Part shown: one piece after another, positions 1 to 64,000 of the stretch
Numbering within the stretch: the stretch's first letter is position 1
How the letters are laid out: each line of letters begins with the position of its first letter
Source: Chiloscyllium plagiosum
Lineage: Eukaryota
DNA: 64,000 nt
Direction: 5' to 3'
Assembly (NCBI RefSeq): GCF_004010195.1
Contig: NC_057718.1
Coordinates: forward strand, 66,473,351 to 66,537,350
Notes under the pieces: generated by a model
Seen by the model: the letters and a program-made list of their open reading frames with translations, nothing else
The model's database searches: none
Told to the model about the DNA's origin: nothing
Made by a program: the position numbers and the translations under genes

Positions 1-152
1 GCGACATATTTCCAAGTAAGGATAGTGAGTGGCTTGGAGTGGAACTTGGTGGGAGTGGTGTTTCCATGTATCTGTTACCCTTGTTCTTCTAGACTGTAGT
101 GGTTGTGGGTTGGTAAGGTGCTGTATTAGGAACCTTTTAGTGAATTTCTGCA
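1..152 (-). mobile_element. 3' fragment of a CR1/L2-superclade LINE
   Basis: Similar to 30590-30740 and to the reverse complement of the 3' UTR in 43400-44140. Confidence 0.55.
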
Positions 153-304
153 GAAGATGGGACTTCATGCACTGATTTCTTCATACAAATGAGCACACTC
201 AAGAAATGTTTGTGCGGTACTTTAACAACTTAAGTAAAAGGGAAATGTTAATGTTTCACTTACTTACTTAAAGCTGCAGTTCACACAATTTAGTTAGAGG
301 AAAA

Positions 305-1685
305 AATACTGCAGTGGCTAGAAGAACACAGCAAGTCAAGCGGCATCAAGAGATAGAGAAGTCAATTTTTGGGTACAACCATTCTTCAGGACTGGTGATG
401 GGGGGGTGAGGGGAGTTGCAGATAAAGGGGGTAGGGCATGAGGGTTTTGGGTGGGGAAAGAGGTGGAGTAGCGAGGTAGTGATAGGTAAACACAGATAGC
501 TGGTACAATGTGGTTGGTTGATTGGAAGGAAGGAAGGGTCAGTAAGTGGACTGGAAGGGAGCGGGAGGGGCTGGAAAGGGAGTCAGGGATGGGAAGGGAG
601 GTTATTTGAAATTGGAGAACTCCATGAACCTCTGTCTCACCTGGAAGAACTATTTGGGGCCTTGGATGGAGGTGAGGGAATGATGTGCTGGCAGGTTTTG
701 CACCAGGAAGGAAATGTACCAGAGTGGTGGGGAGAGTGGTGCGAACCACGGTAGGGGCCCTTGTGAAAGGCAGAGGGGATGGAGAGGGGGAGATGTTCTT
801 GGTGGTGAGGTCTGGTTGGAATTGGCAGAAGTGTTTAACAATGATACGTTGGATGCAGAGACTGGTTGGGGTACAAGGTGAGGACAAAGGGGACCCTGTC
901 ATTATTATATTTGGAAGGGGGTGGGGTTTAGAGCAGTGGAGCATGAAATGGAGAGGCAGTGGAGGGCTGTCTGGATGATGGAGGGGGAAAGCACATTGTT
1001 CAAAATAGGTGGACATCTGGGATGCTTGGGAGTGGAATGTCTCCTTGTCCAAACAGATGAAATGGAAGAATTGGGAAAACAGGATGGAGTTCTTGGAGGA
1101 TAATGGGTGGGAAGAGGTGTAGTTTTTAGATTAGATTAGATTAGATTAGATTACTTACAGTGTGGAAACAGGCCCTTCGGCCCAACAAGTCCACACCGAC
1201 CCGCCGAAGCGCAACCCACCCATACCCCTACCTTTACCCCTTTAACCTAACACTACGGGCAATTTAGCATGGCCAATTCACCTGACCCGCACATCTTTGG
1301 ACTGTGGGAGGAAACCGGAGCACCCGGAGGAAACCCACGCAGACACGGGGAGAATGTGCAAACTCCACACAGTCAGTCGCCTGAGTCGGGAATTGAACCC
1401 GCTGTGAGGCAGCTGTGAGGCAGCAGTGCTAACCACTGGGCCACCGTGCCCTGCTGGTAGTGGTAGTCTGGTTCTGGTAGTTGTGGGAGTCTGAGAGTTT
1501 ATAATAAATGTATGTCTGTAGACTGTCACCAGAGATGGAAACAAAGAGGTCAAGAAAGGGGAGGGAGGTGTCCGAAATTGACTATGTGAATTTAAAGGCA
1601 GGGTGGAAGTTGTTGACAAAGTCAATGAACTGCTCTAGTTCAACCTGGGTGCAGGATGCAGCACTGACACCATCATTGACGTACA
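305..1685 (-). mobile_element. Decayed Penelope-like element (Neptune type), interrupted by an HE1 SINE at 1126-1451
   Basis: Minus-strand peptide FHSQASQMSTYF...TSIQGPK resembles the copy at 46.3-47.2 kb. A degenerate hammerhead-like terminus lies at ~360-390. Confidence 0.75.
1126..1451 (-). mobile_element. HE1-like tRNA-derived V-SINE, full length, with (TCTAA)n tail
   Basis: Reverse complement reads gggcacggtggcccagtggttagcactgctgcctcacagc...tgtggagtttgcacattctccccgtgtctgcgtgggtttcctcc...gggcctgtttccacactgtaag(taatc)n. Confidence 0.9.
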
Positions 1686-1695
1686 TAATCTTGGC

Positions 1696-1819
1696 GAAAG
1701 TGAGGACTGCAGATGCTGGAGATTAGAATCGAAAGTGTGGTGCTGGAAGGCAAAAGCCTGATGAAGGGCCTTTGCCCAAAAAGTCGATTCTCCTGCTCCT
1801 CGGATGCTGCCTGACCTGC
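1696..1819. mobile_element. Short Penelope-terminus insertion with internal inversion and a degenerate hammerhead
   Basis: 1696-1753 is the minus-strand 3' half and 1757-1819 the plus-strand 5' half (CTGATGAAGGGC-CTTT-GCCC) of the same terminal repeat seen at 43310 and 47138. Confidence 0.75.
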
Positions 1820-2480
1820 ACATGATTTAGTCTACTGCATTCGCTGCACTCAATGTGGTCTCAATAACATTGGGGAAATAAAGTGTAGATTGGGTGACCA
1901 CATTGCAGAACACCTACATTCTGACTTTAAAAGATCCTGTGCTTCCAGTTGCCTGTCACTTCACCGCACCACCCTCTTGCCTGGCCAACACCTCTGTCAA
2001 CACTTCTGTTTGTGGTGCTCCAGTAAAGTTCAGCTCAAGCTGGAAGAACAGCATCTCATTTCTCGCCTGGGGACCCTGCAGCCACCTTGACTCAATATTG
2101 AGTTCAACAACTTTAGGGTTTGAGCTCTCTGATGTCCTTAGTCCAAACCCCACAATCAGGCCTTGTTATCGTATTGTCCAATATTACATGCACCCCATTA
2201 TTAGCCTCTAACAGTCCCCATTAATATTTATTCACCACCTAGCTAGATCATTATCCATCTCTTTGTCTATCCAAATGTGTTCCCTCTTTGGTCTTTATCC
2301 TGACCTATCGTTTACTCCTTATCCCTTCCTCTCGCCCTATCCTCTGCATATAAACTGACATTTCCTTAGCCACTATCGGTTCTGAGGAAAGGTTACTCAA
2401 CCTGAAACACTTACTCTGATTTCTCTCCACAGATGCTGCCAGACCTGCTGAGCTTTTCCAGCAATTTTTGTATTCGTTTC
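1820..2480 (+). mobile_element. Penelope-like element 3' end (GIY-YIG endonuclease remnant plus 3' UTR)
   Basis: Translates as LVYCIRCTQCGLNNIGEIKCRLGDHIAEHL and KLEEQHLISRLGTLQP. Degenerate CTGAGGA...GAAAC at 2382-2408. Confidence 0.8.
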
Positions 2481-2489
2481 CTGTAACTG

Positions 2490-3570
2490 AACAACTCCTT
2501 TTTTGAATGGAGCAGTTCCATTTGCTCTATTTTAGTCTGAGCCTTTCGAAAAGCTAGCGAATTTTCAAAAAATTAACTCCAGTGCATCTACTGGTTAGGC
2601 ACCTCTTTTAAGACCCTAGGGTGAAATCCATCATGACGTGGGACATTGTCAGTGCACAGCTCTATCCATTTGTTCAGTACATTTACCTGATGATTTTCAG
2701 TTCCTCTCTGCCTTCCATCTCCAGATTTACAGCTCCTGTTGGAAAGTTGATGTATGTTTTTCAGTGAAGACAGGCAAAATATTCAGTTATATCATCTGCC
2801 ATTTCCATGTTATCTAAAATAAACTGTCCAGTCTCTCTTTTTTTGTTAAAGAGGACCAACTTCATTTTACCTCCTTTTTCTTTTTAATTACTTGTAGAAA
2901 CTCTTGTTATCTATTTTCTTTACAACTAGCATCCTTTCATGCTATTTCTTTCTCCTGATTAATCCTTTAGTTGTCCTGTGCTGTTCTTTAGATTTTGACA
3001 TTCATCTTTGCATAATTGTTTCTTCAGACAGAGTGGTTGACAGGGATTGTCTGGTTGAGCTTGTTCCCACTTTGAACTTAATTCGTCTCACTTTCTTCAA
3101 TTCTGTGGGTACCCAGTTTCACTTTGCAAGGTGCAAATCTCTTACACTGGTATCTAGACATATGCATCAGATTCTGCTTCCTGCTGTCATTCTGAACTGG
3201 AAACATTCATTTTGCTTCCAATTTCTTTTTTGATTTCCCACTTTAATGGCTTCCTGTATTACGTTGTCATGATCAGTTAACTTATCCATCCTACAGCCCT
3301 CACCTTCAACCAAATGAGTAGTGAGGACTTCAGACTTTTTGACCAATTGCAAAAGCTGAGGTCTTGCACTCCTGTCTTCTGGATCCCCTTACCTGCCTCG
3401 TGAGTCACATGCTCCTTGACCACTGACCCAATTTGAAGATCCCATCCTAATAGATATGACAGCTGTCTGGTGCAAAATATCCTGATAAATTATTTTTTCT
3501 GCCATTGATGTATTGTGTTGTCTGTAGTTCAGTTCCTGCTCATAAAATGGAGCTGAAGCTGTCAATCTGT
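2490..3570 (-). mobile_element. Old, highly decayed CR1 LINE fragments
   Basis: Similar to minus-strand CR1 ORF2 fragments elsewhere (for example 34905-35700: caaaatattcagtt...tctgccatttcc). Confidence 0.5.
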
Positions 3571-5259
3571 TCATTTACTGCAGCCACTGACATTTGAGAG
3601 CACCCAAATTCTACAATTGTGACACAAATTGCTATTTTAATGTGTTTTATCCACTGTTTAAGTAACTTATTCAAGTTATCCATTTCTTTTTCTGATATAT
3701 TATTAAACCTATCAAGATCACTTGTACTATTTAAACACTTAGGAATAGAACAGACTAATTAGCCTCATCCTCTGCAGTAGAATAAGCACCAACTACTCGC
3801 AGGTTCAAAGAAACGTAAAGGAGTTCATTCCTCTCCTAACTCCCTTACTCACTAAATTGCTAGCATTCTTTCCAAGTTGTCTCTAATTCTATACTACAGT
3901 TGAGCAATGGAAAACCAAATTTTAGTTGGTTGGCTAAACTTCCGCTTTAGCCCAGATGTTGTTACCTTTGTTTCTCTTCATACTGCGTTTATTATTTAAA
4001 GATTCAAAAGGACAAGATATGACTGTTCTAACACGTGACTCCTCACAACTGTAGTGTCTTTGCCAATTACAATAGTGTTCTTAGATTGATATGTCACCTT
4101 ATGCTTTGATTTCTGGTTTACTGTCCCATGTATCATGACATCAACTTTGAGTTTTTTAAAAAAAGTGTAATTGCCCTGCGTGCCTGAATTGGCCATTGAC
4201 CCTGATGCACGCAGATGAATTTGTGAAATGTTGGTGCTGTGGAAACCTTTAGAGGGCAAGGATGAATCTTTTGCTGTGTTGGTGGTAACTTAGTATAATT
4301 ACATGGGGAATAGGAGGATAATTTTAGAAGTTAATGTAGAAGGGTTTAATTCCACAATCTGTGAGTGGGATATGAATGGTACTTGGATAATTTACAATGC
4401 ATATAGAGTAATACGCAAAAGTAGGGTAAGTTTTTCAAGTATTGGGGTATTTTATCGGAAGTATGCATGTAATATAAAGGAGACACTGAATGGAATTTGT
4501 CATCTTTTGAGGCTTGTTGCTGGTTTCATTCGCTTCCAAGTGACAACCCTGCCTCTTTGTGTGTGCATTTCCCTTGCATTGCTTAGAGGTGACATTTGAA
4601 CCATTCAAAGCCTTAAAACAAATACTACTTTCCTTCAAAGGCACATTCAATCCAGAAATATCGTCCTGGTGTTTTTCAGGGTATGCATTATCTTTTAAGC
4701 TAGAATGCGCCTTTCGTTCTTGGACAAACTAATCAGTGTCTTGGTATAAAAGTAGAAAGTCTGAAAAATAATTTAGATTTGGCAAGATCTGTGGAGAGAA
4801 AAACAGAGTTAATGTTTTGAGTTCAATATAACTCTTTTATGGGGTGTTATCTCTTGTGTCCAGGCAAATACTTATTCCTTATTTAATAGCACTGCAAAAT
4901 CCAGATTATCTGGTCATTCTCTCACTGTTGTTCATGAGCTGCTTGTGTGCAAATTGGCTGTCACAGCAAACAACTTAATTGAACAAAACAGTTTATGACA
5001 TCCTGTGATTGAGAGAGGCACAAAGTAATTACAAGTCCCTTCTTCTCCTTTTTAATTACTCCTTTTTAAGTTTATATGTAACTTTCACATGTTTAAATCT
5101 GATCATCTTTAATCTTTCCCAGTTCTGATGAGAGTCATCAATCTGTGTTAATTCTGTTTCTGTAGAGAGTGTGGTGATAATCCAACAGTTAATGAAAGTT
5201 GCAATGTACATTAGGAAAAAGAATACAGTGGAATTAAATTTAAAGCTGTAAAACTAATG

Positions 5260-6090
5260 AATACTCAAGGCTCCTTTTTGATAGCACCTCCCAAACCTCC
5301 AACCTCTACGACATGGAAGGACAAGGGGAGCAGATATATGGGAACAACATACCTGAAGGTTCCCCTCAGAGCCACAATTCTGACTTGAAACTGTATTACC
5401 CAAACCACCCCCCAAAATCGTGTCACTGGGTCAAAATCCTGGAATTCCCACCATAATAGTCTCTGTCCACAATATCAAGTATCTGGCTGCTGGAGGCATG
5501 CTTGAGCTGGGGGTGGGTGGAAGGAAAAGTACCCCAATGGTGAGTACCCCAACAGGTTATTAGCAGGAGTTAACTCAGGCTGTGGTCATGCCCATCATCC
5601 AGGCATGATGTGCGAGTAAACCAGGCAATGCAGCAATACATCTAAATGAAATGGAGGATTAAAGGTTAAAAATCTATTGTGAATAAAATTTGCTAAATAA
5701 ATTCTATCACACAAATGTTTCTTTTGGAGCCACAATCTTACAGTTCAATCCGACCATACTAATTCTCCATCAAACTCCCTTTCCTTGCCAGCTTGGCAGG
5801 ACACTCATGAGACTATTCCTTTCAGGCCTGCTGGAAATATACCTACAGGGGCCTACCAGTTTGAGCTGTTACCAAGCTCCAGCCCCTACATCACTGAATC
5901 TGAGGACTGCACTCTTCTACAAACAACACTAAAATCCTGGAATTCCCTCCCTAATGACATTTGGGATTTACTTATACGAAATGGATTGTAGCAGTTCATA
6001 AATGCAAATCGCCACCATCACCTCAAGTGCAGCTCGGGATGGAGAGTAAGTGCTTGTCCAGCTAGTGACTCCCACATCCTGCGATGAATG
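5260..6090 (+). mobile_element. Fragments of CR1/L2-superclade LINE 3' region
   Basis: gcacctcccaaacc...gggtcaaaatcctggaattccc and aaatcctggaattccctccctaa...cccacatcc match the 3' UTR at 43850-44140. Confidence 0.55.
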
Positions 6091-6410
6091 AAAACAACTT
6101 TGCTGTATTTGCAAGGACTTTCTGGCTTGTATCCTGAAAGTTAATGATAATGCTTCACATTTTAAAAAAAATATATTTTGTTTTAGTGTGGAATGTAACA
6201 GCAAGTTGAAACAGCTTACAAATATCTGCAACTCAATACAATAAATTTTTGTGGTTTGCAGTGTTGCTTTTTTTTTGTAATTAATAGGTTCTTTTGTGTA
6301 AGATTGTGCACTTAACTCCAAATATTTATCATTTTTGGAACTAAAGCACCAACTTTGGCACAAAATTTCTTTGGTAAAAAAGATTTACTTTCTTTGCTTC
6401 ACCCTTGAAG

Positions 6411-6503
6411 GTTTTGCAGTTGCTGGACAGGTTGATGGAAAGCAGCACAACAATTCTTTGTTTGTGAGTGATGTTCTTCCTGATGGTCTCGCCTATAGAG
6501 AAG
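6411..6503 (+). CDS. TIAM2: TIAM2 coding exon, first half of PDZ domain (GFAVAGQVDGKQHNNSLFVSDVLPDGLAYREG)
   Basis: Pyrimidine-rich acceptor ...acccttgaag|, donor |gtacga, 93 nt, phase 1-1. The peptide resembles the recalled TIAM2 PDZ sequence (FISDVLPDGLAYGEG) and splices in frame to the next exon. Confidence 0.9.
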
Positions 6504-6789
6504 GTACGATTACTTTTAAAAAGATCTTATGCTCGCTGAAGTAGCGGGTTTTAGCATTAATGTAACACTCCATTTTACCATCCAGCGTCTGAACCTTTAA
6601 TGGTTATTCTGCAATCCTTGCAAAAATAACAGTTTGGTTTCTGAGTGCGGACAATATTGCTCTTGACTGGTTTTCTCATAGTGGAGTAGTATGCAGAAGC
6701 TCATTGTCCAGGTTTCTATATACAGTACATATTGGTTGAGCATCAAAGAGCTATATATAGATGCTGCACACTCATTGTTTAGGTAATTT

Positions 6790-7610
6790 TTTTGAATGCC
6801 TTGCTAATTATCATACTGTTTATCCAACAATTCTGCATTAGCAAAGATTTTCTTCCAGTTAAATTTTGGGAAAACTGGAATCCTTGCTTTCATTCCCCCT
6901 CGGAGTTCCATCCCTAAATCTAATAATGATCTGAGATCAAGCAAGCCTGTTTGTAACATTGGTGTCACATTTGTTCTCAAGGGGAGCTTCTGACCTCATG
7001 TTCATGCTATTACTAAGAACATCTATTTCCACCTCCTTCGCATCACCCAACTTCGCACAAGTCTCAGCTTGCCTTCTGCTGAAACCCTCATTTATGCCTT
7101 TGTTACTTCTAGACTCAATTATTCCAGTGCATATCCGCCTGGCCTCCTACATTCTACCCTCCATAAATCTAAGGTAATTCAAAATTCTGATCCCTGTTTT
7201 AACTTGCATCAATTCCTGTTCATCTGTCACTTCTGTGCTCACGGACTTACATTGGTTCCCATTCAAGCAAAGTGTTGACTTTAAAATTCTTGTTGTTTTC
7301 AAATTCCTCCATAGTCTTATAATACTTTACCTCTGTAATCTCTGCCAGCCCTTTATTCTGCTGAGAATCTGCACTGCTCCAGTTCTGGCCTATTGGACTT
7401 TTCCAATTGTCATAGATCTAATATTGGTAGCTATGTCTTCAGCTTAATTGGAAGCTCTGGAATGCCCTCCCTATAACTGTCCACTCTTCTAGCTTGTTTT
7501 GCTTTTGTAAAACATTCCTCTTTAATTGAGCTTTTAGTCATCTGACCTCGTGTATATGGCTTCTGTTGTACTTTGTTTTGTAATGCTTTCATTAAAGATA
7601 CTATATCAGT
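6790..7610 (+). mobile_element. L2 LINE 3' fragment
   Basis: Peptides AETLIYAFVTSRLNYSSA and LTDLHWFPFKQSVDFKILVVFKFLH are typical of the L2 ORF2 C-terminus. Confidence 0.8.
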
Positions 7611-8150
7611 GAGATAGTATTAGGGTCTAGGGGCATGTTGGTAATGTCCCTACCTCTACACAGAATGTAAACGACCCATATGTCCAGAGTAGATGGGACG
7701 ATGTTTCTGAATGGGTTGATTAAAACTATTTATAAATAAAGTAGCTTGTTCAATCAACTTTTCCTGTGAGGGTACCTAGTTCAGGCGATACCATATAGTG
7801 TTGTGTCAGGCACCTGATATTCCTGTGGCATTTAAATGGGACATTAGGAAACTTAACAAAAATACGTTTCAACAAATCGGTTCCATGTGCTTGTGTAAAA
7901 TTTCTGTTTGCTATTTTAACAAACTATAGTGTTTAATGATTTATGACACATTTATATGAGCTAATAATCCTGGTAAAATTAATGATTTCATTCATCTAGA
8001 TTAAATGTTTTTTTAAAGCTGAGGAGGGAAATTTGAAGTAAAAGTAGAATATGGTAGTTCAGCTAACATTCAGAAGTTGAGGGTAAATTTGCAGCTTGGG
8101 AGAGGAGACTTCCTTTAACATTGTTACTGTTCCTGTTTTCTTTCCGTTAG

Positions 8151-8396
8151 GTGCAAGAGTGGGAGATGAGATCTTGATTATAAATGGTGAAATGGTTGCT
8201 AATCTACACCATGCACAAATTGAATCGTTATTTGCAGAGAACCACTTAATACTGACTATCAGAAGGTTCTCATTAGATTGCAACCAAATGCCAACAGACT
8301 ACAGCGATTCACTAAACCACATGATGTCCCCGCCTCCTTCTGACCAATCAAAATTGCTGGTTGAGTTTATTGACAACCTTCTTCCTGTCCCTTCCG
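8151..8396 (+). CDS. TIAM2: TIAM2 coding exon, second half of PDZ domain plus proline-rich linker (ARVGDEILIINGE...PPPSDQSKLLVEFIDNL)
   Basis: Acceptor tttccgttag|, donor |gtgagt, 246 nt, phase 1-1. Contains the PDZ GD-I--ING motif and resembles recalled TIAM2 PPPNQSQLLEEFLDN. Confidence 0.92.
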
Positions 8397-9399
8397 GTGA
8401 GTTCTGGGTTTCTTTGTAATTACAAAACTGTGTCATGTTTTTAGAGAAGTCATGGTGTATTTTCTCTTTAAAAACAAATGTGACTTTTTTTTTCAGATGG
8501 CAGATGATTCAGAGCTCACCCTGAAATCTAAACATCAGCTTTGTGACCTTTGTTTATCTGGTTTAAATCTCCTGAATTGTTGTTGATAAGACACTTTGAA
8601 TTGTTTTGCCGTTTGTTCCTCTGAGTCTCGGAGATACTTATAGAAGAAATTTTCTACGTGCATTTCTAGAGTAGTGCAGGAACTAATGCTGTAATCTTTC
8701 ATCGTGAGGCACTATGGATTTTGGAATGTGGCATCAGTGAGCAATAAACAAACTTCATTAGCTGGAAATGACTGGATACATAAACATAGACTATTAAAAT
8801 TGAAAATATTGATTTTCAAGTACAGCACAGCAATACAGTTTGACTAAATTGATGCCTGTTTATTTCATAATTTGCTACTGAAGAGTTAAATAGTTTCTTT
8901 CCTTTAGCTTTTGATCTTGTATGTGCTATTTATTTTGGTGCCTTTTGCAGTGTCACTTGTGATATGACCGATAGGGTGATGCGACTTGGCATGTCTTTGC
9001 GCTGATTAGAAAGGAGGTTTTGTGTGAGGAATTGAAAATATAAATGACCAGTGGTACACACTCAAATATGAAGGACATCTAGAACATCAAACTTAGTTTT
9101 CAATCTTGGGGAGAGGAATACCATTCATCCCATTGAGTGCATAGTGGCTCACTGTAAGGCAATCTGGTCAGTTTTGTTCCCTGATTGTAGCTCTAAAATT
9201 TTATTTTCCTCAAGTGACCATCCAGTTTCCTTAAATATTTGGATCGTCTTTGGCAAAGTTCTCCATAAATATTGCCTGCTCCTTTAAGAAAGTTTATGAT
9301 GTTGGACCGCCAGAAGATTCATCAAGTTCTACATTTCTATAAACTGACAACACCAGTGTTGAGAAGTGTAAATGAGAATGGAATTCCTCAGATCCAGGT

Positions 9400-9752
9400 G
9401 AGGGCGGTGACTACCTAGTGGAACTATCGTTGGGCTGTTAATCTAGAGACCTAGATAATGTTTAGAGGACCTGAGTTAGAATCCTGTCACGATGGTAGAA
9501 TTTGAATTCATCAAAAAAATCTGTAATTAAGAATCTAATGATAACCATGAATCCATTGTTGATCATTAGTGAACCAGGTAGGTTTTTCCAATGTGCTTTA
9601 GAGAAGGAAACTGCCATCCTCACCTTGTCTGGTCTACATGTGATTCCAGATCCACAGCAATGTGGTTGACTCTTAACTACCTTTTGGACAATTCGGCATG
9701 AGCAATAAATGCTGGCCTACTAAGCAACACCCTCGTCCCATGAATAAGTAAA
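9400..9752 (+). mobile_element. tRNA-headed bipartite SINE-like element ending in a LINE-type 3' tail
   Basis: Head and body match 12650-13010 and the reverse complement of 60695-61345. The tail gcaataaatgctggcc...cccatgaataa matches the LINE 3' end at 30415-30470 (minus strand). Confidence 0.7.
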
Positions 9753-9899
9753 CAGAAAACACACAGGACATTTAATGTATTTATGCATCTTATGACATTT
9801 CACAGGAGCACTGTCAAATGAAATTTAATACAAAAACACATTTGACAAATGCTCGCCAAAAGATATGTGCCATATACAGTGGCTTGAAGAAGGTGGAGA

Positions 9900-10770
9900 C
9901 ATAAACAATAAGACGTAGGGGCAGAAGTAGGCCACTTAACCCATTGACTCTGCTCTACCATTCAATGGGATCATGGCTGATCTGATAATCTTTAACTCCA
10001 GTTTATTTCCATAACCCTTGATTTCCTTAATGATTTGTTTTAGATTGCATATACTTAACAGCTCGGCCCCAACAGCCCTCCTTAGTAAAGAAAGTCATAA
10101 ATCGATACTTTCTGCAAGAATAATGTCTTTCTTATCTCTGTTTCAAATCAACCACTTTTATTTTGAGATTATGCCCTCTAGTCCCAGACTCCCCCCATTG
10201 GGGAGCAACCTTTGAGTCTGCCATGTCAAGCCTCCTGATAATCCTATATGTTCCAATAAGATCACTCATTTTTTTCTAAAGTTGAAACTTTATTGCTGGA
10301 ACAGCACAGCAGGTCAGGCAGCATCCAGGGAACAGGAGATTCGACGTTACGGGCACAGGCCCTTCTTCAGGAATGAGAAGAAGGGCCTGTGCCCGAAACG
10401 TCGAATCTCCTGTTCCCTGGATGCTGCCTGACCTGCTGTGCTGTTCCAGCAATAAAGTTTCAACTTTGATCTCCAGCATCTGCAGACCTCACTTTCTCCA
10501 TTTTTTTCTAAACTCTAATGAGCACAAACCTAAGTGACACAACCTTCCCTCAAGAAAATGCCTTTATATTTGCAATCAACTCAGTGAATCGCTGTACTTT
10601 CTCCAGTGCCAGTTTGTCTTTCTTTGCCTAAGGGAACCAAAATGATCAAAGTATTCCTGCTGTGGTCTGATTAGTAACTTACACAGTTTTAACAAGTTGT
10701 TCCTATTGTTATACTCCATTCTATCTGAAGTAAAGGTCAACATTCAACAATTTATTTTCCCTATTGCCCC
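9900..10770 (-). mobile_element. Old CR1 LINE 3' end, interrupted at 10281-10498
   Basis: ggggcagaagtaggccac...ccattcaatgggatcatggctgatctg and ccaaaatgatcaaagtattcctgctgtggtct are typical minus-strand CR1 3' sequences. Confidence 0.65.
10281..10498. mobile_element. Palindromic Penelope-derived mini-element with two hammerhead-like motifs and a 14-bp TSD
   Basis: Near-perfect inverted repeat, ~10281-10367 versus ~10378-10464. Flanked by CATTTTTTTCTAAA at 10267-10280 and 10499-10512. Confidence 0.88.
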
Positions 10771-10789
10771 ACTGATTGTTTAATAGGGA

Positions 10790-11220
10790 TGTTGAGTCTT
10801 TTTGACCTGAAATGGTACTATTAAGTCAGGGATGAGTAAAAGGTCCAAATCTGAGACACACAAAGATTGGTTGGAGTTAAGTGGTAGCAAATGTTACCAA
10901 GATGGAGGAAGAATGTAGCCATAGAGAGATTTGCAGACAGGGATGAAAATGTTAATATTAAACTGGCAGTGAACATGGGACAGCCATCACAAGGGTTGAT
11001 AAGTGAATGGGAATTGGTGAGAGTTCAAATACCCCCTATAAAGGTCAGAATAAGGTCAGGTTTATGGAGAATGCAATATAGGAAGGTGCTCAGAGGAATT
11101 GGGTCTAGAGTTAACAAAGGTATGGATGAGAACAACAGATAAACTAACCTGGTGACCTGGCAATATTTGAGGTTGAATAGGCTGTTTTTACAATTGAATG
11201 TATTTGGATTGAGTGTTCAA
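10790..11220 (-). mobile_element. Old L2-like LINE fragment
   Basis: Purine-rich degenerate sequence resembling the reverse complement of L2 ORF2 3' region. Weak support. Confidence 0.4.
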
Positions 11221-11740
11221 CAGTTAGACATTGAAACTAGGAAATAGTATTATGATGAAGTTGAAATTTATTAGTGTGTGTATTTTGGTGTCATTTGATA
11301 GAGTTCTGGGTTGAGTGTGTGGGTTTGTGTGTGTTTGAAGTTGACATTTGGCTTTTGAGAAAAGAGCTACAATACCCATAATTCAATGTGAGATGGTTAT
11401 TCATAGTTCCTAAGGAATTGCCAAGAGGGCTTAGGGAGAGAACATAATTGTTTGAGAGAAGCATGTATCAAGCTGAGAAATTTTTGGCAGAGTAATAAGC
11501 TAATTATGTTAGTACATTCTACTCCTGCGACAATTCAAAATCCCTCCTTAATGTCCCTGGAGACCTTACTTTAGGTATGATTTTATTTTCCTTAGGTTAC
11601 TTAGCCTAAACATTCTCAGTTAAATCAAAGTGTAGCTACTTATTTAAAAATATATGCTTCTCTAATTTACAGCAATTTGTAGACAGTCCCTAACAGCAAT
11701 TTCATCTCAGCGAAATTAATTTTCCTGGGCTGTCACTTAT

Positions 11741-11964
11741 TGTAGTGATTGGAAGGAAGTCATCCAGGTGGACCTCATAGAATGAGCTCCTTAACCGGGG
11801 CTGTTAACCTGGTTCAATCAGGGAGTCCTGGCTGAAAGATATAAACAGGGTTCTTCTCACCCTTGCAGCTGGCTCTGTGCTAACTGGGTCAATGTCATGT
11901 ACTATGCACATGTAAATAAAGAGTGACTTGGTGACGTGATACCAGCCTTTGTGGAGTTATTACA
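11741..11964 (+). mobile_element. ~225-bp solo LTR-like repeat (TG...CA)
   Basis: TGTAGT...TTACA ends with internal CAAT, GATATAAA and AATAAA. A second, diverged copy lies at ~41742-41965. Confidence 0.65.
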
Positions 11965-12649
11965 TCACTTTGTTTTTCTCACTTAGCTTCAAACTCAGCT
12001 GAGCTGCTCCCTCACAGTTCCCACAACTCTCCTATTCCTGGCTTGTTGTCAGGAAGGTTAGCAGGTTTCCTCACAAACTACCTGGAGTGTTTGGGAAGAG
12101 AAGCATCCAGGTTGATTTACTCTGGGCTCAGAAGTTGCTTGAGAGAGAAGCATGCATCAAGTTCCAAAGTGCTAAGAAGTCTTTCAACAGAGTAAAGTGT
12201 ACTAAGCAATGTTCCAAAGAAAAGTAATTTAAACTAGAATGATGTTTTATTAGTCCCAGATTGAAGCGTTAAAGATACGTTCTGTGAGAAAGAAGTGACG
12301 TTTTTGAAGCTTATATAAAGTTAACTGTGTCAGGGACGGTATAGCACTGTAAGGAAACTAAGTTGGGAACATTATAATAATAATTTTTAAAGAGTTATCT
12401 ACACTTCCATCAGTGGAATCGAAATTTTAATCATTTTACACCCAAAGTATTCAAGCAAACAGTAAAATCTCTCTCTGAAATAGGGTATTAGATGTTTGCA
12501 GATTGCAACAATAGTGGCAATCTATATTCCTTTATAATACAGATTCATAGATTTTTAAACATGCAATAGAAATGATCCAAGCATGGTACAAATTATTCCT
12601 TTTTTCCTCCTCTTTATCTTTGTATTGGACAGGGGATGGCACCTTAGGG

Positions 12650-14290
12650 AAGGGATGGCATGTTAGTAGTATTGCTGGGTGAGTAATCCAGAGAACTGGC
12701 TAATGCTCTGGGGATCTGGGTTTGTATCCTATTCATGCAGATGGTGGATTTTGAATTCAATTAAAAATCTGGAATTTAAATTTTATTGATCATGAAACAA
12801 GTGTCATTTGTCAGAAAAATCCCATCTAGTTCACGAATGCCCTTTGGGGAAGAAAACTACCGTCCGTCCTTGATTTGGTCTGCATGTGACTGCAGACATA
12901 CAGCGATGTGGTTGAATCTTAACTGCCTCTGAAATTGCTTAGCAAGCCACTCAGATGTAATAACTACTGGAAAGTCTACAAAAAGCAATAAAATAAGATG
13001 GACCACCAGAAACGGTGGTGGAAAGGGTTGGCACAGTGGCTCAGTTGGCACTACTGCCTCAGAGTGCTCGGGACCTGGGTTCGATTCCAGCCTTGGTGAC
13101 TGTCTGTCTGGAGTTTGCATATTCTCCCCCTGTCTGCATGGGTTTCCTCCAGGTACTCCAATTTCCTCCCACAATCCAAAGATGTGCAGGTTAGGTGAAT
13201 TGGCCATGCTAAACTGCATTGTGTTCATTGATGTGTAGGTTAGGGTTAAATGCAGAGTAATAGGGTAGGGTGGGTTACTCTTCGGAGGGTCGATGTGGAC
13301 TTGTTGGGTCAGATGGCCTATTTCCACACTTGTAGGGATTCTATGATTCTATCAAACGGCAATAACAAACACAGCTCTGGTGAACTCCCTCAGACCATAC
13401 TTCCTTACTGACACCCTGGGTCTAGTGCCAAAATTAGGAGACCAGTCAAGCATCATCATGGCATAGTTATACTTACAGAATCATACCTTACAATGTTCCA
13501 TTCACTACCATCACCTTCTTTAGGTATGTCCTACTGAGCTAATGGGGCTAAGTGGCACAGTGATATACAGTCAGAAGGAAATTACCCTGGGAAACCTTTA
13601 CATTGACTGTAGACACCATGAAGTGTCATGGCATCGGGTTTCATGTTTATTGAATTCAAATTATACATCTACTGTGGGGGGATATGAGCTCAACTACCCT
13701 GACCATCATTTGAGTCTCCGGATTACTAGGTCAGTGATAACACCATGTTGCCGCCACCACCCCAATGTTTGCTAATTAACACATACCACCTGTTGGCTGT
13801 TTAATCAATAGTCCTCCATGTTGAACAACATTTGGAGGAAACGTTGGGGAGGCAAGGGTGCAGGATGTGCTATGTGAGGGGGGGACTTAAATCTCAACCA
13901 ATACGAGTGGCTTGGCAGCAGCAAGCTGGTCAAGTACCAAAGAACAAAGCTGCTGGATTGGGTCTTCAGCAAGTGGTGTGGGAACCACCAAGAGAGAAAA
14001 ACATGCTTGACCTCCTCCTCACAAATCTTTCTGCCACAGATGCATCTGTCCATGACGGTATTGATAAGTGTGGCAATTACACAGTCCTTGTAGCAGCAAA
14101 GTCCTGCATTGTGAACTGAATGGAATAGATTAACTCTAATAGCTCAAGACTAGGCATCCACGAAATGCGATGGACCATCAGCAGCAAGATTATACTCTAA
14201 TGCAATCTGCATCGTCCTAGTTTGGAATATCCCCAACTCTATCATTACCAGCAAGCCAGGAATCAACCCTGACTCAATCAAGAGCACTCC
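12650..14290 (+). mobile_element. 5' part of a LINE: tRNA-like head followed by apurinic endonuclease remnant, with an HE1 SINE inserted at 13025-13352
   Basis: Peptides GLVPKLG, IVILTESYL and LQQVVWEPPREKNMLDLLLTNL resemble an APE domain. The 5' end matches the head of 9400-9752. Confidence 0.7.
13025..13352 (+). mobile_element. HE1-like SINE
   Basis: ggcacagtggctcag...ggttcgattcc (A/B boxes), V-domain core, and tail ttccacact...gattctatgattctat. Confidence 0.88.
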
Positions 14291-14309
14291 TCAAGAAGGG
14301 TTACACCTA

Positions 14310-15297
14310 ATGGGTTTTGAGAGGGTTTGTAGCTCAGGTTGAGGTTCTGGGTGTAGGTTTGCTCGCTGAGCTGGAAGATTCGTTTTCAGACATTGCATCG
14401 CCATACGAGGTAGCATCTTCAGTGAGCCTCTGGATGAAGCACTGGTGGTGTAGCCTGCTTTCTATTTATATGTTTGGGTTTGTGATGTAATTTCCTACGA
14501 TGTCATTTCCTGTTCTCTGCAGGGGATGGTAAATGGGACCCAGAGTTCCGGTTGGAATGCCATGCTTCTAGGAATTCTCATGCAGTCTCTGTTTGGCTCG
14601 TCTTAGGATGGATGTGTTGTCCCAGTCGAAGTGGTGTCCTTTCTCATCCATATGTAAGGATAGTAGTAAGAGGGGGTCATGTCTTTTTGTGGCTAGTTGA
14701 TGTTCATGTATTCTGGTAGCTAATTTTCTGCCTGTTTTGACAATGTAGTGTTTGTTACAGTCCTTGCAAGGTATTTTGTAAATGACATTAGTTTTGCTTG
14801 TTTGTAGAGGATCTTTCAAGTTCATTAGCTGCTGTTTTAGTGTGCTGGTGAGTTTGTGGGCTACCATGATGCCAAGAGGTCTGAGTAGTCTGGCAGTCAT
14901 TTCTGAGATGTGTTTGATGTAGGGGAGAGTGGCTAGACTTTCTGGGTGTCTTTTGTCTGCTTGTTTAGGTTTGTTGCTGAGAAATTGGCGAATTGTGTTC
15001 TCTGGGTATCTGTTGTTTTTGAATATACAGTATAGGTGATCTTATTCTGCTCTGCGTAGTTCCTCTGTGCTGCAGTGTGGTGGCTCTTTGAAATAATGTT
15101 CTAATGCAGCTTCGTTTGTGGATGTTGGGATGATTGCTTCTGTAGTTCAGTATTTGGTCCGTGTGTGTTGTTTTCCTGTAGATGCTCGTTTGAAGTTTCC
15201 CATCAACTGTTCGCTATACTGTGACATCTAGGAATGGCAGTTTGTTGTTTTTTTTCTCCTCTTTAGTGAGTTTTATGCCAGTAAGGGTATTACTGAT
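14310..15297 (-). mobile_element. Penelope-like element, Poseidon type (RT C-terminus, GIY-YIG, 3' UTR)
   Basis: ORF 14568-14900 reads NVIYKIPCKDCNKHYIVKTGRKLATRIHEH. A degenerate hammerhead lies at ~14386-14425. Confidence 0.88.
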
Positions 15298-15307
15298 TTG
15301 GGTATTA

Positions 15308-15579
15308 TACATCAAAGACATCTAGGAAATGACTGCCAGGCTACTCAGACCCCTTGGCATCATGGTAGCCCACAAATCCACCAACACATTAAAACAGCAG
15401 CTAATGAACTTGAAAGACCTTATACAGACAACAAGCAAAATTAATGTCATTTACAAGATACCTTGCAAGAACTGTAACAAACACTACATTGGACAAACAG
15501 GCAGAAAACTAGCCACCAGGACACACGAACATCAACTAGCCACAAAAAGGCATTACCCACTCTCAATAGTATCCTTGCA
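15308..15579 (+). mobile_element. Inverted partial copy of the same Poseidon-type Penelope element (GIY-YIG)
   Basis: ORF 15329-15610 reads VIYKIPCKNCNKHYIGQTGRKLATRTHEH and is the reverse-complement match of ~14651-14921. Confidence 0.88.
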
Positions 15580-16109
15580 TTTTAAAATGAAATGGAAACT
15601 GCAATTTTGAGCAAATTCCCTAATTTCTAACTTGCAAACAGCACTAAAACAAATGAACACTATTAAAAAATGTCTTAAATGTTTTGCTCAACAAATTCCA
15701 ATTAGTTTTATTAGAAATGTCATCCCTGCCCCAAACATAATAAATCTGTGTTGCCTTTTCTGCTCAGTTGTTCCTCCTTAATTATAGCTTCCAATAACCA
15801 CCCCAACAACAGAATTTAGATAGGCAGGTTTCTTTTTAAATGCGGATTTACTTTGCAAATTTTCAGAGAGAGGAGACTATTTCTAAATTGAGGCAGCGCT
15901 GGATGACTATGGCTAAAATATATGCAATTCCCTGTCATGCTGCTGCTGCTAGTCCTATTCTTACCAGGAGATTTGCTGTCATAGTATATCATGTTCATCT
16001 ATCTTGAACGTGCACTTTAGATTTTCTTTAATCACTCAATGTCATCCATTGTCCCAACTATGTCTAAATCAACCTTTTTGTCTCTTAGATTATCTTTTAA
16101 GACCCTTAA

Positions 16110-16953
16110 TTTGATCAAGGTTCCCCATGGGAGACTGATTAGCAAGGTTAGATCTCACTGAATACAGGGAGAACTAGCCACTTGGATACAGAACTGGCTC
16201 AAAGGTAGAAGACAGAGGGTGGTGGTGGAGGGTTGTTTTTCAGTCTGGAGGCCTGTGACCACTGGAGTGCACAAGGATCGGTGCTGGGTCCTCTACTTTT
16301 TATTATTTACATAAATGATTTGGGTGCGAGCATAAGAAGTACAGTTAGTAAGTTTGAAGATGGCACCAAAATTGGAGGTGTAGTGGACAGCGAAGATGGT
16401 TATCTCAGATTGACCAGATGGGCCAATGGACTGAGAAGTGGCAGATGGAGTTTAATTCAGATAAATGCAAGGTACTGCATTTTGGGAAAGCAAATCTTAG
16501 CAGGACTCTTACACTGAATGGTAAGATCCTAGGGAGTGTTGCTAAACAAAGAGACCTTNNNNNNNNNNNNNNNNNNNNNNNNNNNNNNNNNNNNNNNNNN
16601 NNNNNNNNNNNNNNNNNNNNNNNNNNNNNNNNNNGTCTTTTCCCTAGGGTCAGGGAGTCCAGAACTAGAGGGCATAGGTTTAGGGTGAGAGGGGAAAGAT
16701 ATAAAAGAGACCTACGGGGCAACTTTTTCACACAGAGGGTGATAAGTGTATAGAATGAGCTGCCAGAGGAAGTGGTGGAGGCTGGTACAATTGCAAAATT
16801 TAAAAGGCATTTGGATAGGTATATGAATAGGAAGGGTTTGGAGGGATATGGGCTGGGTGCTGGCAGGTGGGACTTGATTGGGTTGGGATATCTGGTCGGC
16901 ATGGATGGGTTGGACCGAAGGGTCTGTTTCCATGCTGTACATCTCTATGACTC
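16110..16953 (+). mobile_element. CR1 (HER1-like) LINE, 5'-truncated, with an assembly gap at 16559-16634
   Basis: Peptides QGSVLGPLLFIIYINDL, WQMEFNSDKCKVLHFG and RGNFFTQRV, ending in the tail ...ctgtacatctctatgactc. Confidence 0.92.
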
Positions 16954-17639
16954 AAAGGTATCAATTTTGCTCTGATTATTGAGCTGAATTTTCTCAGTCC
17001 TGTGAAACAATTTTTGGATTTGGGATCAGGGCAAATTAGACAATCTCACTTTGGGCCAAATCTGTAGTGCAATCCCTCTTCTGAATGCTCTTTCCTGAGC
17101 CAGAGTCTGACCAGCAGCGTCTGGCAGAGGTGGACCATTAATTGGGCCTAATTAAGTGCCCACTTTGGAGTTGCAATTGGTGATATTGTCAGAACCTTCA
17201 TGACAGCAAATAGCTCCCACTGTTAAGGCTGAAATATGTAATTCCCTGGAGCTTCTCTCTTTTATTATGCCCCCACTGGGCAGAGCCATGGGTATCAGAG
17301 GGCAACAGATATAGCTTTCAAAATCCTGTGGCAGGTCTTCAGGGCGTACCTCTACCTACATTGATACATGTTCTGATGGTGCTGATGGCTACACATTGCT
17401 GTGGATTCTTTCATTGGGCTGTTGATTCCCTGGTACACTTGCCAAATTTAATTGGATCTCTAATTGGCACACTCTCTGAAGACTGACCAACATTTTGTTA
17501 TGGGCATAGAAGTGGCCCAGACCATTGTGATTCAGACATTGGCATCCCAGGTATCTCAGCAAACCCCAGTCCACCCTTGCTTAAAGTTACTCCCAACAAC
17601 AAAGTTAGATTGATTATTCTGTAACTGTTGTTTTGAGTA

Positions 17640-17769
17640 ATCTAGCAAGTACAGTTCTCCAGTTTTGTTACGCTGTTCTCATATTTGCCAATTTTCGCAT
17701 TTTCATCTAGCAAGTACAGTTCTCCAGTTTTGTTACGCTGTTCTCATATTTGCCAATTTTCACATTTTC
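17640..17769. repeat. Tandem duplication, 2 x 65 bp
   Basis: atctagcaagtacagttctcc...cattttc occurs twice with one mismatch. Confidence 0.9.
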
Positions 17770-19545
17770 GTTTTGCAATCGACTTTATTCATTACTATAA
17801 GATGTTGCTTAAAACTTTCACAAAGGTCTTGTCAAGTCAACCTCATATCTCTTTTGTGTGACAGTATATTTGTTTAATGTTTTTGTGAAGCATGTTAGGA
17901 TGCTTTGCTCTGTTAAAGGAGGTGTATGAATGTATCTTGTTATTTACCCAAGTAGCAGTTTGCCCAAAGGCCAATTAGCTCATATAAAATTGTTGCCACT
18001 GCTTTTGGATAAAATCTTAATAGGTTTACAAATGTGTAGCCTCAGACTTGCTTTGCCTTTTTATATCTTCAGGGCATGGCACATAGCACTCTTCCAGTAA
18101 AATGAATCAACTGCAACTTTTTTAATCATATAAAGTTTACATCTGATCCAATTTTAAACTTATCTAAATTTCCCTCAAATTGTTTATAGTTCTTTAGGGA
18201 TTTAACTATCCTTTATATAACTGAATTAAGCACCACATTATAATTAAAATATTTGATTACTCTCTCAAGTGTATTTACACATAAGTAAATAAGATGGTGC
18301 AACATTGATATTAAGTGTAGATCTAATGCTGACTGGAGCTGTTCTGTCTTGGAACTGGAGTAAAGGGGCTTTCATCAAAACAAAATACTTTATTATGTTA
18401 TGAGTAAAAATGTTATCCTGCTCAGAAAATTCATGCATGGCAGTGTACCTCAATAAGTAAACGGTACTGGAGTTGAAATGTAAAAATACTTATCTTTTCT
18501 ATATTTTATAACTCTTTGGGCACTATCTTTGACTGTTCATACACTATAATAACTGAATCATTGCAAACAGTAATGTGTGAGCAGCAGAAATGTAGTTATA
18601 CTGTTACTCATACTATTAATGATTTTTACAAGAAAGTGCACATAACTTCTGAAAACCCTTCTCTTTCTAATAGTTTATCAATGCAATAGGATGTTTCCCT
18701 TTAGCAACATAAGCATTTTAAAAGTTCTGACTAGAGTAATTGTATAGCAGAATGGATTAAAATATCTAATTTGCCACAAATGGGAGTGAAGCCTAAATGA
18801 CGCATCTCCAATGTTCCTGCTGTTTAACCAACTCAAAACCCTGACATCTGCTGGCATTGGATGCGAGACATTTGCAGTGTAAGATATCTCTCAAGTAAAT
18901 TTCAGTCAGATTTAGGAGGTAGTTGCTGAAATGAATTTTATGATAAGTATCAAATGCTGCAGAGAAATAAATTTTGAATTGGGTGCAGAAGCAAGTATTG
19001 CAGAGTAATTACTTAGTATTTAGCACAATGTCAGAAAAATAATTAATCCAGCACCCTTGAAGCAGGATGGTATTAGCAGTTTCTGGCTGTCTCTTTGAAA
19101 AAGAAACCAAGGAAAAGTTCAAATGTTTAGATTGTTGTCTGATTGCAGGTTTCTGTTTATGATATTTCTGAGTTTAGTTACTGATTAGTGTTTTCACTAG
19201 ATTCTTGGTGTCATTTACAGCCAGGTAGGTCTATGGCAATACATTGAACAATTGATGTGTTTGTCGCCTTGCATCTGAGTAAATGAACGATTTGTTCTTT
19301 TATTTTTTCTTTCAAAAGCCCTGTGACATGTATCATCTAACTTCACGTTTTTTAAAAAATTCTTAAAAGTCTACCTCTAAATGTGACTTAGTTGATATTG
19401 TATTCTGAATTGCAAGTGAAAAGCATTTTTAAATTGGAATTCAACAGGACATTGTAGCTTTGAATTGAATCAGTAATAACACTACAACAAGAGAGCTTTA
19501 CACACTGTTTTACAAAGAAAATGGTTAAATTTTTGTAAATTTCAG

Positions 19546-19646
19546 ATTTCACTAGTGTGCCAGATGTGCCAGCTCTGACAAGAAGTATCCCAACAGACTT
19601 TGTGGAGTCATTGTATCAGGATGAAAATACTGAATCATTTTTAAAG
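19546..19646 (+). CDS. TIAM2: TIAM2 coding exon, PDZ-DH linker (DFTSVPDVPALTRSIPTDFVESLYQDENTESFLK)
   Basis: Acceptor tttcag|, consensus donor AAG|gtaagt, 101 nt, phase 1-0, bridging the phases of both neighbouring exons. Resembles recalled human DFSNVPDI...EQTFR. Too short to appear in the ORF track. Confidence 0.85.
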
Positions 19647-22089
19647 GTAAGTGCTGACACTCTGTTAGTGCTTTGTAAACTACCGCGTGAGCTACATTTC
19701 TGAACAGAACTCTACATAAGATAGAATCAGCATTTAAGTTTTTCATAGGCTGGTACGTTGCTTTCCTTGGCTTTGGTAAATATCAGAAGTAAATAATTAG
19801 AATGACAGAATATATAGTATATACTAAGACAGAAATATTGGTGTAGACGTTGTGAATTTTAGGTCGCTCTTAATGAGGTTCCAAGAAAACAACAATGAAA
19901 GGCTTAATGTTTTATTTCCATGTTGAAATCCATTAAAAATAATCAACCTAACTCATTTCTGTTGTTTAATACCGGTCTAACATTTCAATTTCGTTTTGAC
20001 TCCAGCGGTTTTCAAAACTTAACATTTAGATGCCTTCACTTCGAAATATGTTTGCAAAAGCATTAGATTTGCTTATGAGAGTATTCTTTCTCATGTGTTT
20101 ATTCTTAGTTTTCCGTTGAAAGGATTGAAATGTTAGTAACTCTAATCTGTTTAGATGCATGTTGTAGTTTTAATCGCTCCTTTCTCTTTTCCATTTTCCC
20201 ATGTGAGAAGGCTTTTATTCTTTAAAGTAGTACAGTTGGAAGGCCTTCAGTATCTCAACTAAGTGACCAATATTTAAAACTTTGGGTTTCAGGCTATTCC
20301 ACCATGGAGGGTATTATATCCAATCTTGGTTTTAGGAGCCCTTGGCCACTCACAATCAATAAGGGATTGTGGCTGTTTAGTTTCCTCCACCAAATGATCC
20401 AGAATGTTTAGACTGACTTGCACTTTGTTAACTCGGCATATTTCAGAAACAAGATAGTCCAAGAGTTATGTAAAAGTTGATAACACTCCCTCTGCATCTC
20501 TTTCTCCTCACTCCTTGGTGAATATAATCCCCAAGAGCTCCCTTCAGCAGACCATTGTAGATTAGAACCGAACAGAAACTGGAAACTTGCTGTGCAAGTA
20601 CAGCCTGAGTAGCATTTCATCCCAATCTATTTGAAAGTAACCATTTGTTAATGTTTTTTGCATTGTTCAGATTTAACTTTTAGTTGTACAAGCAATATTT
20701 ATTTGGCTCAGTGCTGATATATATTTTGTGAAATTGGCTAAGTAGTTATGGTCAGAGTGTCATGCTAAATAATACGAAATTTAGTGTGTCAATCTCTTAC
20801 ATCCTTATTGAAATAAATTGTGTATTTTACTTTTTTGTTTTGAATAATTAGTAATCAAAACTAGGACCAGAAATTATGTGCCTGCAGAATAATCTATTCA
20901 AATATTTTGAAAGGCTATCTTCGGTTAACTATGACAATTGTTATTAAAAACAATGCAATCCACATGCACATTCTCAAAATTCAAAATTAATTTTGAGTCT
21001 CTATAAAAAAAATGCGATATGAGAGAGAATTAGCCCATGTTTTCTGCTCCCTTTCAGCCCCTTGAAGGTTCATTGTACTGACATTCTGCATTAAACTGAT
21101 GTGTCTTGATGCAGTGAATAAATGCATTCAAAGTGCTGTTGAAATTTGCAGAAATAGGTGTGGCAAAATGCAGAAATAACCCAAATATTCGTTAAAAATT
21201 TCACAATAAAAATCCCCCAATACATTTCGGTTAACTGTTCTGGTGGAAATGTTTTACAAACCAAGTTTGTCACAAGAAAATTACACAACTCAAACTAAAA
21301 AAAAACTCAATTATTGCAGAAAGTACACAGTGAGTCACTCAACCTATCATTTCCCTATCCAGCTGTTAACTTTTTGGCTGTCAATGCTTTGTTTAAAGTA
21401 CTCCAATCATGTGATGCACCAAATTAATCACTCCTTTTTCTCACAATATTCAAAGTGCTTGCTGTGTATTTCCAGAAATTTATGTTTTTAGTTACTGGTG
21501 TCTGTGATTGAAGCTGGCTGATTAAATACCGTTCAGAATCAGTGAGCTGAGATGCAAGTTCAGTTACAGTGCTGTCAGATCAATTTGAAGCTCATCATTG
21601 ATTCTAGTGGTGAGTCATTGTGTGTCTCATGTAAAGAACACAGTATTTTCACTAATTCATCAGGCTTTCATTCTGGAACTGATGCCCACCAGAGCATTCA
21701 GATGGCTTCCTGAATGGAGTTGGGCTAACAAAAATGTTCCATAATTTTTTTTCATCGGAAAAGTGATCCATTTGTTCAAAGGATATTTCAAACGTAGAGT
21801 ATTCATCATTACGCCTCCTAACAAAGAAATTGCATTGTATGCAACACTTCAAAGCCCTTCATAAATCTAAAAGAATTTCACATGAAGAGAATTGCTATTT
21901 AATTATTTGGATAAAATTGCAGTTATTTTACAAAAACCCATAAAATAGCCCATAAGTGATTGGTAACTTTTTTGGTTAAGTACATTGTAGAATAATATTC
22001 ACTAAAGACTCGGGAGGCCTTTTGCTCTGCTTGAAATAGTGTCATGAAATCTTTAACAAGCAGTGGAACTATTAGCGTAGACAGATTGT

Positions 22090-22344
22090 GGACGGCACGG
22101 TGGCACAGTGGTTAGTACTGTTGCCTCACAGCACCAGAGACTTGGGTTCAATTCCCGCCTCAGGTGACTGACTGTGTGGAGTTTGCACATCCTCCCCGTG
22201 TCTGCGTGGCTGCCTGACCTGCTGTGCTGTTCCAGCAATAAAGTTTCAACAATGGGTCTGGGTGAGTTGTGCTTCGGCGGGTCGGTGTGGACTTGTTGGG
22301 CCGAAGGGCCTGTTTCCACACTGTAAGTAATCTAATCTAATCTA
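22090..22344 (+). mobile_element. Chimeric HE1 SINE with its middle replaced by 42 bp of Penelope terminus
   Basis: HE1 head at 22090-22208; 22209-22250 is identical to 10423-10464; HE1 tail with (TCTAA)n at 22251-22344. Confidence 0.85.
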
Positions 22345-22934
22345 GGATTTTAATTTAACATTTTACCCAAAATAGGTCATCCTTGACAAAATAGCATTTC
22401 TGTTTCATGAACATAGAAGCCTAGATCTTGGCAAGCTTACTGCAAGCAACATGTTATCGTGATGTGAAAGGTAGATAAAGCACGGACAAGATGTTGTAGA
22501 GAATCGATGGTGAATCGTAATCTGCATATCAAAAAAGTAATCGCTTTTGTTTTGACAATCTTCCTATATTTATGTCTAAAAACAAATTGATTCCTGTGTT
22601 TGTAAGAATTCCTAATTTTTATAACTTGAATTTGAATTTAAGAGAATGCAGCTTTGAAACTGAAGTTTTATTTGAGCTTTAAAAGTAAAACTCCAAGTTG
22701 CACTTCAAATTAGTAAACAATTTCATTGTGATCTGTGGTTGAACATTGTACTAAGGCTGTGAAAATATTTACATTTCCTGTTTGCTTTGACCCAGTTTTG
22801 ACCATTTAAGGAGGAAGCCGTACTATTTGAACTCCATATCCTGCTTCAAATATGAAGAATTGCTGCAGCTGGTGTCACTCTAGTGATGCAGCTTATAACT
22901 TATTTAAATATTCTCCCTTCATTCTCTCAGCTTT

Positions 22935-23045
22935 AGGGTGCTAGTGGCACAGCAGTTGTTTACTGTTCACTGAGCCCAGAGATCCAGTTTCAAGTCCCAC
23001 CTGCTCCAGCGGTGTGTCATAGCATCTTTGAACAGGTTGATCAGG
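22935..23045 (+). mobile_element. Short tRNA-derived SINE-like repeat (more decayed relative at ~7625-7725)
   Basis: B-box-like tttcaagtccc followed by tccag...tgaacaggttgat, a pattern shared with ~7625-7725. Confidence 0.45.
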
Positions 23046-24659
23046 ATTTTATCCCTTTGGCTCAAAATGTGATGCTACATAATCCTAAGATTTCCTTAAG
23101 AGCTACCACCCACTGCAGTAAAATTTTATTCAGCAGCCTGTTCATGCCTTAAAACAAAATGCAGGATGAGTAAATGGCAATAGAAAAACAGCAAGACAGG
23201 CATTTAATTTCGAGTTGCAAGTTGTTCGTGTGGCGCAGAATCCTTAAGCAGCTCCAATACCGGCTATCCAGTAAGAAGTTGTGTTTTCATTAACAATTTT
23301 AAAAAATTGGATGTGGTCCACTTTCTGCAAGTATATAATTCTTTGTCATTGGAGATGTAGTAAGATCATAGTTCATTTAAGTGAGTGCATCTTCAGAAGT
23401 GAAATTAGGAGTTTAAGGCGCTAGAGGAAGAATCCATTTTTGGTGCTGTTTTGTAACCTTGGGATCCTAAGTAAAATGTGGCTTAATGAATTGCAGCTGT
23501 GTGCCAGTTTCTCAACAGTAATGCTACCACTGAGTGCTATGTAATTTTATGTACCATTATCATCTGAAAGCACCCATTACTGTCAAAGCTGCATTCAAGC
23601 TTTGTCAGCTCCATTGGTATAGTCTTTGAGCTATGAATAAAATTATAATGTGACAGGAGGAGAATTGTACTTCTTGCAGAAAAAAAGACAAATGATCTCT
23701 TCCAAAAAAGGCAACTTATTACTGCAGCTTAAGTGAACCTACAGCAGGCTTCATCCATATATATATAATCTAAAAGTAATTTTGAAACACAAAATGATGT
23801 TTGTGTCATACTGCAGTTGCTTCTATAACAATGTTGTGTAGTGCGAATCATCTTTATGAACATTATGCATGGTGACAAAAGGGGGAAGCTTATACATTTG
23901 ATGTTATCTGCCCTCAAACCATTTCCTATTGGTGGACAATGATGTTTGAAGGCAAGGAGGAAGTATTGAGAAGCATCTGTATTTCTGTTTATTGCTCTTT
24001 TAAAGTTGATTTTGTGACATTTGCTTTGCTTTCCACCTCGGGTTTTCCATTTCTTAAGTTTAAAAACACAGTGAGTGTCAAGTCACTCTCTGGATTCGGC
24101 TAGATGTTTTTTTATTCCCCGCTCTCCCAGAGTGTGGATCTTTGAACAGCAGCACAGGTAAGATCATGTCAAAGCACTGTTTGAAGTCAAGTTCTGAAAT
24201 ATAATAATTAAATGAAAGAAAAATATTTAAAAATGCCTCCAAATGTAATGTTGCTTTTAAATAATGAAAGTATCACTAGTGTTGAATGATGTCATAGGTC
24301 TCCAATCATCATCCATGCCAAAAGTACAATTTAGCAACTGTGCAGTTTTAATGTCAGCTTCCAAATGTATCCAGCCCTCATTTGAACAAGTTTGAAGCAT
24401 GTTATTTTAGCAAAATTGTTACTACATACATAATTGCCTCCTAGCTTAGATTATTTCACATGCTTTCTGAAATGCTTTGGTGTATGCTACTGCACAACAA
24501 AGCTTGTAGTAATTTTAACTTTTATAGAAGAATATTTATAAATGAGGTAGATAATCTGTAGTAACAACAACTACAGTAACATTGAAGAATGGAGCACTTT
24601 CAGGAAAATGAAAACTATGATTATCATGTCAATTATGTTTTTTTAGCAGTCACAGAAAA

Positions 24660-25992
24660 CATGGACTTCAGTAAGGCATTCAACAAGGTTCCCATGGGAG
24701 ACTGGTTAGCAAGGTTAGATCTCATGGAATACAGGGAGAACTAGCCATTTGGTTACAGAACTGGCTCAAAGGTAGAAGACAGAGGGTGGTGGTGGAGGGT
24801 AGTTTTTCAGACTGGAGGCCTGTGACCAGTGGAGTGCCACAAGGATCAGTCCTGGGTCCACTACTTTTCATCATTTACATAAATGATTTGGATGTGAGCA
24901 TAAGAGGTATAGTTAGTAATTTTGCAGATGATACCAAAATTGGAGGTGTAGTGGACAGCGAAGAAGGTTACCTCAGATTACAACAGGTGTCTTGATCAGA
25001 TGGGCCAGTGGGCTGAGAAGTGGCAGATAGAGATAACTCAAGTAAATGCAAGGCGCTGCATTTTGGGAAAGCAAATCTTAGCAGGACTTATACAATTAAT
25101 GGTAAGGTCCTCGGGAGTGTTGCTGAATGGAGACCTTGGAGTGCAGGTTCAAAGCTCCTTGAAGGTGGAGTCACAGGTAGATAGGATAGTGAAATACCAA
25201 GGTTTTTTAGAAAGCATGTGAAATAATCCAAGCTCGGAGGCAATTGTGAATGTAATAACAATTTTGTTAAAATAATATGCTTCAAACTTGTTCAAATGAG
25301 GGCTGGATACATTTGGAAGCTGACATTAAAACTGCACAGTTGCTAAATTGTACATTTGGCATGGATGATGATTGGAGACCTATGACCTTTATTGGTCAGA
25401 TTATTGAGTACAGGAGTTGAGAGGTCATGTTGCGGCTGTACAGGACATTGGTTCGGCCACTGTTGGAATATTGTATGCTGTTCTGGTCTCCTTCCTATCG
25501 GAAAGATGTTGTGAAACTTGAAAGAATTCAAAAAAGATTTACAAGGATGTTGCCAAGATGAGAGGATTTGAGCTATTTAAGCTGTTTTCCCTGGAGCATC
25601 GGAGGCTGAGGGGTGACCTTATAAAGGTTTACAAAATTATGAGGGGCATGGATAGGATAAATAGGCAAAGTCTTTTCCCTGTCATGGGAGAGTCCAGAAC
25701 TAGAGGGTATAGGTTTAGGGTGAGAGGGAAAAGATATAAAAGAGACTTAAGGGGCAACTTTTTCACACAGGGTGGTACGTGTATGGAATGAGTTGCCAGA
25801 GGAAGTGGTGGAGGCTAGTACAATTGCAACATTTAAAAGGCACCTGGATGGGTATATGAGTAGGAAGGGTTTGGAGGGATATGGGCCGGGTGCTGGCAGG
25901 TGGGACTAGATTGGGTTGGGATATCTGGTCGGCATGGATGGGTTGGACCGAAGGGTCTGCTCCCGTGCTGTACATCTCTATGATTCTATGAC
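24660..25992 (+). mobile_element. CR1 (HER1-like) LINE 3' part (RT) with foreign insert at 25196-25386
   Basis: SDWRPVTSGVPQGSVLGPLLFIIYINDL...FADDTK. Closely similar to 16110-16953, with tail ctctatgattctatgact. Confidence 0.92.
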
Positions 25993-26499
25993 TATCCTCT
26001 TGACGAGGTAGTGAGTTGGTGTTTATATACCTCTGGATCTTGTTCTTATTTCATTCATGTGCTAAATTTGGGTTGAATTGAAAACCAGTTGTCACTGAAA
26101 GGTTAAACTGGCATGGGGGTAGGGTTCAAACACTTTGACTGTTTCTGTTAAACACCTCAACAAGGTTCCCATGGGATTTTCTTCTACATGTTGACATTCT
26201 ACTAAATAGCTGAAGGAATTAATCTATAAATATATTTGCATGAATACTGCTACTTCCATGGTGCATTGCTCATGAAAGAGTTATTCATTTCTATGCTTAA
26301 ATATTTATGTGCTGACAGCTTGCTAATTGTGGCTTGTCCATTTTTAGTCATGTTCCACAATTTCAGGGAGGATGAATTGGTTTGCAGAAAGAGAATGCTG
26401 GTTATATTTTTTTTTTTCGCTTTCTGTACTCTGATCAACTGTAACAGCTGTTATGGTACTCCATCTCAAACCTTGTGCAGGTCACAATCAAACAAGGAG

Positions 26500-27640
26500 G
26501 CACTCATGGCTCTGAAACTTAATCCCTCTACCAATAAACACTAACACACCATATGCCGCCTTAACAACCCTATCAACCTGAGTGGCAACTTTCAGGGATC
26601 TATGCACATGGACACGGAGATTTCTCTGCTCATCTACACTACCAAGAGTCTTACAAATAGCCCAGTACTCTGTATTCCTGTTATTCCTTCCAAAATGAAT
26701 CGCCTCACACTCTTCCACATTAAGCTTCATTTTGCACCTCTCAGCCGAGCTCTGCAGCTTATCTATGTCCCCCTGTAGCCTGCAACATCTTTCCATACTG
26801 GCCGCAACTTCACTGACCTTAATGTCATCCACAAATTTACTAACCCATCCTTTTACGCCCTCATCTAGGTCATTTATAAAAATGACAAGCCGCAGTGGCC
26901 CCAAAACAGAGCCTTGCAGTACACCACTAGTAACTGAACTCCAGGATGAACATTTCCCATGAACCACCACCCTCTGTCGTCTTTCATCTCGCCAATTTCT
27001 GATCCAAACTGCTCAATCACCCTCAATCCTACGCCTCTATATTTTTTGCAATAGCCTACCATGGGGAACCTTATCAAATGCTTTACTAAAATCCATATAC
27101 ACCACATCATCTGCTTTACCCTCATTCATCTGTTTGACCACCTTCTCAAAGAACTCAGTAAGGTTTGTGAGGCATGACCTACCCATCACAAAACTCTGTT
27201 GACTATCCCTAATCAAATTACTCCTGTCTAGATGGTTATAAATCCAAACTGTTATAAACTTTTCCAGCACTTTACCCACAACCGAAGTAAGGCTCACTGG
27301 TCTAGGATTGTCTCTAATCCCTTTCTTGAGCAACAGGATATTTGCTATCCTCCAGGCTTCTGCCACTATTCCTGTAGACAATGATGACATAAAACTCAAA
27401 GTCAAAGATTCTGCAATATCCTCCCTAGTTTCCCAGAGAATGCTAGGATAAATCCCATCTGGTTCAGGGGATTTATCTATTTTCACACTTGCCAGAATTG
27501 CTAACACTTCCTCCTTTTGAATCTCAATCCCGTCTAGTCTAATGGTCCTTTTTCTTATCTCAGACTCCACGTACAACTTCCCACTCCTATCTTTGACTGG
27601 AGCCTAATCTTATTCTAGTCATTCTTTTATTCCTGACTGA
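26500..27640 (-). mobile_element. CR1 LINE ORF2 fragment (RT)
   Basis: Peptides KSPEPDGIYP, RPVSLTSVVGKVLE, YMDFSKAFDKVPH and SGVLQGSVLGP. Confidence 0.92.
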
Positions 27641-30414
27641 TTTGTAATATGTGCATAGCCATCAAAGGGGATAATGTTCAATTTCATTCACTTGTTAGAT
27701 GTTCACAAGTAGCATTTGGTAGAATATTCAGTTGAATATTTTGTGTTTCTACCTGTAATGAAAACATTCTCTCTCAATCTAAATTTTCGTACCGTTACTA
27801 TTGGCAGGCGTCATACTTTGGCAAGTAAGGTAACGGTAGTAATGAGTTGCGAGGTTGTTTTCACTCGGAGACCTAGGGTTGAATTTTCCCAAATATCAGC
27901 TAATTGTCAATTTTCCCTGTTAATACCCTGTCTGAAGTAGTGCTACTCTTTTCCAGTTGAGTATGGGAGCATCACATGTTGATTATAATTAAGCAATAGG
28001 AGAAGAGAGGAAACAACAAACAAAATGCTGCAGTTGCTTTTGGGACAAAGCAGGGGCTGTTTTCCTTTCAAATAACAGCAACTTAGGGTCAATGAATGGC
28101 GACTTCACCTAATTCCAAACATTTTGATGTAGGTGTAAATTAAGTCCTGGCTTGTTGCACTAGTTTATCACAATGTAAGTTGATATTCCACCTGCTCTAT
28201 GGCCTATTCTTCCTCCTTGGAAGATGGTTGCTGCTTTCTCAGCTCTTCGATGTCTATCACACCCTCTACTTTGTGCTCCAGTTGCGCAGAGCACAGAATG
28301 AAAAGGATTAGGTCATGCAGTCTGTCTGGAGTGTACTGTCAGCCCCCAGTCTGATCCAGGCAACTGAATCTCATCTTCAGGAGGCTTATCATTTGCTCAA
28401 ATATGGCCCTCGCCAAAGAATGGGCTGCATTGTATTTGTTCTCTGCCTCAGTGGCGAGTTATGTAATGGAGATGTTGGGGTAGCCCTCATCTCCATTCTT
28501 GTAAAGCATTTAGCCCTTGAAATGCAGCAGGCATCTTAGAGTTATCTATGATGTGCGGCATCATTCAAACTTCTAGGGTACCTGGCATAGATTTCAAAGA
28601 TGCAGTACTAGTGATCATAGATGACTGTTGATCAAAAGGAACCTCTTTTTCTGTTGATGAAGTCAACTACTTTTGAAATGGGCTGTCAATACAATGCAAA
28701 TACAGTCCACAGAGCTCTGCAGCTGATGGAAACCAGCTATATTGACAAAGTCTACTGCCCATGCTGCAACATTGACCTTGAAAGGGGGAGAATGAAATGA
28801 AATAGTGTGATCTTGCACAAATTACATTGTTAACAGCCTTTGACATATTTGTTGAGGATTGAGAAATTCCACACAAGTTCCCAATGGGTATTTGAAGGCA
28901 GCCCATTGCATGAAAGTTTAGCACAGCTGTCATTTCGATGGCCACTGCGATGGAAATGTGAGAAATAAGAGCCAGAATAGATCTTTTGGCCCCTCTGATC
29001 TGGCCTGTCATTCAACAAGGTCACACTGATCTGTCCCAGGTCTCCACTTCTCTTTTATGCAAACTCATGGTAACCCTCAATTTCCCATTATTACAGCACT
29101 CTATCCACCTCCTGTTTTCAATACTTATAATCAAAAAGTATCCCCAGTTCTCTGAGGCTGAGGGCTGCAGACATTCACTACCTTCTGTGAGAACAAAATT
29201 CTTTGCCCCTTAGTTTTAACGAGCATGACCACCTTCATTTGAAAGTCCTGCTCCAGTGGATAACACAGTTCTGTGATGGCATCAAATAAGATAGACTCTT
29301 AACCACTTGTATCGCCTACACATCCTTAGGGACTTTTCTTCTGCAACTTATACATGTGGAAGCTGATCGGCATTTGCTGGAAGTTGCTTTTGGCCTTTGG
29401 TATGTTGATGCATTTGCTCCTCCCCAGTTTCACTGCTCATTCATTGTATAGCAGGCACAATGACAATAAACCTTGCTTTGGTTGGTTCCATTGTTCACTG
29501 TTCCAGTGAATCCACGTGGGGAATATCAAAAACAAACAGGTCTTCAGTAATGTGAATAGTCAACATTTACATCATACAAAGCTGATCAATTTTTGTTTGG
29601 ACTGTTTTATACTCCTAATTGGAAAAGTATGAGCTGACTTTATGGAGTCTGAAAGATGTGCGGAATGGCATTATGGTTGGGAAACTATTGCAAGATTGAA
29701 GAAATGAGATTCTTGATGTCAGCAATAAAACAATCAATTTCTTACTTAAGATTTCAGCCACGAGATGAGAATCTTGTGAGAGGCAAGAGGCATATTTGCA
29801 TGCATTAATATGTCATTATTAGCTAGTCTCACCTCATTTACTTGCAATTTCTATTTTCCCAGATAAAATAATGAAGCTAGATGGTATCAATTCTCAACTC
29901 AAGTCAGGACTGTAGCTTGGCAGGTGCAGCTTGTGGCTTCTTGTCTGGGCGTCCATCTTGGCTAACATTCCCCAACATTTAAGGGCACAATTCAGGGGCA
30001 GTGACTGCCAATACCTTTTTAATGGAGGTTGGCATTAGCCCTAGCACATCATAGCACATCTTGGACACACTTTTATAATATGTTTCAGTAGTTCAGTACT
30101 CCATTTTGGAGCTCACTGACAGCTTGCACTGTAATGGTGCTGCAGGCCACACACAGAAAGGCACCTATCTCATACATTAGAACAGGGTGCATTTTGGGCT
30201 TTTCCTTGCTTTCTTAGCCCTTTTTGCATGCTTCGATGATCACAGCATCTCTATCTTGCCTTGTCTTTTAGAACAGACAGAAATTGAGCGAGTTTGTCAT
30301 ATTTCCCTACAATGAACATTCAAAGGGTGGACAAGTTACTGTAGGGCACCATGCTGTATCAATGTCACACTGAAAACATGTGGTAGCTGCTTATGTGGCA
30401 AGCAGCCTTTTTTA

Positions 30415-30885
30415 ATTTATTCATTTTTGTGGGATGCGGGCATTGCTGACTGGCCAGCATTTATTGCCTCTATCTCGTTCCCTTTGAGAAGGTGGTGGTG
30501 AGTTGCCGCCTTGAACTGCTGCAGTCCACCTGCTGTGGTTTGATCCACAATGCCATTAGGGAGACCATTCTAGGATTTTGATCCAGTGCCATCCAAGGCA
30601 GGATGGAGTGTGGCTTGGAAGGGAACTTGAAGGTGGTGGTGCTCCTATATGTGTGTTGTCCTTGTCCTTCCGGATGGAAATGGTCCTGGGCTTGGAAGGT
30701 GCTGTCTGAGAATCTTTGAATTCCTGCAGTGCATCTTCTAAGTAGTACACAGTGCTGCTACTGAGTGGATGCTTGTGGATGTCGTGCCAATCAAGTGGGC
30801 TGCTTTGTCCTGGATGGTGTCAAGCTTCCTGAGTGTTGTTGGGGCTGCTCATCCAGGCAAGTAGGGCGTATTCCATCACACTCAA
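30415..30885 (-). mobile_element. CR1/L2-superclade LINE 3' end
   Basis: Reverse complement of the family at 43400-44140. Confidence 0.75.
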
Positions 30886-33812
30886 TGGTTGCTCAGCTAA
30901 ACTTTTAAACTGGATGCTTTAAAATGGTAAGGTGAAGGATATACTTTGAGAGATTAACTGTGTAATTTATCTTTCAGAAAAGACATTGAATTCAGGCGTC
31001 ATCTGTCATCTTGAAGCCAAAGTTCCCATTAGACTTTTTTTGAAAAACGTTTCTTGTAAATTGTCTTGTTTCCTGTGGAGGCTTTTTATGTACTAATTTA
31101 CTGCTTTATTTGACTATAGTTTACAGCAATGGTTTCATTTTGAAAGTATTTACTTATTGATTAACTGCTTTGGGATATTCTGAGTTAGTGAAAACCATAA
31201 AATGCATAACGCTGAATGAATTACCATAGCACCACCACCAAAACATCATCCGATGAGGTTTGAAGTCTAATATCTGTGGCTGTCTGGACCTCACAGTTTG
31301 TCCTGGGGCAATATTTATAACTAATGCTCAGTGCAATTCTTGGAGACCTTATTTTTTTTTTGGATCCTTCTGACTGTTTCACACATCTGGTACCTTTATT
31401 ATTTTGCTTCTTGGAGTTGGAAAATCTATTCTTGGCCTTTTCCTAATTTTACCTTCCTAATAATGCCTTTGTCTTGGAATTCACATCTTTCCTCAAAGCA
31501 TAACTTATCATATTTACTAAGGACTTAATTTTGTGTGATCTTTTCCCAAAAATAATCTGAAGAAAATTATTGGCTGTATGTTGTGTTCCTGAAGCCCCAT
31601 GCAATTTGACATTTTTTTTCTGCCCGTATTAAGTGAAAATCTAGTTATACTGGGTATTGATTTTAAATGCTGTAGAGATTTGTGTATTCTGTTTCTCTTG
31701 GGTGCAGATACTGGCAATAATAATGAAAAGAAAATATAGCAACTCAGGAATGTAACTCCTAGAATTTCATAGAAATTTGTTGTTTTTGTTGTCCAAGATG
31801 CAGAACACGATTGTTCAACTATGGTATAACTTGCTAACGAAGACTGCCATGCCTTCATAATGTAATTGAAGTCGAGTGCTTCTTTCTTTTGATGTTTTTA
31901 ACTTTCCAGATTTGATAAAAGGAAGTGTACTTACAGCAAAGTTTACAGTAAGTTCACTGAAAAGGGAACTTCTTGCGTGAATTTTCATTTTCTTTTCATT
32001 CCTTTTAGAATAGGTATTCACTGTTCAGGCCTTGTTGCTTTGATTTTTTTTGTCATTATCAACTAAGTCTTTCTTGGTTGTGTTGTTGGCAGCGGGCATT
32101 TAACTTTCTCTGTAGATCATGAAGTTGGTATCCCATCCTCTACCACATTACTAGTTTCATTTAAACCTTTGCTATTCTTCCTTTTCAAAGAGTTACACTC
32201 TGTGGAGGATTTCAATTATGTACCATTAGATTATTTTTCCTTTGCTGTCAGGCCATTCTTCGAGTTGAAATTTCAACTAGATCTTTGAATCAGGGCCTTG
32301 GATGTTATGTTACAGCTCATTTTCTCTGAAATGAGCCATGAGTTAAATCAACCACACCAAACTTAAATTATTCTCATCTACCGGGCTGGTTCCCCACAAA
32401 GTTTAAAAAAAAAACTGTCATCTTTGTTCAAGGCAGTGCAGAGATGTATGGGAGTGGATGCTGTGATAAATATTTAATTAAAAATGGAGGAAAGTAAGTA
32501 TATCCTTCAGTAAATTTCAGGAAAAATATCCTCAGACCACAAGTTTAAGTGGTGTATCAAAAAGACAGCTTTTCCTCATGGAAATATACTGTACCAGTAT
32601 TCAGTTTTCTTGATAACACCAAATTGTAGTCATACTGTCATTGAGTGTTAAATACAGACAATTTTCTGCTGTGCATTTAAACCTTTGGGGACTAGTTGTG
32701 AGTACTAATCTCAACCATGCTTTTCAATTAGTTGCATGTCTGATGGGAGGAAGGAATAAATTACACACATTAAGTTTAGTAATCTATATCAGTAGACTTC
32801 ATCGTGGCTGATAAATCAAAATTTGCCACTCTTGCAGGAACATTCCTCACTTCTCTAAGCAATGTTAGGAAAGGATGCACTGGCACGTCTTTGAACCCCT
32901 GTGTGGGTTGGTGAACAGATGGCATATAACTATCAAAACTTACAAACTTCGATGGCAAGTTCTGCCATTTCATGCAGCTGTGACCAGCCAGCCATTTGGA
33001 GTACCGTATTGAATTTAGAAGAAAATTACAACCTCCGAGTGACTAGAATTGGAAGATAAATCTAATATGTGATTGTTAGATCAGCAACCCTCCAGAGACT
33101 GACAGCAAATCAGTACTGATCAAATTTCTTGTCATGAGGCTTATTAACTTCAGCCAGCTTCCCTCTGATTTCCTGCCCCTTAACAAATACTAGCATCTCT
33201 TAAAAGTAGTGAGCAATGCAAGCCATGGCAAAAAGTATAATTAAATTTCTAAAACCTTTAGATCACAGCGTGTGCATGTACCAAGCAAAATTTAAGTGAT
33301 TTACTTAATTCTAGATTGAACTTCCACAAGCTCAGTTAAGGTAGGCACAGAAGTTGAAACCTATTTGCATATTCCTGTTCCCAGTCATGTCTGTGGCAGC
33401 TGTCATTTCAGATTTGTTTCTTTATTAACTATGTAACAGCATGGTAGGAGGATGTACACAGAACAGTTTCTAGAAGCTCACTGAAAGAATCATGACTTTC
33501 ATATGTAATATGGCTTGTATTTTGATCCTCTTACACAACAATGAATATGTACATATGGGGTGCATCATAGAATCTGAGAAATTCTGGTATGAAAAAGTCA
33601 TTTATTTTTCAATTTTATCTTTATATGTTTTGAAGTACAATTGAAGTTCAGTTAATCACATCTACAATAATATTCTGTATGCTGATGACCTTTGCTACAT
33701 TGAACTGGATTAGGGTAAACTTGTCAGCTTCTATGAGGCAGGTTGCTAATATTTAAATTTGGGTTTCAAGTCTCTGATTTGGTTCAAAAATTTGGATTTA
33801 ATGCCTCTAGTC

Positions 33813-33880
33813 TGGGTTCCCAAGGGTTTGGACAACTCCTGGTCTTAAACTGTTGAGTTGTCCAAACCCTTGAAAACCCA
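33813..33880. repeat. Inverted repeat / hairpin (18-bp perfect arms, 16-nt loop)
   Basis: caagggtttggacaactc (33821-33838) pairs with gagttgtccaaacccttg (33855-33872). Outer tgggtt/aaccca extends the stem. Confidence 0.85.
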
Positions 33881-34029
33881 ACCTAAACTTCCAGTTTAAG
33901 ACTAGAAGATGCAAGGTCCAGCAGCAGGAAGATTTTCCAACATTATTGCCCAGCAGGAGTGTTTCCCTCCTTTCTATCAATTGGATTCTCTCCTCTCCTG
34001 CCCTCTCCTCTCTCTCCCCCTCCTCCCGC

Positions 34030-34876
34030 NNNNNNNNNNNNNNNNNNNNNNNNNNNNNNNNNNNNNNNNNNNNNNNNNNNNNNNNNNNNNNNNNNNNNNN
34101 NNNNNNNNNNNNNNNNNNNNNNNNNNNNNNNNNNNNNNNNNNNNNNNNNNNNNNNNNNNNNNNNNNNNNNNNNNNNNNNNNNNNNNNNNNNNNNNNNNNN
34201 NNNNNNNNNNNNNNNNNNNNNNNNNNNNNNNNNNNNNNNNNNNNNNNNNNNNNNNNNNNNNNNNNNNNNNNNNNNNNNNNNNNNNNNNNNNNNNNNNNNN
34301 NNNNNNNNNNNNNNNNNNNNNNNNNNNNNNNNNNNNNNNNNNNNNNNNNNNNNNNNNNNNNNNNNNNNNNNNNNNNNNNNNNNNNNNNNNNNNNNNNNNN
34401 NNNNNNNNNNNNNNNNNNNNNNNNNNNNNNNNNNNNNNNNNNNNNNNNNNNNNNNNNNNNNNNNNNNNNNNNNNNNNNNNNNNNNNNNNNNNNNNNNNNN
34501 NNNNNNNNNNNNNNNNNNNNNNNNNNNNNNNNNNNNNNNNNNNNNNNNNNNNNNNNNNNNNNNNNNNNNNNNNNNNNNNNNNNNNNNNNNNNNNNNNNNN
34601 NNNNNNNNNNNNNNNNNNNNNNNNNNNNNNNNNNNNNNNNNNNNNNNNNNNNNNNNNNNNNNNNNNNNNNNNNNNNNNNNNNNNNNNNNNNNNNNNNNNN
34701 NNNNNNNNNNNNNNNNNNNNNNNNNNNNNNNNNNNNNNNNNNNNNNNNNNNNNNNNNNNNNNNNNNNNNNNNNNNNNNNNNNNNNNNNNNNNNNNNNNNN
34801 NNNNNNNNNNNNNNNNNNNNNNNNNNNNNNNNNNNNNNNNNNNNNNNNNNNNNNNNNNNNNNNNNNNNNNNNNNNN
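34030..34876. other. Assembly gap flanked by CT-rich low-complexity sequence (other gaps: 16559-16634, 46891-46905)
   Basis: Run of N. Confidence 0.99.
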
Positions 34877-34904
34877 CTCTCCTCTCTTTTCCCCCCCCCC
34901 ACTT

Positions 34905-35700
34905 TTGCCTTTTTGAATATGGGTGTGACGCTAATTGTTTTCCAATCCTCGGGTACTTTTATAGAATGTAGTGATTTTTTTTGGAAAATTACAATCAACA
35001 CATTCACTACCTCTAGCTACCTCTTTCAGGATTCTGAGCTGCAAACCATCAGGGTCAGGGGACTTAACTGTCTTTAGCTTCATTAGTTTATCTAATTCTA
35101 CTTCTTTCATTATGGTGCTTAATTCCTCCCTTGTATTCTTTAGTATAAATGGGATGTTCAAAATATCTTTCATCATACAAACTGATGCAAAATATCTGTT
35201 TAACTCTGCCATTTCCTTGTTCCCTAAAACTGTCTTCCCAGATTCATTTCTAAGGGGCCTGTGTTCACTTTGATCTCTCTCCCTTTTTATATATTTAAAG
35301 GATTATTGTCAGTTTTTACATTTCTTGCTATCTTGCCCTTGTTTATTTTCACTGTCTTTATTATCATTTTAGTTATCCTTTGCTAGATTTGGGGCTTTCA
35401 CTGACTTTGGCCTCTTCCCTTTTTCTTTCAGCTCAGTACTATTACTTTAGTTTATCCTCTTCTCAAATTCTTTCCTCCTTTACTGGACATATTTTTGCTG
35501 ACAGTCATGAACTATCTCCTTAAATGTCTGCCACTGTTTGCTTACTGTCATTCCTACTAGTCTATTTGCCCAAATTTCTCAGTCTCAAACTAAATATTTA
35601 ATTCATCATTTTATGATCATTATTCTAGGGGATCATTTACTCTGAGGTTATTTATTAAACCTATTCATTCGCCATTACCAAATCTGAGAGAGCTTTTGGA
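34905..35700 (-). mobile_element. Old CR1 LINE ORF2 fragment
   Basis: Peptides LNRYFASV, KSPDPDGLQLRILKE and VPEDWKTISVTPIFKK. Confidence 0.82.
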
Positions 35701-38639
35701 GTCAGTTTAGCTCCATGATGTGTTGCTCAAGGCAACTATTTCTTATGCTTTAGTAGATCCTTTCTAGTCCTCTGCTCCAGCAAATATAATGTTTTTAGTA
35801 CTTAATATCTTTCAGCCAGATTCAAAGTTCCAATTCAGGGAATATGTGTATGTGTATATGTTTTCTATGTATGGATTAACTCAGTTGTTTTGTTGACACC
35901 ACCATAGCATTGTTCATATTATTATGTTTATTACCTATTTTTGGAAGTTGAAATAAAGTTATTGGTATACTAAATATGAGTTCCATTTTAAATTTATCTG
36001 CGGCTGTTTGTTATTGTTGTGACTTGTTTAATCTGCAGCTTTTGATGTCTTCAATGACAGATCAACAATATTGGGGTTTTCAGTTCAATATAGTAATCAT
36101 TGGAATCCACCTCTTAAGCATGCACATCCTTCACTTTAACGTTCTTGACAATGTCGCTTAAACCTTGTTGGTAGATTTTAAAACCTGAAAAGCTTTCAGG
36201 CTGACTGAAAGACTGCTGTAACTTGAGCTCTCTTCACACACCTGCTGAAGGCATAGAGAACACATAGTTTGGGAACAAGATATTAAGCTGTACTTAAATG
36301 ACAGACTAGCAATCCCTAAATAAGGAATATAGGCAGTTGTTAATACAAATTTGAGGTAATTAAAGGGATACACTCTCAAGTCTCCACCCTTCTTTAGAAC
36401 TGATTTTTTTGTGGTACTTCCAGCGAGGAAGCAATTTTCTAATTGCTGATGCACTGTTTGGAATCGGGGAATGGAGAAGTATCTGTTTCTTTATTTTGCA
36501 ACGTTGCTGAAATTTGCACCAGAAACTAAACTCTGCTGTCTTTTGGATGATTTTATATCTTGTACCAAGAGTACCGTTTCTACTGAACCATTCTACAAGG
36601 TATGTGTGAACCTTCTAGGATTACTAATGTTGAACCTGTTTTAGTTGGATTTGTTTCTAAGGTCTGCAGGGCAACAAGCTTTCTGATGATAGATTTTTAT
36701 CTGAAGATTATTTCAGATGGTTCTGCCAATCTGCCCAATTCTGCTGGTTGATACAATATGTTTACTATGTTGTGCATAATGATTCCTGCTAAGTAGGTTT
36801 GTTATATCCATTAATTTGTTCTGAATGTTCCAAGAAACAAATGGGTTGTATTTTTCATGTAGAACAAATCCTTTTTGTTTTCTCAGCAAAGGTGTGTTGA
36901 TTATCAGTACTTTCTAAGGAATGGCTTCAATGCTTCACATTGTGTTACGTGCTTTTTGCTTGACCTTGCCTCCCAAGCTTTATAATGAAAAGCAGTTGAG
37001 TATCCAAGGTATCAATTGACATTTTAAAGCTTTTGTTGACATCATAAATATTTTGTCAGGTATTCATCATAATTACATTGCATAGGCTGTAACATTGGCG
37101 AGTGAAAAACAAAATGTATGTGCAGTGAGTGGTTTTAGTTGTGCTGATGGAAAAGTGTATAATTTATCAAAGCACAAATCTTTCAGAAATTACAGTTCAA
37201 CCTATTAAATTAATCAAGGAATTTGGTATGAGAGCATTTTCAAACAGCGGTTTTTTTAAAATGGAAATTCATAGGATTCTGCCATCACTAGCCTGGACAG
37301 CATTAATTGCCCATCCCAAATTTGCCTTGAAAGGGTGGCTTGGAGGAGAACTTGCTGATGGTGATGTGCCCATTTATCTGCTGTCTTGTCCATGCCATAG
37401 CACCTTCTCACTGTTCCTTCACCATCATTGGATCAAAAGTTTTGAACTTCCTTTCTAACAGCACAATGGGTGAATCTACATCATAAATATTTTTGTCAGG
37501 TATTCATCATAATTACATTGCATAGGCTGTAACAGCATTACAGGAAGGCAGCCCACCATCTCCTTCCCAGTTCCACATGATATCCCCCATTCAGCACCAC
37601 AAAACCTTTGGAGACTTTGCACCTTTTGAGGATTCAGTGAACAGAGTTGGTATCCATGATTTATTTTATGAACCTTTGTGATTGACCATTGAGATAAGAG
37701 TTTGGTTGTATACTATGGCTGCTGTTGAATTTATATATGGAGTCATGAGATTTTAGTTTTATAAGACATTTTATGTCCATTTTAAAGACAGATTAGTTTT
37801 CTTTTCAAAATATATTGTAACTTTCACTGACAGTTGCCATCCTTTCTTCACAATTGGGTCAAAATTCTGGAATTTCTAATCTAACGGCACTGAGGGACCA
37901 ACATGATCACGTGAAGATTGTCCATTGTCACTGTTTGGCAACATTTAGGATTAGACAGTAAGTGCCAACCTTGCTGGAAAAGGTTACTACTTAAGCCGTT
38001 TCAAAATTTCTGATTTTTCTGCAATTCACTTTTATATGATGTATTAACAAGGTCAGGAGACTAATTTGTTGGAAGTGAACGGAAATAAGCATTCATTTAT
38101 ATAAGCTTTAGATACTACTATCTGTATGGTTAACTACTATCTGTGTGGTTGTCTCCAATCGGTCCAATCTAGAGAGTTCATGAGCCTTTCTTAAGCCAGA
38201 TGATGTACTGAGCACAGAACATGAGCATTGAAAGTCTCACAATAGAAAGTATTGCAAATGAAGAAAGTAGTAATTATACCTCCAAAAGCTTCAGTTTTAA
38301 ATGTCTGTTAATTGTAACAGGTATGGATGATTGAGTTTGAGTTCTATTACTTGAAGGAATGAGTTTAGAAGGTTCGGTAATAGTTGTAAAATTTCCTTCG
38401 TTCTAACCAGAACTACACAGCAGCCATAATTGAGATTTCAAATGTGAAATTCAGAAATTCAACATGTTGGTTACAGCAGCCATAATTGAGATTTCAAATG
38501 TGAAATTCACTGCTCACAACATGATCTCCTTTACATTGGCAAGGCCAAATGCAGACTAGTTAACTGCTTTACAGAACACCTCTGCTCTGTTTATAAAAAA
38601 ATGTCCCTGATCTCCCAGTTTCTTGCAATTTTAATACAT

Positions 38640-39021
38640 CACCTTGTTTTAATACTAATGTTCCAATGGAGCACAACACGAGCTCGAGGAACATCACCTT
38701 ATTTTCCACTTAAACACTTTTAGAGCTTTGATGACTCCATACTGAATTCAGTTACTTCAGCAAATTATGTGTGGTCCCATTTTTCTTACATTCTTCCCTC
38801 CCCCACACATCACATCGGCAATACTACACAGTCTTGACTTGTATACTGTTAGTAGAGAAGATTAATTCTCTGTCTTTTACGTCTTAATTTACACCCTTTT
38901 GCATCACTTATTTTTCATCCCCTTACTATTAACAACCTCGTCTTTTGAAATGGGCCTGCCTCTGAAAAGAGTTTTTAAAAATACATTTCCCAATATCTTT
39001 CAGTTCTGAAGAAGGCATACC
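38640..39021 (+). mobile_element. Old Penelope 3' end, continuing at 40197-40285 after an LTR insertion
   Basis: gagctcgaggaacatcaccttattttcc (ELEEHHLIF, compare KLEEQHLISR at ~2040). CTGAAGA at 39006 and the remainder of the terminus at 40197-40285. Confidence 0.7.
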
Positions 39022-40196
39022 TGTAGAAGTGTTTTCCCCTGATAAGGAATGAAAACTTAGGAGGCAGGCAGTACTCTGGCAAGTGGAAGTTTATTCACTC
39101 AAATCAACGAAAGCAGGGGGAGGGCCAAAGAATCTTCCCTGAATCTGGCTTTGGCATACAAACTCAGTTATTCCCTTAATCTTTACTCAGATCAGAAGGT
39201 AGATCAATGACACACTGTAAATTGTACAGTAAAAAGCAGTATATTTATACATTTCTGTATTACTGTGATCACATACAATGTGGTTACAGTCCTTCCCTCC
39301 TAACCTGGTAAAACATACTCAATGGTGGGCATCCTTAGGACCATCCTCAGGTTCTCATGATCTCATTGTTTGCCAGGCACTATAATCTTTCATCCTTGGG
39401 ATCTTCCTATGCATCCTGTTAATTCACATTTGAAAGCTAATTGCTACACTCCTTCAGGCCTCTCAGGCTGGCTTCATCTGTAGAGACAGTTTGAATTCTA
39501 TTGTGCTGTCTTTATCAAATTCGGTTATTCCTCTGTCCTAATTATGTATACAAAAATACAAACTAATTTTAACTAGTTGCTATAAGGTTTGTAATATTGA
39601 TTTTTGTTAGGAAGTCACTTATGAAGTGTAAGGTTAAATACAGCTTTTCCTACTCTTAGTACTTTGTGATTAATGGGCTGCAGCAATCTATTTCCTGAAG
39701 CTAATTTAACTTTCACATTTAGGTCTAAATGCCTTTTCTTTATTACAGTTGTTAAGCATTGGTTATATGTATTTTTTATGCTCAAAACTATCCTTATGAT
39801 TCCGTAGGGAATTTCTAACTGGAATCTATTGTAGAGTAATTCAAACAAATAATTACAAAATAACTATAACAGTTGTTCTGGTAACGATTTTAAGGTGGTG
39901 ACTGGATTTATCCTATGCTGGTGTTCATTCATTCACTGGGACAATTATGTTTCCATTAATGAGGGCTGAGATTAGTTGCTTGTCTATTTTACATACATGC
40001 CCTTATCAATACTGTTTCGAATGGTGAACTCATGGCCATGGTGTAATTTTGTTCAAAGATGTTGTCATTTTCTTTAATTAAAGGCTGGAACAGACTGTTA
40101 GTCTTACTTATCTCCTGTCAGCCATCTTGTATTTTTTGACCAAGGACAGGCTGTCTATTTGTTAGACATTTTGTTATAAACAGGGTCACCCCTACA
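39022..40196 (-). mobile_element. Solo LTR (~1175 bp) with 5-bp TSD ATACC
   Basis: Ends TGTAG...CTACA. ATACC at 39017-39021 and 40197-40201. AATAAA on the minus strand near 39091-39096 suggests orientation. Confidence 0.75.
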
Positions 40197-40579
40197 ATAC
40201 CAGACTTGAAGCATTCACTCTGTTTCTCTGTCTCCAGATACCGCCAGACTTGCTGAGTTTCTCCAACATTCTCTGTTTTCAGCATTTCTAGATCTGTATA
40301 AAATGTTAGACCACAACTGCTGTACCATATACAGTGCTAGTCATTGCTTTATAGAAAAGTATGATCTCACAAGAGAAATTACCATAGAACTTTAGAATGT
40401 TGCCTTAAAAGCCTGCATGTGAACTTGAGGTGCTATACCCTGTGGAGTTGCTGACGAAGATCTGAAAAGTGGGATGAAGCTGGATATATCGTTTTTGACT
40501 GAATGGTTTCCTTTTATTATCTGCCTTTGAATATGGGCCTTTTTCTATCCTGAAATCAGTGGGATGTTTGCACAACCAG

Positions 40580-40800
40580 GTCCAAAGATGTACAGACTAG
40601 GTGGATTAGTCATGGTAAATTGCCCATTGTGTCCAGGGATGTGCAGGCTAGATGCAGGGTTACAGGGATAGATGGGGGCTGGGAGGGGGGAAACGTGGTG
40701 GGTGTGGAGGTGAGTCTGGGTGGACTTCTGTTTGGAAGGTCAGTGTGGGCTCAATGGACTGAATGGCCTGCTTCCACGCTGTAGGGATTCTGTGATTCTA
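40580..40800 (+). mobile_element. HE1-like SINE, 3' half
   Basis: tccaaagatgt...taaattgccc...ttccacgctgtagggattctgtgattcta. Confidence 0.75.
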
Positions 40801-41741
40801 GATATTGAAGTGCAGGTACCATGCTCTTTCAAAGTAAAGTTTCATTATTTTAGGCCTTTTTAAGAGCATTAGGCTTGGCAGCAGCTAAGCAAGGTGCACA
40901 CAACTTCATAAAACATGTAATATTTATTGCAACTGTTTGAATTCATTAAGGAATTATTATTCACTTTTCTCTCAGAATCCTGAGCTTACTTCAACAAACT
41001 TTTATAGGTTTATTTTGAATAGATTTCCCCCTGACCCCCCCTCAAGTTAATGAATTATTAATCAAACTATTCCTATTTAAATATGACTCAAGTCCAGTAA
41101 TGTCATTTTTAATGTATAAATCTCGCAACTAATTCAGAGTGAAGGCAAATGCAGTTGGAAATGTGGCCTTTCATCAGTAGTTTTGTAAAAATGGCAACTT
41201 GCTGTCTGGTCCACATTCAAAACCATTAAACAGCAGAAAATTCTTATACTTGCATGGTGGATATAAAATAAATTTGCTTTAAAGATTTAAGCTCAAGTCT
41301 CCTTTTACAGCTTGATGAATTTTAATTATTGTCACTGACTCATACATATTTGCAGTTTTATATCTTTAAATTTGGAAATTTTTGAAGTTATATTTTTCAT
41401 AATTTTGTCCTTTTCCTTTCACCCTTGATTATAATTGTTGTTCTGATTTGACATTGAATTCATTCAATTCTAGTTTACACTTTCTTGGTTAGATCTTATT
41501 TTCCTGCTTACGCATATTCAGGTGACCTGTAGAGGGCACCACAGCATTTCCACCTTTCAGCAATGCACTGCAAAAAATGTCATGGAGATTTTTAAAAATC
41601 CCTGAAGGGTAATTCCATAACTATCAATAGCTATTAACCAGTTACAGAAACTTCTGGACTTTTGGTGTTAGCTGATCTGAAAGACAGAATTATTTGTTTT
41701 TTCTTCATAGTTTGTATACAAAAAGTTAAAATATTGCTAAG

Positions 41742-41965
41742 TGTAGTCATTGTGATGAGGTCAGCCATTTGAACCTCACAGAACATGAGTTCCCTGATTG
41801 GGGCTGTTTATCTGGTCCAATCAAGGCTGACTTGTAAAAAGGATGAGTGTCAGAGATATTGCCATTCCTATTCCTGACTCTGAATGAAGCAGTACTAAAG
41901 TCAAAGACTGTTTATGTGTAAATAAGTGGTGACTTGTAGAATACGGGCCTTTGGAGTAATTTTAC
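41742..41965 (+). mobile_element. Second copy of the ~225-bp solo LTR-like repeat
   Basis: Collinear similarity to 11741-11964 (ggggctgtt, ccaatca, tgtaaataa, gtgacttg, gcctttggag). Confidence 0.6.
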
Positions 41966-42249
41966 TAACTACAACAATGCCTTTGAGCGATTGATGGAAT
42001 GAAACTTTCCAAGCCACTTCGTAGGACCATTCAACCTAGGTCAGCCAGGACAGAAGTCATGGGTTACAGAACATGGTGAGAACTAAGATGTGGGTAGCAG
42101 GGTTTTTGATTAACTCAAATGTACTGAGGGTGGAATGTGAGAGAGCATCCAAGGGTATCTTAGAATTGTTGAGCCTAGAGGAAATGAAGAGATGTTCTGT
42201 AGCTCCCCTTAACCTTCCCTTGTTTGTGAAAAATAGCTGTAGCTTAGAG

Positions 42250-43309
42250 TGATATATAGCGCAGAAAAAGGCTCTTCAGCCAATTGTTTCCGTGCCGGTC
42301 AAAAACAACCAACTAATCTAGTCTATTCTAATCCCATTTTCCGCACTTTGCCCATAGCCTTGTGTACCTTGGCATCACAAATGCAAATCTAAATGCTACT
42401 TGAATGTTTGTGGGTTTCTGACCTTACCACCCTTACAGGCAGTGAGTGTTAGATTCCCACCATCCTATGGGTAAAAAGGTTTTTCCTTACATCTCTAAAT
42501 CTTCTACCCCTTAGCTAAAATCTATATTTCCTGGTCATTGATCCTTCCATCAAGGAGAGCAGTTTTTTTTTCTGTATCCCTTATCTACTCCCCTCTTAAT
42601 TTTCTATCTCAATCATATCTCCTCTCAATCTCCTCTGCTTTAAGGAAAACAACCTAGTTCTGTCAATCTCTTCATAACTGAAACTCTCCAGTCCAGGCAA
42701 TATTTTGGTAAATCTTCTCTGCACCCTCTCCAGTGCTATCATATCCTTCCTTTAACATGGATTCCAGAGCTGTGCACAATACTCTTGGCTGTGGCCTAAC
42801 CAACATTTTGTTTTGTTTCAGCATAACTTTCCTGTTCTTAAACCCTATGCTTCGACAAATAAAGACTGTCTGCTGCCTTAGCCACTTGATCCATCTGTCC
42901 TCATTCCTTAAGGGACTGGTGTATATGCACATCAAGGTCTCTCTCTCATCCTCTGTGCTTCCCAGGGTCCTACCATTCATAGTGTATTTCCTATTTGTAC
43001 TGCACAGGTGCATTGCCTCACACTTATCCAGATTAAATTCCATTTGCCATACATCAGCCATCTGATCAGTCTGTTGCTACCCTCCTCATTATTTACCATC
43101 CCACCAAATTTTATACCATCTATGAACTTGCTGATCATTTCCCCCCTACATTCCAGTCTAAATCTTTTATGTAGACCAAAACAGCAAGGGCCTAGCATTG
43201 ACCCATGTGGGATTTCTAGTCAGAAAATCACCTTCAACTTTTACCTGCTGCTTCCTGCTATCCAAACAATTTTGGATCCAACTAGTGAAATTTCCTTAAA
43301 TCCCATGTG
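42250..43309 (-). mobile_element. CR1 LINE 3' part
   Basis: Peptide WQMEFNLDKCEAMHL and a typical minus-strand CR1 3' UTR. Confidence 0.85.
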
Positions 43310-43405
43310 CTGAAGAAGGGCTTATGCCCGAAACGTCGATTCTCCTGCTCCTTGGATGCTGCCTGACCTGCTACGCTTTTCCACCAACACATTTTTCAGC
43401 TCTGA
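43310..43405 (+). ncRNA. Minimal hammerhead-ribozyme motif in a ~95-bp Penelope-terminus fragment
   Basis: CTGAAGA-A-GGGC-TTAT-GCCC-GAAAC-GTC: conserved CUGANGA and GAAA boxes, stem II and a GUC triplet. The 5' arm of stem I is missing. Confidence 0.65.
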
Positions 43406-43409
43406 AAGA

Positions 43410-44145
43410 AATGGCAGCCACAACCATCTCCAATAAGAGACAATCCAACCACCATGCTTCACCATTCAATGTTGTTGCCATCACTGAACCCCCTACTATC
43501 AACATACAAATGGGGGTTACCATTGTCCATAAACTCGATTGGACTTGCCATATAAATACAGTGGCTACAGCAGCAGGTCAGAGGCTAGGAATACTGCAGC
43601 AAGTAACCCACCACTTGACTGCCCAAATCCAGCCCACTATCTATAAAGTGCAAGTCAGAAGTGTGGTGCAATATTCCCCACTTGCCTGATGAGTGTAACT
43701 CCAATAACACCTCAGAAACTTGACACCATCCAGAATAAAGCAGCCCGCTTGATTGGCATCACAACTACAAGCATCCACTCCCTCCACCACTGACATTCAG
43801 TAGCAGCAGTATGTATTATCTACTGCAGAAATTCACCAAAGATCCTTAAATGGCACCTTCCAAACACGTAATCACTTCCATCTAGAAGGCCAAAGACAGC
43901 AAATACATGGGGACACCACCACCTGCCCATTCTTGATCTCCAAGCCACTCCTCATCCTTACTTGGAAATATCTTTCTTCACGCTTTCTGGTTTAAAATCC
44001 CTGATTTCCCTTCCTAAGGGCATTGTGGGTCTATCTACAGCACATTGACTGCAGCAGTTCATGAAGGCAGCGAACTATCACCACCTTGAGGGGAACTAGG
44101 GATGGGAATAAATGATTGGAACATTGCTGTCAGCAATGAATGAAT
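43410..44145 (+). mobile_element. CR1/L2-superclade LINE 3' end (ORF2 C-terminus plus 3' UTR)
   Basis: Peptide GVTIVHKLDWTCHINTVATAAGQRLGIL...IYKVQVRSVVQYSPLA, with tail aatgaatgaat. Confidence 0.8.
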
Positions 44146-46119
44146 ATTTTTTAACAAGTTTAAATGAATGAGCTCATTCCTAGATTCCATTGGAGTACTC
44201 ATACAGATTATATCAATGGGCAATGCAAATCTCCATGAGGCAGAAAATAATCTGTAATAATCAGGGTACTTCTAAAAACAATGATGAGTAATATAAAGAT
44301 ATTTACTTTGGTGCTTCCTCCTTTAAGAAGCTCTTTGGATGTTGGTGTTCAAGTGAGATTCTTTTGTTCCTTTGGAATTTGGAAGATGTAATTTTCTGTT
44401 TTGTTGAAATGTTTTGATACAGTGGTTGCAGCGAGTGAGAATATATACTTTACTGTCCATTGGAATGCACTTTTGAGGCTGGTTTATTCTGTAATTTTTC
44501 TGGTCTTAAATAATATGCTATTATTATTTACATTTGCCTGTGCAACTTCAGAAAACCAGACATTTGGAGTTTACCACGGAATTTTGAAATCTTGTTTTAT
44601 TGTTTCTACTTTTGCTATGGGAATGATTCGATTTGAAACAAAATCAGTTTGAAGATGGGTTATTGGGTTAATCCTATTTTGTTATGTAACATTTTCTTTA
44701 ATTCAGTTGTGTTGTGCCTTTTAATTATCTTATAAACTAGTTGCAGCATGTTCTGAGAGATTATTGCTGTGTTTGACTTGTTTTCAAAGACAAGCAGAAA
44801 ATAAATTTGTACAGAAGATTGCCTTTTGAAACTGCCTTCATTTTTGGGAATGATGCTTCTTCAATGCTGTATGTTGGTATTGAGTGTGTACAAAAATCTA
44901 TGAAATACTTGTGAGATGTGTATTTTCATTACATTTCCTGTGGGACTATTTGGTAATTTTATGGATAAGTTGAAAAACTCTTTTCTTCAGACAATTTAGT
45001 GGGGAGTATGGATAATGAAATATAGGATGATTTGTAGAAAATTGAGTTTCATCTACTCTTAAACTGCTTGGGGTGGTGGGTGGGGGACCCAGCGTCAGAA
45101 GATTTGTCCTGGCTTATAAAACCAAGTTTAGGCAGCAGCAGCCTATCTTTAACTCTGTGGATGTTTTCCAGGGTGGGTTTTGGACCCAATGTGGTCCAAC
45201 TTTTGAAGGATATTCCTTCCAAGGAAATAAAAAATAATGAAGAAAACTGTAGGCCAATTACTGTCCACAAATGAACACTTTGATTTTATTTGTTGAAGAA
45301 AGGTTAGTGCTATGGGAGTAATCTATGAAAAACTTTGTGATTTATCCCTTAATTCCATTACTGGCCAAGTGATCAAATAGTAAGAATATTTGTTTTTGAT
45401 GTAATGTGTCTAGACTATTATAAATTTTAGAAAAACATGAACCTTCCTTTAAACTGGAAACTTTATGTAGAGCAAGAAGGCAATATAAATGAATGGGGTC
45501 ACTTGACCTACTTACAGCACTGCAAAAATCAGTCTCTTTGATAATTATAATAAAGGGTTTTGATAAATTTTAATATGCATGGTTTAATGAGTTTCGTTTG
45601 TACAAATAATTACATCTAATTCAGTAATAATGTGGTGTGAATATTTTGTTTCATCTGAAAGATCTGAAAATGATTAAAGAGGGCTCCCAATATTAACTTA
45701 ATGCCATTAGCATTTCACAAATAATATCTTCGGTGTTTCTATTATAGCTATTTTCTAGCTTCATTTGAGTTTTGTTACAAATGACTTCTGGTTAGAAAAA
45801 TGCATGTCCATTGTGGCACTGAGTGGATTAAAAAGGAGGGTTCCAGCATTTGTTCACTTGATGCTGTATCACTTAGGACAGTTTTCTTTGGAGAGGAAAA
45901 GGCTAAGAGGGGATTTCTTCAAAGTTTGATGCAGTATCAGATGATGTCAAACAGTGGCACTTAGGATGTTTAAATTACTTTCAGTACCTCAGGCTTAGGA
46001 AGAAAACCTATTGACCAGGTTGACTATACAATGAGGGTGATGTGAAGATAAAGAAATAAAAAGATAAAATGAAAATAAAGCCAATGTTTACAGACTAGAT
46101 AGTTTAACTTGTAGTGGGG

Positions 46120-48225
46120 AAACTGGAAAAGTCATGTCTGACTAACTTGGAATTTTTTGAAGAGCTAATAAACAGGACTGATAGCAATGCTCTTGATGTA
46201 ATGGACTTCCAAAAAACATTTGAATAAAGCCACGCAATAGACTTGAGAAAAGTTATACCTCATGGAATATGAGGATCAGTAGCAACATGGTTACAAAATT
46301 TGCTTATGCCATCCCGTATTCCCAATTCCTCCGCCTCTGCCGTATCTGCTCCCAGGAGGACCAGTTCCACCACAGAACACACCAGATGGCCTCCTACTTT
46401 AGAGATCGCAATTTCCCTTCTCACGTGGTTAAAGATGCCCTCCCAACGCATCTCATCCACATCCCACACCTCCGCCCTCAGACCCCACCCCTCCAACCGT
46501 AACAAGGACAGAACACCCCAGTGCTCACCTTCCACCCCACCAACCTTCACATAAACCAAATCATCCGTTGACATTTCCGCCACCTCCAAAAAGACTCCAC
46601 CACCAGGGATATATTTCCCTCCCCACCCCTTTCCGCCTTCCGCAAAGACCGTTCCCTCTGTGACTACCTGGTCAGGTCCATGCCCTCCTACAACCCATCC
46701 TCCCATCCTGGCACCTTCCCCTGCCACCGCAGAAACTGTAAAACCTGCGCCCACACCTCCTCCCACACCTCTATCCAAGGCCCTAAAGGAGCCTTCCACA
46801 TCCATCAAAGTTTTACCTGCACATCCACTAATATCATTTATTGTATCCGTTGCTCCCGATGCAGTCTCCTCTACATTGGGGAGACTGGACNNNNNNNNNN
46901 NNNNNTTCCCCCACCTCACCCTAGTTCTAAACTTCCAGCTCAGCACTGTCCCCATGACTTGTCCGGACTTGTCCTACCTGCCTATCTCCTTTTCCACCTA
47001 TCCACTCCACCCTCTCATCCCTGACCGATCACCTTCATCCCCTCCTCCACTCACCTATTGTACTCTATGCTACTTTCTCCCCGCACCCACCCTCCTCTAG
47101 CTTATCTCTCCACCCTTCAGGCTCTCTGCCTTTATTCCTGATGAAGGGCTTTTGCCCGAAACATCGATTTTGCTGCTCCTTGGATGCTGCCTGAACTGCT
47201 GTGCTCTTCCAGCACCACTAATCCAGAATTAAGAATAGGAAGCAGAGTGTGATGGCTGATGGTGTTTTTGAGCTGCAGGAAGGTTTGTAGTGGTGTTCCC
47301 AGGCATCAGTGTTGGCCCCTGGCTTTTCTTGCTGTATATCAATGGTCTAGCTCATTAGGGGAGATTTTCCAAGTTTTACAGGTGATACAAAATTTGAGAG
47401 CACTGTAAACTGTGATGAGGATAATAAGACTTCCAAAAGGATATAGACAAGCTGGTGAAATGGACACATCAGTAGCAGATGAAGTTTGATGCAGTGAAGA
47501 GTGTGGTGACACATTTTGGTGCAAGTAATATAGAAAGACAGCATAAACTAAAGGATGCTACTCTATCGGGTGTGCGAGATCACAGACCTAGGTGAATATG
47601 TGCATAAGTCATTAAATTTGGCAGGACAGTTAAAGTGAGCTCTTACTAAAACGTGGTATTGTAGGTTTCACTGATAAGGGCACAGTATATAAGATATTTT
47701 GCTGAATATATATAAGACACTTTAGATGGAAGTTGGAGTATTGTATACAGTTCTTTGTGCCACCCTTTAGGAATGATATGACCCAATTGGAGAGAGTGCA
47801 ATGGAGGTTTACAAGAATGGTTTCAGGGATGAGAATCTTCAATAATGAGAATAGATTGAGAAAGTTAGGACAGTTTTCCTTGGAGAGGAAAAGGCTAAGA
47901 GGAAATTTGATCAAAGTTTTTTAAATTCATGACAATAGATAGGGGAGAAACTGTTCCTCCTCTTGCAAGGATGACAAGCCAGGTGGGAAATAAGGTTTCC
48001 ACACAGCAAGTAGTTAGCAGATGGAATGCGCTGTCAGGAACTGTGACAGAAGCAGGTTTGAGCTGAGGCTTTCAAGAGGATATTGGATAATCATTTAACA
48101 GAAACAATATGCAGGGATGTGGGTAAAGAATGGAGATTACCTATAATTTTAAATATATAGAGAGCTGGAGTAGACACATCAGACCAAATGGCTACTTTTT
48201 GTACCCAACAATTGTGATTCTGTGA
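46120..48225 (+). mobile_element. Old CR1 LINE interrupted by a Penelope element at ~46305-47229
   Basis: Peptides SCLTNL and MDFQKTF before the insertion, and EYCIQF...LERVQWRFTRM...RLRGNLIKVF after it. Confidence 0.8.
46305..47229 (+). mobile_element. Penelope-like element, Neptune type (RT C-terminus, Cys-rich linker, GIY-YIG, hammerhead terminus)
   Basis: Peptides AIPYSQFLRLCRICS and PCHRRNCKTC...FTCTSTNIIYCIRCSRCSLLYIGETG. CTGATGAAGGGCTTTTGCCCGAAAC at 47138-47162. Confidence 0.9.
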
Positions 48226-48634
48226 ATGACAAATTACTTGTGAATGATTTTACATGAAGGGCAGTGAAATTCTGGAGGCCTGCTGATGTCTATTAATCTA
48301 TATTTTAGCAAGGATAGTATCTTCACTTCCACTTGTATCTATGCAGTTGGGCTATATTTTGAAAATTAAATTATGTCGCAGTAGAATAGTTAAAGTGGAA
48401 ATAACCAGCTGTTCTGGCTTCAAATGATTTGTCTGGTGCACACATGCCACCCAAGCAGATTGGTTTGTTGCAGAGCCCATGTGGGGCAGAATTTAGGAAG
48501 AATGATTTATGGAACAAGAAGAGTTGATGGGTTGAATGTGAGAATGTTGTAATATTTCAACCTGGATCCTTTAAAGTCCACATTGCTCCTTCAGCAGAAA
48601 GGTCTAGAGTAGTCGGTCATTGTCATAGAGTCTT

Positions 48635-49860
48635 GACAGTCATAATGCATAGACTCTTCAGCCCAACTTGTTTCAACCAAGTTTCCTAAACTGAACTAGT
48701 CCCATTTGCCTGCATTTGGCCCATATCCCTCTGACGTTTCCTATTCATGTACCTGTCCAGATGTCTCTTAAATGTTGTAATTGTACTCACCTCCACTACC
48801 TCTGGTAGTTCATTCCATACATGCACTACCTTCAAAGGAAGACATTGCTCCTCAGGTCCCTTTTAAATCTTTCCCCTCTCACCTTAAACTTATGCCCTCT
48901 AGTTTTGAACTCCCCAACCTTGGAAAAAGACCTTGACTATTCACCTTATCTGTGCCCCTCAAGATTTTATAAACCTCTATAACATCACCTGTCAACCTCC
49001 TACTCTCCAGAGAGCAAAGTCCCAGCCTATCCAACCCCTTCTTATAATTCAAACCATTTCCAGTTTAATAACATCCTTATTTTAGCAGTGTGACCAGAAC
49101 TGTACACACTACTCCAAATGTGGCCTTAACAATATCTTATACAGCAGTAACGTGATGTCCCAACTCCTGTATTCAGTGCTCTGTCTGATGAAGGCAAGCA
49201 TGCCAAATGCCACTTTCATGCTGTCTTAATGTGATGATACATTCAAGGAACTATGTAACAGTACCCCTAAGTTTCTCTGTTGAACAACATTCCCCCAGGC
49301 ACTATTGTTAACTGTGTAGGTCCTACCTTGGTTTGTTTTAACAAAATGCAACACCTCACATTTATCTGAATTAACTTCTATCTGCCATTCCCAAGCCCAC
49401 TGGTCCAGTTCATCAAGATCCTATTGTACTCTTAGATAACCACCTTCACCTTCCGCCATACCACCAACTTTGGTGTCATCTGCAAACTTCATGCCCCTTA
49501 TATTCTCATCCAAATCATTTTACATAAATAACAAGCACCGATAGATTCAGCATTGATCCTTGTGGCATACTGCTAGTCACAGGCCTCCAGTGTGAGCAAC
49601 AGTGCTCTATCACCACCCTCTGTCTCCTACTGTCAAGCCAATTTTGTGTCCGATTGGTTAGCTCTCACGAGATCCCATGTGATCTAACCTTCCTAACTAG
49701 ACTGCCATGTGGAGCCCTGTCAAATGCCTTGCAAAAGTCCATCTACCATTCAGCCGCCTTCTATCTTCTTTGGTCACCTCTTTTTGAAAAGAAAAATCAA
49801 TCAACTTTGTGAGATGCTATTTGCCAGGCACAAAGCCATGCTGACTATTCTGAATCATTG
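48635..49860 (-). mobile_element. CR1 (HER1-like) LINE 3' part
   Basis: Reverse-complement similarity to 24660-25992 (ttggtgtcatctgcaaact encodes KFADDTK on the minus strand). Confidence 0.88.
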
Positions 49861-49899
49861 TAAGCTGTGGAAAGATTGGACCTTGAATCAGGAAAATGT

Positions 49900-50790
49900 G
49901 TCTGGAGAAAGTTTTGGAGCCCTGTTTATAACCAGTGTATTAGGATAGTATGCAGGTAAATTGCTGCTTCACCTGGAAGATGTATCTGGGGTCTTGTATA
50001 GTGATGAGGGAGGAAACAAACAAGTAGGTATTACACCTTATCCAATTCACAGGAAGGTGCTGTGGGGGTGTGAGGTGGTGTTGGGAATGAATTAGGAGTG
50101 GACCGAGATGGAGGGAATGGTCCTTCAGAAGGCTAATAATGGAGGAGAAAGGAATATGTATCTGGTTGTGGCGGCATCCTGATGAAAGTAACAGAAATGA
50201 TAGTTAATGATGCTTTGGATGTGAATGGTAGTGGGGTGGTAAGTGAGGATGAGGGGAACCCTATTGCTGTTGTGGGAGAGAAGAGGGGATGGGGGGGGGG
50301 TGAGGACCGAAGTGCAAAATGGGTCAGACGTGAGGGCCCTGTCAACTACTGTGATGGGGAATTCTCCTGAGAAAGGAGGTTTTGGAGGTACACTTCTAGA
50401 AGCTGGCATCATTGGAACAGATGTGATGGAGACGGAGAAAGGGAAGTACTGTAGGATGTAAGGATGTACAGTTGAGGTAACTGGAAATCGATTGGATTGT
50501 AGTGAACATTGGTGGCCAACTATTCCCAGAAATGGAAACACAAATGTCAAGAAAGGAAAGGGTGGAGTCAGAGATGGACCAGATGATGGTGAGAGCATGG
50601 TGAAAAGTGGAAATGAAATTGATCAACCTTTCCATTTCTGGATGCAAGATGGAAGCAGCACCGATGATATCATTGATGTACTAGAGAAAGTTGTGGGTGG
50701 GGGCCAGAGTAGGACTGGAACAAGGAATGTCCTTCATTCTCCACAGAGAGACAGGCATAACTGGGGCCCATTTGGGGACCCATGACCACC
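49900..50790 (-). mobile_element. Decayed Neptune-type Penelope fragment (RT region)
   Basis: Peptides FINFISTFHHALTIIWSISDSTLSFLDICV and NRVPLILTYHPT. Confidence 0.8.
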
Positions 50791-51649
50791 CCTGAAACTA
50801 CATAAGTAGTCAGCAGCATGATGGATGTGAGAGAGAAGGGACTGGGCTGCGCTGATTCTTCATTGCAGCTTAAAGGCTGAAAGCAAAGCTGGTCACGAAC
50901 AGATATTCTGACATGTATTAATGGCTTTTCTATCTGTCTTCAAGATTTATAGGAAAACAATTGTGTATTATTAGTCTTTGAAACTGTACTACAATTACTT
51001 AAAGTTTGCTGTTCTAATAACATTGATCCTTATTGTTTTCACATGAAATGAGCTGCAGTATGCCAGTCTGAAACATAAAATTAAAGTGGAATGAGAAATG
51101 TATTAACCTTTCCTCTCTCTGTAAATCAGCATTGATAGCAATTATGCTGTAGAGTTTGATGTGGTGTTATGGAGTTCATTTATAGGTCAGTCTTTTCTAA
51201 TTGCCATTCATGAAACAGCACGGGAAGACAGCAGGTGTTAAATAGACAGAACTAATTTCAGAACTAGCAGCGTCTTCACACTTACTTTTTTTTCTTTTTT
51301 AAGTCGTAAGTATTTTGATACTCATTGATATTTGGCAATGTGCTTTGATATAAATATGTTCTAGTAGATTAGTTACAAATATTGGAACTGCTTACACTTG
51401 GTCTTTAATTCAAACCTTTAACCAAGCTTTTGGCAGTTGTTTCGATTCTATGCCATTTTCACCTTTCCTTAGCTTCATGCCTACCTTCGACCTACTCTCC
51501 TAGACCTATTCCCATTAAATTATTAATGATGCAACTTTCCTTGTTTACACAAGCTGATGTTGCAAATGGCTCCCTCTGTCAAGTTGTGCTTCTCTCCTTT
51601 TTAACTTGTATTAAATCTTGCTAATTTTGATTACAGCCTTCTCTTAAAC

Positions 51650-52420
51650 TGCTACTCTGGTGTCCCATGGAATGGATCTGATACCATTCTCAACTGTTCA
51701 GCCCTAGGCAGGGGAAGTATCTGCAATGGCATCTCTTGTCACCCTTCCATATTGCCTCTGGTGTCCTCCAAAGGTCTGTCCTTTTCCCTCTGCTCCTATT
51801 CCCTATTTACGTACTGGCTGCCTCTCCGTTAAACATCATCCAGTCACATTCCACATAGGCACTTGCTCCCAGTTCTCCCTCCTACCACTTCGATCTTGAC
51901 TCATGCCACATTTGGCAGTGGATTTCCAGAACTGGGAATGTTGTAATTTTCTCTAAATAAACATTAGGAAGATTAAACTCATTGCCTTTGGTCCTCAACA
52001 GAAACACAATCCCCCCTCGCTACTCATTCCATCTCATACTCCAATCTCAGTCTCTGGCTATATAAGACTACATCCTCAATTCATATGATACCTTTACATG
52101 AGCTTCCAACCCATATTGTGCTTATCACAAAAGCTGTCTACTCCAAAACCTACGGCTACCTGACCTCAGCTTGACTGCTTATGAAACTTCCACCTATGTC
52201 CTTTGTTATCTTCTATCTTCACAATTTCAATGCCTTCCAATCATTCATAAATATGAACTCATCCAAAACTGCCTGTTTCCTTAATGACAGCAAGTTACAC
52301 GCCACCATCACTCCTGAGTTTGCTGACTTATTTCGGCTCTTGATCAGTTGATACTTGAAATTAAACAATCTGCATTAAAATCTCTCTGCAACCTCTATCC
52401 ACTCACTCATTACAGACACA
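51650..52420 (+). mobile_element. Very old L2 LINE fragment
   Basis: tctggtgtcctccaaaggtctgtcctt (SGVPQGSVL-like) and similarity to 6790-7610. Confidence 0.55.
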
Positions 52421-52939
52421 ATCCCCAGTAACATGTAAACTCTCCCTAAACTCCCACATTCAATATGGAGAGCCCCAACTAAGGGCCACTTTTGCTTCTT
52501 TCAGTCTATAGATCCAGAAAATAACACTGTCTTATTCCTCTAGCAAACACTGCTCCAGGCTAACATAATACTTATGGCTTATATTTTTAAGTTTAATCAA
52601 GAGACATGTCTCAAATAAAATGCATAATCCAAATAGAACTCACTTTTGTCGATTTACAGCAAGGCTATACTTAAAACTATTCACGTATCTGTTTCTATGC
52701 TGTGTCCTTTCCCAAACAGGTTCCTTCCAAGATCAGTTGTGAATTTCACAGTTCTTTTCAAACAGCCAACTCAAGCTTTTTGCTTTGCTTGTTCTTGCGA
52801 GTGAGAATGTCATCGACAAGGTCAACATTTGTTTCCTCTCTCTCGTTTTTCTCAAGTAGTTGGTGGTTGTTGAAGCTTTGGGAGATGACCACGCCTAGTC
52901 TCTCATTGTATTTGTCACCTGTATTGCTATTTGATACTG

Positions 52940-55930
52940 AATAGAAGGCAGTCATAGAGGTCCATTGACCCATTGTGTCCTTGCCAGTCATCAAACACCT
53001 ATCTTCTCTCATCCCATTTTCCATAGTTAGCCCATAGCCTTGCGTGAGATTTCAGTTCAAGTATTCATTTAAATACTTATTAAATTGTGAGGGTTCCTAC
53101 CTACTCCATCCTTTCAGACAGTGAATTCCGGATGTTTCCCCCATTCTGCTCAAATCCTCTATGTGAAACATTTTTCTGTCAAAGCCCCTGTCCCCTTACT
53201 GTAAATATGTTGTTGCTGGCTCACTCTCCCTAAATGGGAAATGTTTCTTCTCATCTACTCTCTTTGCTGCTCACAATTTTGCACGCTTCAACCCAGTTGT
53301 CCCTAACTCCCGTCGCCTTCTCTGCTATAAGGTAAGGAGTTTTAGCATATCTAGTCTTTCTCCATCACTGAAATGCTCCAGTCCAGGCACTATCCTAGTG
53401 AATCTCCTCTGCACCCTTCAACTCAATCACAACCAGCCGATAGAGCAATACTCAGAATATAACAAACTATTCCACCTCTGGCCTAACTAATGTTATCTTT
53501 ACTTCCACCATAACCACTCGCATCTTAATCAACGCTACCAATTTAGCTGTCTTCCAGTCCTCCTGGTACCTAATCTGTGGCCTGAGAGAATTTGAAAATT
53601 AAGGTTAGGGCTTCTGGAGTTTCTTCCATGTACCCCAAATTGCTGTGGGAGACATTTCATCTCGGGCTGGATATTTATCCACTTTTAAGCATGCTAAAAT
53701 TGCTTATATCATCTTCTTGATGCTAGATGATCCTTCTCTCTTGTGAACGCAGATGCAGTGTACTCATTTAAACCTCACCTAAGTCTTCCAGCTGAACACG
53801 CACACGGCCACTTTTTATCCCAAATGTTTTCTGTTACCCTCTTGACCCTACTTATAAAACATCTTTCAATTTTTCTTTATTTTACCTGCCAGTGTTTCTT
53901 TGCTCTCTAATTTGTTTTTTTAATGAACTCTTACACTTTTCTATACTCCGCTGATTTGAGCCCACAGTATCTGGCATAAGCTTTCCTTTTTACTTTTCTA
54001 ATTCCGAAGATCCCTTGACATCCAGGGTTCCTGGCACTTATTAGTACCACCTTTACAGGGTCATGTTAGCCCTATCCTCTCTGTTTCCTCTTGGAATAAC
54101 TCACACTCCTTTATAGATTTACTTACAAGTAGCTTCTAGTCCACTTTGGACAGACACAGTCTTATTGCAATCAGCTTTCCTCTATCTTTGTTCTTTTCCA
54201 TAACTATCTGAAATCATAATAAGTTATGATCACTATTATAGAAATGCTCCCACACTATGACTTCTACCACTTGCCTGACTAATTTCCCTAAAACTGGGAT
54301 TTTCTACATGCTGGCTTAAAAAAGTTCTCCTCAATATATTTTAAGAATTCCATCTCTTTCCCCTCTCCCCAGGCCCACAACTGTTTCTCTCTCTCAGTTT
54401 AAAATGGGGAAATTGAAACCCCCTAGTGTTGTTGTATTATTTTTATACTTTTGAGATTTGCTGACATCTGTTGTTTCTCTGCATGACTGCCAGGGTGTAT
54501 ACAGTACACTGAGCAATAAGATTGCCCTCTTTGTTTTTAAGACTGAGCCACATGGCTGCCTTTTGAGCAACTTTTCAAAGGTATGCTCCCTCCTTATTGT
54601 ACCAATTGACTCCTTGATCAATATTGTAACACCATTTCAGGCAGCATGGTGGCTCAGTGATTAGCACTGCTGCCTCACAGCGCCAGGGACCTGGGTTTGA
54701 ATCCAGCCTCCGGCAACTGTCTGTGTGGAGTTTGCACATTCTCCCTGTGTCTACGTGGGTTTCCTCCCACAATCCAATGATTGCAGGTTAGGAGAATCAG
54801 CCATGCTAAATTGCCGGTAGTATTTAGCGATGTGTAGGTTAGGTGGATTAGCCAGGCTTAAATATGGGATAATAGGGTAGGGGAATGGGTCTGGGTGCGT
54901 TACTCTTCAGGGGGTCAGCGTGAACATGTTGGGCTAAAGGGCCTGTTTCCACGCTGTAGGGATTCTGTGATTTCAACCTTTGCCACCATCCCGGTTGCCC
55001 CATCTGGCCTGAAGATTCTATACCCTGGAATGGTCCTGCTCTTCCCTTATCCATGCCTCATTGATAGCCATGACATCATATTTCCATGTATTAATCAACA
55101 CCCTTACTGTACCCATACTTGCAAGACTGCTTGTGTTAAACTGAATGTCATCTGGTCATGCCTTGCTCCTCTGTGTCTTAATTTAGCTATATGCACTGCC
55201 TGCCACACTTGGTCTTTCTTTTGAACTTGTCTGTGCATCTCCCATAGTGTTTCCCTACTTCATATCCCAACCATTTGTTAAATTGGTCTAAACTTCACAT
55301 GCAACTTATTGGACTTGTACAGGTCCACCTTCCTCAGAAAAAGATCCAGTAAACCAGGAATCTAAAGCTGTCCCTCCTGCACCCCTCTTCAGACTCGCAT
55401 ATTCAACTGCTCTATCTGTGTATTCCTGTACTCACTAGTATGTTGGTTTTGGAGGTCCTGCTTTTCAATCTGCTGCCGAGCTTCCAAAATTCTTGTTGTA
55501 GAACCTCATTTCTCTTTCTACCTATATCATCGGTTCCACATATCACTATCTCTGGCTGTTTACCTGCCTGCTTCAGTCTGCTTTACAGCTGTTCAGGGTC
55601 ACCCTTGACCCTGGCCCCAGAAATGCATTGTGCCATCCTGGAGTCACAGCTGCATCAGCAGAAAAGCTTGTCTGTATCCCTCATTATTCCATCTCCTACC
55701 ATTATTGCTGCCCCTCTTCTTCTATTCCCTTGTGCAGCTAGTGTCTATTATTGCTCTCATTGTTTTCCGAGACTCACACGTCCTTGAGTGAGATACACTC
55801 GGGTTTTCCTGACTACCTGCTTGCCTTCCTCCTCCTAACTGGTGGTCACTCAATGACTGCTCTTTCTTTTATTGTGGGGTGACCGCACATAAAATTGAGC
55901 TGTCTTCATAACTCTCAGCCTCATTCGGCT
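52940..55930 (-). mobile_element. Fragmented old CR1 LINE(s) (3' UTR, endonuclease, ORF1 remnants) with an HE1 insertion
   Basis: CR1 3' UTR pattern at 52940-53500, peptide LGGFNFP, and reverse similarity of 55200-55930 to the CR1 ORF1 at 57250-58050. Confidence 0.6.
54640..54972 (+). mobile_element. HE1-like SINE
   Basis: ggcagcatggtggctcagtgattagcactgctgcctcacagcgccagggacctgggtttgaatcc...gggcctgtttccacgctgtagggattctgtga. Confidence 0.9.
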
Positions 55931-56647
55931 CTGAACAAGAAGCTGACTTGAAACAGTTGCTGCTGAGTTTCTCTAGAATTTTATGTTCCAGATTTTGCTC
56001 TTATTTGAAAATTCTTTGCAGACTCTTTTGTTAATCCAATATCTTATTTGGAGCATCCTTTAATCTCTTGGATATCCTATGCAGAGGAACAGCACTTTGC
56101 TAACTCAGGTAATTGCCCGATAACATCTGGTGGACATGTAAATTTGTGCAGCTGCTTCTTTGAGTCAAGTCCTTTCTACTTTATGGTGTCCTGGCTTTCT
56201 GGATCAAGCCATATATTTCTAATTGGGAGAGGTAGTCTTTTCTTTTTGCGGTATCTTCGATATTTACACCAGATAGTTGTTTCTTCTCGATCACGTCCTG
56301 GATCTGTGGACACTGGTCTGGCTACTATGGAGTGACATGTATCTTATGTCCTTCTGCTTTCAGTGATGACAGGAGTGTTCTTCATATTTGACAATGTTAG
56401 TATAATTACAGATTTTACAATGTGATAGGCGATCTTTAATCCCTTTGAGATCTCTTATCACCACACCACTGAAGGAGCCCTGGTTGTATACCTTAGCAAT
56501 GCATAAGTGGCCTGGTGTATTCTTCTCAGTACAACTTCTGGAAGAGAAGCTGGAATAACTAGTCTTCTGTCATATGCTAGTCTGTGATTATGAATTTCGG
56601 TTAATGCTCAATACGTGTTCTGGGCCACCTTGCTAGGTATTTGTTTG

Positions 56648-56755
56648 GGAGAAAGTGAGGACTGCAAATGCTGGAGGGCAGAGTCAAAGAAGTGTGGTGC
56701 TGGAAAAGCACAGCTGGTCAGGCAGCATCCGAGGAGCAGGAGAGTTGATGATTTC
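56648..56755 (-). mobile_element. Short Penelope-terminus fragment (downstream-of-hammerhead part plus tail)
   Basis: Reverse complement of the ctcctgctcctcggatgctgcctgacc...ctccagcat.tgcagtcctcactttctcc module. Confidence 0.75.
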
Positions 56756-57249
56756 TCTTGGCTATTTTCTTAGCATGTGAAATATTTTGTTTAGGCCATC
56801 AGTGGTAACCTCAGCAGATTCTTCCTTTTTTGGGTTGTGCCACGAGTCTAGGAAGTTCAGTGAAATCTTTTTCTGGGTCTGCCTTAACTGGTCAACAATA
56901 GTTTGTTTCTGGACTAGTGATCCAACAGTTGTTTGTTTCTAGGCCAGTTGTTCTTTGAAATAGTTTTGCTTTCCTAATGAATTTGAAATAGTGACATGCA
57001 TGCAGATTCAAGTGAAGCTGGTTATTGGTGAACTATGTAAACATCATCAACTCTTTCCCCTCCTACATTATCATATGTCTAACTGTGTCCTGTTTCTGCA
57101 CTTTGTATTCTGTGCTACTTGCAAGGTCTTTCTGCTCATTAGAGAGAAATTACATAGTTTTCCCATCAGTTTTAATGCTCAAAATTGTGGCTAACTAATT
57201 GGGTATTCCTGCTTTATGCAAATAAGATGGTGTTTCCCTCCAACTCCAG

Positions 57250-59685
57250 CTCCTCTGAAACTGTTACAGAGCTGGAGCTGGATGAACTTTGGATCCTTCT
57301 GGAGACTGAGGGGTTAATTGAGAGGAGTTACAGGGAGGTAGTCACACCTCGGGTATAGGAAAATGTAGATGGGTTACAGTCAGGGGTTGGAAAGGGAACA
57401 GGCAGACAGTGCAGTGATCCCCTGTGGCCGTTCCCTCAATAATAAGCATACTGTTTTGGATATTTTTTGTTGGGGGTGGGGGGGTGGAATAACCTACCAG
57501 GGGTTCCGTGGCTCAGAGGGGAAGAACAGAAAAGCACTAATGGTCAGAGATTCAATAGTTAGAGGAACGGACGGGAGGTTCTAAGGTCTGAATGGGACTC
57601 CTGGAAGGTCTGTTGCCTCTGAGGTGCCAGGGTCCAGGATGTCTCTGATCAAGTTTACAAGATTTTGAAGGGGGAGGGTGAGCAGCCAGAAGTCGTAGCA
57701 CACATTGGCACCAATTACATAGCCAGAAAAAAGGGATGAGGATCAAAACGTGATTTCAGGAAGTTAGATTGTAAGCTAAAAAACAGGACGAGCAAAATAG
57801 TAATCTCAGGATTACTACCGGTGCTACGTGCTAGCGAGGTGAGGAACAAGGAGTGAGTGTAGCTAAGCATGTAGCTACAGGGCTGGTGCAGCAGGGAGGG
57901 CTTCAGATGCGTAGATCATTGGGGTACCTTCTGGGGAAGGTGGGAGCTGTACATGAAGTACAGGTTGCACTTAAACTGGAGAGGCACCAATGTCCTGGGC
58001 GGGAGCTTTGCTAGGGCACTTTGCTAGGGCACTTTGGGAGGGTTTAAACTAGTTTGGCAGGGGGTTGGGAACCAGAAAGTCTGCCAGGAATGCAGAGGGA
58101 CTGTCGGGAAGGATACAGAGTTGATAGGACAAAGGGATGGGTTAAGATGTGTCTGTTTCAATGTAAGGAGTGTCAGGAATAAGAGTGATGAATTTAGAGT
58201 AGAGATCAGTACTTGGAACTATGATGTTGTGGCCATAATGGAGACATAGATTTCACAGGGGCAGGAATGGTTGCTGGATGTTCCAGGGTTTAGATCTTTT
58301 AAAAAGAATAGAGAGGGGGGTAAAAGAGGAGGGGGGAGTAGCATTGTTAGAGTGTATTACAGCTGCAGAAAAGGAGATTACTGAGGAGGATTTGTCTACT
58401 GAGTCATATAGGTGGAAATCAGTAACAGGAAAGACGCAGTCACTTTATTGGGTGTTTTCTATAGACCCCCCTCCAATAGCAGCAGAGAGATGGAAGAACA
58501 GATTGGACAGCAGATCTTGGAAAGGTGCAGATGTTATGGGTGATTTCAACTTATCCAATAATTGGAAACTCCCTAGTGCAGAAGGTCTGAATAGAGCCAA
58601 TTTTTCAGGTGTGTCTGGAAGATTCCTGACTCAATATGTAGATTGGCCTCCCCCCTTAGTCGGCCTTATTGGATTTGGTGCAAGGCAACGAGCCAGCCCA
58701 GGTGTCAGATCCCTCAGTGGGAGAGCATTTCAGTGACTGCCTCACCTTTACCATAGCCATGGAGAGGGATAGGAAGATATTTAAATGGGGGAGGAGAAAT
58801 TATACTGCTATTGAACATGAGCTGTGGAGTATAAATTGGGAACAATTGTTCTACGGGAAATGCACAACACAAATGTGGTGGAGGCTTTTTAAGGAGCACT
58901 AGTTGTGAGTGTTGGATAAGGAATGGTAAGGTGAAGGAGCCTTGGATGACAAGAGAAGAGGAGCTTCTCATCAAGTGGAAGAAGGAAGCTTAAGGTTGAG
59001 GAAGCAAGGATCTGGAACAGCTTTAGAGGATGACAGGATAGCTCAAAAATAACTCAAAACTGGCCTGAGGAGAGCTAGGAGGGGGCATGAAAAAGCCTTT
59101 GCAGGAACGATTAAGGAAAACCCAAAGGCATCCTAACACTTCCGTGAAGAAGAGGAGAAGGATCAGAGAGATGGTAGGTCCTATCAGGGATAGTGGAGTC
59201 AGTAGAGGTAGGGGAGGCCCTAAATGAGTTTTTTGCTTCAGTATTCACTAGAGCGAGGGACCTTGTTGATAGGCATGAACAACTTGATATTAAGGAATTG
59301 AATGTGCTGGAGATTCTGGGAAGCATCAAGATAAATAAATCCCCAGGGTTGGACCAAATATATCCAATGTGAAGCGAGAAATGAGATTGCTGCGCCTCTG
59401 GCAATGATCTTTGCTTCCTCATTCTCCATGGGAGTAGTACCAGATGATTGGAGGGAGGTGAATGTTGTTCCTCTGTTCAAGAAAGGGAATAGGGAAATCC
59501 CTGGGAATTACAGAGCAGTCAGTCTTACGTCTATGGTAAGCAAGGTACTGGAAAGGATTCTGAGAGATAGAATTTATGACTACTTGGAAAACCATAGTTT
59601 GATTAAAGATAGTCAGCATGGCTTTATGAGGGGAAGGTCATGCCTCACAAGCCTTATTGAGTTCTTTGAGGATGTGACAAGTTGG
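57250..59685 (+). mobile_element. CR1 LINE 5'/middle part: ORF1 (SGNH-esterase-like), ORF2 endonuclease and start of RT, decayed
   Basis: Peptides DSIVRGTD (ORF1), FNVRSVRNK...YDVVAIMET, MGDFN and VPDDWREVNVVPLFKKG...NYRAVSLTS...QHGFMRGRSCLTSLIEFF. Confidence 0.9.
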
Positions 59686-59689
59686 TGAA

Positions 59690-60160
59690 AGTCGAGAAGG
59701 GAGATCCAGAGCTTTGAACTAGTGGTAGTGAAGGAACAGTGATACATTTTCACTTAAGAACGGTGGTGATTTGGGAGAACACTTGCAACTGATGTTCCTA
59801 TACGTGTTCTCACGAGCCTGAGTGATTGAGATTTGAGGTTTGGAAGATGATTTGGCAAGTTGTTGCGCATCTTTTAGTGTGTACTTCTGACTCTGTGTGC
59901 CGGGTGTTGTTTAAGGTGGTGGATAGGCGTGCTGGTTAAATTGTTAGTTTTGTTTTGGAAGATGGCAAGCTTCTTAAATTGTTAGAGCTACATTCATCAA
60001 GGCAAATGAGCATACTCCATCACATTCCTGATTTTTACTCTGTAGATAATGGGCATACTTTGGTTACTCAGGAGGTGAGTTACTAACCATAGACTTTCCA
60101 ACTGTTAATCTGCTGTTGTAACCACAGTTTCTGTATGACTGGTCCAGTTAAGTGTCTGCT
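59690..60160 (-). mobile_element. Decayed LINE 3' fragment of the 43410-44145 family
   Basis: ggcaaatgagcatactccatcacattcctgatt...gtagataat...aggtgagttact reverse-matches ~43590-43690. Confidence 0.55.
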
Positions 60161-60384
60161 CATTGTTTTACTGCTTTAAGTCACCATCTCTTAAAAGAGA
60201 CAATTCTGTATGTAGCAACAATCTGCAATACTCTACCTAATTGATTATTCTTCGTGGTAATCCTGGACATCAACTTCTGCTATGCCTGTATTTGTTGCAT
60301 TTACTACTCGGTAACTGAGCTTTATATGTAATACAACAACAATAAGGGCCCTAGTACAAACCTGTAGCTCATTCCCGTTCAATG

Positions 60385-60525
60385 ATTAGAGAATCCCTAC
60401 TGTGAGGAAGCAGGCCATTTGGTCCATCGAGCCCACATCAACCCTCTGAAGAGCATCCCCCCCTCCATCCAGACCTATCTACCCACCCAGCACATCCCTG
60501 GACACTATGGGTAATTTAGCAATGA
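60385..60525 (-). mobile_element. HE1-like SINE 3' fragment
   Basis: agaatccctactgtgaggaagcaggccattt...gggtaatttagca. Confidence 0.65.
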
Positions 60526-60694
60526 TATTCTCCGTAAAGTATTCGCAATGCCTACCATTCTAATTAATAAGTACAATTATGAGACTAGTCTTTAATAACA
60601 AATGTAGACTTTGTTTTCAAGCATACATCTGCTCTCTGAGGCTAAGTTGATGGTCTTGTTGGAGACTTGTAAATATCTGTTGTCCTTTACTCTT

Positions 60695-61345
60695 TCTTGG
60701 AATGTGGGATGCCAATAAATTCAACATTTTTGTTGATCCCTAATTGCCCTTTGGACTGAATGACTTGCTAGGCCTTTTCAGAAGACAGATAAGAATCGAT
60801 CACATTGCTCTGGATGTAGAGTCAATGTCAGCAAAAATGGTTTGGCTGACAGATTTCCTTCCCTAAAACACATCAGTGAAACAGATTAGCTTTCAGAACA
60901 ATTGATTGTTTCATGGTCACCATTACTGAAACTAGCTTGCAATATAGTTTTAAAGTGAGGGGCAGGAGGTTTAAAGGGGATGTGAGGAATTCCTTTTCAA
61001 CCAGAGGACGGGGGTGAATCTGAAACACTCTGCCTGTAAGGGTGATAGAGGCACAAAGCCTCAGAACATTCAAGTATTTAGATATACACTTGTGATACCA
61101 AGGCATTCAAAACAATGAACAAAGTAAACAAAAATGAGATTGTAATAGGTTTTTTTTGACTGGCATAGACTTGATGGTCCAAAGGGTCTTTTTCAGTTCT
61201 GAAGACCTCTGCCTCTAAATTTTAGATTGACTAGTTGAATTTAAATTCCACCAGCTGTCATGTTGGAATTGAACCTATTGTCCCTAGAGAATTAGCCTCA
61301 GCTTCTAGTTCACTGGACCTGTGATAGTACCACTGTCACCATCCC
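60695..61345 (-). mobile_element. tRNA-headed bipartite SINE (9400-9752 family) interrupted by a plus-strand CR1 3' fragment (~60945-61215)
   Basis: gatccctaattgccctt...cacattgct...ttccttccctaaa...catggtcaccatt and aaattccaccagctg...gaacctattgtccctaga flank a CR1 3' end. Confidence 0.6.
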
Positions 61346-63010
61346 CAGTGTCCTCTACATTTTAACAACTAGAGCTGACAAAAAGTTGTAACCTCTTCTT
61401 GCTAACCATGATCTTCCAGTTGTACATAGACTTGGCAGTTTGTACATTACTGCTGGTGTATCCCAAACTCCAAGTTAGCAGGAAATAAATGTAATTAACT
61501 GTGCATGTTAAGATTTTGCAACAACCTGCAGGCATTTTGTAGTCCAATCTGAAGGAAAGCCAGAAATGGATGACATTAACCTCCATGCTCCTCCTTAGTT
61601 TGTGATTTCATAACACTTACGATGTAAGTACACATGATACTGAATTTCTGACGAAAGTAGAGTATGCAGTGTACATCATGAGAGAAATGACAATTACTGA
61701 AATGGAGGGAAAATGTTCTCGATTTAGAAATGCAATATTGTATCTTAAACTTTTGAAATCAGGGGAAGATTGGCCTGAATTTTAGATCTTAATTACTATA
61801 ACAAACCTAGTTGACTAAACTGAGAGACATTTTCAGTAATATTGTTTGTTCCTGGTCCTTTCCCTAATCTATATAAGGATGCAACACTCAAAGCAGGCAA
61901 TTTTCACTGTATTCTTTGGATGAGACTGACCCATTACTGGACAAAGTGGCAATACCTCTGCTCTTGGGTACTTGTAGTGAAGTTAAAACATATTCTTTAT
62001 ATAGGAAACGGGTATAAGGAAAATCATCTCTCAACTCCTAACATTTAGTTCAGTTGGCTTTGATTCATAAATTTTTCAAATTGCATCTGCTACATTACTG
62101 GGTATTCAGTAGAACACACACCTTTGTGATGCGCAAAAGGCTTGAATCCCAAGGGTGCTGTATACTCGGGTGTGGTGTGCATCTGTTACTTTGTCTACAC
62201 AGCTCAGTGCATTTTATTCTTTGTCTATGAAGTACAGATCAGGACAGTGATAAACTGATGTGGATATTTAGAGGCTGGGGTCCAATTTTCACTCAGGTAT
62301 TTATTTGAATTTTGGTGCAATTAAATCAATGGATTTCATGTATTAAAACAAATTAAATAAATTAATTTATCTTTTGTCTTAAGGAAAATCAAAGAACAGA
62401 ATACAGTGGGGATTGGTGACTGCCAATCATCTAGGTTTTGACCCAGGAAATTTTAAGATTATCTTTATATTTTGTGTTTTTTATTAGTTTTAAAAACTGT
62501 AAAATAATTGTAGTCCTAGAATTAAAGACCTTTTCATTGAGCAACGAGTTTTCAGTGAAATTAAACTGAGCTGATCCAAAGCAGAGTACATTTTTTGTTT
62601 CTCTTCTCGTTTTCATCTTCTCAACTGAAGATGTTGGTTATTTAGTGATTGTACTAGATATGTGCATGTACTATTTTTGCATTAACTTAAATGAAGTAAT
62701 TTGCAGAACAAAATTGATTGGAGTTGACTGAGATGTGCATCCCAGCTGCAGATCTTCAATTTCAGGAACATTTGGTTCTTTTCCCTTGAATTGACACTGA
62801 CCTGGATCACCCCAGTTCACAAAGTCCAGATATCAACTCCCCCTACATTGAGTCCATTACATACCTTAAACCTTTTTTTGCAATTGGCATCAAATAATAC
62901 ATTTCTTCTCTGTCATCCAATTCTACGGTATTTTAAAATGAGCTAATGCAGAACTAGAATATGAAATGGTGTAACTTAATAATTGATTCATTGATTTTGA
63001 TTCTCTCTAG

Positions 63011-63190
63011 AGTGCAGAACAGGTTTCAACATTCTGTCGTAGCTTACATGAGCTGCAATTATCTAATATGGATGGACAGAAGGAGAACATTGATCAAGAT
63101 CTAAGGCCATTAGCACGGCATCTCTCTGATGCAGAGAGACTTCGGAAAGTTATCCATGAACTCCTAGACACAGAGAAGTCCTATGTGAAG
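63011..63190 (+). CDS. TIAM2: TIAM2 coding exon, start of DH (RhoGEF) domain (SAEQVSTFCRSLHE...RHLSDAERLRKVIHELLDTEKSYVK)
   Basis: Acceptor ttctctctag|, donor AAG|gtatgc, 180 nt, phase 0-0. RLRKVI-EL--TEKSYVK is the DH CR1 helix of the TIAM family; LARHLSDA resembles TIAM2. Confidence 0.93.
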
Positions 63191-64000
63191 GTATGCGTGA
63201 GGGTTAAATTGACGGCATTGATGTATTATGAATTAAATTTAAGCTTTAGAATATGAATTGCCTGTGCTTTGTGTCATCAAATAGATATTTATTGGTTTTC
63301 TTGAAATGTCTCCCTTTTATTCTTATGCCATTGTTGCTCAGGTATCATTCCACAGCCACTGATCCAACACCTCCACATTCAAGTTGATGTATGTATTATT
63401 TGTAGGCAACTGAACTGGATTCTGACTTGATCGAACTTTCAAGTATGCACTTTCTAGCAGGGTCCCTGGATAACAACCAGGAATGGAAATCATGACAATA
63501 ATTCAGGCCAATTGTATTGTCCCAGAGATACTCTGAGTGGGCAGAGACCTTTGCCTGAACCTTCTGGTCTACACTTCTTAGTCACTAAAGCATCAGGAAG
63601 TCTCAAATAAAAAATAATTACTCCCATCATAGCAAATGCTACAGCTGTTCCATGATGCCATAATTTAAAGTAATGGCTTTTAAGTAACTTTCTAAATATT
63701 AATTACATCTATTCTTTGTAATGACCTGACTTTGAAAGCTCCGATGTTAAGGGCAAAATATCCTATTTGTTGTTTCTTTTATTGCTGCTCAGACAAGCAT
63801 TTTAAGAGGAATAGAGTTATGATCTAATAGCATGTGATTGATGGCTCAAGAGACCTAAAAGTTGGTGCCTTGTATATAGATATTTACAAAACGAATTACA
63901 GTTTTAGATGACATTGACAGAAAGTATTAGAATACCACAGAACTTGATTATGTGCCTGATTTCCTGTTAAATTCATGATGTCTGCTCCATCACTCCAAAA

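What the first reader, a model, noticed from the sequence alone, without database searches (positions are those of the whole stretch)
360..56755. Recurrent minimal hammerhead-ribozyme motifs in at least three Penelope subfamilies
Seen in the sequence: CTGA(A/T/G)GA-stem II-GAAAC-like motifs at ~360-389(-), 1758(+), 2382(+), 5125(+, partial), 10340-10410(both strands), ~14386-14422(-), 39006(+, split by an LTR), 43310(+) and 47138(+). Each lies in a Penelope 3' terminus or an isolated terminus fragment. Stem II differs by subfamily (GGGC-N4-GCCC versus longer stems). Stem III is reduced to GAAAC-GTC with no loop, giving only the palindrome ACGT. Inference: a monomer cannot fold, so cleavage would need dimerisation through a 4-bp ACGU duplex, which is extremely minimal. 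Several motifs lie on the TIAM2 sense strand.
Basis: partly seen in the sequence, partly recalled or inferred. Interest (0 to 1): 0.7.

Follow-up and report, generated by a model that had tools for sequence, protein, structure and literature searches.

The report
Decayed Penelope hammerhead motifs in shark
These motifs are damaged leftover copies of the tiny self-cutting RNA already described in the end repeats of Penelope-type jumping genes, and they likely do nothing to the TIAM2 gene whose introns they sit in.

Summary
All nine cited sites carry a hammerhead-like remnant. Core plus stem II is well above chance: 7 sites against a mean of 0.74 in shuffles, with 0 of 100 shuffles reaching 7. 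Five lie 125-279 nt behind Penelope (PLE) protein remnants; the rest are terminus stubs. They fall into about four terminus families. The 'extremely minimal' loop-less GAAAC-GUC stem III is the published norm for PLE minimal hammerheads: 13 of 56 representatives in Cervera and De la Pena 2014 Fig. S3 read exactly so. No copy in the window meets the full descriptor. Across 24,033-29,243 DNA contigs, family A shows CpG decay even at catalytic G12 (10-14% of depth), so inserted copies look neutral. The host is a bamboo-shark-type genome and TIAM2 runs on +. The only workable sense-strand pair (47138 with 43310) is predicted 7 kcal/mol less stable than the separate folds. The scan has reported this motif class many times elsewhere in this genome. 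Verdict: a shark member of a known kind, low interest.

The parts
360..393 (-). min-HHR remnant, family D (stem I AGUC/GACU intact; box 2 decayed, one base lost)
   Evidence: 257 nt behind PLE protein match ending at 646
646..1689 (-). PLE ORF remnant, interrupted by a SINE-like insert at about 1137-1450
   Evidence: tblastn with PLE proteins; repeats D3/D15/I6/I10
1700..1819 (.). family A head-to-head stub: inverted 3' tail (1700-1757, -) plus direct arm with min-HHR remnant 1758-1785 (+; G12 lost, no stem I)
1779..2120 (+). PLE endonuclease-region remnant
2378..2415 (+). min-HHR remnant, family B (5-bp stem II; U16.1 lost)
   Evidence: 262 nt behind the PLE match
   Evidence: read by hand from the stretch printed and alignment A1
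5121..5155 (+). partial family B remnant (box 1 present, box 2 deleted)
6401..6529 (+). TIAM2 exon (approximate, tblastn range)
8150..8395 (+). TIAM2 exon, 100% identical over 82 aa to a named Chiloscyllium plagiosum protein
10267..10512 (.). fold-back insertion of two family A termini, 91-bp arms, 14-bp target duplication, 32-nt tail on the + arm only
   Evidence: predicted hairpin -189 kcal/mol
10339..10374 (-). min-HHR, family A: stems I (AUUC/GAAU) and II and ACGU intact, A13 changed to U; antisense to TIAM2
10377..10406 (+). min-HHR, family A, 5'-truncated inside box 1 (no C3-U4, no stem I 5' strand)
14386..14425 (-). min-HHR remnant, family C (3-bp stem I UCA/UGA, 6-bp stem II with 2 broken pairs, box 2 GCAA)
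   Evidence: 164 nt behind PLE match
14586..15315 (-). PLE RT-thumb/endonuclease remnant without the zinc-finger linker (Penelope/Poseidon-like); an inverted piece lies at 15209-15592(+)
   Evidence: (GIY-YIG E 0.0011, below the curated cut-off)
19542..19694 (+). TIAM2 exon (approximate, tblastn range)
22209..22250 (+). family A 3' stub without the hammerhead, inside a SINE-like repeat
38505..38727 (+). old PLE endonuclease remnant
39002..39021 (+). 5' half of a family B min-HHR remnant
39022..40196 (.). 1175-bp insert with TG...CA ends and 5-bp target duplication, likely a solo LTR, splitting the motif
40202..40219 (+). 3' half of the split family B remnant (box 2 reads GAAG)
43310..43341 (+). 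min-HHR, family A: core, stem II and ACGU intact; copy begins at C3, so the 5' strand of stem I is missing
46269..47013 (+). PLE RT-thumb/linker/endonuclease remnant with CxxC linker (Neptune-like)
47134..47169 (+). min-HHR, family A: core and stem II intact, palindrome broken at 47163, weak stem I
56660..56757 (-). family A terminus stub beginning near box 2; no box 1 or stem II
63011..63190 (+). TIAM2 exon

Best explanation
These are decayed genomic copies of the minimal type I hammerhead carried in the terminal repeat (pLTR) of several Penelope-like retrotransposon families, and they are likely inert where they now sit. Shown: the motif lies at a fixed place behind PLE protein remnants and in short terminus stubs, and each copy has a lesion. 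Inferred from published PLE work: on the RNA of an active, tandemly arranged parent element the motif would cut after GUC/GUU, weakly, as a pair of hammerheads joined through the self-complementary ACGU and probably helped by the element's own protein. Inferred: reverse transcription starts about 55-100 nt downstream of the motif and usually stops early or folds back, which would scatter short motif-bearing stubs through introns on both strands. After insertion these stubs lose their CpG sites, including catalytic G12, like any methylated repeat.
For: Five of 7 PLE protein-match segments in the window are followed 125-279 nt later on the same strand by CTGAnGA; the other 2 are an inverted internal piece and a copy cut off before its ORF end. 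A 300-nt stretch holds that box in 275 of 2474 trials (11%). The box 1 / stem II / box 2 / NN-UH layout recurs in families A and C, whose termini give no BLAST match to each other and whose ORFs differ in the zinc-finger linker (PMC8557442 passages). Stem I differs by paired changes between families: AUUC/GAAU (10370), AGUC/GACU (389), UCA/UGA (14422); stem II GGGC/GCCC, AGGUU/AACCU, GAGUU/AACUC. The layout equals the published consensus. In the DNA runs, family A variants at 5% or more fall in loop II, the 3' flank and the three CpG sites; none falls in box 1 or elsewhere in stem II. G12>A reaches 14.0% and 9.9% of depth in the two DNA runs, similar to the non-core G1.1>A at 9.7% and 7.7%. 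Fold-back structure with a tail on one arm matches the described PLE insertion pattern.
Against: No cleavage was measured here. Covariation rests on about 9 decayed copies read by hand, and MAFFT did not keep two of them in register, so no formal statistic was run. The absence of common variants in box 1 could reflect recent amplification and the 80% likeness filter rather than selection; stem I positions and several flank positions were just as invariant. Contig depth fractions are rough. Pfam gave no hit above cut-off for the PLE remnants; PLE identity rests on homologs carrying RT and PF26215 domains and one GIY-YIG homolog.
Confidence: 0.87

Rival explanations
1. Sense-strand copies cut the TIAM2 pre-mRNA. 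The 47138 copy would supply the enzyme strand and the 43310 copy the substrate strand, 3.8 kb apart in one 43-kb intron, possibly helped by PLE protein.
For: Both are on + in the same intron. 47138 has box 1, stem II and GAAAC intact, and 43310 has GUC and the 3' strand of stem I. PLE protein enabled cleavage in Anolis in vitro.
Against: The active hybrid is predicted at -12.8 kcal/mol against -20.0 for the two separate folds, with 2 bp in stem I and 2 bp in stem III (nearest-neighbour model only). Even the best copy (10370-) gives an active homodimer of -13.1 against -14.2 for two monomers and -18.3 for an inactive dimer. Family-wide RNA reads lie on both strands (275 vs 441 at the motif) with no pile-up of ends, though that library type is a weak test of ends.
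Confidence: 0.04
2. The stubs are a separate non-autonomous SINE-like or retrozyme family that spreads by its own hammerhead-processed RNA.
For: Short pieces are more abundant than long ones: summed depth rises about 3.7-fold (X2) and RNA read depth about 5-fold (X21) at 47134, where about 1,100 contigs per DNA run have loose 5' ends. The 10267-10512 unit has its own 14-bp duplication. A 2026 preprint derives animal retrozymes from PLE termini and found them in its one chondrichthyan.
Against: 5' ends in the window are staggered (C3, G5, about -6, near G12, far downstream), none starts at the cut site, no tandem units are seen, and the same sequence follows PLE ORF remnants. 5' truncation and inversion are standard for PLEs.
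Confidence: 0.07
3. The motifs are chance matches or non-catalytic hairpins.
For: A bare CTGAnGA occurs 49 times on both strands; exact-core counts alone are only mildly enriched (3 of 100 shuffles reach 5); Rfam finds no hammerhead; no copy is complete.
Against: Core plus stem II exceeds all 100 shuffles, the position behind PLE ORFs is fixed, and the layout matches a published, experimentally tested class.
Confidence: 0.02

Closest known systems
Minimal type I hammerheads (min-HHR) in pLTRs of metazoan PLEs (Cervera and De la Pena 2014, PMC4209133; read: parts 1-2 of 4 of the text, parts 1-2 of 3 of the supplementary PDF)
   Same: CUGANGA, one bulged base, stem II opening G-C, GAAA, a self-complementary pair, UH, short stem I; no loop III; several families per genome; mostly single motifs in truncated PLEs; pairs 100-700 bp apart on opposite strands. 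29 of 56 Fig. S3 rows have CG at the palindrome and 13 read GAAAC-GUC (my hand count). The Acropora row has nearly the same GGGC-N4 stem II as family A; the Clonorchis (2) row has the same loop II hexamer as family C.
   Different: No cartilaginous fish among the 56 rows. All window copies carry lesions. Some family A copies appear to have a weak stem I (2 bp, a U-U pair, 1 bp).
Anolis Poseidon (PAc) hammerhead (PMC11167929; passages only)
   Same: Vertebrate PLE terminus hammerhead with stems I and II; genomic copies end at two nearby sites downstream (family A loose 3' ends at 47218 and 47229); no RNA-seq ends at the cut site.
   Different: PAc was tested in vitro (protein-assisted cleavage, not needed for insertion); nothing here was assayed. 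Families A, B and D appear Neptune-like.
Small PLE hammerheads that cleave as dimers (Lunse, Weinberg and Breaker, RNA Biol; not held; known here only from its title and the review PMC6765202, passages)
   Different: Its text and organism list could not be read, so I cannot say whether shark sequences are in it.
Animal non-LTR retrozymes (bioRxiv 10.64898/2026.07.22.740005; part 1 of 5 and passages)
   Same: Type I hammerheads related to PLE pLTRs; reported in one chondrichthyan.
   Different: Retrozymes are tandem arrays with a hammerhead in each unit; the window holds dispersed single stubs and one fold-back pair.

Membership tests
PLE min-HHR (Cervera and De la Pena 2014) | Box 1 CUGANGA followed by one bulged base | tested here: met
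Intact at 9 of 11 hammerhead-bearing sites; absent at 10377(+) and 4834(-).
PLE min-HHR (Cervera and De la Pena 2014) | Stem II with G10.1-C11.1 closing pair | tested here: met
   4 bp G-C-closed in all 5 family A copies; 5 bp in 2382 (A-U closing) and 4834; broken pairs in 389 and 14422.
PLE min-HHR (Cervera and De la Pena 2014) | GAAA box, self-complementary 15.2/16.2 pair and UH cleavage site without loop III | tested here: met
   Complete in 43310 and 10377 and as majority letters of family A; damaged in the other copies.
PLE min-HHR (Cervera and De la Pena 2014) | Short stem I closing a type I topology | tested here: met
   4 bp in 10370 and 389, 3 bp in 14422; 2 bp plus mismatch in 47138; missing by truncation in 43310, 1758, 10377.
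PLE min-HHR (Cervera and De la Pena 2014) | Located in the terminal repeat behind a PLE RT/GIY-YIG ORF | tested here: met
   5 of 7 PLE protein segments followed by the motif at 125-279 nt; stubs share the same downstream sequence.
PLE min-HHR (Cervera and De la Pena 2014) | All features together in one genomic copy (competent ribozyme) | tested here: not met
   0 hits to the full descriptor in the window.
PLE min-HHR (Cervera and De la Pena 2014) | Compensatory changes within and between consensus families | tested here: inconclusive
   Paired differences between families read by hand; no within-family covariation visible in the per-site table; no genome or extra loci for a formal test.
PLE min-HHR (Cervera and De la Pena 2014) | Self-cleavage as dimer or with protein help | not testable with these tools
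   Only folding energies were computed.
Rfam hammerhead families | Match to a covariance model | tested here: not met
   No hammerhead family among 11 matches at E up to 10.
Non-LTR retrozyme | Tandem units each with a complete hammerhead | tested here: not met
   Family A copies on + are 3.8-33 kb apart; only one fold-back pair.

The most novel reading that the evidence does not exclude
The very many intronic minimal-hammerhead stubs of this shark act together: half-broken copies complement each other in trans (enzyme strand from one, substrate strand from another), or are switched on by PLE protein, and so cut host pre-mRNAs such as TIAM2 when the parent elements are active. That would be a genome-wide, retrotransposon-controlled layer of pre-mRNA cleavage.
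Probability: 0.04. Interest if true: 0.7.

Novelty: new member of a known kind. Interest (0 to 1): 0.12.

Why it matters
As it stands it only extends a class described in 2014 to a bamboo-shark-type genome, where it is very abundant (24,033-29,243 DNA contigs per run align to one 60-nt stretch). The role of PLE hammerheads in vivo is still called unclear in the literature (PMC8557442, passages), and such a copy-rich genome is good material for that question, but the decayed copies in this window do not bear on it. It would matter only if intronic copies were shown to cut host transcripts.

Tried and rejected
Rfam scan at E up to 10: no hammerhead; the weak U6 match at 25490-25579 (21 bits, cut-off 44) lies in a LINE-like repeat and was rejected as chance. 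No whole genome is held, so no genome-wide consensi, copy count or end map. Exact-pattern scans of metagenome and viral contigs: 0 matches each. Pfam on 7 and then 150 stop-to-stop frames (of 416 frames of 50 aa or more): PLE remnants unrecognised apart from one GIY-YIG hit below cut-off. Run search: no RNA holder listed on record; one of two raw-read RNA runs (X22) laid 0 reads, so it is no test. No pile-up of read ends at the predicted cut site, a weak negative for a polyA single-cell library; only the best-supported loose ends were shown. MAFFT put 14422 and part of 389 out of register, so pair counting on it was not run. The 4848(-) row was in the wrong register and was dropped. Loose regex hits at 40451, 43686, 50179, 58381, 59065, 61648 (+) and 32535, 21663, 17342, 7442 (-), and 9789, 36683 (+), were rejected: none had both a stem II of 4 bp or more with an exact core, and none gave a terminus-homology hit. 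55930(+) (E 0.029) is unresolved. The earlier-scan idea that stubs begin with an extra cap-derived G at the motif's first base fits 43310 only; 1758 is ambiguous and the other stubs examined do not fit, too few to judge. Three paper searches listed no paper on hammerheads of bamboo-shark PLEs; subscription papers, Repbase/Dfam and bioRxiv supplements were not visible, so this is not proof of absence.
Full report
Setting. The window is 39% G+C with 938 N. The frame at 8186-8398(+) is 100% identical to a named Chiloscyllium plagiosum TIAM2 protein. With that protein, tblastn places four exons on the + strand at about 6401-6529, 8150-8395, 19542-19694 and 63011-63190. So the host is a bamboo-shark-type genome and + is the TIAM2 sense strand. 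All cited motifs lie outside these exon matches. No whole genome was available.

Observation. Box 1 (CTGAnGA) is intact at 389(-), 1758, 2382, 5125, 10370(-), 14422(-), 39006, 43310 and 47138. The + copy in the 10340-10410 pair begins at G5. A descriptor scan against 100 dinucleotide shuffles gave: exact core 5 vs mean 1.35 (3 of 100 reach it); exact core with stem II 2 vs 0.02 (0 of 100); core with one mismatch and stem II 7 vs 0.74 (0 of 100); full descriptor 0. The set is real, but no copy is complete. Lesions: 10370 has A13 changed; 1758 and 389 have lost G12; 14422 has GCAA and two broken stem II pairs; 2382 has lost U16.1; 47138 has CA for CG; 43310 starts at C3 and lacks half of stem I; 5125 lacks box 2. 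39006 is split by a 1175-bp TG...CA insert with a 5-bp duplication, and its box 2 reads GAAG. One more remnant lies at about 4807-4840(-). Rfam finds no hammerhead.

Link to Penelope elements. Two window frames retrieved shark, fluke, coral and metagenomic proteins with RT and PF26215 domains, one with GIY-YIG. Seventeen of those 56 proteins, used in tblastn, mark seven PLE segments. Five are followed on the same strand by the motif at 125-279 nt. The other two are an inverted internal piece (15209-15592) and a copy cut off before its ORF end (49949-50837). A random 300-nt stretch holds box 1 in 275 of 2474 trials. The remaining motifs are short stubs sharing the same downstream sequence, with no convincing PLE protein match within 1.2 kb. 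The ORF at 46269-47013 has the CxxC linker and the one at 14586-15315 lacks it, which by PMC8557442 (passages) separates Neptune/Nematis from Penelope/Poseidon. I count four terminus families: A (GGGC-N4-GCCC), B (5-bp stem II; 2382, 4834, 5125, 39006), C (14422) and D (389). D may be a distant branch of A or B (both profiles hit it).

Covariation and conservation. Between families, stem I reads AUUC/GAAU, AGUC/GACU and UCA/UGA, and stem II reads GGGC/GCCC, AGGUU/AACCU and GAGUU/AACUC. These are paired differences, but in few decayed copies read by hand, with no formal test. For family A, 60 nt around 47138 were laid on four public runs: 29,243 and 24,033 contigs in two DNA runs, 2,109 contigs in a possible RNA run, and 716 raw RNA reads. 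In the DNA runs, variants at 5% or more sit in loop II, the 3' flank and the three CpG sites. G is the majority letter at 47163, so ACGT is the family state. G12>A reaches 14.0% and 9.9% of depth, against 9.7% and 7.7% for the non-core G1.1>A. This is what neutral methyl-CpG decay predicts (established knowledge) and argues that inserted copies are not kept active. Caveat: stem I and some flank positions were as invariant as box 1, N7 varied in the longer lay but not at 5% in the shorter one, and contig depths are rough. The test therefore does not show that the core is more conserved than its flanks.

Comparison with the literature. Cervera and De la Pena 2014 (PMC4209133; parts 1-2 of 4; supplement parts 1-2 of 3) defined exactly this motif: a type I hammerhead with no helix III or loop 3, a palindromic 15.2-16.2 pair, expected to work as a dimer, in PLE terminal repeats from cnidarians to fish, coelacanth, Xenopus and reptiles, mostly as single motifs in truncated copies. 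Monomers did not cut; dimers and trimers cut weakly. By my hand count, 29 of 56 Fig. S3 rows have CG at the palindrome and 13 read GAAAC-GUC; none is from a cartilaginous fish. A review (PMC6765202, passages) cites a second study on dimer cleavage that I could not read. In Anolis the PLE hammerhead cut only with PLE protein, was not needed for insertion in vitro, and no RNA-seq ends were found at the cut site (PMC11167929, passages).

Mechanism. Shown: position, family structure, lesions, abundance, both-strand presence in RNA reads. Inferred from the papers: on parent-element RNA the motif cuts weakly, via pairing of two copies and probably with protein help. Inferred: 5' truncation and fold-back during reverse transcription leave stubs. 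The 10267-10512 unit has 91-bp arms, a 14-bp duplication and a 32-nt tail on one arm, as described for PLE insertions. Family A shows two clusters of loose 3' ends, 47218 and 47229, reminiscent of the two initiation sites in Anolis.

Effect on TIAM2. On the sense strand, 1758, 2382, 5125 and 39006 have broken cores, and 10377 is truncated and predicted to be locked in a -189 kcal/mol hairpin. The only conceivable pair is the 47138 enzyme half with the 43310 substrate half. Its active form is predicted at -12.8 kcal/mol against -20.0 for the separate folds. The best single copy (10370, antisense) gives -13.1 for the active homodimer, -14.2 for two monomers and -18.3 for an inactive dimer; the bare ACGU duplex is -1.7. 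These energies ignore tertiary contacts and proteins. No pile-up of RNA ends was seen, which is a weak negative.

Earlier scan notes. The scan has 2,410 notes in this genome matching 'hammerhead Penelope', and a neighbouring window reached the same reading. Several notes report U6 RNA copies joined at the predicted cut site and stubs starting with an extra G. I found no U6 junction here, the extra G fits one stub clearly, and I could not test either genome-wide; they are leads only.

Verdict. Observation partly confirmed (real, but all copies damaged); interpretation right in kind and already published. New member of a known kind; interest 0.12. The novel reading, that broken intronic copies complement each other or are activated by PLE protein to cut host pre-mRNA, is not excluded but gets about 4%.

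Noticed in passing
window 10267-10512: Fold-back insertion of two family A termini with 91-bp arms, a 14-bp target duplication and a 32-nt tail on one arm only; noted separately by the scan.
   Followed up: partly
window 39022-40196: 1175-bp insert with TG...CA ends and a 5-bp duplication, likely a solo LTR, inside stem II of an old Penelope hammerhead; class not determined.
   Followed up: partly
window 14386-15592: Poseidon-like element with a 5' inversion; its protein is 52% identical to an Opisthorchis protein and its hammerhead loop II hexamer equals that of the Clonorchis (2) row in the 2014 Fig. S3. Could reflect a slowly changing clade or old horizontal transfer; not tested.
   Followed up: no
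window 47134 (runs X2, X14, X21): About 1,100 contigs per DNA run and 327 RNA reads have loose 5' ends exactly at the first base of stem I. May be a subfamily boundary or a preferred 5' truncation point.
   Followed up: partly
window 22095-22344: A SINE-like repeat holds a 42-nt family A terminus stub (22209-22250) in place of its middle part.
   Followed up: no
window 300-2480: Nested PLE pieces: a minus-strand ORF remnant with a SINE-like insert, a head-to-head family A stub, and a plus-strand endonuclease remnant with its own terminus; three hammerhead remnants within 2.1 kb.
   Followed up: partly
window 33806-33887: Hairpin of about 30-bp arms next to the long N gap; weak miRNA-family matches far below cut-off.
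   Followed up: no
window 24291-25386, 16116-16953, 48838-49719: Several LINE-like RT fragments, one with 191-nt inverted arms.
   Followed up: no
proteins P0007, P0010, P0037: Annotated shark and skate host protein isoforms (MAP3K7, CUEDC2, one unnamed) contain PLE-derived stretches; exonisation or annotation error.
   Followed up: no

Follow-up and report, generated by a model that had tools for sequence, protein, structure and literature searches.

Palindromic insertion at the host locus

The window (the whole stretch of DNA analysed, 64,000 nucleotides of the Chiloscyllium plagiosum genome) includes a plus-strand gene, tentatively named TIAM2 in the initial annotation. Its one recognizable part, near 8138-8400, is a PDZ-like exon (Pfam E=0.0066, below the cut-off), for which the PDB and Atlas returned generic PDZ hits and no TIAM chain. 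This gene hosts a short insertion in which two cut-down copies of the same Penelope-like terminus (pLTR) stand head to head within a target site duplication (TSD) (Table 1). Element positions are numbered with +1 as the first base of hammerhead stem I (10374, minus strand), with a real copy, L034, as the reference. The palindrome between the TSDs measures 218 bases. An initial annotation had described an exact 14-bp TSD, which we recovered, and arms of about 87 bp with one mismatch; the single mismatch stands, but the arms are 91 nt each (10278-10368 and 10377-10467, 99% complementary, with an 8-nt loop). The lower figure omits a 3-nt overlap with the TSD, the last three bases of the left copy also being the continuation of the element (+95..+97). 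The 34-nt extension assigned to the right arm only is likewise present, and corresponds to the Penelope tail. The predicted hairpin has an MFE of -191.3 kcal/mol (z = -25.9), with none of 200 shuffled sequences as good, and it is plausible that a long hairpin would form in the host pre-mRNA.

In a related species (organism B), one contig joins 10266 straight to 10499 and retains one copy of the TSD, with 293 and 189 letters on the two sides (X13 record 12). Because organism B has this empty site, the insertion and its TSD are real and younger than the organism-B split, in agreement with the earlier reading of a young, single, TSD-flanked integration event that might have left an empty site in a relative. 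The same contig also lacks the 31 bases at 10688-10718 of the window. Mis-assembly, raised at the outset as a possible objection, is ruled out by the empty site together with thousands of similar copies that have their own TSDs; the holes in X8 and X11 carry no weight on this question. A run from organism A (X2) extends 24 and 21 letters into the element, below the 31-letter bar, and is perhaps from the assembly's own sample, so that it supports the insertion weakly. The window copy is a new TSD-flanked pair of head-to-head Penelope-like ends, although the layout itself is already known.

The pLTR of the window copy and of its parent carries a minimal type I hammerhead motif, and the MFE fold of parent positions +1..+60 forms stems I and II. 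Both motifs of the window copy are broken, and in the ways originally described. The minus-strand hammerhead has GAAA changed to GTAA (A13U) at 10349, the one position at which the arms differ; because the other 29 of the best 30 matching copies lack the change, it is a private mutation. The plus-strand motif begins at G5 of the core and is without C3-U4, the CT of CTGA. Because of these two lesions, and because stem II has a computed pairing probability of 0.0 on either strand inside the palindrome, neither window hammerhead is predicted to work. Rfam returned no hammerhead match up to E=5, and its seven chance hairpin hits were all under the gathering score. The minimal hammerheads of metazoan Penelope-like element (PLE) pLTRs (PMC4209133) are similar in having a 4-bp helix I, an unpaired base before helix II, and almost no helix III, but helix II is 4 bp here rather than the 7-8 bp of the Schistosoma examples, and, unlike those hammerheads, both window motifs are broken and buried in a hairpin. 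The same source noted pairs of hammerhead motifs on opposite strands about 100-700 bp apart. We infer that the window copy is a dead by-product, without a working ribozyme and with no sign of function.

Other Penelope-like pieces are scattered through the window. pLTR stubs of the same and related families, with 81-100% identity to the arms, are present at 1696-1819, 22209-22250, 43310-43405, and 56649-56743, the second of these being an identical 42-nt piece that ends at the +94 site. An older, related fragment at 46224-47214 (plus strand) comprises an RT thumb/linker with a Cys motif, the start of a GIY-YIG domain, and, beyond a gap, a pLTR whose hammerhead, at 47138, looks intact. A different Penelope-like family is represented by two fragments in opposite orientations (14420-15041, minus strand; 15326-15607, plus strand), with a GIY-YIG-like end and a hammerhead-like motif near 14422.

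Table 1. Features of the window palindrome and of a composite lineage used for comparison
Feature	Position	Strand	Remarks
Left TSD, 14 nt	10267..10280	+	Exact direct repeat; single copy at the organism-B empty site
Tail-less arm, pLTR -3..+94	10281..10377	-	Numbering relative to L034
Minimal type I hammerhead	10339..10374	-	Stem I 4 bp, CUGAAGA, extra A, stem II 4 bp, GUC site
Head-to-head junction, -3 joined to +7	10369..10377	.	1-nt overlap; 22 exact copies genome-wide
Initiator-like motif	10372..10377	-	Its A is +1; putative RNA start
Tailed arm, pLTR +7..+94	10377..10464	+	Hammerhead without C3-U4; predicted cut site after 10402
Penelope tail, 34 nt, +95..+128	10465..10498	+	Right arm only; family tail end at +129..+131 in 69/90 copies
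Right TSD, 14 nt	10499..10512	+	Exact repeat of the left TSD
192-copy composite lineage	L223:4031-6557; L038, L049, L149, L250-L269		Fixed -145/-72 junction; up to 2.7 kb of host DNA

Parent element and census of its copies

Searched with a 32-nt tail pattern, the 3.56-Gb genome yields 10,285 exact matches, compared with none for the control. In relatives, the pLTR and tail run into the start of an ORF, a partial tandem arrangement that the window copy lacks, and upstream of the pLTR are a GIY-YIG domain (Pfam E=2.7e-4, slightly short of the cut-off), a C-x4-C-x2-C linker, and RT motifs; in L222 the RT motifs are followed by an assembly gap and then by the endonuclease (EN) and the pLTR at 98.5% identity. 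The RT piece lies near RVT_1/HTH_animal clusters (0.94-0.96), and has no Pfam hit of its own and no relative in the PDB. No gap-free full-length parent ORF was recovered among the copies examined. The N-terminal region of the parent ORF (L152, L168, and L221) is long and rich in Ala/Thr. A Pro-rich unit of 12 residues, repeated in tandem and in frame, coincides with assembly gaps; these gaps may explain the missing complete copy. Judged by sequence, both arms come from the pLTR end of an EN+ Penelope-like element with RT and C-terminal GIY-YIG domains, as the initial assignment to Penelope-like elements with a minimal type I hammerhead had anticipated. The C-x4-C-x2-C motif precedes GIY-YIG in L221 and L227, and by the criterion of a Zn-finger-like CX2-5CxxC linker between RT and EN (PMC8557442) the parent is probably Neptune-type; Nematis, too, has a linker motif.

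The layout, with an inverted truncated pLTR, a one-sided tail, a TSD, and a palindrome at the junction, is already published (Arkhipova 2013; Craig 2021), and the features of EN+ PLE derivatives (a 34-nt tail at one end, an inverted cut-down copy, and a TSD) are all present in the window copy. Insertions of EN+ PLEs such as Pen2a_Av of Adineta (PMC3846280; scheme in PMC8557442) similarly have head-to-head inverted pLTRs, a TSD around the whole unit, a junction palindrome, and a tail of 30-40 bp on one end only. Compared with those described in these papers, the window copy has no ORF and only about 95 + 122 nt of pLTR; and, unlike the published insertions, this minimal palindromic form, with both arms stopping at one position, makes up 51 of the 90 copies sampled here.

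The sample comprises the first 90 of the 100 tail matches listed, all from the first 26 Mb of contig C1 (two are one locus), and, by requiring an exact tail, contains young copies only. The remaining 39 copies are single arms, and the palindrome is the commonest product of the element family, not a one-off. The outer end of the inverted arm is at +93..+96 in 36/51 palindromes, a site also used by the outer end of the window copy's tail-less arm, and the tail ends at +129..+131 in 69/90 copies. Inward, the longer arm stops at -10..+8 in 42/51 palindromes, 21 inverted arms ending exactly at +1 or +2, and 17/39 solo copies start within the same interval. TSDs are 11-17 nt long in 42/51 palindromes, and the junctions show overlap in 29, are blunt in 6, and have inserted bases in 16. 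Among 42 canonical palindromes the tail-less arm reaches further inward in 26, the tailed arm in 9, and the two are equal in 7. In three copies (L002, L033, and L248) each arm has all or nearly all of the tail, with no TSD detected for L002 or L248. Genome-wide, exact junction patterns identify at least 3,015 palindromes, of which 2,702 have two subfamily A arms (AA), 301 two subfamily B arms (BB), and 12 apparently one of each (AB); the commonest junction types, read by eye, occur in both subfamilies.

Junction identity and tail polarity

The insertion was originally interpreted either as a member of a retrozyme-like nonautonomous family or as a fold-back or other integration product, with copies sharing its junction as the proposed check. 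The window's exact junction is present at 22 loci and is therefore not unique to the window, and this sharing is what would be expected of a 218-bp unit transcribed and re-inserted from one or a few masters; five of the subfamily A copies, including the window copy, also have the same polarity. However, only 11 of the 22 belong to subfamily A, the other 11 being in other subfamilies, and among the 11 subfamily A copies the tail is on the short arm in five, on the long arm in five, and on both in one. Both polarities recur in the other subfamilies where scorable, and no diagnostic variant links the five same-polarity copies. Moreover, the 51 sampled palindromes have 43 junction keys, and the window copy has neither a tandem direct repeat nor an intact hammerhead.

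The behavior of a junction that is inherited is illustrated by a positive control, the -145/-72 junction, which was found 192 times genome-wide and establishes that a head-to-head junction can be propagated. In the first 20 copies listed, the tail is always on one arm (20/20), and five long copies and a sixth have in common 1.5-2.7 kb of captured non-element DNA, at 99.9% identity. This lineage is apparently a palindromic insertion turned read-through source; the source locus itself was not found. In many members the tail-less arm is newly made, or the copy has been shortened to about +95: 6/20 are cut back to an end at +93..+97 with a TSD, whereas the source continues to +105 and into host DNA, and 3/20 (L255, L256, and L258, the last read by eye) have tail-less arms with parent sequence past -145, to about -170, -397, and -562, that is missing from the sampled 2.7 kb of the source. 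Because the inherited junction has a fixed polarity and the window junction does not, the window palindrome is a recurrent integration product and not a retrozyme. It is likely that a palindrome is formed afresh whenever one inserts, and that it does not propagate as a unit. The opposite reading is already largely refuted for the element family, and we regard it as very unlikely; of the two original interpretations, the integration product is thus the one that survives.

Comparison with known retrozymes leads in the same direction. Non-LTR retrozymes are, like the window copy, short, noncoding, and PLE-related, with a type I hammerhead, but they consist of direct tandem units with working hammerheads and are cut into circular RNAs (PMC7229834; bioRxiv 10.64898/2026.07.22.740005). 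The hallmark of at least two direct tandem units with complete hammerheads is absent from the window copy, a single inverted pair with both motifs broken, and there is no match to a fixed monomer bounded by the cleavage site, since ends are rarely at the cut and both junction and polarity vary. The element has, in addition, derivatives with internal deletions that are arranged as direct tandem repeats and have intact hammerheads (L063-L066, L077, L081-L083, and L087-L088). Their units are of about 208, 224, 268, and 320 bp (224 and 320 at several loci), and a pLTR end plus ORF start is joined to an upstream pLTR. These 208-320-bp derivatives resemble retrozymes more closely than the palindrome does, and are the family's candidates for retrozyme-like elements.

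Origin of the palindrome

We consider it probable that each palindrome results from one integration in which reverse transcription starts from both cut target strands and the resulting pair of short cDNAs is joined head to head. A staggered cut of about 14-15 nt would provide two 3' primers, and both nicked strands would prime on element RNA, at +95 and about +130. Both cDNAs would extend as far as the 5' end of the RNA, which would coincide with the first base of the hammerhead; with +1 as the transcription start, priming in the 5' pLTR would yield only run-off cDNAs of 95-130 nt, whose 3' ends would then be joined by microhomology or with short insertions. The templates would be uncleaved RNA, mostly from one source lineage. 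The observations to be accommodated are that the two outer ends are at fixed pLTR positions (+94/95 and +129-131), that the inner ends are concentrated where the hammerhead begins, at its first base, that the junctions vary, that the side of the tail is independent of the junction, and that the parent encodes RT and GIY-YIG.

There is a biochemical parallel for the outer ends. In vitro, the protein of an anole PLE cuts and extends both target strands, reverse transcription starts at two internal sites bounding the tail, and RNA that has not been cleaved serves as the main template (PMC11167929). The outer ends of the palindromes match these two kinds of site, although those data are for a Poseidon element (PAc) and not for the window's element family. 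Hammerhead cleavage is unneeded in either case, but Anolis Poseidon belongs to a different clade (the parent here has the CX4CX2C linker), its ORF starts inside the hammerhead rather than after the tail, and the portion of the account covered does not describe head-to-head joining of two cDNAs.

The position of the inner ends is open to more than one interpretation. We read +1 as the probable RNA start from the sharp stop of the arms, from the motif at that position, which we take to be initiator-like by comparison with the consensus, and from the presence in other PLEs of internal pLTR promoters with an initiator. Such promoters have been described (PMC2377424, PMC3846280). For other families in the flanks (38 motifs), conservation upstream of +1 declines gradually, a result that does not bear on the start site. 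Two primings could also be combined with inner ends that mark either where the RT stalls on the folded hammerhead or where the RNA is processed, and +1 is exactly the 5' base of stem I. A polymerase moving 3' to 5' would, however, meet the 3' stem strands first (+36 and +24), where ends are rare, and copies reading through to -70..-560 exist. Processing at the self-cleavage site is opposed by the paucity of ends at +28..+38 (1/51 inverted arms, 1/51 tailed arms, and 4/39 solos), and we give the variant with a stall or processing site scarcely any weight. Hammerhead cleavage as the origin of the 5' ends was rejected for most copies, as few ends are at the predicted cut; for solo ends within +9..+82, 4/14 are at +28..+38, which is no clear excess over chance.

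In the literature, head-to-head junctions of PLEs have been explained by self-priming, in which a single cDNA folds back close to the 5' end of the RNA and serves as its own template (PMC3846280), and by resolution of the hairpin by the endonuclease with a 34-nt stagger, leaving a one-sided tail (PMC8557442). Self-priming with endonuclease resolution is a serious rival, even if we consider it unlikely. It would account for the 99.6% subfamily concordance of the arms, and for rare variants found on both arms of some copies (L238 and L247); in 35 palindromes, 2 differences are shared and 24 are arm-specific. The scarcity of AB palindromes, 12 as against about 551 expected from a mixed RNA pool, is equally well explained, whereas two primings demand a strong same-source bias, re-use of one RNA, or arm-to-arm conversion. 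Most of the 12 are single point changes, with one partly mixed and one, L174, mixed at all scored sites.

Several observations nonetheless favor two primings. If a fold-back were target-primed, the tailed arm, made first, should reach further inward, yet this was seen in 9/42 palindromes and the reverse in 26/42; because the tail-less arm is so often the longer, each arm has bases that are absent from its partner, as in the window copy, and simple copying of one arm from the other is not the usual case. Folding back cannot make arms of mixed subfamily (L174), nor arms with sequence missing from the partner's source (L255, L256, and L258), and a tail produced by hairpin resolution is at odds with its mapping in vitro to two RT start sites (PMC11167929). 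At the tail-less end, target and element overlap by at least 1 nt in 29/35 cases, as against an expected proportion of about 0.43-0.49. Two points count against this last argument: the overlap at the tailed end is near chance (19/35, p=0.17), and the excess at the tail-less end could reflect target preference instead. Where the published papers prefer self-priming or EN resolution, the copy statistics here favor two primings.

Priming from both strands has a precedent among other retroelements. In LINE-1 twin priming, both ends of a staggered target break prime cDNA, generating a 5' inversion within one TSD, and the inversions copy nonoverlapping parts of one RNA. Unlike these, the palindrome arms described here copy the same stretch, and two templates or two passes are therefore needed. 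In the literature covered, largely the main text of papers outside the subscription journals, there is no account of PLE twin priming or of shark PLE palindromes; supplementary material such as Fig. S2 of PMC11167929 may bear on the question.

We tentatively propose a more general account, to which we assign somewhat less than even weight, in which more than half of the Neptune-type insertions here would consist of a pair of run-off cDNAs. Each target strand would prime one of them, at the sites bounding the tail; both would stop at a promoter start that coincides with the first base of the hammerhead; and they would be fused head to head, with two different RNAs as templates in some cases. 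One such palindrome would have become the 192-copy read-through source carrying 2.7 kb of host DNA, with its far end re-made at +95.

The population of copies matters more than the single ordinary copy in the window, because it bears on how Penelope-like elements form their inverted repeat and one-sided tail. With copies in the thousands, young, almost identical, and distinguishable by subfamily, folding back and two primings can be separated by counting; tail polarity, subfamily markers, and the 192-copy read-through lineage together provide a direct test of how the inverted repeat arises. The several thousand perfect hairpins of about 90 bp could also be a large source of dsRNA where they are within transcripts. 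If the proposed account is true, these copies would provide in-genome evidence that twin target priming, and not self-priming, is behind the PLE inverted repeat and tail.
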